Shown piece by piece: positions 1 through 64,000 of a stretch of DNA of 64,000 nt (position 1 is the first letter of the stretch; each line of letters opens with the position of its first letter). The stretch spans positions 3,360,001 through 3,424,000 of the forward strand of contig OY968796.1 of the NCBI GenBank assembly GCA_963695545.1, written 5' to 3'. The DNA comes from Terriglobia bacterium. Lineage in GTDB: Bacteria > Acidobacteriota > Terriglobia > Acidiferrales > UBA7541. The notes beneath the pieces were generated by a model that saw only the letters and a list, made by a program, of their open reading frames with translations, searched no databases and was not told the DNA's origin. The position numbers and the translations under genes were made by a program.

Positions 1-1
1 C

Positions 2-1795
2 AGCCCCGGAACCATCGTCGGCACCGTCGCTTACATGTCCCCCGAACAAACGCGCGGCGAGCCCGTCGATCGCCGCTCCGACATCTTCTCGCTGGGATCC
101 GTGCTCTACGAAGCCGCCACCGGTCGCGCCCCCTTCGCCGGTCTCAGCGCCCTCGCCGTGATGCATGAGATCGCCGCGGCCACGCCTCCCGCTCCGAGCG
201 CCCTCCGCCCCGGACTTCCCGCCGAGCTGGATCGCGTGATCCTAGCCTGCTTACAGAAGGATCCGGCGAAGCGCCCGGCGAACGCATCCGACGTCGCCGA
301 ATCCCTCAAATCGTCCAAGCTTCCCGCGCCGACTGTCGGTTCTCCGATTCGCGAGGTCCGCCGCTCCGTCGCAGTTGTGCCTTTCCAATTCCGCGCAGCC
401 GCACCGGAGGAGCGCTTCCTCTCCGTGGCTCTCGCCGACGCCGTCGCCAATCGCCTCGGCTCCGCTCCCACTCTCGTCGTTCGCCCCACCACCAGCGTCG
501 TGAAATATGCCGAGAGGGAAGCAGAGTGGACACAAATTGCGCGTGAACTCAACGTCGACCTGGTGGCCGAAGGCAGCATTCAAAAAATGGGTTCTCGCGT
601 GCGGGTTATGATCCAGGTGTGGGAACTGCGCGACGCGCGCTCGCTCCATTCGACAAAAATCGATGGCGATATGAACGATCTCTTCACCCTGCAGGATCGC
701 CTCGCGGATTCCGTTTTCGATGCCTTAACTCCGCGAGTCGCCGAAAAGCCGCCGCAGACCGCCGCCCCCGCCTCGCGGCATCCGCTTGCCTTTGAACTTT
801 ACATGCGCGCAGTCGACCGCTCCGTGTGCTTCAACAAATTCGAGCTTATTTCCGCCATCGAGATGCTTGACCGTGCCGTTGATCTCGATCCCGATTTCGC
901 GGATGCCTGGGGCATGCTCTCCATCATTTGCTGCCAAATGGGAGCGCATCTCGATCCCGATCCCAAATGGTTCGCTCGCTCCGAACAAGCCATCGCCAGG
1001 ACACTCGATCTCGATCCTGTCAACTGCAACGCCTTCTGCGCGCGGGGCATGGTCATCTGGTCGCCGTCCCGCGGATTTCAGTTCCGCCCCGGTCTCCGCG
1101 CGCTCAACGCCGCCATCACCATAAACCCGAGCCGCTTCAGCGCCCGCTCCTATCGCTCCGCGATTTTGTTTCATGGTGGGTTCCACGAAGCCGCCTACAG
1201 GGATATTGACGAGTCCATGCTGGCGAACCCTGGATTTGCGCTGAATTATGCGGGTCGCGCCTATACCACGGTTTATGACGGTGACTACGCCTTGGCGGAC
1301 GAACTCAATCAAAAGGCCCTGACCATGGAGCCTGCTTTAGTTCACGCGAACGTATTGTCCCCGCTGCCGTCGATCTATCTCGGGGAATTGGAAAAGGCGC
1401 GCGAGAAACTTCGCAAGGCTCGCCAGATGATCCCCGAAGAACCTCAGCTGGTCGCTGTGGAAGGGCTGATCCTGGCCCACGAAGGTGATTTCAAACGTGC
1501 CGAGCAGCTCGCCGACGAAGCCGTGGCCAACAAGAGAAGCATGACCCACACTCACCATACTTGGCATTGCGCCGCCGGCGTTTACGCCCTGTGTGCGAAG
1601 CCGGAGAAAGCCATGATCGAACTCAGGCGCTGCGCCGAGAATGGCCTGCCCAACCATCGCGCGTTCCTAAACGATCCGCATCTGCGCTCGCTCCACACGA
1701 ATCCGGATTTCGTAGCTCTCATGCGCGATCTCCGCCGCGACTATCAAGCCTTCCAGCAAGAATTCGCGCTCCCCGGCGCGATCTCCCCGGCGTAA
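2..1795 (+). CDS. Ser/Thr protein kinase with TolB-like and TPR domains (5' end outside window)
   Basis: Frame open from window start. Kinase C-lobe motifs [23 protein letters not shown] and DPAKRP, then SVAVVPF TolB-like domain and TPR helices. Confidence 0.9.
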
Positions 1796-1922
1796 ATTTG
1801 CGATCGTGCCCGGCGCGATTCGAGATTGACGCGAGCGCCCGCCGGACGTATGGTCTTGCGCGGAAATGCGTTGGGATCTCAAATTCCCAGCGGCGCATCT
1901 CGATGCAGCTTGGTTTCGATAC

Positions 1923-3269
1923 GTGAATAAGAGAACCTTCATCAAACGTTTGGCGGCAATCATCGCGAGTCCTGTCGTCTCGCGCCTGGCTGCCCGCGCA
2001 GCGGACGATAAATTGCAAAATTGGTCAGGCAATATCGACTACAGCACCGAGCAGTTGTACGCCGCCAGCTCACTCGAACAAGTCCAGGATTACGTTAAGA
2101 GTCAAACCAAACTGAAAGTCCTCGGCACGCGCCACTGCTTCAACACCATCGCTGATAGCAAATATGATTTCCTCTCCCTGAAACCGATGGATGAAGTTCT
2201 CGCGCTCGATCCCGTGGCGCGCACCGTCACCGTCGGCGCCGGCATCACCTACGGCAAACTTGCTCCGCTAATCGACGCCAAGGGTTTCGCGCTGCACAAT
2301 CTCGCTTCGCTGCCGCATATTTCCGTGGCCGGCGCCATCACCACGGCCACGCACGGCTCCGGAGAGAAAAACGGCAACCTGGCCACATCCGTCGCGGCGC
2401 TGCAGATCGTCACCGCGGCGGGCGATGTGCTCGAACTGTCGCGCGAAAAAGATGGAGATACATTCCGCGGCGCCGTCGTCGGCCTTGGCGCCCTCGGCGT
2501 GATCACGAGCATCACGCTCGATCTCGAGCCAACCTTCACCATGCGCCAGTACGTTTACGAGAACATGCCCTTCGACGAGATGAGGGACCATTTCGACGCC
2601 ATCGAGGCCAGCGCCTACAGCGTCAGTTTCTTCACCGATTGGCAAAATCATCGCTTCACCGAAGTTTGGCTAAAAACACGCGTGGATCAATCTCCCGCAT
2701 TTTCCGCGCCTCCGGAATTCTTTGGAGCCACGCTCGCCACCGAAAATCTCCATCCCATTCGCGGACTTTCGGCCGTGAATTGCACCGAGCAAATGGGCGT
2801 ACCCGGTCCGTGGTACGACCGCCTCCCGCATTTCCGCATGGGCTTCACGCCCAGCGCCGGCAATGAACTCCAGTCTGAATATTTCGTTCCTCGCCGCAAC
2901 GCCGTCGAAGCCATCCTCGCCGTTGAAAAACTCCGCGACCAAGTCAGCCCGCATCTCCTCATTTCCGAAATCCGTGCGATCGCCGCCGACGATTTGTGGA
3001 TCAGCACAGCCCACGATCGCGCCTCCGTCACGATCCACTTCACCTGGAAACCTGATTGGCCCGCCGTCAGCAAGGTGTTGCCCGTAATCGAAAGGGAATT
3101 GGCTCCGTTCAACGCTCGCCCACACTGGGGAAAACTCTTTACCGTCTCTCCCGCCGTTCTGAAATCCTCCTACGACAAAATGCCCGATTTCATCGCGCTC
3201 AGCAACAAACTCGATCCCCATCGCAAATTCCGCAACGATTTCCTGAACACAAATATTTTCAACACCTGA
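1923..3269 (+). CDS. FAD-binding alditol/xylitol oxidase family (D-arabinono-1,4-lactone oxidase C-terminal domain), Tat-like leader
   Basis: NWSGN, GTRHCFN, NLASLPHISVAGA..TATHGSG, ELQSEY and RPHWGK motifs. GTG start gives MNKRTFIK leader. Confidence 0.9.
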   Translation: MNKRTFIKRLAAIIASPVVSRLAARAADDKLQNWSGNIDYSTEQLYAASSLEQVQDYVKSQTKLKVLGTRHCFNTIADSKYDFLSLKPMDEVLALDPVARTVTVGAGITYGKLAPLIDAKGFALHNLASLPHISVAGAITTATHGSGEKNGNLATSVAALQIVTAAGDVLELSREKDGDTFRGAVVGLGALGVITSITLDLEPTFTMRQYVYENMPFDEMRDHFDAIEASAYSVSFFTDWQNHRFTEVWLKTRVDQSPAFSAPPEFFGATLATENLHPIRGLSAVNCTEQMGVPGPWYDRLPHFRMGFTPSAGNELQSEYFVPRRNAVEAILAVEKLRDQVSPHLLISEIRAIAADDLWISTAHDRASVTIHFTWKPDWPAVSKVLPVIERELAPFNARPHWGKLFTVSPAVLKSSYDKMPDFIALSNKLDPHRKFRNDFLNTNIFNT

Positions 3270-3412
3270 TCCCGCCTTGAGCCAATTCCCGCAAGTGTCC
3301 CGAACAGCACAGACTCCCACCCTGACGTTCACTAGCATGGCGGCGAAAACGTTCGACGATTAGCTCGCGCTGTGCTCGACGGCGTCCTGAATGCGAGCGC
3401 TGGAGGAAAAAT

Positions 3413-3685
3413 ATGTTTCACTTAATCTGGTACATTCTCATCGGCCTGCTCTCCGGCGTTATCGCAAAATCGGTGATGCACGTACACCTCACGTTGTTCT
3501 GGACGATCACCGTCGGCATCATCGGTTCGCTCGTCGGCGGCGGCGTTATGCACATGTTTTTTGCCTCGAAAAACGAACGCTTTCATCCCGCCGGCCTCAT
3601 TTTTTCCACGCTCGTAGCGATCCTGCTTCTCTACCTCTGCTACAAGCTGAACATTCATCTCCCCCAGATCAGTCTTCCTAACTAG
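3413..3685 (+). CDS. GlsB/YeaQ/YmgE (transglycosylase-associated) membrane protein
   Basis: GGAGG RBS. 90 aa with 3 TM segments and IGLLSG..AK..M / GIIGSLVGG pattern. Confidence 0.85.
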   Translation: MFHLIWYILIGLLSGVIAKSVMHVHLTLFWTITVGIIGSLVGGGVMHMFFASKNERFHPAGLIFSTLVAILLLYLCYKLNIHLPQISLPN

Positions 3686-3908
3686 CTCTCCATACTTCCG
3701 CTTTGCCCTGCAAGCACATTCGCCAGTGTCCCCGCGCCGATCGTGTTGCGGCTCGGAAGCGGGTTGGTGTCATACGGCGTGAAGAAGTAAAGTCAGGCGA
3801 GACGGGTGTACTATGGTTCCGTTTTTACGTCCCACAGGGAAATTCCCGGAATAGTGCTTGGAACCCGGCGGGTTCGTCACTATAAGCCGGACACGAAAGG
3901 GCGCACGC

Positions 3909-4943
3909 ATGAGCAAAGAGCAGACCCATCGATGGCCATTCCTGTTTCCATTTCGCAGGCGTCACTGGCCGCGGCCTCATGTGCTGCAAACTATGCTCGC
4001 GGTCGCCGTGTTCAATGACCAGATGCCCGATTCTTCCTACGTGCAGGGAATCAACCTTCCAGGTATTTCCGCGGGGCCGATCCTCGCATCGATACCAGCG
4101 CTCAGCGTGACTGGCATGACGCCGGGAGGATCCACCACCAACCCGTTCTATCTGCAAGGCACCTGGGAACTGCTCAACGGAGGCACCGTGCTGCAGCCCA
4201 CGGCGGCTAAAGCAAGTCCGTCCGGGGCTTTCACACCAATGTACTGGCTGAACTCAATCACTTACTACGGCGGGAATTTGTATGTGATCGGCAGCAACGG
4301 CTCGGAGTTCGGAGTCCTGCGATTCGATGCCACCACCGGCAATCCGAACGGCTCCGGCAGCAACCCCGCGACCGATCCGCTTTACTTGGCCCTGGATTTG
4401 TTAGTCGAAAACTCGGGTATGAGCGTGGTCACTTTTCAGGGACAAGCGGCTCTCGCGATTCCGCTGGCCTCAGGCATCGCCGCCTGCATCATTAGCGGCA
4501 CCGGAGTCCCGGCGCTTCTGGGGCCCGTTCCTTACAGTTCGTTCCAGGTTTCCGTCCCGTCGGGATATCTTGCGCTGACCGCTCCGTGCCAATCCCCATC
4601 TAATCTCTATTTCCTCTATTTCGATGGGTTCAATCCCCCCGGCGGCGCCGGACTAGGTTCGGTCAGCGTGGCCGAAGTAGAAAATGCAATTCTGCTCGGG
4701 TCTACGAACATAACCGTTAATCAGATTACGCCTTTGGGATCGCTTCCGCTCACCTGCGCCTGGTGCGTCACTCAAATCAATCAACAAGATGTGGTTTACG
4801 TCGCAATTCCAAGCTGGATCAACCAGACGATTCCACAGTGGTCGATTGACATGATCAACCCGACTACCGGTGTGACCTCGCCGATCGCCCTAAACCTGCC
4901 GGGGTACCCGTGGGGAATGTGCGTTGTGACAGTGTCGGTATGA
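3909..4943 (+). CDS. hypothetical beta-rich protein
   Basis: Long ORF with protein-like composition, AAAGGG RBS-like site before ATG. No family recognised. Confidence 0.6.
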   Translation: MSKEQTHRWPFLFPFRRRHWPRPHVLQTMLAVAVFNDQMPDSSYVQGINLPGISAGPILASIPALSVTGMTPGGSTTNPFYLQGTWELLNGGTVLQPTAAKASPSGAFTPMYWLNSITYYGGNLYVIGSNGSEFGVLRFDATTGNPNGSGSNPATDPLYLALDLLVENSGMSVVTFQGQAALAIPLASGIAACIISGTGVPALLGPVPYSSFQVSVPSGYLALTAPCQSPSNLYFLYFDGFNPPGGAGLGSVSVAEVENAILLGSTNITVNQITPLGSLPLTCAWCVTQINQQDVVYVAIPSWINQTIPQWSIDMINPTTGVTSPIALNLPGYPWGMCVVTVSV

Positions 4944-4991
4944 AGTCTGCGCGGCGGCGCGGTCGCTAATCCGCGCCTCTCCCGGCGCAAT

Positions 4992-5026
4992 TCACCAGCC
5001 CGAGTTTTTGCACCCTGGTGAATGAG
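4992..5026. mobile_element. orphan degenerate right end of the IS3-family element
   Basis: TCACCAGCCCGAGTTTTTGCACCCTGGTGAATGAGA matches the IS end TGACCAGCCCGAGTTTTTGTACCACGGTGAATGAGA with 4 mismatches. Confidence 0.75.
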
Positions 5027-5038
5027 AAGGATTGATGT

Positions 5039-5599
5039 TCACGCAGCACGAATCGGCGCCGGCGGCACCACGACCTCAACAAGTCCGGTCGCCACGTCGT
5101 ACACCAGGCCTGATATGAGCCACGCGCCCGGCAGTCCCGGAATCGCCCGTAGCGCGGCAACGTCCACGGCCACCGCCGCGCGGGGATCGCTGACCGCTTT
5201 GTTCTTCAGTTCGCCTTCTTGTACTTGAAAATAGTGCGTCAGCATCGCGGGGTCGCCGGCCAGCCGAGTCATGCCGCAATCGGTATGCTGCAGCACGATC
5301 ACGTGAAACTCCCCGCCGCCTCCCGGAATCTCTCCGGCAACCTCGCCGATTCGCCCGAGTAGACCCAACTGCTCCAACAACCCCGGCGTGATTCGCCCCC
5401 CGATGTCGCGCAGCACCACGGCCTCGCCAGGTTTAATTCCAAGGACGTGAGCCGGATCCGTACGCATATCCGCGCAAGCGACGATCAACGCCTTTACCTT
5501 GGGCATCGCCCGCGGAAGCGAGGGCATCAGTGCGCCCGCAGCGGACTGCTGAGCAGCAAATTCCTTATTACGTTCTAACCAGCGGTCGAGATTGTTCAT
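5039..5599 (-). CDS. beta-class carbonic anhydrase
   Basis: Zn-ligand motifs CADMR (CxDxR) and HTDCG (HxxC), plus GLVYDVATG. Confidence 0.9.
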   Translation of the reverse strand: MNNLDRWLERNKEFAAQQSAAGALMPSLPRAMPKVKALIVACADMRTDPAHVLGIKPGEAVVLRDIGGRITPGLLEQLGLLGRIGEVAGEIPGGGGEFHVIVLQHTDCGMTRLAGDPAMLTHYFQVQEGELKNKAVSDPRAAVAVDVAALRAIPGLPGAWLISGLVYDVATGLVEVVVPPAPIRAA

Positions 5600-5732
5600 G
5601 CCGATTCTCCGTGAGATTTGTTCTAACATCACTATTGTAGAGCACGGCAGGTCTCAATAGAAATTCAATCGAGGCTCACTCAAGTTCAAGTCCCAATTCG
5701 TCGGATTACCGGCTCGCGCCGCGTCCTTCGCT

Positions 5733-6203
5733 TCATCGCCGATCGGCCACAGTCGATTGCTCCTCCAGTGAGTTCGAGCTTGCATCGGCGATCTGCTCGA
5801 CCGTGCTCGATATTGCGCGAATCGGAGCGCACACGTGTACGGTCTCGCCCGCATCGTCCACGTCCACAACAATCGACCCGCCCGACTTCGCAACCTCCAC
5901 GTGTTCACCGCGTTCTTTCACCTCAACCAATACGACGTCGCTTGAATCGCGCAAACCGTCGAGCGCCGCGCGAATCGCCGGCATGTTCGGCTGGATTTGC
6001 CTGGCCGCGCCCGCGAGATCGCGCCGCGGCACTAGGTACACGGCAATCGGAACCAGCATCGCTGGCGCGATCACGTGGATGTGAACGCCCTGCGGCTTCT
6101 TCTCGACCACCTTCACGTTCACCACACCTTCGCTGCATAGCACGCCCACGCCTGCCAGTCCCACCCCGGCCACTCCCAGCGCAATTTTTGCCAGCAGTAT
6201 CAT
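5733..6203 (-). CDS. hypothetical membrane-anchored protein
   Basis: N-terminal hydrophobic helix. LVEVKERGEHVEVAK resembles the neighbouring gene's repeat domain. Confidence 0.7.
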   Translation of the reverse strand: MILLAKIALGVAGVGLAGVGVLCSEGVVNVKVVEKKPQGVHIHVIAPAMLVPIAVYLVPRRDLAGAARQIQPNMPAIRAALDGLRDSSDVVLVEVKERGEHVEVAKSGGSIVVDVDDAGETVHVCAPIRAISSTVEQIADASSNSLEEQSTVADRR

Positions 6204-6263
6204 CGTCTCGCTCCGAACCCCCGGTTTTGTCCCGCTCCGGAACCTCTGCCTCTCGCGATAGCC

Positions 6264-6848
6264 TCAGTCCTGCGTATTCCGCGAATCCACCCAAACGCGG
6301 ACCTTTTGGCCCGAGCTCTGCACGGTAACCAACACCACGTCCCCCGCGTCACCCAACGCGCGCAGCGCGGCCGCAATGTCCAATTCGTCGCTCTGCGCGG
6401 TGGAAAACAGCGCGTCGGCGACTTTCAGAGGAACCGTCACGTCTACCGTTTGCTCCTTGTTCGTCTTGTCGATCACATGCACGATGATATTTCCGTTCGA
6501 CTTCGCCACGCGCACATCCGAATCCTTGTTCTTCACTGTGACGAACTCGTTGTCCGGTGCGGTCCGCACCGCATCCAGCAGCGCCCGAACGTCCACGCCG
6601 TTCATTTCCGCGTTGTGAATCGAGATCTTGCCATCGTGCAGGTCGTGATTGTTGATCGCCGGCAAAATCTTCTCGGCCATCGAAAGCGGCACGTTCACAT
6701 TGACAGTCCCGTCATTCGTCGGATCCTCGACGTTCACGTGCAAGTACTCCTCCGCAGGCGCCGCCATTGCAGAGCCCGCCAGGACCATCAGTCCCGCCGC
6801 GAGCACACACAGCACTGCCGCGATTCGCGTTCGCATGGCTTGTCTCAT
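6264..6848 (-). CDS. hypothetical exported protein with two internal repeats
   Basis: Signal peptide ending SAMA. Repeated V(N/D)V(N/T)VPL..A motif. Confidence 0.75.
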   Translation of the reverse strand: MRQAMRTRIAAVLCVLAAGLMVLAGSAMAAPAEEYLHVNVEDPTNDGTVNVNVPLSMAEKILPAINNHDLHDGKISIHNAEMNGVDVRALLDAVRTAPDNEFVTVKNKDSDVRVAKSNGNIIVHVIDKTNKEQTVDVTVPLKVADALFSTAQSDELDIAAALRALGDAGDVVLVTVQSSGQKVRVWVDSRNTQD

Positions 6849-7263
6849 TTTGTGTGGGCCTCCTCAGCCCTTCTTGCAATGCAGTACGGAGCGAGCCCTG
6901 CAAATGTTCCTCGGAATCGAAGCGCCATGTCTGGTCTTCTCAGAAACCCGCTGCGCCGAGCCGCACGAGCGATGGGCAGTGGTGGGTTAGAAAAACGAGA
7001 TCGTTGTCGCCGCGCGATCGACGGCTATCGAGGCTAACTCCTGCTTAGTCGGATTACCGGACACGTGCGTCAATCCGACGACGCATCAGCCCCGCAATGT
7101 CGGCAGACGTTAGCCCAGCGCGCCTGTCCGCCGTCGCGGGTAAGCCCTGGATACACGCACCCAAGATGGTTTCTTTGCAATTGCTTTGTTCGCGCCCCGC
7201 AGCGTCGAGACTGCGGCCACCACCGACGCGCCACGCCGCGCAATCGACCGCACACCGCAAAAC

Positions 7264-7370
7264 CAGCCCCGTAGGGGCGGCAGAGCTTAGCCCAGGGCGT
7301 AAGCCCTGGGCATGCAAAACAAAAATACCTTTCTCTCAGTTGTTTTGTCTGAGCCCCGTAGGGGCGACAC
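7264..7370. repeat. REP family B (GCCCCGTAGGGGC + CCCAGGGCGTAAGCCCTGGG)
   Basis: Two nested palindromes, with the same unit recurring at ~29.2-30.2, 35.5, 41.3, 46.3 and 49.4 kb. Confidence 0.85.
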
Positions 7371-7843
7371 AGGTTCTAACGAGATTATTATCCCACCTCC
7401 GACGGCCCGGACATGTCGGCGGTGGTCTAGTTTCCGGTTAGCGCGTCAATCGGCGCTTGGCCAAAACTGCGCGGACGAGCGCGCTGAAAAACCGGGCCCT
7501 GACAATCCAAATTCGTGGGAAGCACTATACATTTGGCCTACGAATGTTGATCGGAATGTCAACTCTGAGTGAGGTCCGAATCTCGTCGTGAATGGGAATG
7601 TCTAAGCTTTCCGCAATCCCTGGCGTCGGAGATCCATGCCACGTTTTATTCGTCCCGATCAGATTCCAGGCGCCGCAGCGATTGGAATCCGATCATGCCC
7701 ATCGTTTTGCTATAAGCTTTCAAGGCGGCATATGCCAAAAGCGCGCGATTGTTCCCGATCACTTGATTGAAATATGCCTTGGCCCGCTCGCGCGCGAAGG
7801 GCGTCAGCTGAGCGATGCAAGCGGCGCGCAAACTCTGCCCAAA

Positions 7844-8629
7844 TCAAAAAGACTTTAAATCAGCCACCATCCAGGCAGCCCCTGTAATAAGAAAAGTCAG
7901 GGCGCATTCGGACCAGTTGAAATGCGTCTCTGGGTGAGCGATCACCAGCGGAACCCAAACCAACACGCCAAAGAGCCCCAACATCAGCGTCATCAGGCGC
8001 ATTGCAAGCCGCGCCTGCCAATTGATGAGAATGGCGATGGCCGCGATTGCAAACGCGATCGTCGTGAGCGTCGCCCAAAACATCTGGTTCGGCGGAATCC
8101 ACTTTGGAACCAGGCTCGCTGTCTCATGAGGTAAAAGCGCCTGACCAAGCGTAAAGGAAATCGCGCAGACTCCCAGTCCAAGGCGCGCCAGTCGACCGAA
8201 CACTGTCGCCCGGGCCGCGTTCGCCTCCGTCGCAGCGTACATGGCAATCGCGCCGCAGAACATGGAAAAGAACAGGAAGAAGCTCCCCCCGTAGCGATCA
8301 TAGATATTCGATGCGGCAATGATGTCAGGTACGCAGGCCAGCGAGAAACACAAATAGATAACGCACAGTACCACCGAAGCCAGGCGCGCGGTCCGCGGGA
8401 ACAACATCCCAATGCCACCGGCAATCAGAACGGCCATGAGACATTTGCCGATCAGCGCGCCAAAAGGCAGGCTCAAGATGTGCTGCAGGTTTTGCCAGGC
8501 GCCAGAGTCGTGCCACATCACTCCGATGACGCCGAACAGCACCGCCGACGCACCAAACGCAATGCGCCCATACAGCGTCTCAGGGATCTTCACGCGAACA
8601 TAATGCTCAATCCGCATGCTGCGACGCAA
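7844..8629 (-). CDS. DoxX-like polytopic membrane protein
   Basis: About 8 TM segments and a VPKWIPP..FWA.LT motif. Confidence 0.75.
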   Translation of the reverse strand: MRRSMRIEHYVRVKIPETLYGRIAFGASAVLFGVIGVMWHDSGAWQNLQHILSLPFGALIGKCLMAVLIAGGIGMLFPRTARLASVVLCVIYLCFSLACVPDIIAASNIYDRYGGSFFLFFSMFCGAIAMYAATEANAARATVFGRLARLGLGVCAISFTLGQALLPHETASLVPKWIPPNQMFWATLTTIAFAIAAIAILINWQARLAMRLMTLMLGLFGVLVWVPLVIAHPETHFNWSECALTFLITGAAWMVADLKSF

Positions 8630-8996
8630 GATCGGATTGTTCTCGCATGAAGGCTAGCCCGAAGCTCTGCCAAGTCGGAAGGCTCCCTGTGGGAAGTTGC
8701 GACCGCTCAGTCCACTTGCCAGTGTAGTTAGATAATCGGACAAGTAGCTTTGCGGGATTCCACTTCTCCGGCAAGCGCGTTATACGTCCAGGTGAGATGT
8801 CTCGGTTGCGCAGCGACGCGAGTTGAGTTCGGGTTGGGCACTGCGGGAACAATCGTCCAGCACAAACCCAAGCTCTTACGATCTTGGCAGGCGACACGAA
8901 AACACGCGACGTCGGGATGCAACCATCTCAGTGACCTGACCGGGGTTTTTTGTACCAGCGGGAGTGAGAGAGAATTCACTCTGGAGGGAAGCTGGT

Positions 8997-9275
8997 ATGC
9001 CGATGAGGAGATACAAGCCGGAGCAGATCGTCACGCTGCTGCGGCAAGTTGAAGTTGAAATCGCCAACGGAAAGAGCACCCCACAAGCCTGCAAGGAAGC
9101 CGAGATCACCGCGCAGACCTACTACCGCTGGCGGAAGGAATACGGCGGCCTGAAGTTGGATCAAGCGAAACGCCTCAAAGAGTTGGAGCGGGAAAACGCC
9201 AAGCTGAAACGGTTGGTGGCGGAGCTTTCGTTGGAGAAGCAAATTCTGAAGGATGTGGCAGAGGGAAACTTCTAA
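8997..9275 (+). CDS. IS3 transposase OrfA (HTH + leucine zipper)
   Basis: QTYYRWRKEYGG, RLKELERENAKLKRLVAEL. Ends in -1 slippery heptamer G GGA AAC (9263-9269). Confidence 0.93.
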   Translation: MPMRRYKPEQIVTLLRQVEVEIANGKSTPQACKEAEITAQTYYRWRKEYGGLKLDQAKRLKELERENAKLKRLVAELSLEKQILKDVAEGNF

Positions 9276-9298
9276 GCCCTGAGCGGCGACGTAGCGCG

Positions 9299-10141
9299 GT
9301 GGAGCATGCACGCGAGAGCTACCAAGTATCAGAGCGGCATGCCTGCCGGTTGCTGGGGCAGTGGAGAGGGACACAACGCTACGAGGTGATCCACCGAACG
9401 GATGAAGACGCGCTGACGCGAGACATCGTGGCGCTGGCCAGCGAGTACGGGCGCTTCGGCTATCGGAGGATCACGGCGCTGTTGCAAGCACGGGGCTGGT
9501 ATGTGGGCAAGGATCGGGTGCAGCGGATCTGGCGGCGCGAAGGGCTGAAAGTGCCGCAGGGACAAAGGCCGCGAGGAAGGCTGTGGTTGAACGACGGATC
9601 GTGTGTTCGTCTCCGGCCGGAACGAGCCAACCATGTGTGGAGCTACGATTTCGTGAGCGCGATGACCCACGACGGCCGAACACTGCGAATGCTGACGCTG
9701 ATCGACGAATACACGCGGGAGTGCCTGGCGATCCGCGTGGCGAGAAGGCTGGGGAGATACGAAGTGATCGAAGCGCTGGCGGACGTGATGCTTTACCGGG
9801 GAATTCCGGAACATATTCGCTCGGACAACGGCCCGGAGTTCGTGGCCAAGGAGCTGAGGAGTTGGCTGGCGAAGGTGGGAACGGGGACGCTGTACATCGA
9901 ACCGGGAAGCCCTTGGGAGAATGGCTACTGCGAAAGCTTCAACGGGAAATTGCGCGATGAATGTTTGAACGGAGAGATTTTTTACTCGCTGAAGGAAGCG
10001 CAGATCGTGATCGAGAAATGGCGGATGGTGTACAACACGCTGCGTCCGCACTCAGCGCTGGGCTACAGGCCACCGGCGCCGGTGGCCTGTAGCCCCTTGG
10101 TGCCGCCAATTCTCGGTTCGCCGTCGACGGCTGTGATGTAG
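9299..10141 (+). CDS. IS3 transposase OrfB (DDE integrase core), -1 frame relative to OrfA
   Basis: WSYDF, RSDNGPEF, ENGYCESFNGKLRDE, RPHSALGY. Confidence 0.95.
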   Translation: MEHARESYQVSERHACRLLGQWRGTQRYEVIHRTDEDALTRDIVALASEYGRFGYRRITALLQARGWYVGKDRVQRIWRREGLKVPQGQRPRGRLWLNDGSCVRLRPERANHVWSYDFVSAMTHDGRTLRMLTLIDEYTRECLAIRVARRLGRYEVIEALADVMLYRGIPEHIRSDNGPEFVAKELRSWLAKVGTGTLYIEPGSPWENGYCESFNGKLRDECLNGEIFYSLKEAQIVIEKWRMVYNTLRPHSALGYRPPAPVACSPLVPPILGSPSTAVM

Positions 10142-10759
10142 ACTCTCTCATTCACCGTGGTACAAAAACTCGGGCTGGTCAATTGTCAAAATGTCGCGGC
10201 CTTATTTGCAGTTCACGACCGCTGATTAATCGCTCGACGCTCAAGTCCCGATAAGTCGGAGTACCCGACAGGTGCGCCAAAAAAATCGCGCCCTCTCACA
10301 TCGCACTTGCCCACGCCGAGCATCTCTGCTATACTTTTTTGTGTTCTCGCAAATCAATTCGAATTCTTCCGCCCCGCGCCCTTCGGCAGTGTATAGCTTC
10401 GCATCCCCTCGATTCTCCAGCCGGTATGAGATGCACGCTCGTTCACATGAAAGTGCCTCTGCAAACCATTTATTCTCAGTCGATTACAAAAGAGTGCGCA
10501 ACTCATTCAAACAAAACACTTTTAGTGCCCTTACTTTTCACACTCATCCGCACTCTTTCTCTGAAAGTCCTGTGTTTTCAGCATTTTATGATTTTGGTAC
10601 GGGGGGTATATATACCCGTCTAATTCGCACGGCAGCCGCCGGAGCCAGCACGAATCCCAAGTCCCGTGAAATCATCAAGTTGTCCAATCGCACGCGCTTT
10701 CGCCCCAAATCGGCGCCGCATTGCAAACTCGACCCGTCAACCGTATTCTTGAGGCCCCG

Positions 10760-12397
10760 ATGAAAGTAGCACTCGGCCAACTCAATCCCACCGTCGGCGA
10801 TTTCTCCGGCAACGCCGCCAGAATTCTCGACGCCGCCGCACGAGCACGCGATCGTGGCGCGGACATCATCGTCTTCTCGGAGATGTGCCTCTGCGGATAT
10901 CTCCCGCAGGATCTCGTCGAGCGCCCCGCATTTCTCGATCGCAATCGCAAAGAACTCGATTGCCTCGCCAAAAAATTGCCGTTGCCCGCCGTAGTCGGCT
11001 ACGTAGCGCGCTCCGGCGAAGCGACAGGGAAGCCCGCAGCCAACGCTGCGGCTCTCGTCAGTGGCGGCCGCGTCGTCTTCGAGCAGCACAAAATGCTTCT
11101 GCCCACCTACGACGTTTTCGATGAATCGCGTTACTTCCAGCCCGCGCGCTCGCAGCAAGCATTCAAATTCGAGGGCGAAAGCCTCGGCATCACCATCTGC
11201 GAAGATATTTGGAACGACAAGAATTTCTGGGTCAAGCGCCTCTACGATCGAGATCCCGTCGCCGAACTTGTAGGGCAGGGAACTACCCTGCTTCTAAATC
11301 TCTCCGCGTCTCCTTACGTGATCGATAAACGCAATCTGCGTCTTGACATGCTTCGCTCCATCGCGCGCACCCACCAGCGCCCCATCATTTACGTCAATCA
11401 AGTCGGAGGGAACGACACGCTGGTCTTCGACGGCGGCAGCCTCGCCGTCATGCCCGATGGACGCGTCGCCGCCCAAGCCAAACTGTTTGAAGAAGATCTC
11501 GTCCTTTTCGATTCCACCACAGGCATGGGCGAAATTCACGCGCAACCCCAAGAAGAAATTGTCGTCGCCTACCAAGCTCTCGTCTGCGGCACGCGCGACT
11601 ACGTTCGCAAGTGCGGCTTCCACAAAGTTGTCGTCGGTCTCAGCGGCGGCATCGATTCCGCCGTCGTCGCTGCCATCGCCGCCGCTGCCGTCGGCCCTGA
11701 AAATGTGTTCGGCGTTTCCATGCCCGGCCCGTATTCTTCCGAAGGCAGCCGCACCGATGCCCGCCAACTCGCGCAAAATCTCGGCATCGAATTCATCGTC
11801 CTGCCCATCGGCGATGTCTTCGCCAGCTACCGCGCCGATCTGGCCGCCGTCTTCGCCGGCAAACCCGAAGACGTCACCGAAGAAAATCTCCAGGCCCGCA
11901 TCCGCGGCAACCTTTTGATGGCGCTCTCAAATAAATACGGCGCTCTCGTCCTGAGCACCGGCAACAAATCCGAATTAGCCGTAGGCTACTGCACGCTCTA
12001 CGGAGACATGGCCGGCGGCCTCGCCGTCCTGGCCGACGTCCCGAAAACCATGGTCTACGCCGTAGCCGACGTCATCAATCGCGAAAGGGAATTGATCCCC
12101 CAAGCGACCATCGCCAAGCCCCCATCCGCCGAACTTCGCCCCAATCAGAAGGACACGGATTCTCTGCCGCCCTACGACGTCTTGGATCGCATCCTCAAAG
12201 CCTACATAGAGGACCTCCTCTCGCCCGAGGAGATTGCCGACCTTTACAGCTACGATCTATCTTTGGTTCGTTCGATCGCGATTAAAGTGGACCGCAACGA
12301 ATACAAACGTAAACAGGCCGCGCCCGGCCTTAAACTAACTTCGCGCGCCTTCGGCTTCGGCCGCCCGTTCCCCCTGGCGCAAAAGTTCGAGCCGTAG
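10760..12397 (+). CDS. nadE: glutamine-dependent NAD+ synthetase
   Basis: N-terminal nitrilase domain (KMLLPTYDVFDE, ICEDIW) fused to synthetase (GLSGGIDS, NLQARIRG, TGNKSE, PPSAELRP). Confidence 0.96.
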   Translation: MKVALGQLNPTVGDFSGNAARILDAAARARDRGADIIVFSEMCLCGYLPQDLVERPAFLDRNRKELDCLAKKLPLPAVVGYVARSGEATGKPAANAAALVSGGRVVFEQHKMLLPTYDVFDESRYFQPARSQQAFKFEGESLGITICEDIWNDKNFWVKRLYDRDPVAELVGQGTTLLLNLSASPYVIDKRNLRLDMLRSIARTHQRPIIYVNQVGGNDTLVFDGGSLAVMPDGRVAAQAKLFEEDLVLFDSTTGMGEIHAQPQEEIVVAYQALVCGTRDYVRKCGFHKVVVGLSGGIDSAVVAAIAAAAVGPENVFGVSMPGPYSSEGSRTDARQLAQNLGIEFIVLPIGDVFASYRADLAAVFAGKPEDVTEENLQARIRGNLLMALSNKYGALVLSTGNKSELAVGYCTLYGDMAGGLAVLADVPKTMVYAVADVINRERELIPQATIAKPPSAELRPNQKDTDSLPPYDVLDRILKAYIEDLLSPEEIADLYSYDLSLVRSIAIKVDRNEYKRKQAAPGLKLTSRAFGFGRPFPLAQKFEP

Positions 12398-12465
12398 ACG
12401 TGCAGCTGCGGTCTTTGTTTCGTGTCCGCCGGAATTTTGATGAAGTATTGTTAAAGGAGAGTGTT

Positions 12466-13398
12466 GTGCGAAACGCTTTCATCGCCATGATTCTGATGTT
12501 GGCTTCATTCGCAGTCGCGGCCAACGCCCAGACCGCACCGCCTGCGCAAGCTCCCGCGGCGCACGCCGCAGGCCCGCAAGCCGCAACTCCCGCCGCCGCG
12601 CCTCCTACCGAACTACAGAAGAAGATCCAGGCCTACCTTCGCGATCTCTACGGTTTCGGCCCGGATTTCACCATCACCGTCGGCGCGCCTCAGCCCACAC
12701 CAATTTCTGACCTGTCCGTAATGAATGTGGAAGTCGGCTACAACGGCCAATCCGATTCCACGGTCATCTACGTTAGCAAGGATGGAAAATTCCTGATTCG
12801 CGGGGAACTGGACGATATGTCGCTCGACCCGCTCGCCGCAACCCGCGATGAAATTCACACCGCAGGCGCTCCGTCAAAGGGTCCGGCCGATGCTCGCGTC
12901 GTCGTCGTCGAGTACGCCGACTACGAGTGCCCCATGTGCCGTCAACTCGATACGCTCATGCGCACGCTCTTGCCAAAATATCCGCAGATTCGCCTGGTCT
13001 ACAAAGATTTCCCCATCACCGATCTGCACCCTTGGGCCATGACCGCCGCTCTTGCCGCCCACTGCGCCTTCGTTCAGAAACCCTCTGCCTTCTGGACTTA
13101 TCACGACAGCATCTTCGACAGCCAGGACTTGATCTCGCCCGACAACGCCTTCGATAAGCTCCAGGATCTCGCTTCCCAAGCCGGTCTGAATCCCGATCAA
13201 CTCAAGTCCTGCATGTCCGACTCGAGCGCCGCACAATACATTCAAGCCGAGCAAGCCGAAAGCCAAGGCCTGGAAGTCGCCAGCACACCGACCATTTTCG
13301 TTAACGGTCGCCGAATCGTCGGCCCCAACGAACAACTCCTGGAGCAATACATCCAGTTCGAGCTGGCTAAAAAACCCTCCGCCCCCAAAGCTCCATGA
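12466..13398 (+). CDS. DsbA-family thioredoxin-domain protein
   Basis: AAGGAG RBS, signal peptide, EYADYECPMC active site, STPTIFVNG. Confidence 0.9.
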   Translation: MRNAFIAMILMLASFAVAANAQTAPPAQAPAAHAAGPQAATPAAAPPTELQKKIQAYLRDLYGFGPDFTITVGAPQPTPISDLSVMNVEVGYNGQSDSTVIYVSKDGKFLIRGELDDMSLDPLAATRDEIHTAGAPSKGPADARVVVVEYADYECPMCRQLDTLMRTLLPKYPQIRLVYKDFPITDLHPWAMTAALAAHCAFVQKPSAFWTYHDSIFDSQDLISPDNAFDKLQDLASQAGLNPDQLKSCMSDSSAAQYIQAEQAESQGLEVASTPTIFVNGRRIVGPNEQLLEQYIQFELAKKPSAPKAP

Positions 13399-13540
13399 CC
13401 ACCCGCCGTCTCAACCGTCGCCGTCACGTCCCGCCGCGAACCAACGGCGCTGACCATCCGAATCGCCCCCCACCTCAAGCCTAGGCGCCACCCCTCCGCG
13501 AATCCACCCCACGCCGCGCCGCGCGGCGGCCCGCACAACG

Positions 13541-13776
13541 CAAGCCTCGCGCAAGACGCCCGCCCCCCGCCCACATCCCGCCGCGAATCCCCCGCCATCG
13601 CAAGCGTCGCGCAAGACGGCCCGCCCCCGCCCACCTCGCGCCGCGAATCCCCCCGCCATCTCAAGCCTCGCGCAAGCCCCCCGCCCCCGCCCAAATCACG
13701 CCGCGAATTCACCGCCATCGCAAGCCTCGCGCAAGACGGCCCGCCCCCGCCCACATCACGCCGCGAATCACCCGCC
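13541..13776. repeat. ~60-bp C-rich tandem repeat, about 4 copies
   Basis: CAAGCCTCGCGCAAGACGGCCCGCCCCCGCCCACATC..CCGCGAATC..CCGCCATCG recurs every ~60 nt. Confidence 0.85.
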
Positions 13777-13826
13777 TCCGACGCCCGGCGAGCCGGACTC
13801 GCAACCGCGCCGCACGAAAGACCCCT

Positions 13827-13965
13827 AGCGCCCGGCGCGACAAACTCCCCAGCGTTCGGCGCGTCAATATCGGCAGCGCTCCGCGGGCCAACGTCGGCAG
13901 CTCTCGGCGCGACGACTCCGGTAGCGCCCGGGGCGACAATTCCGGTAGCGCCCGGCGCGAAACAC
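13827..13965. repeat. ~24-bp degenerate tandem repeat, about 6 copies
   Basis: AGCGCCCGGCGCGACAA.TCCGGT-like units. Confidence 0.7.
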
Positions 13966-14099
13966 CAACCATAGTGCACTCGATTGCAGTTAGTGCACCT
14001 AGTGCACTCTGCAGATGGAACAGCCCCCCTCGTCTCCCGGTAAATTCCCAATCCCAAGTCACCCCGCCCGCCTTTCGGTCGCCCACTGCCTGTCGGTGC

Positions 14100-14127
14100 A
14101 GTTGACATAATATATCTTAGCGGGTAC
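14100..14127 (-). other. dif-like XerC/XerD recombination site
   Basis: Minus strand GTACCCGCTAA-GATATA-TTATGTCAACT has 11-6-11 geometry, with the XerD arm close to the E. coli TTATGTTAAAT. Confidence 0.7.
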
Positions 14128-14332
14128 TTGCTTGCAAGGGGAATTTACGGGTGGGGGCGCGATTGTCGCGGGCGGGGATCGCTGTGCGGATTGTGCGGCG
14201 ATAGGGGACGCAGGGAGGGGGGCGCGCGTGGTGCGGTGGCGGAGGATGCGGTTGGGGGCGCGGACTGGGTTGTGCAGATCGGGGTGAAGACGGGGATGCG
14301 GAGGGGGCGAGGGGATGGCGTGGGGTTGGCGT

Positions 14333-14531
14333 TCGACGGGGATCTGTCTGCGTCGCGCTGGCGAAAATCACGTAGAAGGATCTTCCCGCGGGCTGACGAT
14401 CGACGGGGATTTATTTGTGTGGCGCTGGCGAAAATCAGGTAGAAGGATCCTCGCGCGGGGTGACTATCGACGGGGATTTATTTGTGTGGCGCTGACGAAA
14501 ATCAGGTGGAAGGGTCTTCGCGCGAGGTGAC
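14333..14531. repeat. 67-bp tandem repeat, 3 copies
   Basis: TCGACGGGGAT...GCGCTG.CGAAAATCA.GT.GAAGG starts at 14333, 14400 and 14467. Confidence 0.85.
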
Positions 14532-14837
14532 GCGGGAGAAGTTGCTCGAGATTGGGGAGGTTCGGTGACGAGGATTATTGGGGCGGGGGCGGGGCCGGCT
14601 GGATTGGTGCGTCGTGCGCGAGACCAGGCGCGATGTCGGTCCCCTGCACTGCCGCGCGATAGGCGCTTGGATTCGGTGCTTCGCGTCGGAGTTTGCGCGG
14701 CGCGCGGACGCGCGCGACGGGAGCGGCGCCGGGAATCTCGGGCGGTGCCGGAGTGCGGGGGGCGCGGTGTACACCGGCGCGCGGCAGCGGGGCGCGCGGG
14801 GAGCGAGGCGCGTGTCGGGCGGAGCGGGGATGGCGAC

Positions 14838-15293
14838 GTGAGAGTGCGGCGGCGTCTGGCGAGAATCGGATTGATGGCGGCGCTCGCTTGGCTCAGTGCG
14901 TGCGGCAGCGGCGGCGGCGTTCGCGAGATGGTGGGATCGATCGAAGATGGCTTGCGGCTGGCGCGGCAGCTCGAGCAGCAGACGGGGCAAAGCGACATCG
15001 TGGCCATGGTGATCAACGGGCAATTTATCGGCATCACGCTCGAGAATTCGGCCTGGAACGATCTTCCGGCGGAGCAGAAGCGCGAGAAGTCGCTCGAGAT
15101 CGCGCGGCTGGCTTACGAAGATTATCCGGGCGGCGGCGATCTGGTTGCGATTGACGTGTCGTACGAGACGAGATACGACGTCGGTCCGCTGCACTATCGC
15201 GTGAAGGGCGATAAGTTTGAGTTCTTCGCGTCGGAGTTTGCGCGGCGCGCGGCGGCCGGCGGCGTCGGTGATGTGGGCGCGGGCGGGAAGTGA
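14838..15293 (+). CDS. hypothetical lipoprotein
   Basis: Basic N-terminus, hydrophobic stretch, lipobox LSA-C. Confidence 0.7.
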   Translation: MRVRRRLARIGLMAALAWLSACGSGGGVREMVGSIEDGLRLARQLEQQTGQSDIVAMVINGQFIGITLENSAWNDLPAEQKREKSLEIARLAYEDYPGGGDLVAIDVSYETRYDVGPLHYRVKGDKFEFFASEFARRAAAGGVGDVGAGGK

Positions 15294-16031
15294 GGGCGCG
15301 ACGGTTCGCGCATCGTGGCGCGCGTGGCGAAGGCATCGTGACGCAGAGATGCTGGCGGTTCGCGCATCGGCCAGTTCCCTACTGTGCGCGGTGCGGGGGC
15401 GCCGCTAACGCCCGGCCGGGCGCGGATCGCGGCTGCCGCGCATCGCGGATACGGCGCTTGCCAACGTCCGCGCATCGGGCAATTGCCTTCCGGGCGCTCC
15501 CCGCGATGGCAAGATGGAGGCCTGAAGGCCTCCGCTACATAATTCGACCCGGGCGGAGCGGTTTGCGTGGCGCGGGCACTCTTGGCTGGGTGGTTTCGGT
15601 ATTTCACACGCAGCGCAAAAAAACAAAGGCGCACAGGCAGGAGGGTCCTCCAGCAGGCGGCGGACCTGCGGCCTGCGCGACACAAAGCAAGATGGAGGCC
15701 CGCGCCACGGCGGACAGGTTTCGGCCTCCGCCGCATGAGACGGAACATTGCGCGCGTGACGCGCCGCGACCGGCAACGCCGGGAGCGCATCGACGCGGCC
15801 GCGCATCGCGCAATTCCCTGCTACGCGCTGGGCGCGGAGAGTTGGCTGATCGACGCTGGCGGGCCGCAGGTGCGGCCTGGCGCCGAGCACGCCACACTTG
15901 AAATGTTAAAGAGTTCGTTTAAAATGCCTAAACCGTCGCGCGCGGTGGGCGTGCGTGCGGGGATCGAGGAGGGTTGGCGGTATTCGGGCGCGGCGCGGTC
16001 CGGCGCTTGCGAAAATTCCAGGAGACGAGTC

Positions 16032-16958
16032 ATGGACCTGCATCAGCTCGAAATATTTCTCACCGTGCTCGAACTGAACGGCGTGACGCGCGCCGCGGAA
16101 AAAGTCCAGCTGACGCCGGGCGCCGTCAGCATCCAGATGCAAAAGCTTTCAAGCGAAGTTCACACGCAATTATTTATCCGCGATGGCCGGCGCCTGGTGC
16201 CCACGCCGGCGGCGCTGCGGCTGGCGGAACACGCGCGGCGCGTGCTGAAGCAAGTGCGGCACATCCAGCAGGATTTCGAGGACGATCCGCGCGCGGATCA
16301 GCGCGAATTTCGGTTCGCGACCGGCGTGACCACGCTGGTCTACCGGCTGGGCCGGCCGCTGCGACGACTGCGGCTGCAATATCCGCACTGCGATTTTCAC
16401 GTGTCGGTGGGGCCGACGGAAGAGATCGTGGCGGGCTTGCTGAACCGGCAGCTCGACCTCGGATTGATCTCGCTGCCGGTGGCGGAAGAGCAGTTGGAGA
16501 TCACGCCGCTCTTCGAGGAAGAACTTTTTCTGTTGAGGCCTTCGCCCACGCTGGTGCGCGGCGGCGCGATCACTTCGATCGAGCCGCGAGATCTGGCCGA
16601 CGTGCCGTTTCTGCTTTATCCGAAGCGCAGCAACATGCGATTGAAAATCGACAGCTTCCTCAAAGAAATGGGGCTGACGCCGCGCGTGTTGATGGAAGCC
16701 GACGACACGGAGGCCATCAAGCGTCTGGTGGAATCGGGATTCGGATATTCGATTTTGCCGGAGCACGCGTTGCGCGGTCATCGCAGATTTTTTCACGTGC
16801 ATCGCATCGGGCAGAAGCGGCTGATTCGCAGGCAGGCGCTGGCGGCGGTGCGCACGGATTTTCCGCGGCGGCTGACCGTCTCGATCGCGGGATTTCTGAA
16901 GGACGCCATGCGCTCGACGCGCCGCACGAGCGAAGCGCGCGTGGCGGCGGTGCAGTAG
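16032..16958 (+). CDS. LysR-family transcriptional regulator (paralogue 1)
   Basis: AGGAG RBS, MDLHQLEIF..TRAAEK..LTPGAVS HTH, substrate-binding domain. Confidence 0.93.
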   Translation: MDLHQLEIFLTVLELNGVTRAAEKVQLTPGAVSIQMQKLSSEVHTQLFIRDGRRLVPTPAALRLAEHARRVLKQVRHIQQDFEDDPRADQREFRFATGVTTLVYRLGRPLRRLRLQYPHCDFHVSVGPTEEIVAGLLNRQLDLGLISLPVAEEQLEITPLFEEELFLLRPSPTLVRGGAITSIEPRDLADVPFLLYPKRSNMRLKIDSFLKEMGLTPRVLMEADDTEAIKRLVESGFGYSILPEHALRGHRRFFHVHRIGQKRLIRRQALAAVRTDFPRRLTVSIAGFLKDAMRSTRRTSEARVAAVQ

Positions 16959-16968
16959 GCGCGTGCGC

Positions 16969-17490
16969 CTATTGAAACATTTTTGCGATGGTCTGCATCG
17001 GCAGAAACAAACGCCTCGGGACCTTGAGGTCGATAAATCCGAATTCCTTGTAAAAGGCTTCGGCTTTTTCGTCCTTCGCATCGACAACCACGGTCCAGGA
17101 TGCAATTTCGCGACTGAGGATGAGACATCGATGAAGGGCGTCCATCAGCAACATCGGGCCTAAGCGAATTCCGTAGTCGATAGCGGTGCTTCGAGCCAGT
17201 CTTCCGATCAAAGTCGCCGGGACCTCGTTGTGCCTGCTCAGTTTTTGCGCAAGAGCCTCCGGGACGCTGTCCAGAAATATCGAATACTGCGACAGTGTGT
17301 AGTAGCCGGCGATGGTCTTACCGTCGGGCGTCATCACGAAGACTGCGGCGAGATTTTTCCTGACGCTTTGGCCCGCTTGCGTTTTGAGATAAATGTCCAG
17401 TTGCGGGACGCCACAAGAAAAAGCCGCCCGGTCGTGATTCGGTCCGAGCGGCTCAAAGACGAAGTTGGGTTGATTTTGACGTTCTGCCAA
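16969..17490 (-). CDS. GNAT acetyltransferase toxin (TacT/AtaT/KacT type)
   Basis: FSCG..QLD.YL, IAGYYTL, PATLIGRLA, VDAKDEKAEAFY..FGF. Coupled to the DUF1778 gene, TTG start. Confidence 0.9.
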   Translation of the reverse strand: MAERQNQPNFVFEPLGPNHDRAAFSCGVPQLDIYLKTQAGQSVRKNLAAVFVMTPDGKTIAGYYTLSQYSIFLDSVPEALAQKLSRHNEVPATLIGRLARSTAIDYGIRLGPMLLMDALHRCLILSREIASWTVVVDAKDEKAEAFYKEFGFIDLKVPRRLFLPMQTIAKMFQ

Positions 17491-17820
17491 TCACAACTCC
17501 ATCGGCTCCATCAGCCCCATGCGTTCTTTATATTCAGCAGCCGCCTTCTTCGCCGCTGCATTGGGTTCGGGCGGATTCAATAGCATGTTGACGAATAGCT
17601 CGCGGCTTGCGTCGCGCAGGTTCAACATCTCGTAGTCCTTGACGGTTGCCGCAGCGGCCTCCTCGAGTTTGGCCACCACAAAATCTGTGAGAGAAGTTCC
17701 GCGCAGTAGTGCAGCGCGTTCGATCAGGCGTTTTTGCTCAGGGGTGAGCCTGGCTTCGAGGCGTTCTGCGCGGCTGGGAGCTTTCCTTGTCGTCCTCACG
17801 GCTCTAGCTGTCCGCGGCAT
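17491..17820 (-). CDS. DUF1778 ribbon-helix-helix antitoxin (TacA/AtaR type)
   Basis: RLEARLT.EQK.LIERAA..G.SLTDFV, F...L.NPPEPN. GGAGG RBS. Confidence 0.9.
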   Translation of the reverse strand: MPRTARAVRTTRKAPSRAERLEARLTPEQKRLIERAALLRGTSLTDFVVAKLEEAAAATVKDYEMLNLRDASRELFVNMLLNPPEPNAAAKKAAAEYKERMGLMEPMEL

Positions 17821-17844
17821 ACTGGCCTCCAATTCACCCTTGCA

Positions 17845-17873
17845 AATGTACGGCAATTTGCCGGGTATGTCAA
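17845..17873 (-). promoter_or_regulatory. sigma70 promoter of the TA operon with palindromic operator in the spacer
   Basis: TTGACA-17 nt-TACATT. Spacer contains the inverted repeat CGGCAA-A-TTGCCG (17851-17863). Confidence 0.75.
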
Positions 17874-18151
17874 TGGCACTATCAAGATGTTTTGAATCTG
17901 CCGGATATGGGAGTTAGAGCAGTTTCCTTCCGCGATGCGCGCGCTTCGAGAGCGGCTAACCCGACGCACGCGCAACGACCCAAAAAACAGCGCCGCCGCG
18001 GGGAGGTCCGGGCCCCGCGGCGGCTTGCACAGCTACAACTCCGTTGGTCGGCTACAGATTAGTTCGACGGCTACAACTCCGTTGGCCTGACCCGTTGGTC
18101 TGAAACGCGCGGGCAGCCATCGCAGGCCGCCCGCGGCTGGGCTGACTCGAG

Positions 18152-21100
18152 CTAGAACGTGAACTTGGCCGAGAGCTGCGCGACGCGCGGATCGGCGGCC
18201 TTGACGCCGCTCGAGCCATCGAGCGCGCCGAAGCTGCTGGAGTTGAGTTGGTTGACGCCGCCGAAGTTCGCGGTGGAATTGTTGGCGCCGTTGGTTGCGG
18301 TGTAGGTCGGCGCGAAGTTCACGCGATTGAAGACGTTCAGGTAGTCCACGCGCAGCGTCAAACCATAACGCTCGGTGACCGCGAACGTTTTCGCGAAGGA
18401 AATATCCCAGTTGTAGGTGAACGGCATGCGGAAGGTGTTCTTTCCGATTGTGCCGAGCGTGCCGAAGATCGCCGGGTTGTTGACGGCATGTCCGGACGCG
18501 CAGGTGGTGCCGGTCAGCGGCACGTTGCAGACCGTGAATGGTTCAAAGGCCTGCGCATCGAGCAGGCTGTTGCAATTGGTGGAGACGCCGGTGCAAGCGG
18601 AGACGTTGTTGTAGGGCGAAAGGCCGGCGACGCAGCTATCGTACAAGCCGTCGTTCGTGGCCGAGTTGACCACCAGGCCCTGGCCGCAAAGCGTGCCGCG
18701 CTCGCTGCCCAGCGTGTTGCCGGAAATATTGTTGGCGTTCTCGATCGCGGTGAACGGACGGCCCGAAGCGGCCGAGACGATACCGGTGAGTTCCCATCCG
18801 CCAGCAAGCAAGCGCATGACCTCACTCGAGCCGTGCAGCGCGGGCGTCTTATAGACGAACGACCCGTTGAGCACGTGCCGCGTGTCGAAGTCCGACGGCC
18901 CCCAGTCCAGTGTGTGACGGTTCGGCGTGTAGGTTTCGTTGGTCGGGCAAGGCCCCGAGGCGACGTAGGCTTTGCACAGCGCCGGCTCGTTGATAGCGAC
19001 CGGGGAGAATATGCCATCGAAACCGGCGTCGCCTTGACCGAACGGCACATCGTCGAGGCTCTTCGCGTAGGTGTAGTTCACGAGCAGCGTGAGTCCGTTG
19101 GTGGCGCGCTTCTCGTAGGACACCTGGAGCGAGTTGTAGTCCGAGTTGATGTCGAACGCGTCTTCCAAAAGCGCCGTCGCAGAGAGCGCCGTGGTGGGAA
19201 TGAAGGTGCTGGCGGTGGTCGCTCCACCACTGGTGGTAGGAGCGCAATCCTGCGCCGCTGCCGGAGTGATGCCCACGCCGTAAGTGACCGCTGTGCCGGG
19301 CTCGCAGAACGTGCCGAGCAACGCGTTCACCACGCCAGTGCCGGTATTGATGCTGCCCGTTCCGGGGTTCGCTGGATTCAGCGGAGCTTGCGGCGGCGTC
19401 GGGTTGAGGTTCACGGTCTCCATGTTATGTTTGGAGATCAAGCCGACGTAGGCCACGCGCAACAGCGATTCCCCAGGCAATTGGCGCTCGATCGTCAGGT
19501 TGTAGGAGTAGACGGTCGGAACGTAATACTTCGCGGTCGAGAAGCTTCCATCGAGGTTGTTTCCGGGAATGTACGGATACGGGATTGTGCAGCCCGCGGC
19601 CGCCTGCACCACGCCGCCGGTTGAGCAAATGGGCAAATCCTTCGGTGGCGCATACGGGCCGGGGAAGGTCGGGAAGTTTACATGGTAGCTTGCCGCTTGC
19701 GCGCCCGAGCAGTTCAGGCGCGTTTGCGTGCCCGACTGGGTGCAGAGCGGATCGTTGAAGGACCCGGCCGTGGAGGACTCATTCGGTGCAGCCGCGGTGG
19801 ATTCGACGAACTGCGGGCTGTAGGGCCACTCGTCGACGAAGCGGTTGCTGTCCACACCGGCGATGCGCGAATCGTAGAAGATTCCGCCGCCGCCGCGAAC
19901 GCTGGTCTTGCCGTCGCCGAAAACGTCCCACGCAAAGCCAACGCGCGGTTCGAAGTTGTTGTAGCTGCTGTTCATGCCGTTTTGCGGGCAACCCGGATCG
20001 CCGCCGTAGAGCAGGCCCGGAGGCGCGTCTGGGAATTCCGTGGAACGCACGCCTTGCGCCATCAACGCGAGGTTGATGCAGGTGTAGCGATGGTCGGTGA
20101 TTTCATCCGGCATGTTCGCCGGTTCCCAGCGAACGCCGAGATTCAGCGTGAGGTTGTGGCGCAGGCGCAGGTTGTCCTGCAAATACAGTCCGGCGTAGGT
20201 GGTGCGCAGAGCCTTGAATTCACCGCCGCCCTGCTGCAAGCCGTAAGTGGTGGCGCCGGTGTCGCACATGTCTCCGGCCAGGTAATTCGTGAAGGTGCCG
20301 CGTCCCTCGGCGGTAGCATTGGCGGAAGACTGAGCGCCAACTCCGCTGTTCGCCACACTCGAGCCGTTAGCCAGAAGGCCCAAGAACGCGTCGTTGGTGC
20401 AGAACGCGATCAGGCCGGGTTGATTGAACTCGTTGATCAGGTCCACTTCGCTGCGCTCAAGATCGCCGCCAAAGTGGATGTCGTGAGGGCCTTTTTCCCA
20501 GCTGATATCGTCACTGGTGACCACGGTGCTGCGCAGGAACGTTCCGTGGGGGTTCGTGCCGAAGCTGAAGCCGTTGCCGGTGTTTCCGTTTTGAACGGTC
20601 ATCTGCTGAATGGCGTTCGGGCTGACGTTATCGGGCAAAAGCGATCCGAACGATTGCGGATCCGGAGCATTGGTGCCCGGGCCGCGGACGGAAGCCTCGC
20701 GCGAATAGCTCAGACGGAAATCGTTCAGGAAAGTCGGGGAGAAGGTGTGCGTCTCGTGCAGCAGCGCGTTCTGCGATTCGATGGTTTGGCCGTCGGTGTA
20801 AGCCAGCAGTTCGGTCGGCGGCGTGTATGGCGAGCGGACAAACCGGTCAAACTCATAGCGACCGGTCACTTTGTCGTTGCTCGTCAGCAGGTAGTCGAAT
20901 CGGCCCATACCGGAGTCGTAGTTCTCGGTATCGGGAATCGGGAAGCTGGCGCAGGGATTCGATCCGGCGGGGCAAGCCACCGGGCTTACACCGGGCAGGA
21001 TATTCGCGAGACCTGTGGATGTGAGGCCAGCCAGAGCGTAAGTCGGATTCATCATCGGAAGGCCGGTGGTCGCGTTGATGCCCAGCATCTTGGCGACCGC

Positions 21101-22159
21101 GGTGTCGATCACGCCGGTGCCGCAGGCCATCGGACTGGCTGTCGATTGGGTGTTGCACGGCTCGCCGTTCGTCAGGAAATTGCTGATGTCCGTGGTTCCC
21201 GGCATGTGCTGCGTGGTCGAAGCCAGGTTGCGCAGCGCCTCGCGCTGGTAGCCGGCGAAGAAAAACAGTTTGTTCTTCTTGACCGGGCCGCCGAAGGTGC
21301 CGCCGTACTGGTTGCGCTTGATCACGTCGGTCGGCGCGAGATAATTTTTCGCGTTGAACACCGGATTGCGGATGTAATCGAAGGCATCGCCGTGAAAGGC
21401 GTTGGTGCCGCTGTTGGTGATCACGTTCACCACGGCGCCGGCGTTGTTGCCATACTCGGCGGTGTAATTGCTGGTCTGCACGCTGAATTCGGCGAGCTCA
21501 TCGGGGAACGGGAACGGCTGGTTCACGCTGGTATACGTGTCCATGTAATCGCCGCCGTCGAGCAGGTAGCTGGTCTGATCGCCGCGCGTGCCGTTGGCGG
21601 AAATTGTGAGCGCGCCGGGGAAGGTTTTTTGCGGGCCCTGATCCATGCCGCCGTTCGGCGCGATCACCGCGCCGGCCACGGTGGCGGCGAGCTGCGCGAC
21701 GTTGCGGCCGTTGAGCGGGAGGTCGTTGATGCGCGCGCCTTCGACCACGGTTTTCAGCGTGGAGGTCGTAGTGTCAACCGCGAGCGCCGTCCCGGTCACC
21801 GTCACCGACTCCGATGCGGAGCCGAGCGAGAGTTGGAAATTTACGGTGAGGGACTGGTCGGCCAGCACGATGACGTCTTCGGATTCTCCCTTGAAACCCG
21901 AGGCGCTGACGCTCAGGTGATAGTTCGCCGGAGCCAGCGAAGGAAGGAGGAAAAATCCATTGGAGTCGGCCTCGGCATCGCGCTCGAAACTGGTGCCGGC
22001 TTGCGTTGCGGTCACTTTGGCGCTGGGTACCGCGCCGCCGCTGGGATCTGTGATGGTGCCGTTGATGGTGCCCAAGCCCTGGGCGTGGGTCAAGCATGGA
22101 GCCAACAACAGAAATGCGCATGCGCACAACAAACACAGCGGGCCAAAACGAGGTTTCAC
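18152..22159 (-). CDS. TonB-dependent receptor, Oar-like, with carboxypeptidase-regulatory-like N-domain
   Basis: Signal peptide, GTITDPSGGAVP, LPLNGRN, NQYGGTFGGP, PRVGFAWD, C-terminal QLSAKFTF. Confidence 0.95.
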   Translation of the reverse strand: MKPRFGPLCLLCACAFLLLAPCLTHAQGLGTINGTITDPSGGAVPSAKVTATQAGTSFERDAEADSNGFFLLPSLAPANYHLSVSASGFKGESEDVIVLADQSLTVNFQLSLGSASESVTVTGTALAVDTTTSTLKTVVEGARINDLPLNGRNVAQLAATVAGAVIAPNGGMDQGPQKTFPGALTISANGTRGDQTSYLLDGGDYMDTYTSVNQPFPFPDELAEFSVQTSNYTAEYGNNAGAVVNVITNSGTNAFHGDAFDYIRNPVFNAKNYLAPTDVIKRNQYGGTFGGPVKKNKLFFFAGYQREALRNLASTTQHMPGTTDISNFLTNGEPCNTQSTASPMACGTGVIDTAVAKMLGINATTGLPMMNPTYALAGLTSTGLANILPGVSPVACPAGSNPCASFPIPDTENYDSGMGRFDYLLTSNDKVTGRYEFDRFVRSPYTPPTELLAYTDGQTIESQNALLHETHTFSPTFLNDFRLSYSREASVRGPGTNAPDPQSFGSLLPDNVSPNAIQQMTVQNGNTGNGFSFGTNPHGTFLRSTVVTSDDISWEKGPHDIHFGGDLERSEVDLINEFNQPGLIAFCTNDAFLGLLANGSSVANSGVGAQSSANATAEGRGTFTNYLAGDMCDTGATTYGLQQGGGEFKALRTTYAGLYLQDNLRLRHNLTLNLGVRWEPANMPDEITDHRYTCINLALMAQGVRSTEFPDAPPGLLYGGDPGCPQNGMNSSYNNFEPRVGFAWDVFGDGKTSVRGGGGIFYDSRIAGVDSNRFVDEWPYSPQFVESTAAAPNESSTAGSFNDPLCTQSGTQTRLNCSGAQAASYHVNFPTFPGPYAPPKDLPICSTGGVVQAAAGCTIPYPYIPGNNLDGSFSTAKYYVPTVYSYNLTIERQLPGESLLRVAYVGLISKHNMETVNLNPTPPQAPLNPANPGTGSINTGTGVVNALLGTFCEPGTAVTYGVGITPAAAQDCAPTTSGGATTASTFIPTTALSATALLEDAFDINSDYNSLQVSYEKRATNGLTLLVNYTYAKSLDDVPFGQGDAGFDGIFSPVAINEPALCKAYVASGPCPTNETYTPNRHTLDWGPSDFDTRHVLNGSFVYKTPALHGSSEVMRLLAGGWELTGIVSAASGRPFTAIENANNISGNTLGSERGTLCGQGLVVNSATNDGLYDSCVAGLSPYNNVSACTGVSTNCNSLLDAQAFEPFTVCNVPLTGTTCASGHAVNNPAIFGTLGTIGKNTFRMPFTYNWDISFAKTFAVTERYGLTLRVDYLNVFNRVNFAPTYTATNGANNSTANFGGVNQLNSSSFGALDGSSGVKAADPRVAQLSAKFTF

Positions 22160-22810
22160 ATTGCCTCCTGGTGTCTACCTAGACTCTCCCGCGTTGCCGC
22201 GGGGCCGTGAGCGTCCTACCTGGCGCTTACGGCGAACCTACTGCCGGTCGCATCGCCACGCTGCTTTCGCGCGTTACGCACCCAAGCGAGCGCATCCACG
22301 CATCAGCGACTGCGTCCAGCACCTTTCGAACGTGTTTCGGGGCCCGGTGCTTCTCTGCCGACTGGTTATGAGACAAAAAAACTGGAATAAAAATAAAACG
22401 TGTAAGCGATTTGAAATCCCTTTACGTGTACGTGCACGCAGCGCACACCCACGCTTCCTTGGCGCGAACTATATTCAAAGATTAAAACTTGTCAAGCACA
22501 AATTTAATGCCGGCATCGGCAATGGGCGTCCTGCTGTGCCAATCGGGTACGGGTTCTTCCGAGGGAGTTCGAGCGAGTTCGCGCAGAGAGCCACGGATCA
22601 CGATCAAGCCACCACCTCCGGCCTGAACGCCGCACACACCCCAGAACCGCATTCCCACCCCGTTAAGGAACCGAGCATCCGATACCGTGGGCAGGTTTTC
22701 GCACTTCGCGACCTGCATAGTCAAGCTTGAATATCTGTACGAAGCGTTTAGAATAACTGAACGATCGCGGCGGCCCCATTTGCGCTCGGGGGCGGCGTCG
22801 AAAAACCATC

Positions 22811-23704
22811 ATGGATATCCGCCAGCTCGAGCTGTTCCTCGCCGTCGTGGATGAATCCGGAGTGACTCCGGCAGCCAGAAAGCTGAATCTTTCGCCCGGC
22901 GCCGTGAGCATGCAGATTCGAAACCTTTCGTCGGACGCCGGAACGGAATTGTTTGTTCGCGTGGGAAGGCGCTTGAAGCCCACGCCCGCGGCGCTGCGCC
23001 TGGCCGAGCGCGCGCGCGCGGTGGTCAAGCAGATGGAGCAGATTCAGAGCGATTTCAAGGACAACCCGCGGAGCGATAGCAAGCCATTCTGCTTCGGCGT
23101 GGGCAGCACCACGCTGGTCTACCGGCTGGGCGGACCGCTGCGCAATTTGCGCCGGCAATTTCCGCATTGCGATTTCAATGTGTCCGTGGGGCCGTCGGAA
23201 AAAATCGTGGCGGGATTGCTCGACCGGCAGATGGATCTCGGCCTGATTTCGCTGCCGATCGGCGAAGGGCAACTGGAGATCACGCCGCTTTACGATGAGG
23301 AGTTGCTGCTGATCCGGCCGTCAACCGCGCCGGTGCGCGGCGGAGCGATCCGCTCGATCGCTCCGGAGGATTTGGAGGGCGTGCCGTTTCTGCTCTATCC
23401 GAAACACAACAACATCATACGATTGAAAATCGATCGATTTCTCAGCGAGGTCGGCGTCACGCCGCGCGTGGTGCTCGAAGCCGACGATACCGAAACCATC
23501 AAGCGGCTGGTGGAATCCGGATTCGGATATTCGATTCTGCCGGAGTGCGCCGTGCTCGGTCAGCGCAGATTTTTTCACGTGCATCGCATCGGCCACAAAC
23601 GTTTGATCCGCAAACAGGCGCTGGCCGCGCCGCGCTCGGAATTTCCGCGCAAACTCACCCTGGCCATCGCGAATTTTCTGCAAACCGAGCTGCGCGATAC
23701 CTGA
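22811..23704 (+). CDS. LysR-family transcriptional regulator (paralogue 2)
   Basis: LysR HTH. Long blocks identical to 16032..16958 (TTLVYRLG, IKRLVESGFGYSILPE). Divergent from the TBDR. Confidence 0.93.
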   Translation: MDIRQLELFLAVVDESGVTPAARKLNLSPGAVSMQIRNLSSDAGTELFVRVGRRLKPTPAALRLAERARAVVKQMEQIQSDFKDNPRSDSKPFCFGVGSTTLVYRLGGPLRNLRRQFPHCDFNVSVGPSEKIVAGLLDRQMDLGLISLPIGEGQLEITPLYDEELLLIRPSTAPVRGGAIRSIAPEDLEGVPFLLYPKHNNIIRLKIDRFLSEVGVTPRVVLEADDTETIKRLVESGFGYSILPECAVLGQRRFFHVHRIGHKRLIRKQALAAPRSEFPRKLTLAIANFLQTELRDT

Positions 23705-23770
23705 TCGCGCACAACCGCGGCGCGCGTCGCGCGATGAGGCCGGCGATCGCGATTCGCGCGTCGCGCAATT

Positions 23771-24412
23771 TCAATCAAAGGAATAAGGCGACGTGCGGGA
23801 TGTACTGCGGCGTGTGGACGCCGATGCGTCCATGTCCAGCGAATCGGCGGCTTCGTTGTCGGAGGAATAGAGAGGGCGGCGCGTGGGTTTGCGCAGAGGA
23901 TATTCGCGGCCGCGCAGATTCGTCGCGGCGCATTGGCGGCAAACGGCTTTGCCGCATTTTTCGATTTCGGCTGCGCGGTCGCACATTCTGAAATAAAAAC
24001 ATGACGGCGGCGCGGCGCTCGGCGCGGTGCGCATGGCTTCAATCGACTGCGCGAGGCGCAATGCTTGAATCGTCTGCGCGGTGCCCGTCGCTTCAATTGG
24101 CTGCGCGCTGCGCAGTGCTTCGCCGCGCTGCGCGAAGCGCGTTGCTTCAATCGGCCGCGCGGTGCGCAATGCCTTAATTGACTGCGCGGAGCGCGCCGAT
24201 TTGCCGGACTGCGCGGAGCGCATTGCCTTAATCGTCTGCGCGGAACGCGTTGATCTGGTCGGATGGGATCGGCGGACGGCTTTGGGCGAGGGCTTCTTCT
24301 TGGCGGGAGGACGTCGCGGCGGGATTACGGTGGCGCGGCGTTTGAGCAGGCGGGCAATTCTCTTCTGGGCGGGGACGCTTCGCGGACTACGGCGGCGGGA
24401 TCGCGCGGGCAA
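23771..24412 (-). CDS. basic hypothetical protein with 9-aa repeats and Cys-rich segment
   Basis: 27-bp repeat (RSAQSIKAL-like, about 8 copies) then C..C..C..CxxC. Directly follows 24434..25225. Confidence 0.45.
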   Translation of the reverse strand: MPARSRRRSPRSVPAQKRIARLLKRRATVIPPRRPPAKKKPSPKAVRRSHPTRSTRSAQTIKAMRSAQSGKSARSAQSIKALRTARPIEATRFAQRGEALRSAQPIEATGTAQTIQALRLAQSIEAMRTAPSAAPPSCFYFRMCDRAAEIEKCGKAVCRQCAATNLRGREYPLRKPTRRPLYSSDNEAADSLDMDASASTRRSTSRTSPYSFD

Positions 24413-24433
24413 TTTGGAATTTCCGGGAATCTC

Positions 24434-25225
24434 TTAATGATGCGCGGCGACGGCGCCGACTACGGCCCCGGTGGCCGCGCCGATCGCGAACCATTTCGCG
24501 CCGCGGCGCAGGCGCGTCCAGAAGCTTCCGCCCTTCGCGCTTGTGACGGCGGCGTCGCGCTGTTGCGTGAGCGCGGTGACCTGCGTCTGCGCGTCGGCCA
24601 AATCTTTTTTCGCGGTGTCGCGGTCGAGCGTGGTCGCCTGGCAATTCTCGAAATAATCGTAGAGCGGCTGGAGATCGGCCTGCGGAATGTTCGCGACGAT
24701 CGGAGCGAGGTTGCTCGGGACTGCGGCGCTCGCGCTCGCGCCAGCGGCGCCCGCGCTGACGCCGGGCGCGGCGGGAAGGCTCGCGCCGTTTTGCGCCGCA
24801 GATTGGGCGTTAGCGGAATTGCTCGCCCTGGTATTCGCGCCGGCGCTCGCAGGCTGATTCCCTGCCCCGCCGGCCTGCGCGTTGGCCGAACTTGGCGCTG
24901 ACGGTGAAATCGTGATCGGTTGCGGCAGCGGCGGCAGCGCCGACGGCAGCGCGGCGAGCGCTTGCTGCGGCGTCTGAACTTTTTTCTCGAGCGCGGCGAT
25001 TTGCGCGAGCTGCGTCGCGAGTTGCGCGTCGCGCGCTTTTTCGCTGGCTGCGGCCGCGTCGAGATGTTTCTGCGATGCCGCGAGCGTGGCCGAAAGCGCC
25101 GCGGCGCTGCGATGCGCCGCAAACCACGCGTGCGCGATCAGCGCCGCAGCGATCAGCAGCGCGACAAGCGCGACCGCGCGCCAATGTTTCCAGGCGAGTT
25201 CGTCGAGTGAGAGGGGAATTGACAT
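24434..25225 (-). CDS. membrane-anchored coiled-coil protein, possible spanin-like lysis accessory
   Basis: N-terminal TM, coiled coil, Pro/Ala linker, second coil and C-terminal hydrophobic helix. Lies downstream of the endolysin. Confidence 0.6.
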   Translation of the reverse strand: MSIPLSLDELAWKHWRAVALVALLIAAALIAHAWFAAHRSAAALSATLAASQKHLDAAAASEKARDAQLATQLAQIAALEKKVQTPQQALAALPSALPPLPQPITISPSAPSSANAQAGGAGNQPASAGANTRASNSANAQSAAQNGASLPAAPGVSAGAAGASASAAVPSNLAPIVANIPQADLQPLYDYFENCQATTLDRDTAKKDLADAQTQVTALTQQRDAAVTSAKGGSFWTRLRRGAKWFAIGAATGAVVGAVAAHH

Positions 25226-25306
25226 ATAGGTCAGCGCATCTCGTCGCGCTAGACGGTCAGAATGCCCGCGGTAAGAGCGTGGAGATGGAGCATCGGCAAT
25301 TCAGAG

Positions 25307-25624
25307 TTAGGACTTTGTTGGTTTCTGAGTTGATCGCGATTGCGGGGAACTGGACTGTGATTCTACGGCGATGATTTTCTTGTTTTTCAGGATTTCGATG
25401 TAGTCATCGAGTGACACGTCACACCTGATCAGACCCGCCAATTGCTTCTCGTTGAGTTTCAGTTGCTGTCTGATCAGATTCCCGGGCTGTTCTTTATTTC
25501 CCTGTGAGCGTTTTGTGCGGACCACCGTCTGACCGCCATATTCAAACCAAGCGAGTCGGTCTCCGCTGTTACGTACCTTGAGTCCTAACTTGTTTACGAT
25601 TTTCTCAAATTCATGGACTTTCAT
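25307..25624 (-). CDS. HicA-like putative toxin
   Basis: Small basic alpha-beta-beta-beta-alpha pattern (FEKIVNKLGL..SGDRLAWF..IRQQLKL). The canonical HicA His is not evident. Confidence 0.5.
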   Translation of the reverse strand: MKVHEFEKIVNKLGLKVRNSGDRLAWFEYGGQTVVRTKRSQGNKEQPGNLIRQQLKLNEKQLAGLIRCDVSLDDYIEILKNKKIIAVESQSSSPQSRSTQKPTKS

Positions 25625-26045
25625 GGGGCCGCCGCACGACATGCTCTTTCAATACACCCCAGACTTTGGCTAAGTCCGGCCCGAGGCGCGGTTCCTCTGC
25701 CTCCAGTGAAACGTAGAGTTCAGCGATCGTATGTCCGAGATCATCGCAAGCCGAGGAATTCGACTTGCCGGTTCCAAATTCGTCCACCTGCCTCCACGAC
25801 GCGATAGCAGTGGCTCCGCGTCGGTCCAGATCGACGGGGATCGGCTTAATCACTCGAAACTCGCATCGACTGATCGTCCCGAGGAGGATCTGCTTCGGGC
25901 CGCGTTCCCGTCTGCGAATATGAACTTTAATTCTTTGGATAACGTCGTGAAGCACCACTGCCTGTGGGACATCGGGCGGTGGCACAAATTTGGGCGCAGG
26001 CTGCTCAAGATTTTGATTTACAAGGTATTGGGGCATAGCGGCCAT
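25611..26045 (-). CDS. HicB-like putative antitoxin
   Basis: C-terminal half FGTGKSNSSACDDLGHTIAELYVSL resembles the HicB G.T..EA..N fold. Overlaps the downstream gene by 14 nt. Confidence 0.5.
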   Translation of the reverse strand: MAAMPQYLVNQNLEQPAPKFVPPPDVPQAVVLHDVIQRIKVHIRRRERGPKQILLGTISRCEFRVIKPIPVDLDRRGATAIASWRQVDEFGTGKSNSSACDDLGHTIAELYVSLEAEEPRLGPDLAKVWGVLKEHVVRRPHESP

Positions 26046-26048
26046 ACT

Positions 26049-26480
26049 CTAGTTACCTCGTATCAGCCCTAGGGGCGGAATCTGAAGCTTGTCGGCCCTG
26101 ACGAGAGCCCGGCCGAGAAAGACGTCGTTTGCATACAGCTGGAACTCATAAGTCCCGAATTCGGCTATGGGGATGCCGGCGAAATTGAACGCCAATTCCA
26201 TCGGATCGTCTGGCTTGGCCCATTGCGCGTCCACCCTTATCTCCACGACAGGAGATTCGTCCCTGAGATTCACCAGTCGAACCCGAAGGTTGTACGTCCC
26301 AGAACCCTCAACCAATTTCGCATACAGGCCTAGGCTGTTTATCGGAAACGGAACGGCCGGAGACTGAACTCGATCAAAAACTCCCACAAGCGTTCGTTTT
26401 TGAGTCGCAGCGTCTTGTATCACCGTGTCGCAAACGATGATCGCCAAAACTGTCGGAATGGGGCTGGATTCAGCCATCAA
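26049..26480 (-). CDS. DUF6941-like beta-sandwich protein
   Basis: AIIVCD.VI.D..T.K.TLVGVFD, FGTYEFQLYAND. Confidence 0.65.
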   Translation of the reverse strand: MMAESSPIPTVLAIIVCDTVIQDAATQKRTLVGVFDRVQSPAVPFPINSLGLYAKLVEGSGTYNLRVRLVNLRDESPVVEIRVDAQWAKPDDPMELAFNFAGIPIAEFGTYEFQLYANDVFLGRALVRADKLQIPPLGLIRGN

Positions 26481-26665
26481 GCAATATCTAGGACATCATC
26501 AGCCGGAATGTTCGTGAAAGCAAGGGGGCACGCGGTTACAGTACGCCCGATCCGCAGGTTTCGCCTCCTCTTCGCTCCCGTGGCGCGCGCGATAAGACCA
26601 GCTAGTTGTCTGCGGCGCGCGCTCTTGTGTGTTAATCAAGGTAAAGGCCCATCCGCGCGGCGATT

Positions 26666-27109
26666 TCATTTGTAATGCGCGACGCGAGACAAAACCTCGG
26701 CGGGATAATCGCGATTGGCGCCGCCGTTCCAGGCGAGCAGGGCGCGCGTCGCGTCGCCGGCGGCGGCGTCGAATTTCGCGCGCAATTGGCGGCAGCCGAA
26801 TTCGAGGCCAGTGGCGGGATCGCAGAGTTCGGCGAGCGACGCGGCTTCGCAGCCGAGCTCGCGCGCCACCTGGCCCATCAGCTGCATCAGGCCCCAGGAG
26901 ATCGAGCGCGTGTAGGCCTCGGTGGCGGAAATTTTGCCGGCGTTGTAGAGCGGGGCGATGTAGCGCGCGAGAAAACCCGGCTCATAGCGCACGGCCCACG
27001 GATTCCAGGCCGATTCCTGTTCGACGACCGCGCAGACCAGCGGCGGATCGAGTTTGTGCGCGACCGCGGCAACGCGAGCGAGCGCGATGAGTGCGGGCGG
27101 TGCGGACAC
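26666..27109 (-). CDS. soluble lytic transglycosylase (SLT) endolysin
   Basis: AVVEQES.WN.WA, SWGLMQ and ALLAWNGG motifs. Confidence 0.9.
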   Translation of the reverse strand: MSAPPALIALARVAAVAHKLDPPLVCAVVEQESAWNPWAVRYEPGFLARYIAPLYNAGKISATEAYTRSISWGLMQLMGQVARELGCEAASLAELCDPATGLEFGCRQLRAKFDAAAGDATRALLAWNGGANRDYPAEVLSRVAHYK

Positions 27110-27192
27110 TGAATATCTGAAGGGTGAAAATGGGATCGACGGCGCAGCGTCTATGGGCGGAAATCCAAGAGAAACAGAACGGGCGGCACCGT

Positions 27193-27229
27193 AAAAAAGA
27201 AAGGACTCGACCGAAGCCGAGTCCTTTCT
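27193..27229 (-). terminator. intrinsic terminator
   Basis: 14-bp stem AGAAAGGACTCGGC/GTCGAGTCCTTTCT with cUUCGg loop followed by a U tract. Confidence 0.9.
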
Positions 27230-27251
27230 AAGAATCTGTCCTTGCCAAGGT
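27193..27251 (-). ncRNA. predicted ~59-nt sRNA antisense to the adjacent tRNA's anticodon arm
   Basis: Starts 7 nt after a -10 box. First 14 nt ACCUUGGCAAGGAC are the exact reverse complement of tRNA nt 27377-27364. Ends in an intrinsic terminator. Confidence 0.65.
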
Positions 27252-27257
27252 AAGAAC

Positions 27258-27286
27258 AGATTAACCGAAACAGCCTAGGCTGTCAA
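27258..27286 (-). promoter_or_regulatory. sigma70 promoter for the sRNA
   Basis: TTGACA (27286-27281), 17 nt, TAATCT (27263-27258). Overlapped by the perfect palindrome ACAGCCTAGGCTGT (27270-27283). Confidence 0.7.
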
Positions 27287-27332
27287 GATAACTTCCTACG
27301 CATATCCCTTTTTGCATAGGCCATGCAACCGC

Positions 27333-27404
27333 TGGACGCGACGGGGCTCGAACCCGCAACCCGACCTTGGCAAGGACGTGTGTTCCCAATTACACCACGC
27401 GCCC
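27333..27404 (-). tRNA. atypical tRNA, anticodon GCC (Gly) with alanine-type acceptor stem; CCA not encoded
   Basis: Hand-folded cloverleaf GGGCGCG TG GTGT AATTGGGA ACAC A CGTCC TTGCCAA GGTCG GGTT GCGGG TTCGAGC CCCGT CGCGTCC A. Confidence 0.85.
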
Positions 27405-27513
27405 ACGTGTACTACTAACATATCTATCCGTGTCTGACAACACATGGATCGATGGTCCAAGGCTGCGCCACCTGTGAATCGGACCAAAGCGGAAGTCAAA
27501 ACCGCGCACTGTG

Positions 27514-27759
27514 TCAATCGCGGCGCTTGGTGTCGGTCAGGTCGATGAAGCCGATCGCGGGGGGATCCTCGAGATGAATGCCGAGATGATCGGCGATCTG
27601 GCGCAGCGCGTGGTGCAGGTGTGGCAGATGGATCAGCGCCATGGCGGTGACAAAAGTGCGGCGGATTTCATCGTCGCGCATGCGTCGATGCAGCCAACGC
27701 ACGAACAGCGTGAATTGCGCCAGAATCGCGAATGCGACGACGACCCAGTAGGGGTTCAT
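27514..27759 (-). CDS. small single-TM protein (holin candidate)
   Basis: GGAGG RBS, N-terminal TM. Last gene before the endolysin if the tRNA insert is removed. Confidence 0.6.
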   Translation of the reverse strand: MNPYWVVVAFAILAQFTLFVRWLHRRMRDDEIRRTFVTAMALIHLPHLHHALRQIADHLGIHLEDPPAIGFIDLTDTKRRD

Positions 27760-27924
27760 GTCGTCCTCCGAACTGATCTGGCGTGGGGCGGAGCGAGCCG
27801 GCGCGGTTTCGTGGCGCGTGCCGCTCGCGCACCCTGCGATCTTTCGCGCGCACAGATTTCGAGCGAAAGTCCTCGGTCAGAGGAGCTTTCGCGGTAAACA
27901 AGTCAAATTTAATTTACGTGCTTG

Positions 27925-28479
27925 TCAGATGGCACCGCCGATGCCGGCGGTTAGGCCGTTCGGGCCGATGCCGAGATTGAAACTGTTGCTGGGAGCGGCG
28001 GCGCGTTGCTGAACGCCCAAAATATCGCTGGGGATGCCGAGCGCGCGGCCGAGCAGGCCGGAATTTGTGCCGTACAAACCAGCGAGACCTTGCAGCGCGG
28101 CGAGCTGATCGGATTGCTGTTTATTCGCGAATGCGATCTGCGCATTTTGCGCGACGGTGGCGGCGCTGGTGCCATAATTCCGCGAGAGCGCGTCGAGCGT
28201 GCTGTTGTAGCCGGCGTTGTTGTTGGTGGCGGCGGCGCGCGTGGCGGCGTTGTTCATCAGCGAATCGAACGTGCTGCCGAGCGCGCCCATGGCTTGCCCG
28301 GTGATCGCGGATTGCTGCGCCGCGGTGTAGCCGGGATTGTTCAGCAGATTCTGATAGCCCGGCAGCAGCTGGCTATAGAGCGAAGAATTCTGGCTGGTGA
28401 GATTTTGATTGATCGCGTTCTGCGTGGCGAGTTGCTGATTGGTCGCCTGGACCGTTTGCCCTTCTGAGCCGCGTCCCAT
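27925..28479 (-). CDS. putative internal virion / DNA ejection protein
   Basis: GGAGGT RBS. Q/N/A/G-rich helical composition, located after the nozzle-like genes. Confidence 0.55.
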   Translation of the reverse strand: MGRGSEGQTVQATNQQLATQNAINQNLTSQNSSLYSQLLPGYQNLLNNPGYTAAQQSAITGQAMGALGSTFDSLMNNAATRAAATNNNAGYNSTLDALSRNYGTSAATVAQNAQIAFANKQQSDQLAALQGLAGLYGTNSGLLGRALGIPSDILGVQQRAAAPSNSFNLGIGPNGLTAGIGGAI

Positions 28480-28550
28480 GTGAAGACACCTCCGTGGAAT
28501 GAATTCGAGATTTGAGTGGCGGCGCGCGTGATTCGCGCGATGTGTTTTTT

Positions 28551-28621
28551 GTAGCGGAGGCCTTTAGGCCTCCATCTGGGGCGTGCGTGGAAAAGGCTGG
28601 AGGCCTAAAGGCCTCCGCTAC
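28551..28621. repeat. REP family A inverted pair (GTAGCGGAGGCCTTTAGGCCTCC)
   Basis: GTAG-headed palindrome. Also at ~15516, 33817/33871, 34747/34796 (variant), 35575, 36259, 38235/38283, 44050/44121, 46215, 48770 and 49529. Confidence 0.9.
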
Positions 28622-28687
28622 ATAACCCGTGCTACAGAGCCGCGGCCGCGAGCCTCGGCGATGCGCGCTCCGCAAACGAAGCGTGCG

Positions 28688-29209
28688 TTACGAGTTTCCG
28701 CTGGTCGTGGTTTTGCCGAAGCCGGAGCCGCCGCTGCCGCCGCTGGCGGTGCCGCTGCCGGATGAAGCTTGCGGCGCGGGGCCGGCCGCGCCTCCGCCGA
28801 CAACCGGCGTGGCGGGCGAACCGAAGACGACCGCGGCCGATGGTTGCGAGCCGAGATATTGCGAATAGCCGCGCCAATATAATGTTTGGTTGCCGAGCGA
28901 AACGCGCAGATTGCGCGAGCTGCCCAGAAAATAAACGTGCGGCGCGGCGAAGCCGGGCGTGCTGTCCGACTCGACGAAATAATATATGCCCTTATTCACG
29001 GCGGAATTGTCGGTGATGGCCACGTCGAAAATTCCGTCGGCCGCGACCACGGAGATTCCGCCGATCGGCGCGGGCGCGGTGATGTCGCCCGAAGGATCCA
29101 CGCCCGTCGCGCGGCCGATCGAATTCACGGCGGAGATGACCTGCGTGATGGCTTCGTAGGTGTACGGCGATTCGCTTTTGATGCGCGCGAGTTGTGGGAC
29201 GGTGAGCAT
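28688..29209 (-). CDS. hypothetical phage structural protein
   Basis: In the morphogenesis operon, beta-rich with Gly/Ser tail. Confidence 0.65.
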   Translation of the reverse strand: MLTVPQLARIKSESPYTYEAITQVISAVNSIGRATGVDPSGDITAPAPIGGISVVAADGIFDVAITDNSAVNKGIYYFVESDSTPGFAAPHVYFLGSSRNLRVSLGNQTLYWRGYSQYLGSQPSAAVVFGSPATPVVGGGAAGPAPQASSGSGTASGGSGGSGFGKTTTSGNS

Positions 29210-29240
29210 TTGAATCGAATACGATTTTCGCGAACGTTTG

Positions 29241-30452
29241 TGTCGCCCCTACGGGGCTTAAAACAATTGGAGAAAATATAAAATGGACCGCGTACCCAGG
29301 GCTTACGCCCTGGGCTAAGCTCTGCCGCCCCTACGGGGCTGGTTTTCGTGCGGGCCGCGATTTCGTCACGTGGCGCGACCTCAGCATTGCGCGAAAAAAG
29401 ATGCCGCCCTAAAGGGCGGCGCTACAACGACAAAGTCTACGGCGCAATCACGCGACGTCAACCTTGCGGCAGAAGCAGGGCCAGGGATCGCGGCGCCAGC
29501 CCAGGCGCGCGAGGCGACGGCCGAAGGCGCGCGCGACGGGCGGCGGCAGAAACGCTTGTGCGTCGTCGAGGCCGCGGGCGGCGGCGGCGCGGCGCGTGGC
29601 TTCGTGCATCACCAGAAAACGCTGCCAGCGATCGCGCGGTGTGCCGGCACGCGGATCGTGAAGCAAATATGTTTCGGCGGTCAGGCGCAGGAGCACGCCC
29701 ATGGCCGGCTCGCCGGAATCGTCCTCGAGCACCAATTTTGAAATGAATAGCGGGCTCGTGAGATCGGGAAACGGATAGCCGAAGCCTTGCGCGGCGTGCA
29801 GGCGGCGCAGAGCGTCGAGATCGCGTTCCGTATATTCGCGGATCAACATCTGGGACGAAAGAAGGAAAATTCGACGGACCCGCGTGTGGGGCCGGTGCGA
29901 GGTGGCGCCGGGAGGTGGCGCTCGCCGCGCGATCACAAATCGCTTCGTGATGCAGCCCCGTAGGGGCGGCAGAGCTTAGCCCAGGGCGTAAGCCCTGGGT
30001 GGACAAATCCTCCACACGTTTTTCATCAAATGTTTTTCTTAAGCCCCGTAGGGGCGACACAGTCGTTGAATCAATTGCGGATATCGCGAGCGCTTGTGCC
30101 GCCCCTACGGGGCTAAGACAAAACATTTGGGAATAATCTAATTTGCGAATCGTTCCCAGGGCTTACGCCCTGGGCTAAGCTCTTTCGCCCCTACGGGGCT
30201 GGTTTTCGAGTGCGCGGCGATTTCGTCCCGTGGCGCGATTGTCGCGGGCACGGTTTGCGTAGCACAGCCATTCCTGGCTGTGCGATTTTGGGTTTTCTAC
30301 ACGCGGCGCAAAAAAGCAAAGGCGCACAGGCAGGAATGCCTGTGCTACGAAAAGACGATGGCGCGCCCCGCTACACGAGGCAGAACATTCAGCACGCCCG
30401 CGCGCGGCAAACACCGAGAGATCCCTCGTCGAGGACTCCTCGGGATGACGGC
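29241..30452. repeat. REP clusters flanking the GNAT-like gene (families A, B and others)
   Basis: Family B at 29241-29341, 29953-30061 and 30099-30202. GTAGCACAGCC/CTGTGCTAC pair at ~30258-30348. Confidence 0.8.
29448..29849 (-). CDS. GNAT-like phage protein
   Basis: MLIREYTERDL N-terminus and FGRRLARLGW C-terminus. Position after the nozzle gene as in many podoviruses. Confidence 0.6.
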   Translation of the reverse strand: MLIREYTERDLDALRRLHAAQGFGYPFPDLTSPLFISKLVLEDDSGEPAMGVLLRLTAETYLLHDPRAGTPRDRWQRFLVMHEATRRAAAARGLDDAQAFLPPPVARAFGRRLARLGWRRDPWPCFCRKVDVA

Positions 30453-30466
30453 GCTTGGTCGCGCCG

Positions 30467-33382
30467 TCAATTCACGCCGCGGACGATGGACCATGGGTCG
30501 GGCATCAGGCTGGGGATGAAGCGCTCCATCTCGAACCAGGAGCCGGCGGAATTTGTGCCGAACTGGAAGGCGACGCGCTCGGCGAGAACGTTGATCGGCA
30601 ATTCCAGATCGTGCGGCGAGTGCGAGGCGAGCGTTAGCGCGGGCAGCGACGCGGCGTAGGCTTCGCTATCGGCGAACGCGCTTAAATTCAACGTGCCGGT
30701 GCCTTGGGCGTAGAGCGTGAGATACGAAAACAATTTTCGGTGCGCGCGCACGTCGAATTGCTGCTCGAGGTCGTGGCTCAGAAAGAAAAATGTGGTGTAG
30801 TAGGCGTCGATCGCGGCGCCGTCGTCGGAATATTGCGTGTCGAGCATTTGATAGATTTTGCCGTTGCCCACGCCGTTGCCCAAAAACAATTGCGCGGTGC
30901 CGTTTGCGCGTTCGGCGAGCGTGGCGCAATTCGCCACGATGCTCCACGGGCACCAGCGGCGCGAGCGGCCGGCGGAAAACAATTTTCCGCTGATGGTAGA
31001 AAAGTGATACGGGCCGAGGCCGGCGATTTCGCTCGAAGAAAAGCAGCTGCGGTAATCGAGCATCAGCACGATCGAAGGCGTGGTCGCGGTGCCCAGCGGA
31101 ACGCCGCACAGAATGCGGCGATTGGTGGTGTCCACGCGGACCCACAGCGTGTTGCCCGCGGCCCAATTGATCTGGTCCCACAGCGGCTGAATTTCCTGCG
31201 AGATTTTCACCGGCTCGCCGCCATCATATATATAGAGGCCCTGGCGCGCGGCGATCACAGCCCAATCTTCGCCGATGTCCACGCCATTCACGGAGGGCGT
31301 GCCGACGGTGCGCGAAATTTCGGTCACGCTCCACGAAGCCGGCTCGCTGCCACTGGAATCCTGCGTGGAATAAAGTTCGTGGTCCTTCGCGAAATATAAA
31401 ATTCCGCGCAACTCGAACGCGGCGCGCACGGCTTGCCCATCGCCTTCCGCGATTTCGAGCAGGCCGGTGACGCCGTCGTAGCTTTCCGGGCTGCCGGCGG
31501 TCGAAGCGCGCACCACGCTGGTGTTGTACGGCTCGGCGGTGGGGAAAATCTCGATGTTGTCCACGCCGAATCCGCCGCCGACGCTCGGCGTGCCGTCGGC
31601 ATCAACGCGCAGCACGAGATCGGACGGAATGGTGGCGATCGCGGGCGTTAGCGGCGCGATAAATTCCTGCCACGCGGAGGTGGCTTGCGCGGCGGTGACT
31701 TCGATGCCGGTGGTGTTGATTCCGGCCGACGCGCTGTAAAGATGAATGTGCAGCGTGCCCTGCGTCGCAGGCGGCGAACCGACGGCGCGCACGCGCGCGC
31801 GCACGGAGTACGCGGTCTGCACGGCGATGCGCGTGACGCCGAGATAGTCCGCGACCGCGCTTTGCGTGATCAGGCCGCGCGTGGCGGTCGTGCCGTCGCC
31901 GAGAATATCGTACGCGCCGCCCCACACGCCGTTATCGCGCTGGCCGCCGGTGAAAAATGTGGCGTCGGGCGTCCAGCCGAGCGGCACGCCGCTGGTGGGA
32001 TCGAAGCCGCCATCGAACGAAAGATTTTGCCAGTTCGGCAGCTTGTTGCGCTCGCCCCACCAAAACATGCGGTCGGAATAGGCGATGCCGCCGGCGCATT
32101 CGCCGAGCTCGACGAGATTGAAAAGCGGATCGGCGAGCGTGCCGGCGAGCACATCGGAATCGGAAAAATCGACGAACCACGTGGTGGTGACCGTGTCGTT
32201 GATTTGCATCCGCGGCGAGCCTTCATCGCCGGTGGTGTAATAAAACGACGCGCCGCCGGACGCGGTGAACATCAAAACGCGCGCCACGATGTTCACGAGA
32301 TTCAGCGGCAGCGGAATTCCGGTGACTTGCGCGCGGCAATTTCCTATCGAGGTCCAGGAGATCGGCGGCGAGGGCTGCGTGATGTATCCCTGTCGCGTGA
32401 GGAACGCGACGGCCACTTGATGCGCGCCCGCGGCGATCGAGCCGAGCGGATTTGCGGTGCCCGCGTAGCCGGATTCGTTGGCGCCGGCTTGCGCGAAAGT
32501 GAATTGCGTGCCGCTGGTGATGGACGCCACGGCGAATGTGCCGTTCAAATCCGATGGCGCGCCGGCGGTGCCGCTGGCGCCGGCTTCGTCGGCGCCGATT
32601 TGCACCCAGGTGAAAATCGTGTTCGTGGAATCGACGGTGGCCACGGTGTACGAGCCATTGAAATCGGTGGTGCCGCCGGTGACGCCGGCGATCAGAATTT
32701 GCGCGCCGACGGCGATCATCAGCGCCGCGGCGGTGTTCGCCGTGACCACGTCGTCGGAGCGCTGAATCGTGGAAAGCGCGACGGGCGCGGCGACGGTGAC
32801 ATTGGAAATTACAATTTGATCGCTGCTATCGAGATTGTGCGGCGTGGCGGTGTTCACGGTGACCACGTTCGAGGTGCGCACGATGCTCGAAATATTCGCG
32901 ATCACATCCGCCACGGCCGCGGGCCCCGAGCCGGGACCGACTTGGCTGACGCGATCGAAATACGTGCCGTCATACTGGCGCGGCAGATCGAGGCCGAATT
33001 GGCCATCTCCGAACGCGAGATATTCGCGGCCGAACAATGTGGTGGACGCGGCGCGCGCGCCGGCCACGATGCCCGACGCAATTTCCGTGAGCACGCCGGG
33101 CGCGGAAGAAAATTCTCCCCAGAGCGTGCCGCTTGAATCGAGCGCGAGCAGCGTCTCCGCGAGATTTTGCTGAATGTACGTTTTGAGATAATTCACCGTG
33201 GGATTGCCGGCGATCGGCGTGTACACGGATTGCAGGCCGGGCCGCGTGCGGACGGCGCCGTTCAAGAACGCGACGTCCTGGCAATCCGGCGAGCAGCCGA
33301 ACGGGAGATCGGGCGCAGCCATGTCGGTGACCAGGCCGCCGAAAAGATCGAGAGGAACGTCGGTTGCGCCGGCGATGCTCAT
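30467..33382 (-). CDS. tail nozzle / DNA-stabilisation protein (P22 gp10 / tubular protein B-like), 971 aa
   Basis: FGGL.TD..P..SP.C.DV.F..G.V.TRPG N-terminus, propeller-like repeats (PVKISQEIQPLW), synteny downstream of the adaptor. Confidence 0.7.
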   Translation of the reverse strand: MSIAGATDVPLDLFGGLVTDMAAPDLPFGCSPDCQDVAFLNGAVRTRPGLQSVYTPIAGNPTVNYLKTYIQQNLAETLLALDSSGTLWGEFSSAPGVLTEIASGIVAGARAASTTLFGREYLAFGDGQFGLDLPRQYDGTYFDRVSQVGPGSGPAAVADVIANISSIVRTSNVVTVNTATPHNLDSSDQIVISNVTVAAPVALSTIQRSDDVVTANTAAALMIAVGAQILIAGVTGGTTDFNGSYTVATVDSTNTIFTWVQIGADEAGASGTAGAPSDLNGTFAVASITSGTQFTFAQAGANESGYAGTANPLGSIAAGAHQVAVAFLTRQGYITQPSPPISWTSIGNCRAQVTGIPLPLNLVNIVARVLMFTASGGASFYYTTGDEGSPRMQINDTVTTTWFVDFSDSDVLAGTLADPLFNLVELGECAGGIAYSDRMFWWGERNKLPNWQNLSFDGGFDPTSGVPLGWTPDATFFTGGQRDNGVWGGAYDILGDGTTATRGLITQSAVADYLGVTRIAVQTAYSVRARVRAVGSPPATQGTLHIHLYSASAGINTTGIEVTAAQATSAWQEFIAPLTPAIATIPSDLVLRVDADGTPSVGGGFGVDNIEIFPTAEPYNTSVVRASTAGSPESYDGVTGLLEIAEGDGQAVRAAFELRGILYFAKDHELYSTQDSSGSEPASWSVTEISRTVGTPSVNGVDIGEDWAVIAARQGLYIYDGGEPVKISQEIQPLWDQINWAAGNTLWVRVDTTNRRILCGVPLGTATTPSIVLMLDYRSCFSSSEIAGLGPYHFSTISGKLFSAGRSRRWCPWSIVANCATLAERANGTAQLFLGNGVGNGKIYQMLDTQYSDDGAAIDAYYTTFFFLSHDLEQQFDVRAHRKLFSYLTLYAQGTGTLNLSAFADSEAYAASLPALTLASHSPHDLELPINVLAERVAFQFGTNSAGSWFEMERFIPSLMPDPWSIVRGVN

Positions 33383-33412
33383 CGTGTTGGGTTCCTCTGC
33401 GCGATGCGCGGA

Positions 33413-33751
33413 TTACAGCAATTTGCGGAACGCGGCCTCGAACTGGATGTTGGCGTCGCCGGAGATGCGCGTGGGATACGTGCCGGCGGCGAGCTCGGTG
33501 GCGGACGCGGTGCTGATTTTCACTTTGCCGTTGTTGAGCGCGGTGCCGGGAATCCACGCGTAGAGATCGGCCGAGGTGCCGCCGGCCCAGAGCTGCGTGG
33601 GCGGGAGGCTCGCGCCGATTTGCGACGCGACGGTGGTGAAATCGAGCGTGTCGCCGCCGGTGGAATAGCTGCCCGACGGCGTGAGCTTGCCGAAAACGTA
33701 GATGTTGCCCGTGCCGGTGTCCACATCGGTGATGGTGATTGCGAGTGCCAT
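33413..33751 (-). CDS. hypothetical phage structural protein (possible capsid decoration)
   Basis: GAGGAG RBS, SYSTGGDTL and TELAAGTY motifs. Confidence 0.65.
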   Translation of the reverse strand: MALAITITDVDTGTGNIYVFGKLTPSGSYSTGGDTLDFTTVASQIGASLPPTQLWAGGTSADLYAWIPGTALNNGKVKISTASATELAAGTYPTRISGDANIQFEAAFRKLL

Positions 33752-33934
33752 GAGATCTCCTCTCGTTTCTCGTTGCGAAGATTGCGATGGTTGCGGCGAT
33801 GTGGTTTTTGAATTACGTAGCGGAGGCCTACAGGCCTCCAGCCTTTGCCGCACAAAATCAAAAGCCAGATGGAGGCCTAAAGGCCTCCGCTACAAAACCA
33901 TTTCGGTTCGCGCGTCCTTCTTCAATCGCGCGCG

Positions 33935-34660
33935 CTAAACAATCGGGCCGTAGGTGGCGCGCCAGGAATAGGGGCGGCGGCGGCGGACCGATTGCTGCTC
34001 GCGCAGGACGGCGCGGGAGACCAAATCTTCGAGCGCGTCGGAGCCGGCGTCGTCCCAGCGCTCGGAAAGCGGTGAACCGCGCGCGGCGGAAGCGAGCGCG
34101 GCGGTGAAATACGCGATGGCTTCTTGCGCGTTGCGAATCAGCACAGGGCTGGTGGAATCCGTGAGATCGGGCAGCGAGGCCTGATAGCGCAGGCGAATCT
34201 GCGTGTCTTGCGTGGCGCCGAGGAACCAGAGGCCGTCGGTGCGCCATTCCCAGAAGCCGAGCGCGGCTCCCTGCTCTTGCGAGGGCAGGCCGCCGTGATC
34301 GGTGAGGTCGATCATCTCGGCGAAATCGTCAGTGGAAAGATTCGGGCGCTCCCACAATTTTTACGGCACGAGCAAATTGAACGGCAATTGATTCGGCGGC
34401 GCGGTGGCGTCGGTGATGGAAACCTGCAACGAGGGATCCACGGCGCTGACGGCCGGGACGACGAGCAGCACATCGTCGGTGATGAAGGAGGCCGAGCCGA
34501 TGTTCGCGAGCGCGCGCTGCACTTTGCGATATGCGGCGTTGGCGTAGGGCATCAGCACCGTGTCGGTGAAAAGATTGCCCGCGGCGTCGTTCAAGAGCGA
34601 ACGCACGAGGCTGGTGATGGTTCCCGCGGTGTTGTAAGCGCTGGTGGCGACGACCGGCAT
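33935..34660 (-). pseudogene. head-tail adaptor (tubular protein A / gp4-like) with in-frame TAA at 34361-34363
   Basis: ORFs 34361..34660 and 33935..34357 share a frame: LLVP*KLWERP. ITSLVRSLLND..L..YAN.A is adaptor-like. Confidence 0.7.
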
Positions 34661-34845
34661 GATGTGCTCCTTCTATGCGCGCGTGGCGGAATCGATGGGT
34701 GTGCGGCGGAAATTCAAATGCCGAGCGAACGATCGAATTTGAATTTGTAGCGCCGGCCTTCAGGCCGGCATCGCGCTTACGGTGGAATTGAAAATGCCGG
34801 CCTAAAGGCCGGCGCTACATAAAACAAAACCGCGTGTGCGCGCGA

Positions 34846-35025
34846 TCATTCCCCGCGCAATTTTCGGCCGATGTAGACGGCGGCGGCGCCGCCGACGAGG
34901 CATGCGGCGATGGCGTAGTGATGGATGCTCAGAACTCCTCCGGCGATGAAGGCGGCGAAGCCGGCGATTTCGACGATCTCGCCGATTTTTGCTAGTTCCG
35001 TGGTTGCGGGCGTGATTGCGGTCAT
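34846..35025 (-). CDS. small 2-TM membrane protein
   Basis: AGGAG RBS, 59 aa, two hydrophobic helices. Confidence 0.6.
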   Translation of the reverse strand: MTAITPATTELAKIGEIVEIAGFAAFIAGGVLSIHHYAIAACLVGGAAAVYIGRKLRGE

Positions 35026-35089
35026 GTTGTTCTCCTGTGATGCGGATTCCGAAATAAAATGTGTCGTGGCGCGCGGCGCTCGGCGCGCG

Positions 35090-35368
35090 TTACACCTGCT
35101 GTTCGCGGTCGGGGCCGGGCATGTCCCAGATGACGGGCTCATCTTCTTCGGCGGCGGGCGTGGCGGGTTCAACGCGCGCTTTGCCGAAACCGAATTCGAT
35201 CAGTTTTTCCCACACGCGGGCTTTCACGCTCGAACCTTTCTTGCCGTCGCTCGAGAGCAATTCGCACGCCATGTCCACCGGGTTGTGGCGCTTGAAGACC
35301 GCGCGGGCGAGCTCGCGTTGTGTCCGCGGCGGGCGAGCGCGCGTGCGAGATTTTGTTTGCTTGGGCAT
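35090..35368 (-). CDS. hypothetical protein (possible terminase small subunit-like)
   Basis: Basic N-terminus, helical core, C-terminal IWDMPGPDRE strand. Confidence 0.5.
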   Translation of the reverse strand: MPKQTKSRTRARPPRTQRELARAVFKRHNPVDMACELLSSDGKKGSSVKARVWEKLIEFGFGKARVEPATPAAEEDEPVIWDMPGPDREQQV

Positions 35369-35634
35369 GTGCGTTGCGAGATCAAAGGCGTGACGCCCCT
35401 GCCGGGGCTTGCGCGAGAGACAAAACAACAATTGAGAAAAATATATTAATCGCGATCGTACCCAGGGCTTACGCCCTGGGCTAAAATGTGCCGCCCCTAC
35501 GGGGCTGATTTTTGAGTGCGCCGCGATTCCGGCCTGGAGCTGGCGACGCCGAGATCGCCGCGCAACAGCAAGGTGGAGGCCTGAAGGCCTCCGCTACATA
35601 AATCCGAAGCGATCGTGCATTGGTAGGGGCGCGG

Positions 35635-36387
35635 CTATCGATGCGGGCGCGCGGGGGCGGCGGGCGTTGCGGACGGCGCGACCGATGCTGCGGCCGCGGC
35701 CGGAGACGCCATCGGCGCGGCGGATCCGGCGGGCGAATCGCGCAGCAGGCCGAGCGATTGGGCTTTTTCGCGATCGAGGATTGCGCCGCAGGATTTGCAG
35801 ACGGCTACGCCGGGTTTCACGCGTTCGCCGCAGCCGGGACAATCGGAAGTTTCGTGGAGCTGATAATTCCATTCGCGCTCGAGGCCGAGTTCGCGCGCGG
35901 CGCGGCGCTGCAAATCGTCGAGGAAGAGATGCGAATGCGAGCGCGCCCATTCGCGATCGGCTTCGGCGACTTTGCGGCGATAGAACGCGTTCAAGCGGCG
36001 GCGCGCGTCGGCGATTTCTTCGGGCGTGGGCGCATCGCCGGCGCAGACGAACGCGCCGAGAAAAGAATCCTCGCCGGCGTCGCCATTGATTTCGCGGCAG
36101 AGATCGGCGGCGATGTCGCGCGCGGAAATGTTTACGTCGAGCGTGCGCTTATCGCCGAGATCGATCACGGCTTTGCGCGGCGTGACGCGCGTCAGCGAAC
36201 ACGGCGGCCACGCGGCGCTCGCATGGTTCGCGGCGTCGTGCGCAGTGTCGCCCGAAGTGGAGGCCTGAAGGCCTCCGCTACGAAGTTCAACGCCCTCGGA
36301 CGGCGGAATGAAAAACGCGCCGTAGTTGCGGTGCAAATTCCAGCTCTGCGCGGTGAGATTTGCGATCACGGCTGTTTCTTCGGACAT
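35635..36387 (-). CDS. hypothetical phage protein with C-terminal zinc ribbon
   Basis: AAGGAG RBS, CPGC-x10-CKSC. Contains an in-frame REP. Confidence 0.75.
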   Translation of the reverse strand: MSEETAVIANLTAQSWNLHRNYGAFFIPPSEGVELRSGGLQASTSGDTAHDAANHASAAWPPCSLTRVTPRKAVIDLGDKRTLDVNISARDIAADLCREINGDAGEDSFLGAFVCAGDAPTPEEIADARRRLNAFYRRKVAEADREWARSHSHLFLDDLQRRAARELGLEREWNYQLHETSDCPGCGERVKPGVAVCKSCGAILDREKAQSLGLLRDSPAGSAAPMASPAAAAASVAPSATPAAPARPHR

Positions 36388-36480
36388 GCGGCGATTCTCC
36401 TTGATTCTGACAGTGCCATCTTGAACCATTGGTTAACGCGGATATTGTCGAGCGTCGCGCCCGGTGCTACATTTGCGGCA

Positions 36481-37059
36481 ATGCGATACGCCGCCGTTTC
36501 GGTCCTGATTCTTTGCGCGCTAGGCGCGCAAGCCGTGCCGCAGGCTTCATCGCCCGTTCAGCCCGCGAAGGCGCAGCGAAAAATCCCATGCAAGACGCCG
36601 GAGAACGCTTCCGAGTGCTACTGGACGCGCGGCAGACTCTCGTTCTACGCTGACAACAGTCCTTGCGAAATCTGGAAGATCGGCACACATCGGATGCTCG
36701 CGGTTTATAACGGGCCTTCGCATTTTCCGCCGCGGACGGACGCTGACAGGACTGACCCGGAGTTTCCAGCGAGTCTCGATAAGGTCTATGACGATTACGA
36801 GCGGCGCAACGGGGTTCAGGATTTTCCGCCGTCCGCGTTTGCAGATTTCGAGGTATGCCCTCTCGATCCGGAGCGGAAGGGTGAGATGCAGGCCGTGTGT
36901 ATCGAATCCGCAAAGAACATTTTCTTGAATACCGCCCACTGGCGCGCTCGATGCCGACTCACTGCTTCTTGTCGGGAAAGTATGTATTCACCCAGGCTGT
37001 CCGGGATGACACGCTCCTGGTCGGAAATGAATTTTGATAGGGGCCGGACTGCGTGCTGA
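36481..37059 (+). CDS. hypothetical exported protein (cargo, antisense to operon)
   Basis: Signal peptide MRYAAVSVLILCALGAQA and Cys-containing globular domain. Confidence 0.65.
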   Translation: MRYAAVSVLILCALGAQAVPQASSPVQPAKAQRKIPCKTPENASECYWTRGRLSFYADNSPCEIWKIGTHRMLAVYNGPSHFPPRTDADRTDPEFPASLDKVYDDYERRNGVQDFPPSAFADFEVCPLDPERKGEMQAVCIESAKNIFLNTAHWRARCRLTASCRESMYSPRLSGMTRSWSEMNFDRGRTAC

Positions 37060-37299
37060 TCTGGGCGCCTGAGGCTTGGCGACGCCGAGCGCCCGGCCCC
37101 CGAAGGACTCCGACGAGTTTTGCCCATCGTTCGGCATGAATCATCGCTCCCGAAGAAGCGGACGAGAAACGAACGTGAAACGGAAGCGTTCAGGCCTCCA
37201 CCGATTTCGCGTAACGGCAAGTGGGATGCCGATAACCTCCGCAATACGGGGCGATGGTGATAATCTGGCACGGGGTACCATCCGTCCGAGTGGAGCAGC

Positions 37300-37614
37300 T
37301 TGGTGCGCAAGGCTCTGCACGAACTGCGCAAGTATTTGTTGCCGGCAGGTTTCGCCCTCTCGCTGGCGTCAATCCCGCTTCTTATTTATTGGTTCTACCA
37401 GCACGCGTCCACCTCGCAAGGCGTTCCCATGTTCGATGTCCAAATGCCGGACTTAACGACGGCGCTGGGCTTCGGGCTTTCCATAGTTGGACTGGTGATT
37501 ACGATTGCGGCCACAGTGTTTTCCCGGCGTCACCGCTCGATGCACGCGATCGCGCTTCTTTGCTCGGGACTGTGCTTTTTAGTTTGGTTTCTTGTGGCGA
37601 TTCTCAACAGCTGA
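37300..37614 (+). CDS. hypothetical 3-TM protein (cargo)
   Basis: Three hydrophobic segments, GGAG upstream. Confidence 0.55.
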   Translation: MVRKALHELRKYLLPAGFALSLASIPLLIYWFYQHASTSQGVPMFDVQMPDLTTALGFGLSIVGLVITIAATVFSRRHRSMHAIALLCSGLCFLVWFLVAILNS

Positions 37615-38200
37615 CGCTCACAAACGGCGCGCCGTGGAATGCGCGGCCGGTGTCCGAGAGCAGGGCGTCGGCGAAGGAATCGTAATCGCGATCTTCGCGG
37701 GCGTCGCGGCGATCGAGCGCGGCGCGGCGCTCGCCGGCGCGCAAGCCGCGGCTCCATTCGATGGCGCGGGCGACGTGCGCGAGCGCCGCGGGCGTTAGCG
37801 GAATGAAATCTCCGCGCGGAGATTCGAGCGTCAGGCAATGCTCGTATTCGCCGCGCGAAGGATAGGGGCCGAGCGCGGGAATCGCGCGCGCGCCTTCGAT
37901 TTCGATCGTGTTGCGCTGCCAATCGCGCGGAGAGCCGTAAAATTCCGGCGGCGCCCAGCGCTCGATGTGCCAGCGATCGACGGCGGGATATTTCGGTTCG
38001 CGGCGCAGCTCGACGCATTCGCGAATCAGCGTGCCGGCGGCGTCGCGGTCCTCGAATCTGCCGCCGACCCACGCGAGGCGATTCCATCCCCACACCGCGC
38101 GGTAATTTGGTTCTCCGAAACGATTGATGCCGCCGGCGGCGCGCAACACGCGCGCGGCCCACGGCGGCGTTTCGTGCGTTTCGCGCGTGACGCGGATCAT
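37604..38200 (-). CDS. conserved-looking phage protein downstream of capsid
   Basis: GG.NRFGEPNYR.VWG, RWHIERW.PPE, LGPYPSRGEYE. Confidence 0.7.
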   Translation of the reverse strand: MIRVTRETHETPPWAARVLRAAGGINRFGEPNYRAVWGWNRLAWVGGRFEDRDAAGTLIRECVELRREPKYPAVDRWHIERWAPPEFYGSPRDWQRNTIEIEGARAIPALGPYPSRGEYEHCLTLESPRGDFIPLTPAALAHVARAIEWSRGLRAGERRAALDRRDAREDRDYDSFADALLSDTGRAFHGAPFVSVSC

Positions 38201-38413
38201 GGGGTGGTGTTTTGGTTTGTCGTGTTTGAATAATGTAGCGGAGGCCTTTAGACCTCCAGGGTTTTTCGCGCAAAAGAAAGATGGAGGCCTAAAGGCCTCC
38301 GCTGCATAGATCGGGCGCGATCGGGCGTTGCGACGATCGCCGTGCAGGAACCCCACACGCAAATGCGGCGTGTGGGGCACCCGGGAAAAATCCACCAGAA
38401 AACCAACGGCGCG

Positions 38414-39685
38414 CTAGTAGCCGCTGGGGCGGGCCAGCGTGTCGATGTAGGCGCCGCTGCGCGGAGAATCGGCGAAGAGCTGGAAGCCGGTGTCGAAGTA
38501 GAAGATGAACGCGGCGGAAACGCCGCCGGACGCGCCGTAAATCGGGAACACGGTTTGTCCGCCGACCTCGAAGAAGTCGATGTCCTTCATGACGGCGCGG
38601 CCCCAGTGCGAAAGATCGAGAAAATCGATGCGCGTCTGGTTGGCGTTGATCGAGCTCTTGATCGGCACGCCGGACATGGTCTTGCGTCCGGTGAAAAGCA
38701 GATCGAGATCGCTGGCGCGGCCGCCGCTTCCGCCTTCCTTGATCACCTGGCTGATGGTGATGCCGAGATTCTCCCAGGCATGTTCCTGTTCGACGGAAGT
38801 GTAGGCGATGAGCTTGCCGAGCTGCGCGATGCCCAACGCTTTGCGCACTTTGTTGATCGCCAGACGAACATAGCCGGGCACGAGCGCGGAATTGCCGGCG
38901 TTCACGCGTGGCGTGGCGAGTTGCTGCGGATACGTGGCGCGATTCAGATTCAGCCACGTGCCGGTGGTCGCGTTGTTCTGATGATACGGCACGCCGTAGA
39001 GCGAAACCGGCTGCGCGCCGGAAAGGCCGTCGTGCACGATCACGTCGTTCGCGGTGGTGCCGGTGGGCACGTTGTCGACCACGATGGTTTGCGTGGTGAT
39101 CGGATCGGCTTCGAGCACGGTGGTGGTGACGTTCGCGGCGATGTTGCGATTCGTGGTCAGCGTGGGATCGTAGATCTGAATCACCTGGCCGACGTACACG
39201 AGCGCCGCGCCGGGCGGCACGTTCATGGTGAACGTGGAGCCGGAGAGCGAACCGATCGTGCCGAGCACACCGTTGCCGGCGGTCTGAATCACTTTGTCGA
39301 GGAACGCGCGGAATTGTTTCATTCCGTTGGCGACCTCGCGCTTCACCGCGTTCTCGATGGCTTTTTCCTTGTTGTTCGTGGCGTACTCGACCAGCTTCGA
39401 GATTTCCACCGCGAACCGGAAAAATACCGGCGAGATTTGCGCCACGTCGTAGGTGGTGCCCGAACCGCGGCCCAGATCGCCGCCGTCCGGATTGTAAGCG
39501 CCCGCCGCGCCGCCGGGATTCACTTGCAACGGAATCCGCATGTTGCGCGAGCTGACGCGTTCGACGTCACCGCGCGCCTGGATCATGGTGAGTAGGACGT
39601 CGTCGCGCTCGTAAAGCAGCGGCACTTTGTCCCGCACCTTTTCCAGTTGGATTGCTATGGTCTGCGCATTCTGCATTTGAGCCAT
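38414..39685 (-). CDS. major capsid protein
   Basis: GAGGTG RBS, 423 aa, position downstream of portal, HK97-like alpha/beta pattern with an insertion domain. Confidence 0.75.
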   Translation of the reverse strand: MAQMQNAQTIAIQLEKVRDKVPLLYERDDVLLTMIQARGDVERVSSRNMRIPLQVNPGGAAGAYNPDGGDLGRGSGTTYDVAQISPVFFRFAVEISKLVEYATNNKEKAIENAVKREVANGMKQFRAFLDKVIQTAGNGVLGTIGSLSGSTFTMNVPPGAALVYVGQVIQIYDPTLTTNRNIAANVTTTVLEADPITTQTIVVDNVPTGTTANDVIVHDGLSGAQPVSLYGVPYHQNNATTGTWLNLNRATYPQQLATPRVNAGNSALVPGYVRLAINKVRKALGIAQLGKLIAYTSVEQEHAWENLGITISQVIKEGGSGGRASDLDLLFTGRKTMSGVPIKSSINANQTRIDFLDLSHWGRAVMKDIDFFEVGGQTVFPIYGASGGVSAAFIFYFDTGFQLFADSPRSGAYIDTLARPSGY

Positions 39686-40047
39686 GATTCACCTCGCCTC
39701 GTTTTTATTTTTGGATTGAAAGATACGCAGCCCCCGAGGCCGCGGTGGAAATGGAAAGTCGTGATTAGCTAAGTCGAACGGAAAATTAAAAACCCCGCCC
39801 GTGTCCGCCGCGGCGGGCACGAATGGGGCGCCGAGAAATCAAGAGCTACGAACGCGGTGCTATTTCGAGGAAGGCGGGGACTTCCAATTGGGATCCCATT
39901 CGGGATGAGGATTCGTAATGGAATCGCACAGCGCTGCAGGGCGATGGACGCTGCTGACGGCGACGATCTCGACCGGAGCCGCTCTCAGCTTGGCCAGCCT
40001 ATTTAGGTGACCAGCCCGAGTTTTTGTACCACGGTGAATGAGAGAGT

Positions 40048-40890
40048 CTACATCACAGCCGTCGACGGCGAACCGAGAATTGGCGGCACCAAGGGGCTAC
40101 AGGCCACCGGCGCCGGTGGCCTGTAGCCCAGCGCTGAGTGCGGACGCAGCGTGTTGTACACCATCCGCCATTTCTCGATCACGATCTGCGCTTCCTTCAG
40201 CGAGTAAAAAATCTCTCCGTTCAAACATTCATCGCGCAATTTCCCGTTGAAGCTTTCGCAGTAGCCATTCTCCCAAGGGCTTCCCGGTTCGATGTACAGC
40301 GTCCCCGTTCCCACCTTCGCCAGCCAACTCCTCAGCTCCTTGGCCACGAACTCCGGGCCGTTGTCCGAGCGAATATGTTCCGGAATTCCCCGGTAAAGCA
40401 TCACGTCCGCCAGCGCTTCGATCACTTCGTATCTCCCCAGCCTTCTCGCCACGCGGATCGCCAGGCACTCCCGCGTGTATTCGTCGATCAGCGTCAGCAT
40501 TCGCAGTGTTCGGCCGTCGTGGGTCATCGCGCTCACGAAATCGTAGCTCCACACATGGTTGGCTCGTTCCGGCCGGAGACGAACACACGATCCGTCGTTC
40601 AACCACAGCCTTCCTCGCGGCCTTTGTCCCTGCGGCACTTTCAGCCCTTCGCGCCGCCAGATCCGCTGCACCCGATCCTTGCCCACATACCAGCCCCGTG
40701 CTTGCAACAGCGCCGTGATCCTCCGATAGCCGAAGCGCCCGTACTCGCTGGCCAGCGCCACGATGTCTCGCGTCAGCGCGTCTTCATCCGTTCGGTGGAT
40801 CACCTCGTAGCGTTGTGTCCCTCTCCACTGCCCCAGCAACCGGCAGGCATGCCGCTCTGATACTTGGTAGCTCTCGCGTGCATGCTCCAC
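40048..40890 (-). CDS. IS3 transposase OrfB
   Basis: Translation identical to 9299..10141. Confidence 0.95.
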   Translation of the reverse strand: MEHARESYQVSERHACRLLGQWRGTQRYEVIHRTDEDALTRDIVALASEYGRFGYRRITALLQARGWYVGKDRVQRIWRREGLKVPQGQRPRGRLWLNDGSCVRLRPERANHVWSYDFVSAMTHDGRTLRMLTLIDEYTRECLAIRVARRLGRYEVIEALADVMLYRGIPEHIRSDNGPEFVAKELRSWLAKVGTGTLYIEPGSPWENGYCESFNGKLRDECLNGEIFYSLKEAQIVIEKWRMVYNTLRPHSALGYRPPAPVACSPLVPPILGSPSTAVM

Positions 40891-40913
40891 CGCGCTACGT
40901 CGCCGCTCAGGGC

Positions 40914-41192
40914 TTAGAAGTTTCCCTCTGCCACATCCTTCAGAATTTGCTTCTCCAACGAAAGCTCCGCCACCAACCGTTTCAGCTTGGCGTTTTCCCG
41001 CTCCAACTCTTTGAGGCGTTTCGCTTGATCCAACTTCAGGCCGCCGTATTCCTTCCGCCAGCGGTAGTAGGTCTGCGCGGTGATCTCGGCTTCCTTGCAG
41101 GCTTGTGGGGTGCTCTTTCCGTTGGCGATTTCAACTTCAACTTGCCGCAGCAGCGTGACGATCTGCTCCGGCTTGTATCTCCTCATCGGCAT
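40914..41192 (-). CDS. IS3 transposase OrfA
   Basis: Translation identical to copy 1 OrfA. Confidence 0.93.
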   Translation of the reverse strand: MPMRRYKPEQIVTLLRQVEVEIANGKSTPQACKEAEITAQTYYRWRKEYGGLKLDQAKRLKELERENAKLKRLVAELSLEKQILKDVAEGNF

Positions 41193-41342
41193 ACCAGCTT
41201 CCCTCCAGAGTGAATTCTCTCTCACTCCCGCTGGTACAAAAAACCCCGGTCAGGTCACTACCCCGGGGTTTAACCCGGGGTTAAGCTGTTTCGCCCCTAT
41301 GGGGCTGGCCATCGAGTGACCCCGCAATTTTGGCCCGGACCC

Positions 41343-43720
41343 TTATTCTCGTTTGAGCTCCCCTGCGGAATCGTCTTGCACCTGTGCGCTGGGCCGCGAT
41401 GGCGGCGCGGGCTGCGTTTGCGCTCCGGGTCGGGGCGGCAGCTTCGTCCTAACCGGCACGATTAACGGCGCGGATGTGAGCAGCTGCTGGATCTCGCGCA
41501 TTTGTTTTACGCGGGCGTCTTCGCCGGGGACTACCAGCTCGCTCAGGCCCAGGCAGCTTTTGATGTAGCCGATATTTGCGGGATCCGTGAGCGCGCGCTG
41601 GACCATCGGATCGTTTACGGACATCAATTGTTGCAGCACGGCGCGCTGCTGCGATTTTTGGCGCGGGAACGCTTCGTCGCTTTCGGGATGCGCGAAATAT
41701 TTCCTTTCAGATCGGCCAGGCGAATCCAGCGCGAGCGGAAATTGCCGTCTTCGCCGAGCAGTGGAATTTCGACGTCGTCGGCGCGATTCTTGCGGAAGCA
41801 ATCGACGCCGAGCAGCATCAAATCGGAATAAAAGTTTTTCAGGCGGCGCCACACCAGTCCCAATCGCCCGAGCGCTTGATCGCGCGCCATGGCGTAACCC
41901 GTGGCGGTTTTCTGCGATTCCATTTCGCCGCCGAACACGGCGGGAAAAAGTCCGGAAAGAAATTGAGGAATCGGGCCCATCAATTCTTCCTGATGGCGCA
42001 GCATATCGGGCGGAACTTGCGCGGGCGCGGGCTGGAAAAAACTCGCGGCCAGCGGCTGGCCCGGTCGCGCGCGCGCGGGATAATGCGCGGCGGGCTCGGC
42101 GGTCTGCTGCTGCAGCGCGTCGAAGTCGATCACTTGCGGATCGGCGTAAATCGGCGGAATGCCGTACTCGTAAGTTTCCGCCTGAATGTTCGAGAGCGTG
42201 TTGTAGCGTTCCTGAATTTCGACGAGCGAGCTGCCGACGGCCGGGCGATTCTGGCCGTCGCCGGGCAGCGCGTGCATCACGCGCCAGCGATCGTCCATGG
42301 TTTCGTTGCGCGATTCGCAATAGGTCTCGCCGGCGAACGCGGCGTAGCAGCCGTCGGGAAAAAGTTGCAGCAGCGCTTCGCGCACGGAGACGTCTTCGAT
42401 CGCGTGAAACGCCCACGGGCGAATCCAGGTGCGCGAAAACGTGACGAGATTTACGAGCGCGTCGCCGGGCAGCGTGGTGGGCATGCCCTGCGCGATCGAA
42501 ACGCGCGAGGCGCGCGCGTAAACGTCGTCGGCCTCGATCGGGCCGCCCATTTCGATTTTATCGGCGGCCAGCGGATACGCGGCTTTCAATTTCGCGCGAT
42601 GCACTTCCATCTGCCATTGCAGATAGGGAAATTCGTGCATCTCGTTGGCCCACACGGGAGTGTTGAGCTCGAGTCCGCCCACGATAGAGATCACTTCTTG
42701 TCCATTCGGGACGCGGCGCGTGCCTACCACGCGCGGCACGCACACTTTTTCCGCGGGGCGAAGATCGTCGGGCGTGAGCGCGGTGCCGCAGGCGGAGCAA
42801 ACTGGCTCGGTGCGCGGCGCGACCTGCTTTTTCGATTTCTTCCCTGCTTCGTTCCCTGCTGCTGAAGCCGCTGTAATTTCTCCGGCAGTGGGCGCGGGCG
42901 TTTCCGTGCCGCACTCGGGGCAAACGTAATATTCGGGACCGAGCGCGATTTCGATGGGCTCGATATTCGGTTCATCGTGCCAACCGAAACGCTGCGCGTC
43001 GGCAACGTAGCGCACGTAGCCGCCGACCTTGCCGTCGGTCCACAGAAAAAACGCCAGCGCGGTGAGCAATCGCTCAACGTGATTGTTGCGCTCGACAAGA
43101 TCGGAGACTTCGCTCGCGAGGCGCGCGGCGGATAAATCGAGCAGCGATTGCGCGGACTGCGGATAAAAGCGCGTGGTCGGCACGTCCTGACTGAGCACGG
43201 AAATGAACGAGAGGCCGAAGGCTTGATACAAATTGGTGACGAATTGATAGCGCGGCATGTCCTCGTCGGATTGGCCGTTATGCGAGCCGACTTCCGTGGG
43301 CAAATGCCATTGCTGATCGCCGGGATTCCACCACGCGTATTGCATGCCTTGCCAGAAAAGTCGCGCCTGGCGAATGCGGCGAATTTCGTAGCGGCGCGCG
43401 GTGAGTCCTTCTTCGCGATATTGCACGACGAGTCCGCGCAGCGCGTTGACGATGCGCGGCGCGAGTTCTTCGAGGCGCTCGTTGTTCGGGCCGAGTTCTT
43501 CGGGCGTGGGCAGCGGGATGGCTTGCGCGGCGCCGGGATCGGGCGCGTTTTCCGATGGCGGCACGGGGCCGGGATTGCTGCCGTCGCGCTCGACGATTTC
43601 GCCGGGGCGAGTCGTCGGCGCGACGCCAGCGGCGGGCTGGCCCGCTCCATTCGCGGCGGCGCATGAGGCGGCGCCAGTGAGAGCAGCCCACGCATTTTCG
43701 AGATTGAGAGCAGTCGACAT
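41343..43720 (-). pseudogene. portal protein with frameshift near 41697 and probably truncated 3' end
   Basis: RLFWQG.QY..W, TNLYQAF and helical portal core. Protein-like sequence switches frame at LKGNI / FAHPESDEAFP. Confidence 0.75.
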
Positions 43721-43732
43721 TTATTCTCCCCG

Positions 43733-44026
43733 CTAGTTGTGTCGTGTATGCGCGTCGCGAATCGAGGCTTGGCGCGTGGCTTCGCGTTCGCGCATCATCG
43801 CGATTTGTGGCCAGGAGCGGCGGCGCACGACCGGCTCGGTCGGCTTGCGCTCGGCGGTCGAGGCGTCGCCGATCGCAAGCGGCGGGAAGCCGGCGGTGCC
43901 GAGCAGCGAATTCGTGAGGGCGCGATTTTCGGCGCGAAGGCGCGCGACGTCGTCCTCGAGCATGCGCACGTAGCGGCCGCGCAGGGCGTGGGCGATCGCG
44001 CGGAGGAATTCGATTGGGCGTTGCAT
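43733..44026 (-). CDS. hypothetical coiled-coil phage protein
   Basis: Between terminase and portal, LEDDVARLRAENRAL. Confidence 0.7.
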   Translation of the reverse strand: MQRPIEFLRAIAHALRGRYVRMLEDDVARLRAENRALTNSLLGTAGFPPLAIGDASTAERKPTEPVVRRRSWPQIAMMREREATRQASIRDAHTRHN

Positions 44027-44170
44027 CGTTTGTGTCGCGAATAGATTTTGTAGCGGAGGCCTTTAGGCCTCCAGGTTTTCCGCAGAGAACCAAAAACGAA
44101 ACCAAAAGCAAACGCCAGATGGAGGCCTGAAGGCCCCCGCTACATCAACCACAATCTTCCGCTCGCGCGA

Positions 44171-45748
44171 TTACCAGCGGCGCGGGAGAGGCGCGGGGGC
44201 GCGGGCGGCGCGGGACTCGCCGACGAATTTGCGGAGCCAGATGGCGCGCGACGTGGGATCATGCGCGGGGATGCGGCCGGCGAGCGCGAGCTCGGCGGGG
44301 ATGCGCGCGGGCTCGATGCGCGATTTCAGGCCGTAGCGCGCGGCGTCGGCGGCGTCGTCGCCATCGACTTTGCGCACGTCCTCGACGTTCACAGTGTCAC
44401 GCGTGAGCGTGGGCAGGCATTCGAGCAACTGATCGCACGCGCTCGAAATTTGCCACTGACCCGTTTCCATCATTTGATACATGAGCATCCAGCCGCCGAC
44501 GCGATCATTGTCGGCGGGCGCGGGGCGCGGGAGGCCGGCGGCGGCCAGGCCTTCGCCGAGTTGCTCGGCGATGGATGCTTCGGCGGTGCGCTCGGCGAAC
44601 GCGTCAGGCGAAAGAAATATTTCGGCGATGCGCTCGAGTTCGCCGTTGCGGCCGACACTGCGTTCGGCGATCGCGGCGGAAAGCATGCGCGGCGACAAAT
44701 GATTCTGCACGAACTCGCGATACGTGAGCGTGACGCCGTCGGGCCGCGCGGTGTGCCAATAGACCGCGCTGGGATGCTCGAAGCCCCAATCAATCGAAAT
44801 CCAGCGCGGCCACCAGCTTTCAAGCTGGATGGTGTGCGAGGCGACGACATGGCGCGCGCGATCGAAGGAATCGAAATATTGGCCGGCGAAAACATTCCAA
44901 TCGCCGTCGAGAAAAGCCTGGCGCAGGGCTCGCGGCAGCGCGCGCAAAGTTTTCAGATACGATTCGTCGTTCGCGTAAATCGGATTGTCGCGCACCGTCG
45001 CGCGAATGAAAGCGTAATCGCGCGGATCGTATTCACCGGCCTGCTCCATGCCGGGCGCGGGACGCTTTTCGATCCACAACGCTTTCACCCAGGCGTGGCC
45101 GGTGTTGCCGGGATTCGTGGCGCCGGCCATGTTGGGCCGGGCGTCGCGCAGGGGGCAGCGATTTCGCGACGTTAGAAATTGCCACTGGCGCAGCGTGAAG
45201 TGCGTTAGCTCGTCGATGCCGATGAAAACGAATTCCGCGCCCTGATATTGATAGACGTCGTTTTCGCTGGCGGAATATCCGAAGCGCGTGGTCGAGCCAT
45301 TTTTCCAGGTGACGATGTGTTTCGAGTCGTTGTAGCGCAAATATAAATTGCGCGGCACGTCGCGCCGGAAATATCCGAGCAGCGAGGCTTCGAGTTCCGG
45401 AAACGTGCGGCGCGGAAGCAGCGTGTCAACGCCGGGATATTGATTCGCCTGGCGGATGGCTTCCCACAGCAGCGCTTTGGTTTTTCCGGGACCAGCCGCG
45501 CCACCGAACAGGCGATACTTCGCGTTCGAGCGATGAAATTCTTCCTGGCGCGGAAACGGGCGATAGTGTTCCGAGATCACGATGCCGCGGCGCGGACGCG
45601 GCGCGCCGGGGACGATGTCGTCGACGAGCGCGTCGTCTTGATCGGCGTCGTCGTCGAGCGGATCGTCGGCGCGTGCCGTCGCGTCAAGAGAAACATCGCC
45701 GCGGCTCTTTTTCTTCGCGCGCGGGTGTTTGCGTTTCTTGGCCGGCAT
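44171..45748 (-). CDS. terminase large subunit
   Basis: Walker A GGAAGPGKT, Walker B FIGIDE, ATNPG, DNPIY, RNase H motifs IDWGFEHP and DDAADAARY. Confidence 0.93.
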   Translation of the reverse strand: MPAKKRKHPRAKKKSRGDVSLDATARADDPLDDDADQDDALVDDIVPGAPRPRRGIVISEHYRPFPRQEEFHRSNAKYRLFGGAAGPGKTKALLWEAIRQANQYPGVDTLLPRRTFPELEASLLGYFRRDVPRNLYLRYNDSKHIVTWKNGSTTRFGYSASENDVYQYQGAEFVFIGIDELTHFTLRQWQFLTSRNRCPLRDARPNMAGATNPGNTGHAWVKALWIEKRPAPGMEQAGEYDPRDYAFIRATVRDNPIYANDESYLKTLRALPRALRQAFLDGDWNVFAGQYFDSFDRARHVVASHTIQLESWWPRWISIDWGFEHPSAVYWHTARPDGVTLTYREFVQNHLSPRMLSAAIAERSVGRNGELERIAEIFLSPDAFAERTAEASIAEQLGEGLAAAGLPRPAPADNDRVGGWMLMYQMMETGQWQISSACDQLLECLPTLTRDTVNVEDVRKVDGDDAADAARYGLKSRIEPARIPAELALAGRIPAHDPTSRAIWLRKFVGESRAARAPAPLPRRW

Positions 45749-45754
45749 TGTGGC

Positions 45755-46153
45755 TCAGCGCGAAATCGGGGTGTCGGCGCCGGCCGCGTGGAGATTGTCG
45801 CGACCGGCGTGCGCGGCGTTGGCGTCATGACGATCGGCGTCGGCGCGCGGATCGTTGGCGTCGCCGGCGTCTTGGCGATCGCGGTCGTAGCCGGCGTCAG
45901 GCGGCAGCGGCGATTGTTTCAGATACGCGGCGACGCCGATGATGCCGCTCATCGCCGCGCTGACCATCGCGATTGCGAGCGTGGCGCGCAGGCCGGCCTG
46001 CAAATTGAAATGTGCCGGGTCGATGCCGACCGCGGCGAAACCGGTGATGATTCCGTTGGCGCAGCCGGCGATGGCCGCGGCCACGATTCCCTTGGCCCAC
46101 GCTTCCCAGACGGAAAACGTTGTGGCGTCAGAGTGTGGAGTGTGGCGCGTCAT
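45755..46153 (-). CDS. holin-like 2-TM protein
   Basis: Two TM helices then YLKQSPLP and a charged tail. Confidence 0.6.
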   Translation of the reverse strand: MTRHTPHSDATTFSVWEAWAKGIVAAAIAGCANGIITGFAAVGIDPAHFNLQAGLRATLAIAMVSAAMSGIIGVAAYLKQSPLPPDAGYDRDRQDAGDANDPRADADRHDANAAHAGRDNLHAAGADTPISR

Positions 46154-46264
46154 CGCGTCGCGTTTCGTTTTCGTGCGCGAAATCGTCGGGCGCAGAACGT
46201 GGGGAAAATGTTATGTAGCGGAGGCCTTCAGGCCTCCAGCCGTTTGCGCGCGAACGCTCAGGGC

Positions 46265-46705
46265 TCACGCCCTTCGCTGGAATGTGTCGCCCCTACGGGG
46301 CTGGTTCTGTGTTGCGCGCTCGATCGCGCGGCGTTGTGTGCACCGTGGATCCGCGTCGCGCACGGACGGCGCTGAATTGCTTCGTGCCCGCGGGAGCTGC
46401 ATCGATGCAGCGCTCTCCGTTCTTCCGTTCTCAAATGCGTGTTGGCGCGCGAGGTCGCGGGCTTCGCGCTTGCGAGATTGCGCTTCGTCGTATTTGCGCC
46501 AGTGGGTGCGATTCGCGGCGGTCATGCGGCGGACGAGAATTCCCTGCGCCATGGCGGCGAAACGCGCGAAGGGGTCGTCGGCGGGAATGTGTTCGCTCTT
46601 CCACCGCTGCTCGCGCGAAACACGGCGCGTCGCAGAAGATGGCGCGGTGCCGCGGCGCTGGCGAGAATTCGCGCGGCGCGTGATCGAGCTAGCACCGCTC
46701 GTCAT
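46265..46705 (-). CDS. hypothetical basic protein
   Basis: ATGA overlap with the upstream gene. 3' end runs into a REP. Confidence 0.4.
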   Translation of the reverse strand: MTSGASSITRRANSRQRRGTAPSSATRRVSREQRWKSEHIPADDPFARFAAMAQGILVRRMTAANRTHWRKYDEAQSRKREARDLARQHAFENGRTESAASMQLPRARSNSAPSVRDADPRCTQRRAIERATQNQPRRGDTFQRRA

Positions 46706-48885
46706 CGCGTTAGATTCCAGGTGATCGCGAAATAATCGATCAGCATGTTGGCGGCGCCGTTGGCGTTGTCGGTCGTCTCGAACGCGGGGGACATCAGCGC
46801 GCTGGGCACTGTGGCCGAAAGGCTGCTGCACACTGTGGTGCCGTTGATCGCGAAAGAAACCGACGTGGACGACGTGAACGTGATCGAGAGCGCATAAAAA
46901 GTTCCGGTCGCGGCGGTCACGCCGGAACTTGTGGAGTTCGGCGTGCCGGACGTATTCACCACGCAATTCCAATTCGCGGCGCCGGAGACGCCGGTGTTCA
47001 CGGCTTCAAAATAAACGGCGGAGTTCGGCGCTTCCTGATTCGTCGAGGTGGTATCGAAAACGCCAAAGCGCGTGGTGCCGTTCGGAGCGGCGACCGTGGT
47101 GCCGGAGGGCAACAGATCGCCGGTGATCGTGAAACTATTCGCGGTGGGATTCATCAGCGGCGTGGATTGGCCCGAGAGCACCCAATATTCCCAGTCGGTG
47201 CCGCCGCTCGCGCCGCCGGATTCGAGTTCGATCAGGCCGGGATGATTCGCGGCTTGCTGATTCGATCCCGTAGGTTGCGGCGAGACGCTGCCTCCGCCGC
47301 CATTTTTAACGAAGCCGATGGCCGACGTGGAGGAACTGTTCATCAGGAAATCGTCGAAGACCGTGGCGGTGGCCGCGGAAAAACTGCCGCTGCCGCCGGA
47401 AGGCGTGGCGCAATTCGCATTTCCGCTCGCGGCGATGCCGGTGGCGAATTGCGAGCCGGAGCATTGCGTCGGCGTGGACGCGAGCGCCGTGGCTGTCGCG
47501 GCGTTGCCCGTCGTGTTCTGATTCAACGTCGGAATGCTCGAGCAATTCGCGTTGCCGCTGGCGGCGATGCCGGTTGAGAATTGCGAGCCGGAGCATTGCG
47601 ATGGCGTGGACGCTAATGCCGTTGCGGTTGCCGCGTTGCCCGTAGTGTTCGCCGCGTTATTCGGAATGTCGGCGGAGACCAGCGATTCGTAACTGGGCGC
47701 GGCGGCGGAGCCGGTATTGTTGCCGAAATATTTGTGCGCGCCGGCTTGCGCGAGCGTTGCGGTGACGGCGCCGGTGGATGCGCTGTTGTTGAGCAGCGTG
47801 CCGTCGCCGGTGAAGGAGCTAACGCCGCCGCCGCTGCCGCTCGCGGAAATCGTGGGGCCGAATTGGCCGCGCGTGATGGAGATGTTCGTGCCGGCGGTGA
47901 ACGGCAGATCGCCGCAGGTGTCGTCCCAAACGCTGCCGGCGGGATCGACCAGCAGCGAGCACGACTGGCCCTGCGCGACCGTGAGCGTGGCGCTGCCGGT
48001 GGAGCTAAAAGTGTAGGAACCGGCCGCGCTGACGGTGATGGCCGTGGCGGAGCCGGAAGTGTTGTTGATGAGCTTGACGTAAAAGCCGGTGTTGCCGAGC
48101 GTGGCGGGCGCGGGCAGCGACGTGGCCACCGCGACCGAGCCTTGATATTCGACGATTGCGTCGCTCGACAAAATTGTGTCGGTGGCCGTGGTCCCGGTGA
48201 CCGCGCGCGGCGCGAGCGAATTCAGCCAGCACGACGGCGCGACGGCGGCGGACGCCGTCACGTTGTAGCCGCAAAAATATTCGCCGTTGGTCGAAGGCGG
48301 CGTGGGGCCGGAGCTGATCGCCGTGCCTGACGATGAATATTCGCCGAACGCGAATTGCGTTCCGGAATTTACCGTGCCGCTGCCGCCACCGCCTCCGCTG
48401 CCGAACGACGTCCAGGTGTTTGGCGCGGAACAATATTTCGGCGTGGCGCTCGAGAGATTGAATTCGACGCTGCCTTCCGAGCAATGGCTCGGATCGGATT
48501 CGTGCGCGACGAAACTATAGGCTTCGCCGAAACCGACCGTGCCTTGCGCGGGGAAAAGCGCGATCGGGACGAGCGGCGTCGGCGTCGGCGACGCGGCGGC
48601 GACTTCGTGCGCGGATTGCGCGCGCGCGGGGATCGCGGCGAGCGCGAACAACGCGCAGAGCGTTAGCAGCGCCCAGGCTGCGAATTTCGGAACCGTGCGG
48701 TTTCGATTCGCGCGCGCGAACGTGCGATTCGGGAAGCTCGCGGCGGCGGAAAAGGCAGAAGCAAAGGCTGGAGGCCTGAAGGCCTCCGCTACATAAACCG
48801 CCGGAGATTTCGCGAGCGGGATGATTTGGTTTGCGCGCGACGCCGACGAGCGAATGGCGCGCGCACGATTGTGTTGCACGCTCAT
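46702..48885 (-). CDS. tail fibre-like protein with signal-peptide-like segment and C-terminal lectin-like domain
   Basis: ATGA overlap with 48882..49274. NTTGNAATATALA..QCSGSQF repeats, Gly/Ser/Thr-rich, LLTLCALFALAAIPARA segment. Confidence 0.7.
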   Translation of the reverse strand: MSVQHNRARAIRSSASRANQIIPLAKSPAVYVAEAFRPPAFASAFSAAASFPNRTFARANRNRTVPKFAAWALLTLCALFALAAIPARAQSAHEVAAASPTPTPLVPIALFPAQGTVGFGEAYSFVAHESDPSHCSEGSVEFNLSSATPKYCSAPNTWTSFGSGGGGGSGTVNSGTQFAFGEYSSSGTAISSGPTPPSTNGEYFCGYNVTASAAVAPSCWLNSLAPRAVTGTTATDTILSSDAIVEYQGSVAVATSLPAPATLGNTGFYVKLINNTSGSATAITVSAAGSYTFSSTGSATLTVAQGQSCSLLVDPAGSVWDDTCGDLPFTAGTNISITRGQFGPTISASGSGGGVSSFTGDGTLLNNSASTGAVTATLAQAGAHKYFGNNTGSAAAPSYESLVSADIPNNAANTTGNAATATALASTPSQCSGSQFSTGIAASGNANCSSIPTLNQNTTGNAATATALASTPTQCSGSQFATGIAASGNANCATPSGGSGSFSAATATVFDDFLMNSSSTSAIGFVKNGGGGSVSPQPTGSNQQAANHPGLIELESGGASGGTDWEYWVLSGQSTPLMNPTANSFTITGDLLPSGTTVAAPNGTTRFGVFDTTSTNQEAPNSAVYFEAVNTGVSGAANWNCVVNTSGTPNSTSSGVTAATGTFYALSITFTSSTSVSFAINGTTVCSSLSATVPSALMSPAFETTDNANGAANMLIDYFAITWNLTR

Positions 48886-49274
48886 CGGCTGAAGCTCCCG
48901 GTGATGGTGACGGCGTTTTGCAGCGAGACGAGTTTCAGGCGCACGAATTTCGCGGTGACGAAGGGCGCGTCGAGATGCGCGGCGAATCCGGCGTTCACTT
49001 GCGCGATCGCGCCGTCGTTGGTGGTGCCTTGATCGAGCGTGTAGTAGGCGGAATCCTGATCGACGTTGGCGACTTGCACGTCGACCTCGAACGTGCCGGG
49101 ATTGCCTCCGAATTGAATGTCGGCGGAAAACGGAGTGCCGCCGCGGGAATCGCGTTCGCCGAGCGCGACCTGCTGGCTGGCGGTGCCGGCCGTGGGGCTT
49201 TCGGCGTTCCAAACGGTCTGCAAATCGCCCGGCCAGATGGCGTACGGCGGCGAAATCGTGTTGTATGCGGGCAT
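48882..49274 (-). CDS. small beta-rich protein, paralogue of 52905..53276
   Basis: GAGGGAG RBS, MPAYN...PPY...PGD ... Y.TLD ... AKF.R. Confidence 0.75.
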   Translation of the reverse strand: MPAYNTISPPYAIWPGDLQTVWNAESPTAGTASQQVALGERDSRGGTPFSADIQFGGNPGTFEVDVQVANVDQDSAYYTLDQGTTNDGAIAQVNAGFAAHLDAPFVTAKFVRLKLVSLQNAVTITGSFSR

Positions 49275-49594
49275 GCGGATCTCCCTCGTCGAGAATTTCG
49301 GGCGCGAGCGCGTCGGAGTGTTCGGGTGGCACGAGCGGCGCGAAAGAAAAGATGTGTCGCCCCTACGGGGCTTAAAACAAATGGAGAAGAAATATTTTTG
49401 CTGCGCGTACCCAGGGCTTACGCCCTGGGCTAAGCTCTTTCGCCCCTACGGGGCTGGTTTTTCGGCGCCGTCGCGATTGCGCGGCGTGGCGTCAGATGTT
49501 GGTGCGGTTCGCACGTGAAAAGCAAGATGGAGGCCTGAAGGCCTCCGCTACATAAGGCAAAAGACAATTCGCGATCGCGCCGCGCGCCTCGCGG

Positions 49595-52500
49595 CTAATT
49601 CGGATTGCCGATTACGATGTAATCGAAGGCGTCGGAGGCGCCGGTGCAGGCGACGGCGAAGGCGCTTGCGGATTTCGCGCTCAGGCTGGCGCCGCCGTGC
49701 GTGGTTTCATCGAAAATTAAAATTACGGGCGTCGAGGAATAGGCGTTAGCGAACGTGATGGTCTTCGCGCCGGAGGCGCAGGCGGACGCGCCGGCAAAAT
49801 CGCTGTTCGCGGCGGACTGATTCATGTGACCGCCGTTCACGAAGCCAGACTGCGCGCGGATTTGTGCGGTGGCGTCGAGTTGATAGGACGGGCTCGCGGT
49901 GCCCAGGCCAGTGTTGCCTTCGAGAACATAATGATTGCCGGCGGCGGTGAAGCGCACAACCGACGCGTTCCCGGATTCTTCTCCGGGCGGCGGAAGCGCG
50001 CCTGTGGTGAGCGACGCGCCGGTATCCACGATTGGGAAACTTGCGCCCGCAACATATCCGTTGACGCCGGCGACGCCGCCGGTGCGGCCGTAGACTTTGT
50101 AGCTCGCGGCGCCGGCGCTCGCATTGCAACTGACCGAAACTTCGCCGTGTCCGCCGCCGCCGGAAATCGTGGCCGTCGCCGTTTGCGACCACCACGATTC
50201 GTACGGCGTCGAAGTCGTCGGCACATCGAGGCCGTTCAGAGCGGTCACGATGTACGTGTAGGTTCCATCGGCGAGAGAGCCGCCGCTGGTTGCCGGGGTT
50301 GCGGCGCAGCTCTGCGGACGTTGCAATCCAACATTCAGCGAGCCGCCTTGCTGTCCGACAATTGAGCCGGCGCTCACGTTGTCATCCGTCGCGGTGACGC
50401 GATTCGCGGCGAAGCCCGCGTTGCCCAGGCTCGTGGTGAATCCGCAGCTTTCGACGGTGCCCTGAAATGGCGCGCCATTGATCGGTCCGGGCAGAAAATT
50501 CCACGCGTCGATGCAGGGATTCGCGCCGTAGGGAGAAAGCACCGTGGATCCGACCCATCCCGCGAGCGCGGAAGGCGGCGTGGACGGATTCTGAATGGTG
50601 ACATTCTGGATCGGGTTGAGATAGCCGACGATGCCCACCATCGGAAGATTCGCGACGCTCGTGTCGTAAACTCCGCCGGAAATATTCAGCGCGTTGATCG
50701 CGAAGTTTTGCGAATCGAGATCGACGAGCGAAGTGAACAGAGTCTCCGCGGTGACATCGGTGAAATCGAAAGTGTTTGAATTTGGGCCGAGGCTCGAGGT
50801 TTCTCCCGAAATCTTTATGCCGCCGTATTCAAAGACGGTGCCGTTCACGAAAACCACGTCGGACGGCGTGCGCGATCCGTTCGCAAGCTCGAACCACACG
50901 GCATCGTCAATGCCGTTGCCCTGATATTTTCCGTGATCGAGCATGGTCCAGCAGCACGCGTCGCGCACTTTCAGCATCGGGCCGTATCCAGTGGTCGCGC
51001 CGAAGGCTTGAATGTTTTGCAAGGACTCGTTGCTTTGGCTATAGATTTCAATCGCGCTGCCGTTCGCGGAATATCCGCCGACGAAGAGATCCTGAAGTTT
51101 TCCCGCGCCGGCGCTGACGCCGGAGAAAAGCACGGGAAGCACGCCGGCGTCGGCCGAAAGCACGGCGGCCACTGGCCCATATCCGAATTGCGATTCGTCG
51201 TAGCCGCCGAGGCCGTGAATGCTCCAGCCCTGGCCGAGCGTGAGCGTGTTTGAGATGTTGAGCGCGCCGATCAGCCGGAAATCACAAGTGCCCGTCGTGG
51301 CCGGCAGATCGAGCGTGCCGTAGGCGTTGTAAAAACCGTTCGCCGCGGGCGCGTAGAGCACGCCGCCGGTCATTGTTCCGCCGCCGCGCGTGGTGGCGCA
51401 GGCCGAAGCCGCGGCGTTGATCGCGGCGGTGTCGTCGTGATAGATGGTCGCGCCGCTCGCGGCGGTTGTCGCGGATGCGCCGAGCGTGAGACTCGTGGTT
51501 CCGCCGCCGGACGCGATCGTGGCGAGCAGCCATTGCGGCGTGGCCGAAGACGGTGGAGCGGTGGGCACGTTCAGCGGCCAATACGCAACCGCGCCGACGC
51601 CGCGATCGACCCACTTGATCGGCTGCGCGATTGCGCCGGCGGTTTCCGTGGTGTTCGTGCCGCTCGATGTCCAGGTCAGCGTGAAAGACGGCGAAGGCGC
51701 GACGGCCGTGACCGTGAACGTGCCGTTGAAATTCGTCGTGCCGGAAACTGTGATTTGGCTGCCGACAATCGCGTAATTGCACGCGGTGCAAAATTGATTC
51801 ACGGACGCGGTGACCGACGAGCCGCCGGTGCGCGTGATGCTTGTGATGTTGTACGGCGGCGAGAGCTCGGCCGAGAACGTGCCCCACGCGGCGCCGTCTT
51901 TGTAAATCGCGTAGAACGCCGCGCCGGTGACCGGCGTGATCGCGCCCTGGATGAAATCCGTCGCGGTGAGCGTGGCCGGCGCGTTGGTCACCGTGAACGA
52001 CGTTGCCGCTGACGCCCCGCGCAGCGAATCGACGGCGACGACTTTGTAAGTGTGCGACGTCGAGCCGGTGGTTCCCTGCACCACGGCGGCGACTCCCGCC
52101 GGCGCGGCGAGCGAGCTCGCGGGGCCGGCGCCGGGGATCATCACGCCTTCACCGTTGGCAAAATCTTGCGCCGACGCGAGCGTTAGCGATGAAGAGCTCG
52201 CGGCGATTGTGCCGGTCGTCGTGGTGCTCGAACCGGACGCGCTCCACGCGGTGACGTCCCAGTAAGGAATCGGGCCTTTGAAAGAATTGTTGCCGGTCCA
52301 CGCGTTGTTCGCGCTGAGATTTCCTCCGCCACCGCCGCCGGTGATCGGATTTCCGTCAACGGTGAGCGTGCCGGCCACAGTCTCGTTTCCGCTAACGCCC
52401 AGATTTCCCGCGAGCGAAAGTGAAAACGCGGAGATGCCGCTGGTCGTGGTGACCGATGTGAACGTCGGCGACGATGGATCGCTCGGCAAAATCACATCGG

Positions 52501-52840
52501 GTAGCACGCGCGTGGTGATGCCGGGGCCGTAAATCTGAATCGTGTATTTTCCGGGCGCGGCGTAGAAAAAATAATTGCCCAGGCCGTCGGTGGAGACGGG
52601 ATTCGCAAGCGGCGTGGTGAGCGCGGAATTGGAATAGAGCGCGGCGAGCGGCGAGCACGGCGCGGTGGTGGTCGTCGCAGGCTCGGTGCAGATCGCAACG
52701 CTCGCGCCGGCCAGCGGCTGGCCGGTCGGGCCGAGCACGACGTCGTCGTGGCGCGAGCCTTGCGCGGCCGCCGTCGTCGCCATTGCCGCGCTCAACATCG
52801 CGCACAGCAGCACCAGTCCAATCAATTTCGGAAATCTCAA
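49595..52840 (-). CDS. tailspike-like protein (beta-helix) with N-terminal signal peptide, 1081 aa
   Basis: Head-binding-like NPVSTDGLGNYFFYAAPG.Y, pectate-lyase-3-like DDTAAINAA, leader MRFPKLIGLVLLCAMLSAAMATTAAA. Confidence 0.75.
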   Translation of the reverse strand: MRFPKLIGLVLLCAMLSAAMATTAAAQGSRHDDVVLGPTGQPLAGASVAICTEPATTTTAPCSPLAALYSNSALTTPLANPVSTDGLGNYFFYAAPGKYTIQIYGPGITTRVLPDVILPSDPSSPTFTSVTTTSGISAFSLSLAGNLGVSGNETVAGTLTVDGNPITGGGGGGNLSANNAWTGNNSFKGPIPYWDVTAWSASGSSTTTTGTIAASSSSLTLASAQDFANGEGVMIPGAGPASSLAAPAGVAAVVQGTTGSTSHTYKVVAVDSLRGASAATSFTVTNAPATLTATDFIQGAITPVTGAAFYAIYKDGAAWGTFSAELSPPYNITSITRTGGSSVTASVNQFCTACNYAIVGSQITVSGTTNFNGTFTVTAVAPSPSFTLTWTSSGTNTTETAGAIAQPIKWVDRGVGAVAYWPLNVPTAPPSSATPQWLLATIASGGGTTSLTLGASATTAASGATIYHDDTAAINAAASACATTRGGGTMTGGVLYAPAANGFYNAYGTLDLPATTGTCDFRLIGALNISNTLTLGQGWSIHGLGGYDESQFGYGPVAAVLSADAGVLPVLFSGVSAGAGKLQDLFVGGYSANGSAIEIYSQSNESLQNIQAFGATTGYGPMLKVRDACCWTMLDHGKYQGNGIDDAVWFELANGSRTPSDVVFVNGTVFEYGGIKISGETSSLGPNSNTFDFTDVTAETLFTSLVDLDSQNFAINALNISGGVYDTSVANLPMVGIVGYLNPIQNVTIQNPSTPPSALAGWVGSTVLSPYGANPCIDAWNFLPGPINGAPFQGTVESCGFTTSLGNAGFAANRVTATDDNVSAGSIVGQQGGSLNVGLQRPQSCAATPATSGGSLADGTYTYIVTALNGLDVPTTSTPYESWWSQTATATISGGGGHGEVSVSCNASAGAASYKVYGRTGGVAGVNGYVAGASFPIVDTGASLTTGALPPPGEESGNASVVRFTAAGNHYVLEGNTGLGTASPSYQLDATAQIRAQSGFVNGGHMNQSAANSDFAGASACASGAKTITFANAYSSTPVILIFDETTHGGASLSAKSASAFAVACTGASDAFDYIVIGNPN

Positions 52841-52904
52841 TGTCTTCTTGCGAAAAGAAAATTCCGGTCAGAGAGGAACGCGAGCCGCGCAAAAGCGGCG
52901 TTGG

Positions 52905-53276
52905 CTACGGCAACATTTTCGCGGTGAATGTGGAACCGCCGGTGGCGCTCGAGACGTTGATGCGCAGGAATTTCGCGCGCACGCCGGTCACGGTGCGCGC
53001 TTCGCCGGCGGTATTCGTGCTGGTGTCGAGCGTCGCGTATTCGGTGGCCACGTCGGCCATCGCGCCTTGCAATTGAATGTTTACGGCCGAGGGCGCGGTG
53101 GCGAAAATAGTTTGCCAGCGCACGGTGCGGTCGTCGCTGGCGAAGCCCGAAGGATTCGTGAGCGCGAATTGCGCGCCGGCGCTCGCCGATGTCGGCAGCG
53201 TCTCGCCGTTGAAGCTGTAGCCCACGTCGCCTGGAAAAAGCGAATACGGCGGCAGCGCATTGTTGTAAGCCGGCAT
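52905..53276 (-). CDS. small beta-rich protein, first gene of the morphogenesis operon
   Basis: GGAGGT RBS, paralogue of 48882..49274. Confidence 0.75.
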   Translation of the reverse strand: MPAYNNALPPYSLFPGDVGYSFNGETLPTSASAGAQFALTNPSGFASDDRTVRWQTIFATAPSAVNIQLQGAMADVATEYATLDTSTNTAGEARTVTGVRAKFLRINVSSATGGSTFTAKMLP

Positions 53277-53441
53277 CGGGACCTCCGTGTGCGATTTGTT
53301 GTGCTGCGCAATCCGGTTCGCAATCGCGCGTCGGCGCGTTCGAGCGCTGACGCGCATTTTTGCGCGCGCGTTCGCACTCGCGCGGTTCGCGATTCTGTCT
53401 GCTGCTTATGCTTCTTGCCCTGCGGCGGGAAAAATCAGTGC

Positions 53442-53471
53442 AAAATAAAAAACCCCGACAGTCTGCCGGGG
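53442..53471 (-). terminator. promoter-proximal intrinsic terminator
   Basis: CCCCGGCA-GAC-TGTCGGGG then TTTTTTATTTT. Confidence 0.75.
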
Positions 53472-53496
53472 CGCTTGACACTTTTCTACAGGAAGC

Positions 53497-53525
53497 AGTA
53501 TAGCGCAGGACGATTTTTTTGTCAA
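53497..53525 (-). promoter_or_regulatory. near-consensus sigma70 late promoter
   Basis: TTGACA (53525-53520), 17 nt, TATACT (53502-53497). Confidence 0.75.
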
Positions 53526-53659
53526 GGCCCTCGGCGATTTTTAATTTCCATTCTTTGGGAGTGCGATATATCCTCCGCCGCAGTGGGGCGCGAAAAAGAG
53601 ATTCTTGGCGACGCGATGCAGAGCGCGCGCGCAGCGTGGCGAAGAACCGCGTAGAAGAA

Positions 53660-55552
53660 ATGGGGGCGGCGATGCGAACGAGCGGAACTGTGGCGGCGAT
53701 GCGGAGATTGGTGCCGCGGCGCTGGAGAACTTCGCTGCGCTCGAGCGCGCTGACGCGGATCGCGCTAACGCCGCTCGTAGCGTTCACTTCGCTTGCGGCG
53801 CTCGCGTTGTGCGCGATTCCGACGGCGAGCGCGCCGCCAGCTACTCCGACGACCACCGAGCGGCTGCAAACGCTGGCGCAATCGATCACGTTCGATTGGG
53901 CGGCGACGCATCCGCTCGTCGCGACGGCGCTTGGCTTGAGCGACGAAGATGGGCAGCTCGACACGCCGTCGGCCGCGGAGAACGCGCGCGATCTGGCGAC
54001 GATTCAAGGTTGGGAGAGCGATCTCGACGCGATTCCGCTCGACGCCGCCTCGATGCGCGATGTGGACGACGCGAAGCTGCTGCGCGCGCAGCTTGTGAAC
54101 TACGAGCGGCAATACACGATTTACAAAACGTATGAGAAGGACCCGTCCGGGCCGGCGGTGGCGATTGTCGGCGCGATCTACACGCAATTTCTGCATTTGC
54201 CGATCGCCGGCACCGACGGCGCGAGCGAGGCCGACGTCGACGCGGCGTGGAAGAAAATTATTTCGCGCGTGGCCGCGGCGCCCGCGTACATCACGGCGGG
54301 CAACGCGCTGGTGACGCATCCGGGACATCTTTATGGCGTGACCGGCTCGGAGGAGCTGGCCGGCGCGCCGGATCTTTTTAATGGTCCGCTGACCGACGCG
54401 GCGAAGGCGCAGCTCTCCGCCGATCGATTCGCGGCGTTCGTGCGCGCGCGCGACGCCACGCTGGCGGTGATCGACGAGACCAAGAAAAATATCGACGCGA
54501 ACGCGGCGTCGTGGCCCGAAAATTACGCCATGGGCCGCGCCGCTTACGACGCGATGCTGCGTGATGAATTGCTGCTGCCATTTAACTCGAGCGAAATCGA
54601 AAGCATGGGGCGCGACGAGCTCGCGCACGGAGCCGCCGTGCAATTCTGGACGGAAGCGCTGGCCGCCGAGCGCGGCACGCCGATTGGCGCCGCGAGCGGC
54701 GGAGGTCTTGCGCCCGGAGGGCCCGCGCTGATCGATTACTATCGCGCGCGCATCGCGCAACTGCGCGATTTCGTCGTCGCGCATCATGTGGTGGACGTGC
54801 CGGCGTGGCTCGGCGAAATCAACGTGATCGAGACGCCGAAGTTTTTGCAACCGGTGTCGCCGGGCGCGTCGATGAATCCGCCACTGCTTTTCAGCAAAAG
54901 CTCCACCGGATTTTATTTCATCACGCCGCCGGTCTCGCTGGCGGACGCGGCGAAGAATCTCGATCCCAACGAGGATTTCGACAGCGATCGCATTCTGCAG
55001 ACCGCCGCGCACGAAGCCATGCCCGGACATTTTCTACAGCTTTCGATCGCGCGGCGCAATCCGGATTTCGTGCGCAAGATTCAGAGCAGCGGCGAGTTCA
55101 TGGAGGGCTGGGCGTATTACGGCGAAGAAATGTTCGTGCAGCTGGGATTGTACGGCGATCATCTCGATGGCCGCTACGACGCGGCGCAGTGGGAGCGCGT
55201 GCGCGGCGCGCGCGCCATCGTCGATCCCGAACTTGCCAGCGGCGATTGGAGCTTCGAGCGCGCCGTGGAATTTTTCGCGCACGAAACCGGCTTCACGCCC
55301 GAGCAGGCCAAAGCCGCCGTCTCCGCAATCGCGCTCGGACCAGGCTACGTGATTTCCTACACCGCCGGCCGCGAGCAGATCGAAACGCTGCTCAGCGATT
55401 ATCGAGCGAAAGTCGGCGCCGCCGCGTCGCTCGAAGATTTCCACGATCGCCTGCTCTGCTACGGCTCGACCCCGCTCTCGATCGTAGGCCCTGAGCTGCT
55501 AGCCGATCTCGCCAAGCCGCTCGACGAGGTCCGCGCTAACGCCGGATATTGA
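53660..55552 (+). CDS. DUF885 family protein (start uncertain)
   Basis: HEAMPGHFLQ, EGWAYYGEE, RAIVD, Y..G..QI, FHDRLL.YG..P. Signal-like hydrophobic stretch. Confidence 0.9.
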   Translation: MGAAMRTSGTVAAMRRLVPRRWRTSLRSSALTRIALTPLVAFTSLAALALCAIPTASAPPATPTTTERLQTLAQSITFDWAATHPLVATALGLSDEDGQLDTPSAAENARDLATIQGWESDLDAIPLDAASMRDVDDAKLLRAQLVNYERQYTIYKTYEKDPSGPAVAIVGAIYTQFLHLPIAGTDGASEADVDAAWKKIISRVAAAPAYITAGNALVTHPGHLYGVTGSEELAGAPDLFNGPLTDAAKAQLSADRFAAFVRARDATLAVIDETKKNIDANAASWPENYAMGRAAYDAMLRDELLLPFNSSEIESMGRDELAHGAAVQFWTEALAAERGTPIGAASGGGLAPGGPALIDYYRARIAQLRDFVVAHHVVDVPAWLGEINVIETPKFLQPVSPGASMNPPLLFSKSSTGFYFITPPVSLADAAKNLDPNEDFDSDRILQTAAHEAMPGHFLQLSIARRNPDFVRKIQSSGEFMEGWAYYGEEMFVQLGLYGDHLDGRYDAAQWERVRGARAIVDPELASGDWSFERAVEFFAHETGFTPEQAKAAVSAIALGPGYVISYTAGREQIETLLSDYRAKVGAAASLEDFHDRLLCYGSTPLSIVGPELLADLAKPLDEVRANAGY

Positions 55553-55562
55553 AACGATCTCA

Positions 55563-55740
55563 GGGGATTGTGCCTTTGACACAAAGTAGATGCCAAGCGT
55601 CGCCCTGCTTACCTAGACGAAATGTGCTTCCGGTTCAACGACCGTGACAGTCCTTATCTATTCCGCGACCCGCTCACCAAGATGATTCAAGCGCCAGATC
55701 TCGAATTGAAAGAGCTTGTTGCGGAACGGCCTGAGTCTGC
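55563..55740 (+). pseudogene. IS1595-family transposase C-terminal remnant
   Basis: Translates to AYLDEMCFRFNDRDSPYLFRD, resembling the IS1595 YL.E..FR.N.R motif. Confidence 0.6.
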
Positions 55741-55756
55741 GGCTGGGATGTTAACT

Positions 55757-56794
55757 CTAATTCAGGTGCAGAGCGCCGTATTCTATGCGGTCAGCGCAGA
55801 GCTTGCGAAGCGAAAGAATGGACGAAGGGTCTCTTGAGAACCCCCCGCCTGCGCATGCGAGAAGGAGTCCTTGGCCCGCATGTAACTGATAGACTAAGGT
55901 CTGGGCATCTTTGAATCTAGCGTTCCACTCCGAGTTTAGTCGATCCCCAAATTGTTCAGAAGCCTTTCGATCCGCATCTTGGACTGCGGGAGTCCATCCT
56001 GCGGGTGAGGCCGCGGTCGGCTTTGGCACATCCTGCGAAACCGAAGCAATCCAATCGTCGATTTCTTTTGCCATTTCTAGCCCCCGTCGCTTCAGATCTT
56101 GTGTTTGGGCAGGGGTCAGAGCAGGGGAAAATGGGGGGCTTGACGAAGGGGGACTTGAAGCCTGCGCAGCATTAGCTTGCTGCTGGCGCGAAATGGCTTC
56201 CGAATCAAGATGCCCCTGAACTCCGAGTGCCCTGATACCCACGTCAACCGTCGCCTCAATTTCTTCGCGCGTAAAATCAATTTCCTTTCGCTCTGCGGAA
56301 AATTCTTGTTCCTGCTGATTGAATAAATCGGATTCCTTTTGCAAGAGGGCCTCGAAACCTTTTTGCTCTTGGTCCTGTGTTGCTTTATTTGCAGCGATCG
56401 TCGCCCTGAATTGTTTGTTGTTCGTCGTAATCTCCGCGTTTGTGCTGTCAATTGTGGCCTGTACACCGGCGACGATCTTATTAAATTGGCACAGACTCGT
56501 TTCATACCTAGATTCTGCGACGTTAGCAGCGGCCTGAGCATCGGCATCAGCTTTAGAATGCTCCCTGTCGGATGCTGTCTTGCCAACTAAACCCATGGCC
56601 ACAATAACGACAATGTAGATTGCCTTTTGCCATGGCCTCATGTCCGCCAACATCATCAGAGCCACGAACACGCCGAATCCGAGCAATAGATAATCGGAGT
56701 TCGGCCGGAAGTAAAGATAAACGCATAACAAAACGCCAAGAACTTGAAGCGGGGTATGAAACCAGAGATTCGTTGGGTTTGGATTTTCCTCGGA
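55757..56794 (-). CDS. membrane-anchored coiled-coil hypothetical protein (lower-GC cargo)
   Basis: GGAGG RBS before GTG, three N-terminal TM segments, then coiled coil. Confidence 0.7.
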   Translation of the reverse strand, partial: SEENPNPTNLWFHTPLQVLGVLLCVYLYFRPNSDYLLLGFGVFVALMMLADMRPWQKAIYIVVIVAMGLVGKTASDREHSKADADAQAAANVAESRYETSLCQFNKIVAGVQATIDSTNAEITTNNKQFRATIAANKATQDQEQKGFEALLQKESDLFNQQEQEFSAERKEIDFTREEIEATVDVGIRALGVQGHLDSEAISRQQQANAAQASSPPSSSPPFSPALTPAQTQDLKRRGLEMAKEIDDWIASVSQDVPKPTAASPAGWTPAVQDADRKASEQFGDRLNSEWNARFKDAQTLVYQLHAGQGLLLACAGGGFSRDPSSILSLRKLCADRIEYGALHLN

Positions 56795-56855
56795 CACGCC
56801 CCCTCCTCCACGCATGACTTAAGTGGAAAAGAGTACCGCCAACGCATACCTTGTG

Positions 56856-57245
56856 TCATCGGGACGACCCTGCCAAGAAATATCTCCCCGGCGGATACAC
56901 GCCGCGGCGCACGAGTTCGCGGCCGACGCTGCGGCGAATCTGGATCGCCCAGTCGGCCCAAGTGTCAGGAGAGATGCCGAGCTCGCGGCGCGCGCGCTCG
57001 TATTCGGCGCCGCCGAGATAGAACATGCGGAACATGATCATGCGGCTGGCCTGACGCCGATCGAGCGCGGCCTCGCCGGCCAGCGCGAAATCGGCGACGT
57101 AATCGCCCAAGCGCGCGCGGCGATCCGGCCGCCAGCGATATTCCGACGAGCGCTCGGCGTGCATGATCGGAATTTTTTCGGCCAGCACATCGCGCGCGGC
57201 GCGGTAGACCTCGTGGCAAACATCAAAGGCCGTTTCTGCTTTCAT
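56856..57245 (-). CDS. putative late-gene regulator (sigma region-4-like HTH; Q/RinA-like position)
   Basis: GGAGG RBS, MFRMFYLGG.EY..ARRELGIS HTH-like. Last early gene before the late promoter. Confidence 0.6.
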   Translation of the reverse strand: MKAETAFDVCHEVYRAARDVLAEKIPIMHAERSSEYRWRPDRRARLGDYVADFALAGEAALDRRQASRMIMFRMFYLGGAEYERARRELGISPDTWADWAIQIRRSVGRELVRRGVYPPGRYFLAGSSR

Positions 57246-57346
57246 CGCGTGCCTCCACCGGCCTTTATCAGGATGGCCGCGACTGTCGTTCTGAGCTCGC
57301 CGCGCAGCGCCGCGCGACCCACACTAAGATTTGCTCACCATATTTA

Positions 57347-58396
57347 TCAGCGCCCGTTCGCAGCGCCCTTCGCCCGCGTCGGAGCCGCGTCGCGCGCGCC
57401 GTCGCCAGATTTCTTCGTCGGCGCATCGCCTGGCGCGCGCAGCGGCGGCAATTCCGGGCCGCGGCCGACGTTCAAATCGCGCGCGAGCTGCAGCGCCTTC
57501 GCGTCCTGCCGAGATTGCCACCACGCCGGCGGCGCGGGCGATGATCGTCCTTGATTCGCGGCCGAAGATCCGCCGACGAACGGCCGCGCCGTCGCTCGAT
57601 TCCCTGCCGCCGGCGACGTGCGGCTTGCCCAGGGATCGAGCGATCGCGCCGCCTGCGCAAATGCGCGCTCGGCGGTCCCGCGCACATCGCCGGTGAATGA
57701 ATCTCCCTGCGCGGGTTCGATGAAGTGTGCTTTGGCAGTTCGTTCTGCAGTTCTTTCCAGAGAGGGTTGAGGCAGTGGCAGTCGCCTTTGCGGATTTTTC
57801 TCCCGCCCCAAATCCAAATTCTGATTCCGATACAAATCCGAATCCTGTGGTTGAGCCGGCTCAATCCCCGCCTTGAGTTCGCTCAAGCCCGAGCTTGAGT
57901 GTCTGCAAGATCCCTGCGCGGTTTCCTGCCCGGCATTTTCTTCACGAAGTTGCACCGCGCGGTCCACCGATGATTGCGAAATTTGCGCCGCCTGCTGTTT
58001 CGCGCCGCGCGAAAATCGCGCCACGTACTCCGCCAGCTCTTTGCGCGGCACCGGCGGCGCCAATTTTTCGAGGCGCACCCGCCACGACGGCGCCGGCAAG
58101 CGTCCCGGCACATCGCTGCCGGTCCAATGACCGTAGCGCTTGCCACTCGATTCCCAACGGAACAACAATCCGCGCGCGCCAAATTCATCGAAGACCTGCT
58201 CGAGCCGCTCGATCGTGAAGTTGCGCCGAATCGCGGCCACGCGTCCCCAAATCACGCGCAGATTCGTGAGCTCGAAACTTCCCGACGCGTCGGCCAATCC
58301 GTAGAGCCACGCGTATTCCGCCTGCGCCCACTCCGCGCACGCCGCAAGTTTGTCGGATGACCACATCGCGTCGGCATCAATCACGCGCTTTGGCAC
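57347..58396 (-). CDS. phage replication-initiator-like protein (N-terminal winged helix, disordered C-terminus)
   Basis: GGAGGT RBS, MPKR.I....W.S.K....W....LAD..G pattern typical of replisome-organiser N-domains. Confidence 0.6.
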   Translation of the reverse strand: MPKRVIDADAMWSSDKLAACAEWAQAEYAWLYGLADASGSFELTNLRVIWGRVAAIRRNFTIERLEQVFDEFGARGLLFRWESSGKRYGHWTGSDVPGRLPAPSWRVRLEKLAPPVPRKELAEYVARFSRGAKQQAAQISQSSVDRAVQLREENAGQETAQGSCRHSSSGLSELKAGIEPAQPQDSDLYRNQNLDLGREKNPQRRLPLPQPSLERTAERTAKAHFIEPAQGDSFTGDVRGTAERAFAQAARSLDPWASRTSPAAGNRATARPFVGGSSAANQGRSSPAPPAWWQSRQDAKALQLARDLNVGRGPELPPLRAPGDAPTKKSGDGARDAAPTRAKGAANGR

Positions 58397-58635
58397 AACG
58401 CACCTCCCTGTTCACAATCGTTCACTTGTTTTTCCCGCGTGTTCAGATCGTGCACGTTCGGTGACATGTTCATGCGCGGTCCGACGCGATCGATTCGTGC
58501 ACATTCGATGACACGTTACATCGCGCGCGTAACGCGATCGCGCGCGCCGAGCATCGATCGCCGCGCCGCAAAAGTCCGCGCGCCCGAAATGGAACTCGCG
58601 TCGCAGCGCGATCACCGCCGATTTTTTGCCGCGCC

Positions 58636-59082
58636 TCACGCGCCCGACGCGATCCGGTATTCCCATTTTCCCGGTGGGCAGAGTTTTGTCCTCGCCGCGG
58701 TCTCTTCGCTGTCGCGGCGCCGCTTCGACACGCGGAATCCGCCGAACATCGGCTTGCGCAGATGCCGCAGTTGCGCCGAGATCGAGGCCTCGCCGTAGCC
58801 CGTGATTCGCGAGAGCTCTGTCAACGTCAACCAGGCGCCGCACTCCGCGGCTGACTGCATGACGTCGCGCACGAATTCCAGCTGCGTGCGCGTGCTCTCC
58901 CGATCGTAAAGCCGCCGCCAACTGGGATAACCGGCTATGCGTTGAATAACTTGCAGGCTGATGTGTTGCATGTCGCCCCCTTTTCGATACCCGACCGAAT
59001 ACGGCCGCATTGCGTCCGATAACGTTTCGTGATCCCACCGTACCGTAGCACTCTCGGCGCTTGCGTCCGCTAACGCCCGCAC
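58636..59082 (-). CDS. HTH DNA-binding protein (start may be 58972)
   Basis: WLTLTELSRITGYGEASISAQLRHLRK...WEYRI winged HTH. Confidence 0.7.
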   Translation of the reverse strand: MRALADASAESATVRWDHETLSDAMRPYSVGYRKGGDMQHISLQVIQRIAGYPSWRRLYDRESTRTQLEFVRDVMQSAAECGAWLTLTELSRITGYGEASISAQLRHLRKPMFGGFRVSKRRRDSEETAARTKLCPPGKWEYRIASGA

Positions 59083-59428
59083 TCATCTCCCATCGTCCAT
59101 TACTCCTTATTTTTCCTAACGTTCACAGTTCCCGCCCGCCCGCGCGAGCCCGCCGCTCCCCGCGTATTTTCCACATCCCTCTCGAATATCTCCGCGCCTC
59201 CGGGTCCCTCGCCGGTCTTCGGATGGTCGTCAGTTTTCGCTTCCCGATCGGGCGCAGTCGTGTCAGGATTCTGGTAGTCGCCGGCACACCCGCTGCAGGC
59301 GTCCAGGACGCGGCTCTCGCCCGGCCTAGTAGTACTAGATCGTATCTTGTAACCCCTGTAATAAATAACTGTACTTCTACTACACGCTTAAGTAATAATT
59401 GGTATACGCTCACAAGGAGCCTAGGCCC

Positions 59429-59758
59429 ATGTCTCTAAAGCCATTCGATCCTCCGTGGGAATATCTTCGGCAAGCTTCCGCGACCTCTCTCCAAAGCTTC
59501 GAACTCTCGCGCTTGAATCACGCCGCCAACCTTCGGCACGAAATCGCCGCGCTGATGGATCAATGGCTCGAGGAGACCTCCCAAGCTATGCTCGCGCGCT
59601 GGCTTCTCGAAAATCGCGACCATGCGCGCGATACCCACACCGTCGAGACCGACGCAGAGACTCCATTGCCCGATTCCCTTCCCCCTGCGGCGATTCCCAA
59701 ATTGGTCCGCAGCGTTCGCGGCAAATCGCACGTCGCTCACGGCGGCGCGCTGCGCTGA
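59429..59758 (+). CDS. small helical hypothetical protein divergent from the cluster
   Basis: AAGGAG RBS, preceded by an AT-rich intergenic region. Confidence 0.65.
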   Translation: MSLKPFDPPWEYLRQASATSLQSFELSRLNHAANLRHEIAALMDQWLEETSQAMLARWLLENRDHARDTHTVETDAETPLPDSLPPAAIPKLVRSVRGKSHVAHGGALR

Positions 59759-59949
59759 AATTGGCCGCGCTTCAATCACGCGGATCGATTTCGTTCCCTT
59801 TTTTCCCGCGCGTTCGCTCCGCGCGTGATTCCCGTTGCCCCCCGCTTCAACCGAAAGAGCCATCGCCCGAATCGCCGCCGCAGTCGTCGCCGTCTCCGCC
59901 CCCGTCGTGGCCTCCGCAGTTGCTTTTGGTTCCTCGGCCGTTGTCATCC

Positions 59950-60190
59950 CCGCCGTCGTAGCCGTCTCTGCCATTGCCCTTGCTCCCTCTGCCGCGGCGT
60001 CCGGCGCATGCGTTTTCTCTCCAGCTGTTGTGACTTCCGCCACCATCGTCGCCTTCCTCGTCACCGCCGTCGTAGTCGTCCCTGCCATTGCCCTTGCTCC
60101 CTCTTCTGCGGCGTCCGGCGCATCCGTTTTCTCTCCAGCCGTTGGGACTTCCGCCATCATCGCCGCCTTCCTCGTCACCGGCGTCGCCCT
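59950..60190. repeat. 114-bp tandem duplication within a pyrimidine-rich low-complexity tract
   Basis: CGCCGTCGTAG..CTGCCATTGCCCTTGCTCCCTCT starts at 59951 and 60065. Confidence 0.8.
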
Positions 60191-61484
60191 CTCGGCCGTT
60201 GGAGTCCTATCCCGAGGTGCTTTGGCGTCCGCCGTCATCGCCGCCTTCCTCGCCACCGCCGTCGTCGTCTCGGCTCTTGTAGTCCTTGCCGGAGATGCTT
60301 GGCGTCCGCCGTCATCCCCAGTTTCGTCGGCGCTTCGCCTTCGTGGAGGTTTCCACCGTCAGCTCTAATTCCGTGGCCGTCGTTGCTATCGCCACCGCCG
60401 TACTTTTTCCGCGCCGTTGTTTTCTTCCTGCCAATCGACGTCCCGTTTTGTTTTGGCCACTTCGCTTTCGTTGCCGTCTTCGTTGTCATCGCCGTTTGCG
60501 CGACGATCTTTGACGTCCGCGCGTTCTTATATTTCCCGGTCGTCGTTCTCTTCTCGCTGATGGCGCCCCCCCGCCTTCGTTGTCGCCTCACGAGCGCCGC
60601 GATCTCCTCAGGCATCTCACTTTGTGAGCCGTCCGCGCCGATTTCTCGTGGCGTTCTCAATCCTGCCGGCTTCGTGGCCTGTCACCGCCGCGTTAGCTCC
60701 TCCGCCACCCCTATCTCAGCTTGACCTCGCGTCCGCCTTCGTTCACTCCCGCGCGTATGCCGTCGCTTCCGAAATCCGTCTCGCCCGCCGCAAATGCCTC
60801 CCTCCACAATCTTCTTCCCAAGATTCCTCCGATCACGCCCTCACCATTCCTTCCGTCCAGACCACCCTCGTCGCCGCCCCACCTCGAAACCTCAAACACC
60901 GCGTCCATCCGCTGCGTAAACTTCATCTCTTATATCGTCTGGGAGTTCGAGAGCGTGGGTGGGGCGAGTGAAACGTGGGTGTATCATTTGAGGTGACGCA
61001 GGGGATTGCGACAGGAATGAAATCAGTTGGGACGCGAATTGCGTAGCAGCTGAAAGCAACTGGAGAAACGTCCGATCGCGGAGGCAGGCGAGCGAGAACG
61101 AGAAATCGTGGAAGTCGATCGAAAAGCAAGTGAGGCGACTGCGAAATCAGTAAAGACGCTAGATGCGGCGTGAGAGCAAGAAGATCGGAAGCGAATTGCG
61201 TGGAGCGTGTGAGGCGCGGCCCCGGTATGCGATGGGCACGGGCAAAGGCGACGTGAGGTGTGGCGGAGAGCAACGGTGTGATTGGAGCGACGCTGAGCGC
61301 AGAAGAGTGCAAATCATCGGCGCGCCACGCGGTGGAACCAAAAGGAAGTTGTAAGAAATCGAGAAAGAATCTAAAAGAGATTTAACGAGCCCAGGAGAAG
61401 AAGCCGAAAGGGTTTTGGAGAACGTCGCGAAAGAATCGGAAAAGATTCGGACGGAAAATCGGGGATGAGAGGGCGGGACTGATC

Positions 61485-62942
61485 ATGGCGATGCGGAAAG
61501 AAAAAGATTCGCTGGGCGAGCGCGAGGTGCCAGCGGAGGCGTATTACGGGATTCAGACGCAGCGCGCGATCGAGAATTTTCCGATCAGCGGGCTGCGGGC
61601 GCATCCGGTGCTGATCCACGCGATGGGAATGATCAAGCAGGCCGCGGCGGAGGCTAACCGGGAGCTCGGCTTGCTCGACAAAAAGCGGGCGGACGCGATC
61701 ATCAAAGCCGCGCAAGAAGTGCAATCGGGCAAGCTGGACGATCAATTCCGCGTGGACGTTTATCAAGCGGGCGCGGGCGTGTCGTTCCACATGAACGCGA
61801 ACGAAGTGATCGCGAATCGCGCGATTGAAATTCTCGGCGGGAAGCGCGGCGACTACTCGGTGGTGAATCCGAACGATCACGTGAATTTCGGGCAATCGAC
61901 GAACGACGTTTTCCCAACAGCCATGCGGCTCGCAGCGGTGCTGCTGTTTGAGAGCGTGAAGGAATCGCTCGGCTTGCTCGAAGCCGCGTTCAGGCGCAAA
62001 GGCATACAGTTTGACCGCGTTTTGAAATCGGGGCGCACGCACATGATGGACGCGGTCCCCGTGCGGCTGGGCCAGGAATTCGCGGCGTACGCGACGGCGA
62101 TGCTGCGCGCGACGCTTGTACTGACGCAGGCGCAAGACCTGCTGCGCGAAGTCGGACTGGGCGGCTCGGCTGTGGGCACGGGAGTGAACACGCACCCGAG
62201 GTATCAGAAGCTCGCGGTGGCGAATTTGTCGCGCATCTCGGGACAGCCCTTGATGCCGACGGACGATCTGCGCTACGCGATGCAATCGAACCTCGCGATG
62301 TCGGTCGCCTCGTCGGCGCTGCGCAATCTGGCGCTCGAACTGATCCGCATCGCGAACGACCTGCGGCTGCTCTCGAGCGGGCCGAACACCGGCTTGGCCG
62401 AGATTGGCCTGAAGGCGCTGCAGCCCGGCTCGTCGATCATGCCGGGCAAGGTGAATCCGGTGCTTGCCGAACTCACGGCGATGGTCGGCTTCCAAGCGAT
62501 CGGCGCGGACGTCGCCACGGCGCTCGCGGTGCAAGCCGGGCAGCTCGATCTGAACGTGATGATGCCGGCGATGTCGTGGAACGTTTTGCACTCCGCCGAA
62601 ATCCTCAAGAACACCATGCGCGTGTTGGCCGAGCAGTGCGTCGACTCCATCACCGTGAACGAGGCGCGCTGCCGCTTCTACGCCAACGCCACGATCTCGC
62701 TCGCCGCCGCTCTGAATCCCTACATCGGTTACGCCGCTGCGGCCGAAATCGCGAAGGAAAGTGTGAAGACCGGACGCACCGTCACCGAGATCGCGCTCCA
62801 ACGCAATCTGCTCGATGAAGCTACGCTGCGCGAAATTCTCGATCCCATTCGCATGACGGAGCCCACGGCTCCGATTGAAACCGCGAAGAAGAAGACCCCG
62901 GCCGCCGCGCCGAAGGCTGCCCCGAAAAAGCGAAAGCGGTAA
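61485..62942 (+). CDS. aspA: aspartate ammonia-lyase (class II fumarase/aspartase superfamily)
   Basis: YYGIQTQRA, QSTND, GRTHMMDAVP and GSSIMPGKVNP signature. fumC not fully excluded. Confidence 0.85.
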   Translation: MAMRKEKDSLGEREVPAEAYYGIQTQRAIENFPISGLRAHPVLIHAMGMIKQAAAEANRELGLLDKKRADAIIKAAQEVQSGKLDDQFRVDVYQAGAGVSFHMNANEVIANRAIEILGGKRGDYSVVNPNDHVNFGQSTNDVFPTAMRLAAVLLFESVKESLGLLEAAFRRKGIQFDRVLKSGRTHMMDAVPVRLGQEFAAYATAMLRATLVLTQAQDLLREVGLGGSAVGTGVNTHPRYQKLAVANLSRISGQPLMPTDDLRYAMQSNLAMSVASSALRNLALELIRIANDLRLLSSGPNTGLAEIGLKALQPGSSIMPGKVNPVLAELTAMVGFQAIGADVATALAVQAGQLDLNVMMPAMSWNVLHSAEILKNTMRVLAEQCVDSITVNEARCRFYANATISLAAALNPYIGYAAAAEIAKESVKTGRTVTEIALQRNLLDEATLREILDPIRMTEPTAPIETAKKKTPAAAPKAAPKKRKR

Positions 62943-63631
62943 TCGTCCGGTATTCGCTGGCCTCTCGGCACACGACGGCCAGGCTTCAGGCTGGAGCACT
63001 CGTCTTTCTGGTTGGCACCCCCCACCCCCGGTATCCAATTCATAAAATGCAGAAAGAACGGGACTTCCAGGAAAAGTGTGGCGTAGGAGTTTGGAATTGA
63101 TTGAAACGAAGGGGCTTGCGGGATTGTGCTTGTCCTGTGTTTTCAATAAGACGCACACTGCTTTCGAGGAGTGCGGAAAGTAGTGAAAATGTGGGGCTTG
63201 CTGGTGCGATTTTACTGCTGATTTTGGCGTTTGCGGGCAGGTCCTTCGACTCGCTTGACGTGCGGCTCGTGCGCCACGGCGGGCAGGCTCGGGACTCGCA
63301 TGGTTTGAAGCAATGTGCTCCGCGCAGACCGGGACCGGATGCTCGGCTGCGGCGGGCAGGACCGACATGAACGCGAAACTGTGGGGCGCGCGAGCGGTCG
63401 AGGATGGTTCTTCGAGGTTCATGTGCCAGCATACCGCGCATGATTACGCTAAGTCAATAGGTGTCTATGAGTTAGTATTCGAATACTTCTGATGTTGGAG
63501 CGATTCGTGCACAGCCCAACTTTTGCTACACAAAGCATGGGCCGCCCGCCAACTATCTCCTTTGATTCACTTGACAATTCCAGTAGGCTCCTCGTTTATG
63601 AGCCTGAACACTTTGCGCGGAGGTCTGCACT

Positions 63632-64000
63632 ATGGATGAAGCCAAGCGTAGCGCATGGGCGCAACTCTGGGATGCGTCGTGGTTCGGAATCGGGTTCGGT
63701 ATGGCTGTCGGGGCGTTTGGGTCACTTCTGTCTAACAAGTATCTAGCGATTGCCGGGTGGATCTTAATGGCGGTCGAAATATTTAGGCACGATCTGTTTC
63801 GCAAGGGTTTAACGGTCAGAATCATCGCGGGAATTTGTTTGAGCGTGATGATCGGTTTGGTTGGTGTGTTTGTCTGGCATTACTTACCGAAGCCCGAACC
63901 GCCGCTGACATTTCGGGAGGCTAAGGAAGCATTTGGGCAAACGAAATCAACGGAGGCAACTAATAAAAACGCGTCTCCTGCTGTGTCGAGTGACGAAAAA
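63632..64000 (+). CDS. hypothetical membrane protein (runs off window)
   Basis: GGAGGT RBS, MDEAKRSAW..., three hydrophobic segments, no stop before the end. Confidence 0.6.
   Translation, partial: MDEAKRSAWAQLWDASWFGIGFGMAVGAFGSLLSNKYLAIAGWILMAVEIFRHDLFRKGLTVRIIAGICLSVMIGLVGVFVWHYLPKPEPPLTFREAKEAFGQTKSTEATNKNASPAVSSDEK

Follow-up and report, generated by a model that had tools for sequence, protein, structure and literature searches.

BaGTA of Bartonella, VSH-1 of Brachyspira, Dd1 of Desulfovibrio and VTA of Methanococcus are independent domestications of tailed phages that have kept morphogenesis and lysis genes, and a phage-derived origin adjoins BaGTA. RcGTA of Rhodobacter capsulatus (Alphaproteobacteria) has a long tail. 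For enterobacteria, Bobay, Touchon and Rocha reportedly described in 2014 defective prophages that are vertically inherited remnants under purifying selection. Among the papers listed by our literature searches, none reports BaGTA, VSH-1, Dd1 or VTA from Acidobacteriota, and we found no paper describing the cluster presented here.

This cluster lies in a stretch of 64,000 nt, here called the window (contig OY968796.1 of assembly GCA_963695545.1, positions 3,360,001-3,424,000), of a Terriglobia bacterium; coordinates are those of the window unless stated otherwise. The host family consists of uncultured soil Acidobacteriota (Candidatus Acidiferrales/Acidoferrales, class Terriglobia). We consider it quite likely that the cluster is a domesticated, phage-derived resident feature of this whole family, with the history and role proposed below. 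The family-wide cluster is a candidate new gene transfer agent.

Gene content and boundaries of the cluster

The minus strand of 23771-59758 carries a phage-type late gene set, flanked by nadE/dsbA at one end and by fumC at the other. Its core is a single block of about 25 kb. It begins with a 150-aa gene, continues with variable spike genes, the genes for the terminase large subunit (TerL) and a probable portal, a scaffold-like gene, the major capsid protein (MCP) gene and some ten structural genes, and ends with a holin-like gene, the SLT lysozyme gene and a membrane protein gene. The genes given with coordinates in this section are on the minus strand, with one exception that is indicated.

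TerL (44171-45748; phrog_979, E = 4.6e-41; Pfam Terminase_6N and Terminase_6C) was matched in 13 of the 24 family genomes searched, and its best identity to any GenBank phage is 31-33%. For the MCP (423 aa, 38414-39685; phrog_14242, E = 1e-6), no relatives were found in the GenBank phage collection, or by profile among PDB chains. The gene at 41440-43720 probably encodes a P22-like portal with a four-Cys insertion, as suggested by Pfam and ESM Atlas analyses: Pfam P22_portal was detected in the portals of two of nine relatives (best E = 0.0036), and the ESM Atlas neighbours are P22-like portals (0.94). The portal reading frame shifts relative to that of G004 (tblastn): one base is missing from the assembly after 41694, which ends the listed ORF prematurely at 41624. 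All four runs insert a base at 41694, and we therefore rejected a real lesion in favour of an assembly error. A 97-aa gene that separates TerL from the portal (43733-44026) and the gene downstream of the MCP (37604-38395) each have matches in 11 of 13 relatives; the relatives' proteins corresponding to the latter are 194-278 aa long, and the true start of this gene probably lies below a REP pair at 38231-38306. The 150-aa gene that opens the core (52905-53357) has matches in 12 of 13 relatives. It is not recognisable as a small terminase (hhalign probability of 0.2 against an Sf6-type TerS; no Pfam match), and no small terminase was recognisable in the window.

Upstream of TerL, two large variable proteins of 876 and 1081 aa (46702-52840) are candidate tail fibres or spikes. 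Their N-terminal coverage is 10-27% in 11 of 13 relatives, the second being conserved only N-terminally, and proteins at the equivalent position in relatives have Beta_helix or pectate-lyase domains and match the tail spike family phrog_7458. The start of the first protein is uncertain because a REP (48752-48796) lies inside the listed ORF. A first-pass annotation had placed tailspikes before the terminase; the position holds, and the spike role is that of a candidate. A 971-aa virion structural protein (30467-33382; phrog_3287, E = 4.4e-4) is kept in 11 of 13 relatives; its homologues match phrog_5838 (E = 4.9e-7) and its AF2 model is all-beta, with low confidence. It may be a nozzle or tail-hub protein, and the predicted particle would have a short tail. 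Other genes in this part encode proteins of 146 aa (33413-33853; matches in 10 of 13 relatives), 241 aa (33935-34660; a structural gene conserved in relatives) and 264 aa (35635-36429; Pfam Zn_ribbon_3, E = 4.5e-4; matches in 11 of 13 relatives).

The SLT-type lytic transglycosylase (26666-27109; Pfam SLT, E = 2.3e-13; phrog_669 endolysin, E = 4.6e-8; 7 of 13 relatives) could be either an endolysin or a virion-borne wall hydrolase. Hydropathy scans identified two holin-like candidates: an 81-aa protein with one hydrophobic segment (27514-27759) and a 132-aa protein with two (45755-46153), whose gene is upstream of TerL only in the window's genus and is placed elsewhere in other genera. The 81-aa gene and three further small genes (27925-28479, 28688-29209 and 29448-29936) keep their order in 8-10 of 13 relatives and have no family match. 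A 263-aa protein (24434-25225), which has an N-terminal hydrophobic segment in the hydropathy scan, an Ala/Gln-rich middle and no family match, is a candidate lysis accessory protein; its gene is present in 8 of 13 relatives and adjoins dsbA/nadE in five of these eight. The left-end ORF (23771-24412) encodes a basic 213-aa protein with 27-nt (9-aa) tandem repeats and no family match, and is partly conserved (tblastn matches in 3 of 13 relatives extend over 26-31% of the query). At the opposite, "early" end, four less conserved ORFs (56856-57245, 57347-58396, 58412-59086 and, on the plus strand, 59399-59758) occur mainly in one clade (5-8 of 13 relatives). One of them (57347-58396) encodes a 349-aa protein that matches phrog_1408 (E = 2.9e-4) and no Pfam family, and its named ESM Atlas neighbours are DnaD/DnaT-like (0.87-0.88); it is possibly a remnant of a replisome organiser, that is, a replication initiator. 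Of the head, short-tail and lysis set proposed by the first-pass annotation, TerL, MCP, the SLT lysozyme and the 971-aa protein are confirmed by their matches; the portal signal is weak and the short tail is a prediction.

Pfam and PHROG scans of the 46 window ORFs gave no match to an integrase, repressor, helicase, primase or recombinase, except for the rve transposase of an inserted IS3 element, and no autonomy genes were found in 107 ORFs from three other genera. A six-frame HMM search detected no tyrosine or serine recombinase in the window interval; between nadE and fumC, PF00589 (tyrosine type) was found in none of six genomes and PF00239 (serine type) in none of five. The boundary zones have no 12-mer in common, and no att repeats were found. 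These absences agree with the first-pass annotation. Its description of the composition as host-like is only roughly right: the GC content of 63.0% exceeds the genome's 60.6 ± 1.4% and ranks at the 98th percentile of its windows, the increase arising at codon positions 2 and 3, and in tetranucleotide distance the cluster ranks at the 97.5th percentile.

Damage, insertions and repeats

An IS3-family element (40008-41259, minus strand; orfA 40914-41225 and orfB 40048-40890; Pfam rve and HTH_Tnp_1), of which a 100% identical inverted copy is located at 8930-10181, occupies the place of the scaffold-like gene, which is present in 10 of 10 relatives. The window's genome gave no tblastn match and no blastn remnant of this gene, and the IS3 junction is bridged by a contig. 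In addition, the 241-aa gene is broken by an in-frame TAA at 34358-34360 (translation compared with G016). A short-read contig spanning 32606-34690 with no differences confirms this codon, and the gene is intact in the close relative L217. With one gene missing and another broken, the set cannot be called near-complete, as it had been.

The range 23771-59758 given in the first-pass annotation also includes several insertions that are absent from relatives, the IS3 element among them. The DUF885 gene (53519-55552, plus strand; Pfam E = 1.7e-63) and a 352-aa ORF (55757-56815, minus strand) are of host type and are unmatched in the 13 relatives; their flanking genes are adjacent in G004. Small ORFs at 25307-26480, including one for a DUF6941 protein (26049-26480; Pfam E = 2.7e-16), gave no tblastn match in any of the 13. 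A window-specific tRNA-Gly(GCC) (27331-27405, minus strand; ARAGORN; Rfam tRNA, 54 bits) is unlike the host's own, aligning poorly to the copy at genome position 2540024. No relative has a tRNA between the homologues of the SLT and 81-aa genes, and none is present at empty sites. Among the relatives' loci a single tRNA was found, a tRNA-Ser at another place in a locus of G015.

The window's copy has thus been recently disabled by an IS3 element in place of the scaffold-like gene, a nonsense codon and foreign insertions, and its strain probably makes no particles. Other copies in the same genus also look damaged: G004 lacks the region from the MCP to the 971-aa gene, and TerL of G001 is read in two frames.

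Dispersed host repeats lie in intergenic gaps between 28547 and 49576. They include a REP family of GTAG-starting hairpins, many of them arranged as inverted pairs. Eleven of the genome's 44 copies of the exact REP pattern are within 28.5-49.6 kb of the window, an enrichment of about 40-fold inside the cluster; the early remark on host REPs in the gaps therefore describes something far above chance. The two other genera tested have their own REP types, which are likewise concentrated in the cluster (9- to 40-fold over the three genera); this concentration speaks for long residence. Copies of the Acido-Lenti-1 motif are located at 29295, 29954, 30155, 35461 and 49410. The GTAG start, the inverted pairs and a Y1 transposase gene (genome positions 1387492-1387803) with a REP copy on either side (1387365 and 1387935) are as in REP/REPIN systems mobilised by RAYT (IS200-like Y1), and a Y1_Tnp gene is located inside the cluster of G016. 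Unlike in those systems, the REPs crowd one phage-derived operon in three genera, each with a different REP sequence. We know of no described parallel for such a concentration.

Distribution, descent and selection

The MCP is present in 198 of 301 family genomes, in 142 of the 204 high-quality genomes and in 21 of 29 genera, nearly always as a single match per genome and with identities grouped by genus; about two thirds of the family's species carry one copy of the cluster. Among 325 genomes of the class that belong neither to the family nor to its sister family f2, only four gave a match, and other families contain syntenic relatives of greater divergence. For the 62 genomes (15 genera) having MCP and nadE on one contig, the median distance between the two is 20.8 kb, and it is within 65 kb in 58 of them. 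The other end is flanked by fumC in four relatives. In eight genomes of the sister family f3, the distance between nadE and fumC is 0.25-5 kb, with no cluster between them, and G011, which belongs to the family but does not carry the element, has the order nadE-dsbA-fumC and no remnant. Variable loci with integrases in relatives, which the first-pass annotation had named as an observation against domestication, were not what we found in these genomes: the locus is fixed and the recombinases are absent.

The annotation had also proposed phylogeny and dN/dS as checks of long-term vertical residence, and both support it. A tree of RpoB and NadE and a tree of MCP, portal and TerL (15 taxa) have all well-supported clades in common except for the position of G020, a single long branch whose placement as in the host tree is rejected by the data from the element (AU p = 0.026). 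This conflict could be due to long-branch attraction or horizontal replacement. RpoB and MCP identities are correlated (Spearman 0.90, n = 13). The dN/dS values are 0.14 for MCP (1709 pairs), 0.16 for TerL (218) and 0.15 for the portal (228), indicating purifying selection, and 0.31 for the scaffold-like gene (108). About 20 genes are intact and syntenic over at least 15 genera with RpoB 86-90% identical; a survey of 80 loci showed 68 of 72 MCP genes and 48 of 54 TerL genes to be intact, and frameshift breaks are concentrated in long-read assemblies. Together, the fixed locus, the empty site in the sister family, the agreeing trees and a dN/dS of about 0.15 point to one old insertion followed by vertical descent, purifying selection and repeated loss. 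The host tree of 34 genomes requires at least six losses and about one third of the species are without the element; selection for retention is therefore weak or conditional.

Possible roles and comparison with known systems

In the history that we propose, a short-tailed temperate phage would have inserted once in the family's ancestor and its autonomy genes would then have been lost, the cluster being retained for a benefit to the host. Because terminase, portal and capsid are all conserved, the retained activity would involve DNA-filled particles, presumably freed by lysis, and a gene transfer agent is the most likely form of it. Judged from sequence, that intact copies function as one is a tentative proposal. 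Two observations stand as counterpoints: the cluster is a compositional outlier, and a replication-initiator remnant possibly survives in one clade. Vertical descent and purifying selection would fit equally well with a domesticated cluster serving as a killer particle, as protection against related phages or for programmed lysis and release of cell contents; the hypervariable spikes are as expected of particles targeting varying cell surfaces, and frequent loss suits a conditional benefit. Tailocins, which are known killer particles, have dropped capsid, portal and terminase, whereas these are the best conserved parts of the cluster and point to a need for DNA packaging. We regard such other purposes as rather unlikely.

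It is improbable that the cluster represents a still-active temperate phage lineage that co-speciates with its hosts and repeatedly integrates at dsbA-fumC by means of an unrecognised or host recombinase. Clean empty sites, the third of species without the element, the G020 conflict, the somewhat unhost-like composition and the distant syntenic relatives in other families would suit such a lineage, and IMG/VR classes 136 contigs with the cluster's capsid gene as viral. However, an integrase, excisionase, repressor or att repeat was not found in any of six genomes, the empty sites have no tRNA or other usual target, and host REPs, IS elements and host genes are inside the cluster in several genera. 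Moreover, identity strictly follows host genus, the element is almost always single-copy, and relatives of its capsid are absent from the GenBank phage collection. Least probable is that the cluster is neutral everywhere in the family, a functionless prophage remnant undergoing slow decay: the damage to the window's copy and to some copies of the same genus, and the frameshifts in some loci of long-read assemblies, are set against the many intact, syntenic genes and their low dN/dS, one apparent frameshift is an assembly error, and the breaks are mostly in long-read assemblies.

Read as a domesticated, vertically inherited element, the cluster resembles RcGTA in being a head, tail and lysis cluster that lacks an integrase, occupies a fixed place, descends vertically under purifying selection and is sometimes lost. 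The GC content of the RcGTA cluster is raised relative to its genome at codon positions 1 and 2 (PMC7360931); it is raised here too, but at positions 2 and 3. Unlike RcGTA, to which it has no sequence relationship, the cluster probably specifies a short tail with beta-helix spikes.

The possible replication-initiator remnant beside the cluster recalls the origin neighbouring BaGTA. Compared by description, the cluster differs from BaGTA, VSH-1, Dd1 and VTA in host phylum. It differs from the domesticated prophages of enterobacteria in being a nearly whole morphogenesis module at a single locus in a family-level clade, rather than scattered fragments. With P22/Sf6-type phages, it has in common a weak P22_portal signal, beta-helix spikes and the order terminase-portal-scaffold-capsid, and in a divergent sister element, that of G157, TerL is directly preceded by an Sf6-type small terminase (E = 1.3e-35). 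Unlike these phages, the cluster is without an integrase, immunity, a replication module or a recognisable small terminase, and its spike genes are located upstream of TerL.

Gene content and integrity of the cluster

The window (G000:C1:3360001-3424000) lies in a 4.16-Mb single-contig genome with a GC content of 60.6%. Between about 23.8 and 59.8 kb, it contains a run of co-directional genes on the minus strand, four of which have firm database support. These encode the large terminase TerL (44171-45748; phrog_979, E 4.6e-41, and Pfam Terminase_6N and 6C), the major capsid protein MCP (38414-39685; phrog_14242, E 1e-6), an SLT lytic transglycosylase (26666-27109; Pfam, E 2.3e-13) and a 971-aa virion protein (30467-33382; phrog_3287, E 4.4e-4), all on the minus strand. 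Phage morphogenesis genes recognized by PHROG and Pfam are thus present in the host chromosome, as is expected of a gene transfer agent (GTA).

A large ORF on the minus strand between the TerL and MCP genes (41624-43720) gave no match itself at E 1e-3. Two of nine homologues of this ORF touch Pfam P22_portal (best E 0.0036), and in the ESM Atlas one homologue adjoins P22-like portal clusters (0.94-0.95). Based on these matches and its position, we consider it the probable, weakly supported portal gene. The portal-like proteins contain an invariant four-cysteine, zinc-ribbon-like insertion (alignment A2, columns at about residues 257-301 of the first sequence); to our knowledge, zinc ribbons are not a usual feature of portals. 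A separate conserved Zn-ribbon protein is encoded downstream of the capsid gene. Most small ORFs belong to no Pfam or PHROG family, and relaxed Pfam scans of 23 small ORFs gave only matches at chance level. Beside the right end of the cluster, an ORF region (59825-60724) contains internal repeats of 114 and 78 nt and has no family match.

The first-pass annotation had described a near-complete set of head, short-tail and lysis genes. TerL, MCP, the lytic transglycosylase and the virion protein are indeed present, but one gene of the set is missing and another is broken. All 10 relatives that cover the region have a scaffold-like gene of 335-461 aa between the portal and capsid genes; relatives whose capsid proteins are 94-95% identical also retain it. 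This gene has no tblastn match anywhere in the window's genome and left no remnant detectable by blastn; an IS3 element occupies its place. In addition, relatives have an intact 241-aa gene that is interrupted here by a TAA codon at 34358-34360, where G016, a genome of another genus, has GCG. The same stop codon is present in a contig assembled from short reads of a public soil run, which covers 32606-34690 without a difference. The portal ORF also appeared to be frameshifted, with one base missing in a T-run at 41694. This lesion was rejected because contigs of four out of four runs contain an extra base behind 41694; these runs come from one study, which may include the source sample, and are a check on the assembly rather than independent populations. 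The frameshift is therefore an assembly error, and the portal gene of this copy is intact. The same type of error may underlie other single-base frameshifts, both in this genome and in comparable long-read genomes. Most likely, the window's copy makes nothing. Of the other genomes of this genus, G004 lacks a capsid match, with the genes of the transglycosylase end placed directly after its portal gene, and G001 has a TerL that is read in two frames, which could also be a long-read error.

The description of 23771 to 59758 as a phage-derived cluster was largely right, but this range also takes in material that relatives lack. The IS3 element (40008-41259) has a 100% identical, inverted copy 30 kb away (8930-10181), an identity that suggests recent transposition. 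No matching target duplications were seen at either copy. An inversion between the two copies was considered as the source of the odd gene order and was rejected, because the present order is the same as in relatives. A DUF885 gene together with a 352-aa ORF (53519-56815) is inserted, and small ORFs at 25307-26480 are likewise absent from relatives. A tRNA-Gly(GCC) gene inside the cluster (27331-27405) differs strongly from the host copy (genome 2540024-2540097) and is absent from the clusters of relatives, and was therefore probably imported. The only tRNA in those clusters is a tRNA-Ser elsewhere in a G015 locus. The tRNA-Gly gene was rejected as an integration site, since no relative has a tRNA at this position and the empty sites contain none at all.

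Between dsbA and the cluster, a 9-kb block (14565-23704) that is absent from relatives is a later insertion. It contains two LysR genes (16329-16913 and 23108-23695; DNA about 78% identical), a gene for a TacA-type antitoxin (17491-17856) beside a 173-aa ORF, and one for a TonB-dependent receptor of 1335 aa. The gap after dsbA holds two tandem arrays, one with four copies of a C-rich 60-nt unit (13499-13773) and one with three copies of a 67-nt unit (14323-14523).

Gene order, particle type and autonomy functions

When window proteins were compared by tblastn with 26-60 kb around TerL, about 20 genes were found to be common to the window and 13 relatives, in conserved order. Variable proteins encoded upstream of TerL in relatives have beta-helix, pectate-lyase or tail-spike signatures. 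The position of the spike genes ahead of the terminase, which had been singled out as odd, is a trait of the family. Specific to the window's genus is an extra block (49595-52840, 46702-49332 and 45755-46153) that has moved upstream of TerL; its usual position is behind the Zn-ribbon gene.

Families of tape measure, tail tube and sheath proteins had no Pfam or PHROG match among the ORFs of the window and of three other genera. Structure prediction of the portal-like protein reached a pLDDT of 42, and that of the 900-aa conserved protein was all-beta at a low-confidence pLDDT of 46; fold searches from these models were dropped because the models were too poor. Nothing meaningful emerged when PDB sequences were searched with profiles from alignments of MCP, the portal, the 900-aa protein and the 241-aa protein. 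Syntenic but distant elements, whose capsid proteins are 25-57% identical, have a small terminase (TerS) gene directly upstream of TerL. One is a second copy in a genome of the family (G157:C137, L308-L309), and the others are in two other families (G545:C158, L310-L311; G493:C399, L312-L313). Their recognizable small terminases are matched as Sf6-type and Terminase_2. No integrase was found in the retrieved parts of the three elements, whose contigs end early, and they may be free or less reduced relatives. The TerS of the distant sister element is of the Sf6 type. Our best guess is a short-tailed, P22-like ancestry. Among 50,697 GenBank phage records, the capsid protein has no tblastn match, and the best TerL matches reach only 31-33% identity.

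No small terminase was recognized in the window. A conserved 150-aa gene was rejected as a candidate (probability of 0.2 in hhalign against Sf6-type TerS; Pfam empty). In tblastn searches, two TerS proteins of the distant elements found nothing in the window's genome, and reached only E 0.002-0.007 with a basic ORF of 141-201 aa in one clade.

The first-pass annotation had recognized no integrase, repressor, helicase, primase, recombinase or att repeats. Pfam and PHROG scans of 46 window ORFs detected none of these proteins either, the rve transposase of IS3 being the only exception; six-frame HMM searches of the interval yielded neither a tyrosine nor a serine recombinase, and the boundary zones have no 12-mer in common. 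Similarly, no integrase, recombinase, replication protein or repressor was found in the clusters of three other genera (107 ORFs with Pfam, 70 of them with PHROG), in which only IS transposases were matched. Inside the nadE-fumC interval, PF00589 had no match in six of six genomes and PF00239 none in five of five; a conserved PF00589 match of XerC/D size lies outside it, 22-53 kb beyond nadE. For a 349-aa protein encoded at the less conserved end of the cluster (57347-58396) and found in one clade only, phrog_1408 (E 2.9e-4) and named ESM Atlas neighbours (0.87-0.88) weakly suggest a replisome organiser; Pfam gave nothing.

Distribution, descent and resident repeats

Of 24 genomes of the family, 13 contain TerL, as do the one genome of a second family and, weakly, one of 15 of a third. 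The capsid gene occurs in 198 of the family's 301 genomes and in 21 of its 29 genera; among the 204 genomes of high quality, 142 have it. It nearly always gives one match without an internal stop, and its identity to the window's copy is 74-92%, in bands that are specific to genera. A capsid profile run against 401 sampled genomes of the class matched 51 of 74 family members and the one genome of the second family, but in twelve other families it matched only 4 genomes out of 325.

The long-term vertical residence proposed in the first-pass annotation, as opposed to insertion at variable sites with integrases, agrees with the position of the cluster. The transglycosylase end is directly adjoined by nadE and a dsbA-like gene in five relatives, and fumC adjoins the other end in four; both flanks are present in G016, which belongs to a different genus. 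The MCP-nadE distance has a median of 20.8 kb in 62 genomes of 15 genera with both genes on one contig; genomes with the genes on different contigs were omitted because fragmented assemblies cannot be judged. The two genes are within 30 kb of each other in 50 of the 62 genomes, within 65 kb in 58 and farther apart in four. In eight genomes of the third family, which lacks the element, nadE and fumC are separated by 0.25-5 kb. G011, a family member without the element, has nadE, dsbA, a 1.2-kb spacer and fumC, and no remnant of any cluster gene.

Trees of RpoB plus NadE and of MCP plus portal plus TerL were built for the same 15 genomes. Both contain the genus clade with its two subclades, a five-genus clade and a larger sister clade. 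This check, which the first-pass annotation had put forward, shows agreement except for G020, a genome of another genus with a very long element branch. Its host-like placement costs 9.1 log-likelihood units (AU p = 0.026, for a group named after the tree was seen). Given this choice of group and the long branches, the conflict possibly reflects one replacement or an artefact. RpoB and MCP identities to the window correlate with a rho of 0.90 (n = 13), a descriptive figure only, as the genomes are kin. Branches in the element tree are roughly threefold longer than those in the host tree.

The dN/dS ratio, likewise put forward as a check, indicates purifying selection. Median pairwise NG86 values, for pairs with a dS of 0.05-1.2, are 0.14 for MCP (1709 pairs), 0.16 for TerL (218 pairs), 0.15 for portal (228 pairs) and 0.31 for the scaffold-like gene (108 pairs). 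Among 80 loci of named genomes, the judgeable cases with an intact gene number 68 of 72 for MCP, 48 of 54 for TerL, 48 of 62 for portal and 44 of 70 for the scaffold-like gene, many failures of the latter being due to low coverage only. Multi-frame breaks occur mostly in long-read assemblies. On a host tree of 34 genomes, presence and absence require at least seven changes, i.e., one gain and at least six losses. The cluster thus resembles GTAs in its vertical inheritance at a conserved locus under purifying selection, with one conflicting branch.

Host REPs had been noted in many intergenic gaps, and their enrichment is strong. The hairpin GGAGGCC-N4-GGCCTCC, preceded by GTAG, occurs 44 times in the genome, 11 of them in a 21-kb part of the cluster; allowing up to two substitutions, the numbers are 71 and 14 (about 40-fold enriched). 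In the region G000:C1:1387365-1387935, two hairpins of the cluster's REP family enclose the gene of a Y1 (IS200-like) transposase (genome 1387492-1387803), which is the classic REP/RAYT arrangement; this 180-aa ORF is probably the RAYT of that family. Both GTAG-led intergenic hairpins and a probably cognate, REP-flanked Y1 gene are therefore present. G016 has its own GTAG hairpin, with 15 to 20 copies in the 37-kb cluster versus 398 in 6.7 Mb (about 9-fold); amid REP copies of this cluster, an IS200-like Y1_Tnp gene (L012:11759-12316) lies between TerL and the next gene. In G020, likewise with its own hairpin, about 35 sites were counted, of which 5 fall within 18 kb, an enrichment of about 36-fold. 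REPs are thus enriched in the cluster in all three genomes checked genome-wide, which fits long residence. The hairpins may also act for the operon as terminators or on transcript stability.

Another repeat of the window is Acido-Lenti-1 (Rfam RF01687), with six matches of 59.8-60.9 bits against a cut-off of 37 (7265-7310, 29295-29340, 29954-29999, 30155-30200, 35461-35506 and 49410-49455). The genome contains 27 matches, 22 of them above the cut-off, of which five are in the cluster. This Rfam "sRNA" motif behaves here as a dispersed repeat and often lies less than about 200 nt from a REP hairpin, as if the two were parts of one composite mobile unit.

Origin, possible function and comparison with known gene transfer agents

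The data fit a domesticated phage: one old insertion of a phage would have been followed by loss of autonomy and by vertical descent under purifying selection, with frequent loss of the element. It is also possible that the cluster is a cryptic active phage. An integrase, terminal att repeats and variable insertion, as expected of a functional temperate prophage, were not found in the scans described above, and the locus is fixed.

Another possible explanation is that the cluster is kept for a host benefit other than gene transfer. Purifying selection would be expected here as well. Capsid, portal and terminase are the best conserved parts, so that the selected activity probably needs DNA-filled particles, and gene transfer is therefore the leading guess for the function of the intact copies, at somewhat short of an even chance. 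GTA particles package roughly random host DNA, usually in pieces shorter than the encoding cluster, and deliver it to recipients; their production is controlled by host regulators and takes place in a subpopulation. It is possible, though less likely than not, that the intact relatives form a sixth independent GTA lineage and the first in Acidobacteriota. Such a lineage would go back to a short-tailed phage not known so far, hundreds of uncultured species of soil and peat would carry it, and its late operon would have been colonised, perhaps also partitioned or regulated, by host REP/REPIN hairpins. We know of no cultured host.

Acidobacteriota are among the most abundant soil bacteria, and little is known about how they exchange genes. 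A particle system of phage origin, conserved in roughly two thirds of one family's species, would offer a candidate path for genes to move through soil and peat, and would extend virus domestication to a new phylum. At least 136 IMG/VR contigs with this capsid gene are catalogued as viral. The IMG/VR loci, which extend only 10 kb on each side of MCP, show no flanking host genes and are compatible with a chromosomal as well as a free origin. The genome evidence indicates that such contigs are host loci in the chromosome, in which case the numbers of soil viruses and the links between viruses and hosts may be overestimated for this family.

As far as titles and the opening lines of abstracts show, none of the papers found on GTAs in Acidobacteria or Acidobacteriota, on Acidoferrales and on domesticated podovirus-type GTAs describes such an element. 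The part of Eichorst et al. 2018 (PMC5900883) available to us reports prophage clusters in Acidobacteriaceae genomes, which are different taxa, and does not propose domestication.

The host-like composition attributed to the cluster is only partly correct: it is near that of the genome but still an outlier. Without insertions, its GC content is 63.0% versus 60.6 ± 1.4% for 159 genome windows of 26 kb (98th percentile), and its tetranucleotide distance is at the 97.5th percentile. The GC excess is in codon positions 2 (0.542 vs. 0.469) and 3 (0.768 vs. 0.723). According to the available excerpt of PMC7360931, GC is also raised in RcGTA-type clusters, but in codon positions 1 and 2, so that, as far as this excerpt goes, the parallel between the cluster and the RcGTA type is a partial one.

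What the first reader, a model, noticed from the sequence alone, without database searches (positions are those of the whole stretch)
27193..27404. Candidate tRNA-toxin / antisense-RNA module: an sRNA whose 5' end is exactly complementary to the neighbouring tRNA's anticodon arm
Seen: downstream of the tRNA on the same strand is TTGACA-17-TAATCT. The predicted +1 (27251) coincides with the first base of ACCUUGGCAAGGAC, a perfect 14-nt complement of the tRNA's GUCCUUGCCAAGGU, and a 14-bp cUUCGg terminator follows. The complement even matches this tRNA's unusual U29 (canonical Gly-GCC arms read CGACC), so it looks tuned to this tRNA rather than the host's. The 14-mer can also fold to display a GGC codon in a loop for a kissing interaction. 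Inference: an all-RNA addiction, defence or regulatory cassette in which the sRNA neutralises a harmful tRNA. It is conceptually related to type VIII TA systems such as CreTA, but I do not recognise it as described.
Basis: partly seen in the sequence, partly recalled or inferred. Interest (0 to 1): 0.93.

Follow-up and report, generated by a model that had tools for sequence, protein, structure and literature searches.

The report
tRNA-like gene with its own anti-anticodon sRNA
A transfer-RNA-like gene that carries the marks for alanine but a glycine anticodon sits next to a small RNA gene whose start is complementary to that anticodon arm, and over a hundred relatives in soil acidobacteria keep this pairing through matched changes, pointing to an undescribed RNA-on-RNA control module.

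Summary
On the minus strand a tRNA (27404-27333, anticodon GCC) is followed by TTGACA-17-TAATCT, a 14-nt perfect complement of tRNA positions 28-41 (27251-27238), and a 14-bp UUCG terminator.

The tRNA is not an ordinary glycine tRNA. It has G3:U70 plus A73, the alanine identity set. It has no encoded CCA and a U:U mismatch in the anticodon stem. The genome holds a normal tRNA-Gly(GCC) elsewhere.

I found 131 distinct relatives, mostly from acidobacterial genomes and soil metagenomes, with anticodons GUC, GCG or GCC. They share the layout: tRNA-like gene, structured spacer, near-consensus promoter, a 10-23 nt complement of that tRNA's own anticodon arm, terminator. In 53 aligned cassettes, 12 of the 16 intermolecular pairs show compensatory changes and 94% of cells pair. 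A spacer hairpin loop also co-varies with the anticodon loop.

Rfam has no model for it, and eight literature searches found no description. Distribution is patchy and multi-copy.

Best reading: an sRNA masks an alanine-accepting, mis-decoding tRNA, toxin-antitoxin style. The pairing is well supported. Toxicity, charging and transcript ends are inferred.

The parts
27435..27440 (-). -35-like TTGTCA of the tRNA-like gene's promoter (inferred)
   Evidence: Read. It lies 17 nt upstream of TAGTAG. The family shows no conserved -35, so this assignment is weak.
27412..27417 (-). -10-like TAGTAG, 7 nt upstream of tRNA base G1 (inferred)
   Evidence: Read. In 131 relatives a TAnnnT-like signal sits at -12..-7 relative to G1, which implies transcription starting at or next to the mature 5' end. 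The consensus scan did not list this site.
27333..27404 (-). tRNA-like gene with anticodon GCC. The acceptor stem is GGGCGCG/CGCGUCC with G3:U70, the discriminator is A73, no CCA is encoded, and U29:U41 is a mismatch.
   Evidence: Six of the 7 acceptor pairs are identical to those of the genome's own tRNA-Ala(UGC).
27364..27377 (-). tRNA positions 28-41 (anticodon stem 5' strand, loop, and part of the 3' strand), the target of the seed
   Evidence: I1.
27312..27328 (-). Spacer hairpin UUGCAU-GGCCU-AUGCAA, with the GGC codon in its loop
   Evidence: Read and conserved in the same-genus genome G622. Only 4 bases (UGGC) are complementary to the anticodon loop, so it is a weak counterpart of the family's co-varying hairpin-2 loop.
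27281..27286 (-). -35 TTGACA of the sRNA promoter
   Evidence: Read. TTGAC is invariant in 53 of 53 aligned relatives and is conserved in G622.
27271..27282 (.). 12-nt palindrome CAGCCTAGGCTG inside the promoter spacer, function unknown
   Evidence: Read. One base differs in G622.
27258..27263 (-). -10 TAATCT of the sRNA promoter
   Evidence: Read. It is 17 nt from the -35. Relatives have GATAAT or TATACT at the same place.
27193..27251 (-). Predicted sRNA of about 59 nt: 5' seed, linker and terminator
   Evidence: Start inferred from the promoter and end inferred from the terminator. No transcript ends were mapped.
27238..27251 (-). Seed ACCUUGGCAAGGAC, a perfect complement of tRNA positions 28-41
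   Evidence: I1. In G622 one change gives a G:U pair.
27198..27229 (-). Intrinsic terminator hairpin (14 pairs, UUCG loop), followed by a T run at 27197-27193

Best explanation
This is one member of a conserved, self-contained two-RNA cassette of acidobacteria.

**Gene 1** is a tRNA-like RNA:
- it keeps the tRNA fold and the alanine identity set (G3:U70, A73);
- it carries a non-alanine anticodon (GCC here, GUC or GCG in most relatives);
- it has a deliberately weak anticodon stem and no encoded CCA;
- its promoter is a weak -10-only type that starts at about base 1.

**Gene 2**, about 50-70 nt downstream on the same strand, is a small RNA of about 50-65 nt transcribed from a near-consensus promoter:
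- its first 10-23 nt are complementary to the anticodon loop and one strand of the anticodon stem of its own neighbour;
- an intrinsic terminator follows directly.

In most relatives the spacer also holds a hairpin whose loop repeats 6-8 nt of the same anti-anticodon sequence.

**Proposed mechanism**
1. The abundant, short-lived sRNA opens and masks the anticodon arm, and probably marks the duplex for decay. In read-through transcripts the cis elements do the same.
2. This keeps silent a stable alanine-accepting tRNA that would otherwise put Ala at very frequent Gly, Asp or Arg codons.
3. If sRNA synthesis stops (loss of the element, or shut-off of host transcription), the tRNA is freed, matured, charged and harms the cell. 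This is toxin-antitoxin or abortive-infection logic, like hok/sok but all-RNA.

**Shown:** anatomy, conservation, co-variation of the pairing, alanine identity elements, accessory distribution.

**Inferred:** transcript ends, charging with Ala, decoding, toxicity, relative stabilities.
For: **Pairing under selection**
- 58 of 66 genome-derived members and 55 of 62 metagenome-derived stretches have an exact complement of 10 nt or more (median 15) to their own anticodon arm, about 100 nt downstream.
- Non-cognate pairs have a median of 6 nt and shuffles about 5 nt.
- In an unfitted MAFFT alignment of 53 GUC-type cassettes, the 16-pair intermolecular helix is 94% paired. Twelve of its pairs change on both sides, 0 of 500 shuffles reach the observed values, and slid controls pair at only 30-52%.
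- 26 of 28 further loci found with a covariance model that ignores the anticodon arm show the same. One of them has anticodon AUC with a matching seed.
- The spacer hairpin loop also co-varies with the anticodon loop: 93.5% paired, with compensatory changes at positions 33 and 37.

**Independent sRNA gene**
- The -35 TTGAC is invariant in 53 of 53 cassettes, the -10 is GATAAT-like at a fixed spacing, and a terminator follows.

**Alanine identity**
- In an acceptor-unbiased metagenome sample, G3:U70 is present in 62 of 65, A73 in 63 of 65, and encoded CCA in 0 of 65.
- The window's acceptor stem matches the host tRNA-Ala(UGC) in 6 of 7 pairs.

**Not the housekeeping tRNA**
- A canonical tRNA-Gly(GCC) with U73 and CCA exists elsewhere in the genome.
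- 48 of 54 tRNA calls in the genome encode CCA; this one does not.

**Weak anticodon stems**
- Only 13 of 131 members have 5 pairs.
- The arm hairpin has a median energy of -1.3 kcal/mol, against -5.5 for the genome's tRNAs.

**Toxin-antitoxin-like traits**
- The tRNA promoter is weak and the sRNA promoter strong.
- Distribution is patchy: 30 of 151 genomes of one family, with up to 5 copies per genome.
- The cassette is present in 2 of 3 species of the window's genus at the same site and absent from the third.
- Two loci lie beside IS1595 transposases, and the window's copy lies in a phage-derived gene cluster.

**Codon load**
- GGC and CGC are the 2nd and 3rd most used codons, and each anticodon type reads about 5.3-5.6% of codons.
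- The anticodon triplet stays fixed within subtypes while its flanks drift with compensation. This points to a constraint beyond pairing.
Against: - No direct evidence of transcripts, ends, charging or toxicity. The only RNA-library signal is two short soil metatranscriptome contigs from relatives, which may be DNA.
- The window's -10 (TAATCT) is poor, and the consensus scan listed no promoter.
- The anticodon loop departs from decoding rules in many relatives: position 37 is a pyrimidine in 52 of 131 and position 33 is C in 27 of 131. These positions follow the pairing partner, not the ribosome.
- No encoded CCA and no RNase Z hit above cut-off in this genome, so maturation to a chargeable tRNA is uncertain. 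Two PolyA_pol-family (CCA-adding type) genes do exist.
- Many loci are syntenic next to housekeeping genes.
- The family was not found in IMG/VR by the D/T-arm pattern.
- The window's own cassette, used as the query, matched no phage or plasmid record.
- The window's copy lacks a convincing second (hairpin-loop) element.
Confidence: 0.45

Rival explanations
1. A regulated, non-toxic specialist. The alanine-charged tRNA-like RNA serves a benign purpose, such as programmed low-level mistranslation under stress or an Ala donor for a non-ribosomal transferase. The sRNA and the hairpin loop are simply its on/off switch.
For: - G3:U70, A73 and the tRNA core are strongly conserved, while the anticodon loop often breaks decoding rules.
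- Many loci are syntenic beside housekeeping genes.
- The pairing co-varies as in any functional RNA helix.
Against: - No conserved partner enzyme gene was found in 1.5-kb flanks.
- Distribution is patchy (30 of 151 genomes), with presence or absence inside one genus, several paralogous copies per genome, and IS or phage-cluster neighbours. An accessory element fits this better than a core function.
- The anticodon triplets are fixed, which a non-ribosomal donor would not need.
Confidence: 0.2
2. Reversed roles. The sRNA is the effector, acting on host tRNA anticodon loops or on mRNAs. The tRNA-like RNA is its sponge or decoy, with superior complementarity.
For: - The window seed also matches 9 contiguous bases of the host tRNA-Gly(GCC) loop region.
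- A stable tRNA fold would make a good sponge.
- sRNA sponges derived from tRNA precursors are known in E. coli (recalled, not looked up here).
Against: - Seeds drift freely with the partner's stem, giving 53 distinct arms among 66 members. That is hard to reconcile with conserved external targets.
- Most GUC-type loops, such as CUGUCCA (46 of 131), differ from the few decoding-type loops, so the seeds do not look tuned to a canonical tRNA.
- A sponge would not need G3:U70 and A73.
- The strong promoter is on the sRNA side, which fits an antidote better than a poison.
Confidence: 0.12
3. A cis element only. There is no separate sRNA. The tRNA is made as a long precursor whose 3' trailer (hairpin loop plus seed) folds back on the anticodon arm, giving a self-masked pre-tRNA whose processing is the regulated step.
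For: - There is no terminator between the tRNA and the seed.
- The predicted fold of the 215-nt read-through RNA pairs the seed with the anticodon arm.
- Two RNA-library contigs from relatives bridge the tRNA 3' part, the spacer and the seed (weak).
- The hairpin-loop element lies upstream of the sRNA promoter, so it can only act from a read-through transcript.
Against: Unpaired sequence motifs are conserved exactly as a sigma-70-type promoter would be: TTGAC in 53 of 53, a GATAAT-like -10, fixed spacing, and the seed starting 5-9 nt after the -10. An RNA-only role would not explain this. The two modes can also coexist, as the best explanation allows.
Confidence: 0.12
4. Nothing functional. 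An ordinary or decaying tRNA gene with its terminator, and a chance or relic inverted repeat such as an integration-site scar.
For: - The anticodon arm is itself nearly palindromic.
- The tRNA lies in a phage-derived cluster.
Against: - Statistics and controls.
- Co-variation across more than 130 relatives.
- No repeat of the tRNA of 13 nt or more elsewhere in the window, and no integrase found.
- The tRNA is 72 of 73 identical in a sister species whose flanks are 83-89% identical.
Confidence: 0.02

Closest known systems
Type VIII toxin-antitoxin systems (RNA toxin with RNA antitoxin, e.g. CreTA and SdsR/RyeA). Recalled from memory; reviews naming the class appeared only in the listing.
   Same: Both partners are RNAs encoded side by side. 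The antidote acts through base complementarity. Translation (tRNA supply or decoding) is the process at stake.
   Different: - Here the putative toxin is itself a tRNA-like RNA with alanine identity.
- The antidote pairs directly with its anticodon arm, in trans and from a non-overlapping gene.
- No Cas proteins are involved.
- Toxicity is untested.
hok/sok-type (type I) toxin-antitoxin systems (recalled)
   Same: - A weakly expressed stable partner and a strongly expressed short antisense RNA.
- A cis fold-back element that could keep the precursor inert.
- Accessory, multi-copy distribution.
   Different: The type I toxin is a small membrane protein. No such ORF is present in the window's cassette, and the antisense target here is an anticodon arm, not an mRNA leader.
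Acidobacterial allo-tRNAs and other natural missense or nonsense suppressor tRNAs with G3:U70 (Mukai et al. 2017, PMC5389517, abstract and found passages; review PMC7609411, found passages)
   Same: - The same phylum.
- tRNAs whose identity elements and anticodon disagree, some with G3:U70 that insert Ala in E. coli.
- Some lie near toxin-antitoxin genes or transposons.
   Different: - Allo-tRNAs have 8/4 or 9/3 acceptor/T arms and a long variable arm. This family has a standard 7/5 cloverleaf with a 4-5 nt variable loop.
- Neither paper mentions a complementary RNA: the word 'antisense' occurs 0 times in both, and 'complementary', searched only in PMC5389517, occurs 0 times there.
T-box riboswitch (recalled)
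   Same: An RNA element displays a codon-like sequence, partly in a hairpin loop, that pairs with a specific tRNA's anticodon. A terminator follows.
   Different: - No match to any Rfam family other than tRNA.
- Pairing extends 10-23 nt and must open the anticodon stem.
- There is no downstream regulated aminoacyl-tRNA synthetase or amino-acid gene.
- The partner tRNA is encoded in the same cassette.
tmRNA (recalled; the genome's own copy was found)
   Same: An alanine-accepting tRNA-like RNA (G3:U70). The 25-nt T-arm and acceptor pattern used also hit RNAs without an ARAGORN tRNA call, which I took to be tmRNA 3' ends in other phyla.
   Different: This family has a full cloverleaf with an anticodon arm and no coding part. 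The genome's own tmRNA has a different acceptor and T arm.

Membership tests
tRNA (Rfam RF00005) | Cloverleaf scoring above the curated threshold | tested here: met
   54.1 bits against a gathering score of 29. ARAGORN also calls it. Seven relatives score 52-63 bits.
tRNA (Rfam RF00005) | Decoding-competent anticodon arm: 5-bp stem, U33, purine 37 (rule recalled) | tested here: inconclusive
   The window copy has U33 and A37, but only 4 of 5 stem pairs because of the U29:U41 mismatch. In the family, 5 pairs occur in 13 of 131, U33 in 104 of 131 and purine 37 in 79 of 131.
Bacterial tRNA-Gly | GlyRS identity set: U73, C2:G71, G3:C70, C35, C36 (recalled from E. coli work) | tested here: not met
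   The window tRNA has A73, G2:C71 and G3:U70; only C35 and C36 fit. The genome's three canonical tRNA-Gly genes all have U73 and start GCGG.
Alanine-accepting tRNA (AlaRS identity) | G3:U70 wobble pair (named as the major AlaRS element in PMC7609411, found passages) | tested here: met
   Present in the window and in 62 of 65 acceptor-unbiased relatives. Actual charging is not testable here.
Alanine-accepting tRNA (AlaRS identity) | Discriminator A73 | tested here: met
   Present in the window and in 63 of 65 relatives.
Type VIII (RNA-RNA) toxin-antitoxin | Antitoxin RNA complementary to, and encoded beside, the toxin RNA | tested here: met
Type VIII (RNA-RNA) toxin-antitoxin | The toxin RNA arrests growth when unopposed, and the antitoxin is less stable | not testable with these tools
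   Needs expression and rifampicin-chase experiments.
Type I toxin-antitoxin | A small hydrophobic toxin protein whose mRNA is the antisense target | tested here: not met
   The 8 ORFs of 20 aa or more across 27190-27410 overlap the tRNA or its flanks, and none looks like a membrane peptide (window only).
T-box riboswitch | Match to the T-box model, and a downstream gene controlled by read-through | tested here: not met
   No Rfam hit other than tRNA at gathering level in the window or at E up to 0.1 in 7 relatives. Downstream genes differ between loci and are often convergent.
Allo-tRNA (Mukai 2017) | 12-bp acceptor branch as 8/4 or 9/3, and a long variable arm | tested here: not met
   The window tRNA has a 7-bp acceptor stem, a 5-bp T stem and a 4-nt variable loop.
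tRNA-gene integration site of a mobile element | A direct repeat of the tRNA 3' part at the far end, and an integrase | tested here: not met
   No repeat of the region of 13 nt or more elsewhere in the window; matches elsewhere in the genome are at chance level. No integrase was found among the called ORFs.

The most novel reading that the evidence does not exclude
An all-RNA toxin-antitoxin or abortive-infection module whose toxin is a genuine, alanine-charged tRNA. The tRNA misreads some of the most frequent codons in the genome: Gly GGC/GGU here, Asp or Arg codons in relatives.

A strongly transcribed, labile anti-anticodon sRNA holds it in check, together with a cis hairpin that masks the precursor. 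This is hok/sok logic without any protein.

The hypervariable anticodon stem and seed then act as a specificity code that keeps several paralogous cassettes in one genome orthogonal.
Probability: 0.33. Interest if true: 0.95.

Novelty: categorically new. Interest (0 to 1): 0.88.

Why it matters
**What would be new**
- No bacterial system is known to me, or was found in Rfam 15 or in eight full-text searches, in which a dedicated small RNA is built to pair with the anticodon arm of a specific tRNA encoded next to it.
- If the reading is right, tRNAs join the list of regulated or weaponised RNAs, and deliberate mistranslation gets a natural, switchable example.

**What can be tested**
- The co-varying seed and arm pairs offer a ready set of orthogonal RNA-RNA switches.
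- The cassette makes directly testable a question raised in 2017 about why acidobacteria keep odd suppressor-type tRNAs.

**If toxicity fails**
- A three-element RNA device conserved in more than 130 sequences, with some of the clearest intermolecular co-variation one can ask for, still needs an explanation.

Tried and rejected
**Expression data**
- The search found only two soil metatranscriptome runs, with small shares (0.07 and 0.04 of the sampled words).
- Laid on the window, each gave one short contig (171 and 151 nt, in the 90-95% identity band). These cover 27246-27387 and 27233-27382.
- They come from relatives, carry no strand or end information, and could be DNA carried into the RNA library. 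I use them only as a weak hint of a read-through RNA.
- Parts of the stretch without cover say nothing.

**Promoter scan**
- It listed no promoter in 26600-28000. The sRNA promoter therefore rests on family conservation, not on the scan.

**First neighbour clustering**
- It gave a '58-locus conserved gene' that was an artefact: antisense ORFs running through the conserved tRNA.
- After I excluded ORFs overlapping the cassette, no protein is shared by all loci.

**Other collections**
- Viral contigs: 79 pattern hits, all ordinary phage tRNAs, no family member.
- Phage and plasmid records: no match to the window's cassette.
- These collections hold few acidobacterial elements, so absence is weak evidence.

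**Other ideas rejected**
- Integration-site idea: rejected.
- Derivation from the genome's tmRNA: rejected, because the arms differ.
- Type I toxin ORF: none found.
- The 8-pair acceptor stem drawn by ARAGORN (T-1:A73): rejected, because base -1 is not conserved.

**Earlier scan notes:** three look-ups, nothing.

**Literature:** eight searches or look-ups found no description. Subscription-only papers are not covered.
Full report
**1. The observation**

- ARAGORN finds a single tRNA in the 64-kb window, 27405-27331, Gly(GCC). Rfam's tRNA model covers 27404-27333 at 54.1 bits against a threshold of 29.
- The repeat finder reports arms 27238-27251 and 27364-27377 as 14 nt, 100% complementary, 112 nt apart. 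On the RNA strand this is ACCUUGGCAAGGAC against tRNA positions 28-41.
- TTGACA (27286-27281), 17 nt, TAATCT (27263-27258) and 6 further bases precede the seed (read).
- A 14-pair hairpin with a UUCG loop and a T run follows (27229-27193).
- The consensus promoter scan did not list the site, because TAATCT matches only 3 of 6 positions of TATAAT.
- The small CCUU/AAGG hairpin with a GGC loop is the predicted fold of the free 5' end.

Chance is excluded.
- Of the genome's 54 ARAGORN tRNA calls, only this one has a 14-nt complement within 220 nt downstream. The next has 11 nt and all others 9 nt or less.
- Shuffles never exceeded 11 nt.
- 79 ordinary phage tRNAs with the same D and T arm motifs had at most 10 nt, none in the anticodon arm.

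**2. The tRNA is not a glycine tRNA**

Its acceptor stem is GGGCGCG/CGCGUCC, that is G1:C72, G2:C71 and G3:U70, with discriminator A73.
- This is the alanine identity set. The role of G3:U70 is stated in PMC7609411 (passages).
- Six of the 7 acceptor pairs are identical to those of the genome's own tRNA-Ala(UGC), and the 8-nt D loop is also Ala-like.
- It has a U29:U41 mismatch in the anticodon stem and no encoded CCA, whereas 48 of the genome's 54 tRNA calls encode CCA.
- A canonical tRNA-Gly(GCC) with U73, CCA and a 5-bp anticodon stem lies elsewhere in the genome.
- The seed matches the window tRNA over 14 contiguous bases but the canonical one over only 9 (read).
- Two PolyA_pol-family genes (the CCA-adding type) are present. 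No RNase Z hit passes its cut-off.

**3. Relatives and the co-variation test**

A DNA search of 401 genomes of the phylum matched only the tRNA part. It gave four full-length relatives with the same kind of acceptor stem but other anticodons: GUC in L002, and GCG in L003, L019 and L023. In all four, a stretch complementary to that tRNA's own anticodon arm lies 95-102 nt downstream, behind a TTGAC..TAnnnT site and before a terminator.

Genome collection scan:
- Together with the four relatives and the window, these gave 85 distinct hits.
- I dropped 18 that lack the family's D arm (taken to be tmRNA 3' ends, plus others) and one that was too short.
- Of the remaining 66, 58 have an exact complement of 10 nt or more. 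The median is 15 and the maximum 23, always in the anticodon arm and about 100 nt downstream.
- The 8 below 10 nt are L034, L048, L065, L073, L076, L085, L098 and L104.
- Non-cognate pairs (3302 pairs) have a median of 6 nt and shuffles about 5 nt. There are 53 distinct arm sequences.

Metagenome scan:
- This scan was anchored on the D arm, the T arm and TTGACT, and left the acceptor stem free.
- It gave 62 distinct stretches, 55 with 10 nt or more. One of the 62 is an ordinary tRNA-Gly(CCC).

Formal count on an unfitted alignment:
- On a MAFFT alignment of 53 GUC-type cassettes (A1), the 16-pair helix between the arm and the seed is 94% paired.
- Twelve of its pairs change on both sides; one column, for example, reads CG 21, UA 16, AU 8, GC 3.
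- 0 of 500 shuffles reach any of the five whole-structure measures. Sliding the partner by 1-3 columns drops pairing to 30-52%.

Covariance model:
- A model with the anticodon arm left unpaired (R1) gave a bimodal score distribution over 151 genomes of one acidobacterial family.
- Of its 28 top loci that I examined (one, from an unpublished genome, left out), 26 have an arm complement of 10 nt or more.
- One has anticodon AUC with a matching GAU in its seed.

**4. Anatomy of the cassette (131 distinct members after dropping two canonical tRNAs)**

The tRNA-like gene:
- In the 65 acceptor-unbiased metagenome members, G3:U70 is present in 62, A73 in 63, and CCA at positions 74-76 in 0.
- Anticodons in the 131: GUC 91, GCG 35, GCC 3. 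Two further members had odd ARAGORN calls (one four-base gcga, one two-base gt).
- G34 is invariant in this set.
- The anticodon stem has 5 pairs in only 13 of 131, 4 pairs in 68 and 3 pairs in 49.
- The arm hairpin has a median predicted energy of -1.3 kcal/mol, against -5.5 for the genome's 53 tRNAs with three-base anticodon calls.
- U33 is C in 27 members and position 37 is a pyrimidine in 52. Both positions change together with the seed and with the hairpin loop.
- Upstream there is only a TAnnnT-like -10 at -12..-7 and no conserved -35. The promoter is therefore weak and starts at about G1.

The spacer:
- It holds two hairpins. The second stem shows compensatory changes in 10 of 11 pairs.
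- Its loop carries 6-10 nt complementary to the end of the anticodon stem 5' strand plus the loop: 6 nt or more in 108 of 131 members, against 18.6% of non-cognate pairs.
- This loop element is unpaired in the predicted fold in 93 of those 108. It is 93.5% paired with its target across the alignment.

The sRNA gene:
- The -35 TTGAC is invariant in 53 of 53, the -10 is GATAAT-like, and the seed starts 5-9 nt later. The terminator follows at once.
- Predicted duplexes of seed plus or minus 6 nt with the whole tRNA have a median of -36 kcal/mol for cognate pairs and -21 for non-cognate pairs.

The window's copy is a short variant:
- The -35 lies 46 nt after the ARAGORN 3' end, against about 61-75 nt in most relatives.
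- Its spacer hairpin loop (GGCCU) offers only 4 complementary bases.

**5. Context and distribution**

The window's surroundings:
- The cassette lies between a transglycosylase/endolysin-like gene (26666-27109) and small unknown genes.
- It sits inside a phage-derived cluster that includes a large terminase (44171-45748) and a major-head-like gene (38414-39685).
- No integrase was found, and there is no att-like repeat.

Within the window's genus:
- A sister species (G622) has the same cassette at the same place. Its tRNA is 72 of 73 identical while the flanks are 83-89% identical. Its seed has one change that gives a G:U pair.
- A third species (G726) has the flanking genes but no tRNA between them.
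- The cassette is therefore an accessory insertion or deletion.

Elsewhere:
- The cassette sits beside unrelated housekeeping genes, syntenic within subgroups. Two loci adjoin IS1595 transposases.
- By the strict pattern, 8 of 401 genomes of the class carry it.
- By the covariance model, 30 of 151 genomes of one family carry it (29 of 149 without two unpublished genomes), with up to 5 copies per genome. One genome has two copies 2.9 kb apart with different arms and seeds.
- IMG/VR yielded no family member by the D/T-arm pattern. The window's own cassette matched no phage or plasmid record.

**6. Expression**

Only two short soil metatranscriptome contigs from relatives were found. They bridge the tRNA 3' part, the spacer and the start of the seed. 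They carry no ends and no strand, and may be DNA. This is a weak hint of a read-through RNA and nothing more.

**7. How it most likely works**

What selection maintains:
- the tRNA core and the alanine identity;
- a fixed anticodon triplet;
- a weak anticodon stem;
- complementarity of two neighbouring elements to the arm.

The simplest reading is that the RNA must be recognised as tRNA-Ala, that its triplet matters beyond pairing (so it decodes), and that its anticodon is meant to be covered. The three anticodon types each read about 5.3-5.6% of this genome's codons, and GGC and CGC are the 2nd and 3rd most used codons.

Taken together, the following point to toxin-antitoxin logic, with the stable tRNA as poison and the sRNA as labile antidote:
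- a weak promoter on the tRNA side and a strong one on the sRNA side;
- a stable fold paired with a short hairpin RNA;
- an accessory, patchy, multi-copy distribution.

The cis hairpin and seed would keep read-through precursors inert, as the fold-back element does in hok mRNA (recalled). I put about 0.9 on 'the pairing is functional' and about 0.45 on this full mechanism.

Points against, and the rivals (benign regulated specialist, reversed roles, cis-only trailer, chance), are set out in their own sections. The main counter-evidence is that the anticodon loops are often non-canonical, CCA is missing, and no experimental data exist.

**8. Comparison with what is known**

- Rfam 15 gives only tRNA hits, at gathering level in the window and at E up to 0.1 in seven relatives.
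- The allo-tRNA paper (PMC5389517, abstract and found passages) and the review PMC7609411 (found passages) describe acidobacterial suppressor-type tRNAs, some with G3:U70. Those have a different architecture, and neither paper mentions a complementary RNA.
- Five further full-text searches gave nothing relevant; only the listings were read.
- Papers outside the held library, and supplements, were not seen.
- The nearest kinds are RNA-RNA (type VIII) and hok/sok-type toxin-antitoxin systems, T-box specifier-anticodon pairing, and tmRNA. Each shares one trait and fails on defining ones (see the membership table).

**9. Limits**

- All structure, promoter and energy statements are predictions.
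- Related sequences are not independent, so shuffle counts overstate significance. The slid controls and the many pair types do not depend on that.
- Identity rules for GlyRS, the hok/sok model and the type VIII examples are recalled, not looked up.

Noticed in passing
window 7265-7310(-), 29295-29340(+), 29954-29999(-), 30155-30200(+), 35461-35506(+), 49410-49455(+): Six copies of the Acido-Lenti-1 RNA motif (RF01687, about 60 bits each against a threshold of 37) lie in 64 kb. Five of them are in intergenic gaps of the phage-derived cluster. The function of this motif is unknown, and this density looks like a repeated terminator-type or mobile hairpin element.
   Followed up: no
window 9299-10141(+) and 40048-40890(-), with 40914-41225(-): Two copies of an IS3-type transposase (rve and HTH_21 domains) give identical Pfam scores. 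The second, with its HTH_Tnp_1 partner ORF, interrupts the phage-derived cluster between the head and portal-side genes.
   Followed up: no
window 16969-17856(-): A TacA-like antitoxin (PF08681) lies next to a GNAT acetyltransferase (phrog_1758). This looks like a TacAT-type module, whose toxins acetylate charged tRNAs (recalled). It is about 10 kb from the cassette and outside the phage-derived cluster.
   Followed up: no
genome G000:C1 344768-344860, 2007148-2007327, 2260191-2260283, 3061455-3061540: ARAGORN calls further irregular tRNAs. Two are 93-97 nt 'Ile(UAU)' genes without CCA, one of them directly behind a 69-nt 'Gly(UCC)' with G3:U70. There is also an unassigned 93-nt call and an 86-nt 'Ala(GGC)'. 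They resemble the allo-tRNA(UAU) and polycistronic odd tRNAs reported for acidobacteria (PMC5389517 passages).
   Followed up: partly
window 27271-27282: A perfect 12-nt palindrome, CAGCCTAGGCTG, fills the sRNA promoter spacer and overlaps the last two bases of the -35. It could be an operator for a DNA-binding protein. One base differs in the sister species.
   Followed up: no
L386 (G726:C42) about 23900-24180: At the site where the sister species lacks the cassette, the intergenic gap holds three or more copies of a different palindromic repeat (GGGTGCCCCATGTTCGCC ... GGCGAACATGGGG).
   Followed up: no
window 24434-30126(-): Eight or so small genes around the cassette have no Pfam or PHROG match, apart from DUF6941 at 26049-26480. 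Several are conserved at 80-89% nucleotide identity in two sister species.
   Followed up: partly

What the first reader, a model, noticed from the sequence alone, without database searches (positions are those of the whole stretch)
27333..27404. tRNA with glycine anticodon but alanine identity elements: predicted Gly-to-Ala mistranslator
Seen: G1-C72, G2-C71, G3-U70 wobble and discriminator A73, with anticodon GCC, a U29-U41 mismatch and no encoded CCA. Established: G3-U70 with A73 and G2-C71 determines AlaRS charging independently of the anticodon, while bacterial GlyRS needs C2-G71 and U73. Inference: it would be alanylated and insert Ala at GGC/GGU codons, which are abundant in this GC-rich genome and in the Gly-rich tail proteins. 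This is comparable in concept to the Streptomyces mistranslating tRNA-ProA, and would explain why an antisense guard is needed.
Basis: partly seen in the sequence, partly recalled or inferred. Interest (0 to 1): 0.88.

Follow-up and report, generated by a model that had tools for sequence, protein, structure and literature searches.

The report
Alanine-type tRNA with own antisense RNA
This soil bacterium carries a conserved transfer RNA that should be loaded with alanine yet reads a glycine codon, paired with a small RNA that matches its anticodon arm, so it may be a switchable source of protein errors.

Summary
On the minus strand (27404..27333) lies a 72-nt cloverleaf tRNA with G1-C72, G2-C71, G3·U70, A73, G20, anticodon GCC, a U29·U41 mismatch and no encoded CCA.

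It is not a private decay product.
- A congener keeps it 71/72 identical, while the flanks are about 80-85% identical.
- It belongs to a family. I found 8 further members in its own bacterial family and 71 of 80 fetched hits in Acidobacteriota genomes. G3·U70 is intact in 69 of those 71, all have A73 (by definition of the set) and none encodes CCA.
- The anticodon triplet is GUC, GCG or GCC, never an alanine anticodon.

The main new result concerns the downstream RNA. About 100 nt after each tRNA, behind a conserved TTGAC-N17-TAnnnT promoter, a short terminator-ended RNA starts with 12-23 nt perfectly complementary to that genome's own anticodon arm. The two covary.

The module is chromosomal, patchy, and absent from four congeners at the same locus. 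It is not phage-specific.

Best reading (about 0.45): an AlaRS-charged, potentially mistranslating tRNA held in check by a dedicated antisense RNA. Decoding is unproven: many family members have non-canonical anticodon loops and weak anticodon stems.

The parts
27417..27422 (-). Candidate -10 box (TATGTT) of the tRNA promoter P1, 13-18 nt upstream of tRNA G1 (inferred)
   Evidence: Kept as TATGAT in G003 inside a conserved block. In the wider family a TAnnnT box starts at -12 or -13 in 50 of 71 loci (55 of 71 within -20..-8), so transcripts would begin at or next to G1. The promoter scan tool called no promoter here.
27333..27404 (-). tRNA: Ala-type acceptor (G3.U70, A73, G2-C71, G20), anticodon GCC, U29.U41 mismatch, no encoded CCA
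   Evidence: It is 71/72 identical in G003.
27312..27328 (-). Trailer hairpin UUGCAU-GGCCU-AUGCAA. Its loop shows GGC, the codon matching the anticodon. It is the short counterpart of the family's hairpin H1.
   Evidence: Sequence. In the family, the loop of H1 carries at least 6 nt complementary to tRNA nt 29-39 in 57 of 69 loci, against 164 of 1430 when GUC and GCG groups are swapped. The H1 stem shows compensatory changes.
27258..27286 (-). Candidate promoter P2 of the antisense RNA: TTGACA (27286-27281), 17-nt spacer, TAATCT (27263-27258) (inferred)
   Evidence: TTGAC is invariant and GATAAT/AATACT is conserved over a variable 17-18 nt spacer in 45 aligned trailers. The same layout appears in the 8 loci of the host's own family. 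The G000 -10 box matches only 3 of 6 consensus bases, so the scan tool did not call it.
27238..27251 (-). Anti-anticodon-arm segment ACCUUGGCAAGGAC, perfectly complementary to tRNA nt 28-41. It starts 7 nt after the P2 -10 box, so it is probably the 5' end of the small RNA.
   Evidence: (14-nt match). G003 keeps the pairing through one G.U.
27190..27229 (-). Intrinsic terminator (14-pair stem 27229-27198, then a U tract) ending both the tRNA read-through transcript and the roughly 62-nt small RNA (27251..27190)
   Evidence: Terminator scan, minus strand. Conserved in G003. Every family locus shown has an equivalent GC hairpin plus U tract.

Best explanation
The gene is one half of a self-contained two-RNA module found in Terriglobales-type Acidobacteriota. 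The first half is a tRNA whose acceptor end carries the complete bacterial alanine identity set. Its anticodon is for another amino acid: GCC here, GUC or GCG in relatives. After trimming and CCA addition it should be charged with alanine by the host AlaRS, and poorly if at all by the host's heterotetrameric GlyRS. The second half is a small RNA of about 60 nt, made from its own strong promoter about 100 nt downstream on the same strand. Its 5' end pairs with nt 21-42 of the tRNA, that is the 3' strand of the D stem, the 5' strand of the anticodon stem, and the loop. A hairpin in the tRNA's 3' trailer also shows a loop complementary to the anticodon loop. I infer that the small RNA masks or unfolds the anticodon arm and so keeps the Ala-charged tRNA off the ribosome. 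When the small RNA falls away, the tRNA would put alanine at GGC/GGU codons (GAC/GAU or CGC/CGU in relatives). That is the logic of a toxin-antitoxin or regulated-mistranslation module made only of RNA. Shown: the identity elements, their conservation, the covarying complementarity, RNA-level pairing on this strand, and the patchy, context-independent distribution. Inferred: processing, CCA addition, alanylation, decoding, toxicity, and the two promoters.
For: (1) Identity. G3.U70, A73, G2-C71, G1-C72 and G20 are present, matching the bacterial Ala set in PMC9976931 Table 1. The acceptor stem plus discriminator is identical to that of a CCA-encoding tRNA-Ala(UGC) in G013. (2) Host enzymes are. 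(3) Selection. The tRNA is 71/72 identical in G003, and the whole block from the -10 box to the terminator is conserved, while neighbouring DNA is about 73-89% identical. (4) Family. Eight further loci in the host's family all have GGG...UCC-A73, no CCA, and anticodon GCC or GUC. Of the 80 genome-contig loci, 71 have G3 in 70, U70 in 70, and the pair intact in 69, with position 70 left free in the search pattern. (5) Antisense partner. A downstream complement of at least 10 nt occurs in 62 of 71 loci and of at least 12 nt in 52 of 71, median 14. Controls: upstream flank 2 of 71, same-sense copy 1 of 71, swapped partners median 7. The ASL region has 53 distinct sequences. Single internal mismatches are 10 G.U, 0 A.C and 10 other, as expected for RNA pairing on the tRNA strand. 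(6) The P2 promoter consensus and the H1 hairpin are. The MFE fold of the G000 transcript contains the ASL:anti-ASL helix. (7) Accessory behaviour. The module is in 9 of 401 genomes and 7 of 29 genera of the host family. It is absent at the orthologous site in 4 congeners. Flanking genes are unrelated between genera. (8) Precedent. Acidobacterial allo-tRNAs with G3:U70 and anticodons GCG or UUA inserted Ala in E. coli after an anticodon swap (PMC5389517, passages read).
Against: No charging, processing or decoding data exist. No RNase Z equivalog scored above cut-off, and the gene lacks CCA. In the larger family the anticodon loop is often non-canonical: C33 in 11 of 65, C37 in 29 of 65, U37 in 2 of 65. 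Pairs 27-43 and 28-42 form in only 24 and 38 of 65. This is unusual for decoding tRNAs and fits an RNA whose anticodon arm exists mainly to pair with the small RNA. The G000 copy itself has a canonical loop but a U.U mismatch. The promoter scan tool called neither P1 nor P2 in G000. Mukai et al. found that some irregular acidobacterial tRNAs are charged but not used in translation. C35 and C36 could still allow some glycylation.
Confidence: 0.45

Rival explanations
1. The RNA is a tRNA-shaped regulatory RNA that does not decode. AlaRS, or another reader of G3.U70 such as DTD, recognises it. With its partner small RNA it forms a sensing, sponging or non-ribosomal alanine-donor circuit. The anticodon arm is only the docking site for the small RNA.
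For: Anticodon stems are degenerate and positions 33 and 37 are often non-canonical across the family. The acceptor, D and T arms are paired in at least 97% of cases. AlaRS needs only the acceptor/T minihelix (recalled; the abstract of PMC11392972 in the listing treats minihelix alanylation). Mukai et al. report irregular acidobacterial tRNAs that are charged but not used in translation, and propose regulatory roles.
Against: The triplet at 34-36 is fixed within groups (GUC in 55 of the 71 family members) while positions 33, 37 and 38 vary. That suggests the triplet itself matters. No aminoacyl-transferase or other partner gene is conserved beside the module. A pure docking site would not need a 7-nt loop closed by two invariant pairs.
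Confidence: 0.27
2. The roles are reversed. The small RNA is the active agent, for example binding anticodon loops of the cell's normal tRNA-Gly, -Asp or -Arg, or other targets. The tRNA-like RNA is its decoy or antidote.
For: The 5' end of the small RNA contains the exact complement of a 7-nt anticodon loop. P2 looks stronger than P1.
Against: The pairing extends into stem sequences that differ from the host's canonical tRNAs. The G000 canonical tRNA-Gly(GCC) has stem ACAGC/GCUGU. The small-RNA seed drifts freely with its partner, giving 53 distinct sequences, so no external target is conserved. A decoy would not need G3.U70, which is kept in 69 of 71.
Confidence: 0.1
3. It is an ordinary extra tRNA-Gly(GCC) of phage type that is charged with glycine and helps read the very abundant GGC codon.
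For: C35, C36 and G1-C72 are glycine determinants. The body (nt 7-65) is about 80% identical to tRNA-Gly(GCC) genes of Streptomyces phages. It lies in a prophage-like gene cluster. GGC is 6.0% of codons.
Against: U73, C2-G71 and G3-C70 are all missing, and the host GlyRS is the bacterial heterotetramer. Relatives carry the same acceptor with GUC or GCG. The family pattern gave no IMG/VR hit. A helper tRNA has no need of a covarying antisense RNA.
Confidence: 0.08
4. It is a decaying tRNA pseudogene, a leftover of a prophage attachment site, or one arm of a DNA inversion or recombination site.
For: It has a U29.U41 mismatch and no CCA. It lies in a prophage-like region. The complement is formally an inverted DNA repeat.
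Against: It is 71/72 identical between species whose flanks differ by 15-25%. The family is large, with conserved stems. Mismatches are G.U and never A.C, 10 against 0. Terminators and promoters point one way. Inverting the segment would not rebuild a tRNA (sequence).
Confidence: 0.04

Closest known systems
Acidobacterial allo-tRNAs and irregular tRNAs (Mukai et al., Nucleic Acids Res 2017, PMC5389517; abstract, passages and section 16 read)
   Same: They come from the same phylum. They are natural tRNAs, some with G3:U70 and non-alanine anticodons (GCG, UUA), that inserted Ala in E. coli once given an amber anticodon. The authors proposed missense suppression and/or regulatory roles and noted toxin-antitoxin neighbourhoods.
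   Different: Allo-tRNAs have 8/4 or 9/3 acceptor/T arms, a long variable arm and a tRNA-Sec-like D arm. This family has a standard 7/5 cloverleaf with a 4-5 nt variable loop. The parts I read mention no covarying antisense RNA.
tRNAProX (tRNAProA/N/T) with ProRSx of Streptomyces and Kitasatospora (passages of the review PMC11415595)
   Same: These are bacterial tRNAs whose acceptor identity and anticodon disagree, causing mistranslation when expressed in E. coli. Their anticodon loop is unusual (A33), as in many members here (C33, C37).
   Different: They have proline rather than alanine identity. A dedicated synthetase gene accompanies them, whereas none lies beside this module. No antisense partner is described in the passages read.
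tRNA-Ala anticodon variants in yeast and humans (titles and abstracts only: bioRxiv 10.1101/2022.11.23.517754; PMC12084884)
   Same: The principle is the same. AlaRS ignores the anticodon, so a tRNA-Ala body with another anticodon puts Ala at that codon.
   Different: Those are engineered or rare alleles of normal tRNA-Ala genes in eukaryotes. This is a conserved bacterial gene family with its own regulator.
Toxin-antitoxin systems with RNA antitoxins (types I, III, VIII; recalled knowledge; the PMC11869752 abstract mentions eight types)
   Same: Both are compact two-gene modules, with a strong promoter for a small antisense RNA beside a potentially harmful stable product. Both show patchy, accessory distribution, and the module here sometimes occurs in two nearby copies (L135/L136, L160/L161).
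   Different: In known systems the toxin is a protein, its mRNA, or a small RNA. A chargeable tRNA as toxin is not among them as far as my searches went. Toxicity here is untested.
tmRNA
   Same: It is an Ala-charged tRNA-like domain with G3.U70 in which a long helix takes the place of the anticodon arm (recalled). The tRNA:small-RNA duplex would resemble this.
   Different: The genome has a normal tmRNA elsewhere. This RNA has full D and anticodon arms. The small RNA has no conserved reading frame: a G000 frame ends after 5 codons, whereas G003 has no nearby stop.

Membership tests
Substrates of bacterial AlaRS (alanine identity) | G3.U70 wobble pair | tested here: met
   G at 27402 and U at 27336. 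The pair is kept in G003 and the 8 loci of the host family and in 69 of 71 genome contigs members.
Substrates of bacterial AlaRS (alanine identity) | A73, G2-C71 (and G1-C72), G20; pair 4-69 | tested here: met
   A73, G2-C71, G1-C72 and G20 are present, as listed in PMC9976931 Table 1. The 4-69 pair is C-G, not the listed G-C, but the host's own tRNA-Ala(UGC) and tRNA-Ala(CGC) also have C4-G69.
Substrates of bacterial AlaRS (alanine identity) | Mature 3' CCA end and actual alanylation | not testable with these tools
   CCA is not encoded. Two PolyA_pol/CCA-type enzymes are in the genome. No RNase Z equivalog scored above cut-off.
Bacterial tRNA-Gly (heterotetrameric GlyRS) | U73, C2-G71, G3-C70 | tested here: not met
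   This tRNA has A73, G2-C71 and G3.U70. All three canonical host tRNA-Gly genes have them.
Bacterial tRNA-Gly (heterotetrameric GlyRS) | G1-C72, C35, C36 | tested here: met
Allo-tRNA (Mukai et al. 2017) | 8/4 or 9/3 acceptor/T branch, long variable arm | tested here: not met
   It has a 7-bp acceptor, a 5-bp T stem and a 4-nt variable loop. ARAGORN's extra U(-1):A73 pair would give 8/5, not 8/4.
tRNAProX/ProRSx-type mistranslation pair | Dedicated synthetase gene next to the tRNA | tested here: not met
   No synthetase domain appears among the window ORFs or among the ORFs flanking 8 other loci.
RNA-antitoxin toxin-antitoxin module | Adjacent antisense RNA specific for the harmful partner | tested here: met
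   The complement covaries. The promoter and terminator of the small RNA are conserved.
RNA-antitoxin toxin-antitoxin module | Toxicity of one partner, neutralised by a more labile partner | not testable with these tools
   This needs expression tests.
tmRNA | tRNA-like domain without an anticodon arm, plus a tag reading frame | tested here: not met
   It has a full cloverleaf. No conserved frame is present. A canonical tmRNA lies elsewhere.
T-box-type leader | Lies upstream of, and controls, a downstream gene | tested here: not met
   In G121 and G055 the terminator faces a convergent gene, and the neighbours differ between genera.

The most novel reading that the evidence does not exclude
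This would be an RNA-only toxin-antitoxin or defence module whose toxin is a genuine, AlaRS-charged tRNA. It would rewrite very common Gly, Asp or Arg codons to alanine. Its antitoxin would be a promoter-proximal small RNA that unfolds the tRNA's anticodon arm. A codon-like hairpin in the tRNA precursor would act as a second mask. It is widespread but patchy in Terriglobales.
Probability: 0.35. Interest if true: 0.92.

Novelty: new variant of a known kind. Interest (0 to 1): 0.82.

Why it matters
Natural tRNAs whose charging identity and anticodon disagree are rare. So far they are known mainly from Streptomyces (tRNAProX) and from the structurally odd allo-tRNAs of Acidobacteria. This family has a standard cloverleaf, keeps the alanine identity pair in almost every member, and carries anticodons for three different non-alanine amino acids. 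It also comes with a built-in, covarying antisense RNA aimed at the anticodon arm. If the tRNA decodes, this would be a regulated, genetically encoded way to mistranslate abundant codons, and a new class of RNA toxin. If it does not decode, it is a new tRNA-shaped regulatory RNA with a dedicated partner. Either way the pairing gives a clear, testable handle. It also bears on the annotation of 'tRNA-Asp/Gly/Arg' genes in soil Acidobacteriota, where ARAGORN called these genes by their anticodon.

Tried and rejected
- Phage-encoded helper tRNA: rejected.
- T-box-like leader of the lysozyme gene at 26666-27109: rejected, because other loci end at convergent, unrelated genes.
- Invertible DNA switch or attachment-site remnant: rejected.
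- tmRNA-like two-piece RNA: rejected.
- D-arm signature GUGGUGUAA as a family marker: rejected. In IMG/VR it occurs in tRNAs of many isotypes (58 loci).
- First viral scan with an anticodon-arm pattern: 0 hits.
- Ranking host tRNAs by whole-sequence identity: uninformative, 49-53 of 72 for many isotypes.
- Rfam at E up to 1 on 27050-27550: only the tRNA model matched.
- Promoter scan tool: no promoter called in 27100-27520.
- Earlier notes of this scan: none for this genome.
- Public RNA runs: the parts of the stretch not covered by the two metatranscriptome contigs say nothing either way.
- Duplex energy: a recomputation with the small RNA trimmed at its terminator was left out. The figures include 13 nt beyond the terminator and are only approximate.
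- Literature searches found no description of this module. They cover only the held open-access library.

Full report
**1. The observation**

- The Rfam tRNA model (54.1 bits) and ARAGORN place one tRNA on the minus strand at 27404..27333.
- Reading the strand gives acceptor GGGCGCG/CGCGUCC, so G1-C72, G2-C71, G3·U70 and C4-G69. The discriminator is A73.
- The D loop AAUUGGGA carries G18, G19 and G20.
- The anticodon stem has a central U29·U41 mismatch. The loop is UUGCCAA, anticodon GCC.
- The variable loop has 4 nt and the T arm is normal. The next bases are GCG, not CCA.
- ARAGORN also pairs U(-1) with A73.
- The genome is one 4.16-Mb contig with 54 ARAGORN calls.
  - These include a canonical tRNA-Gly(GCC) with C2-G71, G3-C70, U73 and CCA.
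  - G3·U70 with A73 is otherwise confined to the three canonical tRNA-Ala genes.
  - 46 of the 54 calls end in CCA. The eight that do not are this gene and seven mostly irregular calls.

**2. Identity rules and host enzymes**

- Table 1 of Giegé and Eriani (PMC9976931, passages read) gives the bacterial identity sets.
  - Ala: A73, G2-C71, G3·U70, G4-C69, G20.
  - Gly: U73, G1-C72, C2-G71, G3-C70, C35, C36.
- This RNA has the Ala set. Its 4-69 pair is C-G, as in the host's own tRNA-Ala(UGC) and tRNA-Ala(CGC).
- Of the Gly set it has only G1-C72, C35 and C36.
- Host enzymes:
  - GlyQ of the heterotetrameric GlyRS is present at 439 bits.
  - No dimeric GlyRS scores above cut-off.
  - AlaRS scores 888 bits.
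  - Two CCA-type nucleotidyltransferases are present.
  - No RNase Z equivalog scores above cut-off.
- Alanylation is therefore the expected outcome if the RNA is matured. Maturation itself is not shown.

**3. It is under selection**

- A genome of the same genus (G003) has the gene at the syntenic place with 71 of 72 bases identical.
- Surrounding segments are about 73-89% identical.
- The fine alignment shows a conserved block. It runs from a TATG(T/A)T box upstream, through the tRNA, across about 140 nt of trailer, to an intrinsic terminator. The scan tool also finds that terminator (27229-27198, minus strand).

**4. It belongs to a family**

- A search of 401 genomes of the order with the tRNA plus trailer found matches in 11, G000 included.
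  - One match is a canonical tRNA-Gly (G288).
  - One is a CCA-encoding tRNA-Ala(UGC) with the identical acceptor stem (G013).
  - Eight are homologues that start GGG, end UCC-A73 and lack CCA.
  - The eight are G003, G121, G305 and G055 with anticodon GCC, and G124, G059, G110 and G294 with GUC.
- A pattern search of the host's own family found the gene in 9 of 401 genomes and 7 of 29 genera.
- A scan of 185,579 species genomes left positions 1-6, 70 and 73 free. Nearly all are Acidobacteriota/Terriglobales assemblies.
- I kept 71 of the 80 as family members, defined as starting GG, having A73 and lacking CCA.
- I dropped nine:
  - five canonical tRNA-Asp with G73 from other phyla;
  - one archaeal tRNA-Ala;
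  - one actinobacterial CCA-bearing gene (L103);
  - two whose 5' end was out of register (L097, L166).
- Among the 71, G3 is present in 70 and U70 in 70, and the pair is intact in 69. The triplet at 34-36 is GUC in 55, GCG in 13 and GCC (in an 8-nt loop) in 1. Two were not called by ARAGORN.
- These genomes may overlap with the G-handles and are related to each other. The counts are therefore not independent events.

**5. The antisense partner**

- In G000, 14 nt at 27251..27238 on the tRNA strand are the exact complement of tRNA nt 28-41.
- Eight of the first ten loci examined show a 12- to 22-nt segment at the same distance, each complementary to that genome's own anticodon arm. The arms differ in sequence.
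  - G055 has a degraded copy, roughly 14 of 17 by eye.
  - The true tRNA-Ala of G013 has none.
- In the 71-member set the longest downstream complement has median 14 nt. It is at least 10 nt in 62 and at least 12 nt in 52.
- Controls:
  - the upstream flank reaches 10 nt in 2 of 71;
  - a same-sense copy downstream reaches 10 nt in 1 of 71;
  - swapped partners have median 7 and reach 12 nt in 123 of 1372.
- There are 53 distinct arm sequences.
- Where one mismatch interrupts the duplex, it is G·U in 10 cases, A·C in 0 and another type in 10. This is what RNA pairing on the tRNA strand predicts. It is not what a DNA repeat or an opposite-strand RNA predicts.

**6. Anatomy of the module**

- Upstream, a TAnnnT box starts at -12 or -13 in 50 of 71 loci. 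Transcripts would therefore begin at or next to G1. A TGTGA motif sits at -50 or -49 in 21 of 71.
- After the tRNA come one or two hairpins.
- The loop of the second hairpin (H1) carries at least 6 nt complementary to tRNA nt 29-39 in 57 of 69 loci. When GUC and GCG groups are swapped this falls to 164 of 1430.
- The H1 stem shows compensatory changes.
- Next comes an invariant TTGAC, a variable 17-18 nt spacer and GATAAT/AATACT. In G000 this is TTGACA-17-TAATCT at 27286..27258.
- The complementary segment follows within about 6-12 nt, and then a GC hairpin with a U tract.
- I read this as a σ70-type promoter driving a roughly 60-nt RNA whose 5' end is the antisense seed.
- The scan tool did not call either promoter in G000. 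The G000 -10 box matches only 3 of 6 consensus bases.
- The MFE fold of the whole G000 transcript, and a co-fold of the tRNA with the 3' part, both contain the arm:antisense helix. That computation included 13 nt beyond the terminator.

**7. Context**

- In G000 the module sits in a prophage-like cluster.
  - Large terminase: 44171-45748.
  - Major head protein: 38414-39685.
  - SLT lysozyme: 26666-27109.
  - All are on the minus strand.
- That cluster is shared in the same order by four other congeners. They have no tRNA and no similarity to the module between the lysozyme gene and the next ORF.
- In the other genera the flanks are unrelated ordinary genes such as SelA, AIR carboxylase, α/β-hydrolase and aldehyde dehydrogenase.
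- The family pattern gave no hit in 2.9 million viral contigs.
- The module is thus a small, self-contained accessory element and not a phage tRNA.

**8. Signs against decoding**

These figures come from 65 distinct family tRNAs.

- The acceptor, D and T stems pair in at least 97% of cases. Part of the T stem was fixed by the search pattern.
- In the anticodon stem, pairs 31-39 and 30-40 form in 65 of 65, 29-41 in 56, 28-42 in 38 and 27-43 in 24.
- Position 33 is C in 11.
- Position 37 is C in 29 and U in 2.
- Such loops are unusual for working tRNAs (recalled). The mistranslating tRNAProX also have a non-U33.
- The triplet 34-36 stays fixed within groups while its neighbours vary. This suggests the triplet matters.
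- The G000 copy has a canonical loop.

**9. Expression**

- Two soil metatranscriptome contigs from two studies match at about 94%.
- They cover 27246-27387 and 27233-27382, so they bridge the tRNA body, the trailer and the start of the antisense segment.
- They carry the same substitutions as G003.
- The tool warns that DNA can be present in such libraries. This is only a weak hint of a read-through transcript.

**10. Comparison with what is known**

- The closest precedent is Mukai et al. 2017.
  - Acidobacterial allo-tRNAs, some with G3:U70 and anticodons GCG or UUA, inserted Ala in E. coli after an anticodon swap.
  - The authors raised missense suppression, regulatory roles and toxin-antitoxin neighbourhoods.
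  - Those RNAs have 8/4 or 9/3 arms and long variable arms, and this family does not.
- tRNAProX/ProRSx shares the mismatch of identity and anticodon. It relies on a dedicated synthetase.
- Five literature searches found no tRNA with a dedicated anti-anticodon small RNA. They cover only the held open-access library.
- Two loci seen (L005, L007) come from genomes flagged as unpublished (G007, G019).

**11. Verdict**

- The identity argument is strengthened by conservation.
- The 'guard' is real and is the most striking part of the finding.
- The phage link is incidental.
- Mistranslation remains an inference. I give it about 0.45, against about 0.27 for a non-decoding regulatory RNA.

Noticed in passing
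window 7265-7310, 29295-29340, 29954-29999, 30155-30200, 35461-35506, 49410-49455: There are six copies of the Rfam Acido-Lenti-1 RNA motif (about 60 bits each) on both strands, mostly between genes of the prophage-like cluster. A separate repeat of about 28 nt recurs at about ten places (for example 28598, 33840, 35574, 44119, 46211, 48769).
   Followed up: no
window about 24000-46000: A phage-like gene cluster (terminase, head protein, SLT lysozyme) is kept in the same order at about 73-86% DNA identity in five congeneric species. This suggests an old, possibly domesticated phage-derived element and not a recent prophage. An IS3-type element (40048-41225) splits it, and the same IS encodes identical proteins at 8964-10141.
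   Followed up: partly
genome C1:344768-344860, C1:2007148-2007216 and C1:2007231-2007327: ARAGORN makes two calls of 93-97 nt as 'tRNA-Ile(UAU)' without CCA. One lies 15 nt after an irregular 69-nt 'tRNA-Gly(UCC)'. They resemble the allo-tRNA(UAU) and polycistronic irregular tRNAs that Mukai et al. describe for Acidobacteria.
   Followed up: no
L103 (Actinomycetota assembly): A CCA-encoding tRNA has acceptor GGGGACG/CGCCUCC, G3.U70 and A73, and ARAGORN anticodon ACC (glycine). It is possibly another alanine-identity tRNA with a glycine anticodon, in a different phylum and without the downstream complement.
   Followed up: no
L029 and L037 (both ends of one 69-kb IMG/VR contig): A viral tRNA has acceptor GGGGUGG/CCACUCC, G3.U70 and A73. 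ARAGORN gives it an 8-nt anticodon loop, read as a four-base anticodon.
   Followed up: no
L017 (G124) -29 and L018 (G059) -38 relative to the tRNA start: A same-sense copy of the 5' part of the anticodon arm (14 nt and 9 nt) lies inside the presumed tRNA promoter. The same small RNA could target it, or it may mark how the arm is renewed.
   Followed up: no
window 16969-17856, minus strand: A TacA-type antitoxin ORF (17491-17856, PF08681) lies directly upstream of a 173-aa ORF with no Pfam match (16969-17490). TacT-type partners acetylate charged tRNAs (recalled), so this is a second tRNA-directed module nearby.
   Followed up: no
L135/L136, L160/L161, L167/L168: Three assemblies carry two modules on one contig, 1.4-1.5 kb apart in two cases and 7 kb apart in the third.
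   Followed up: no
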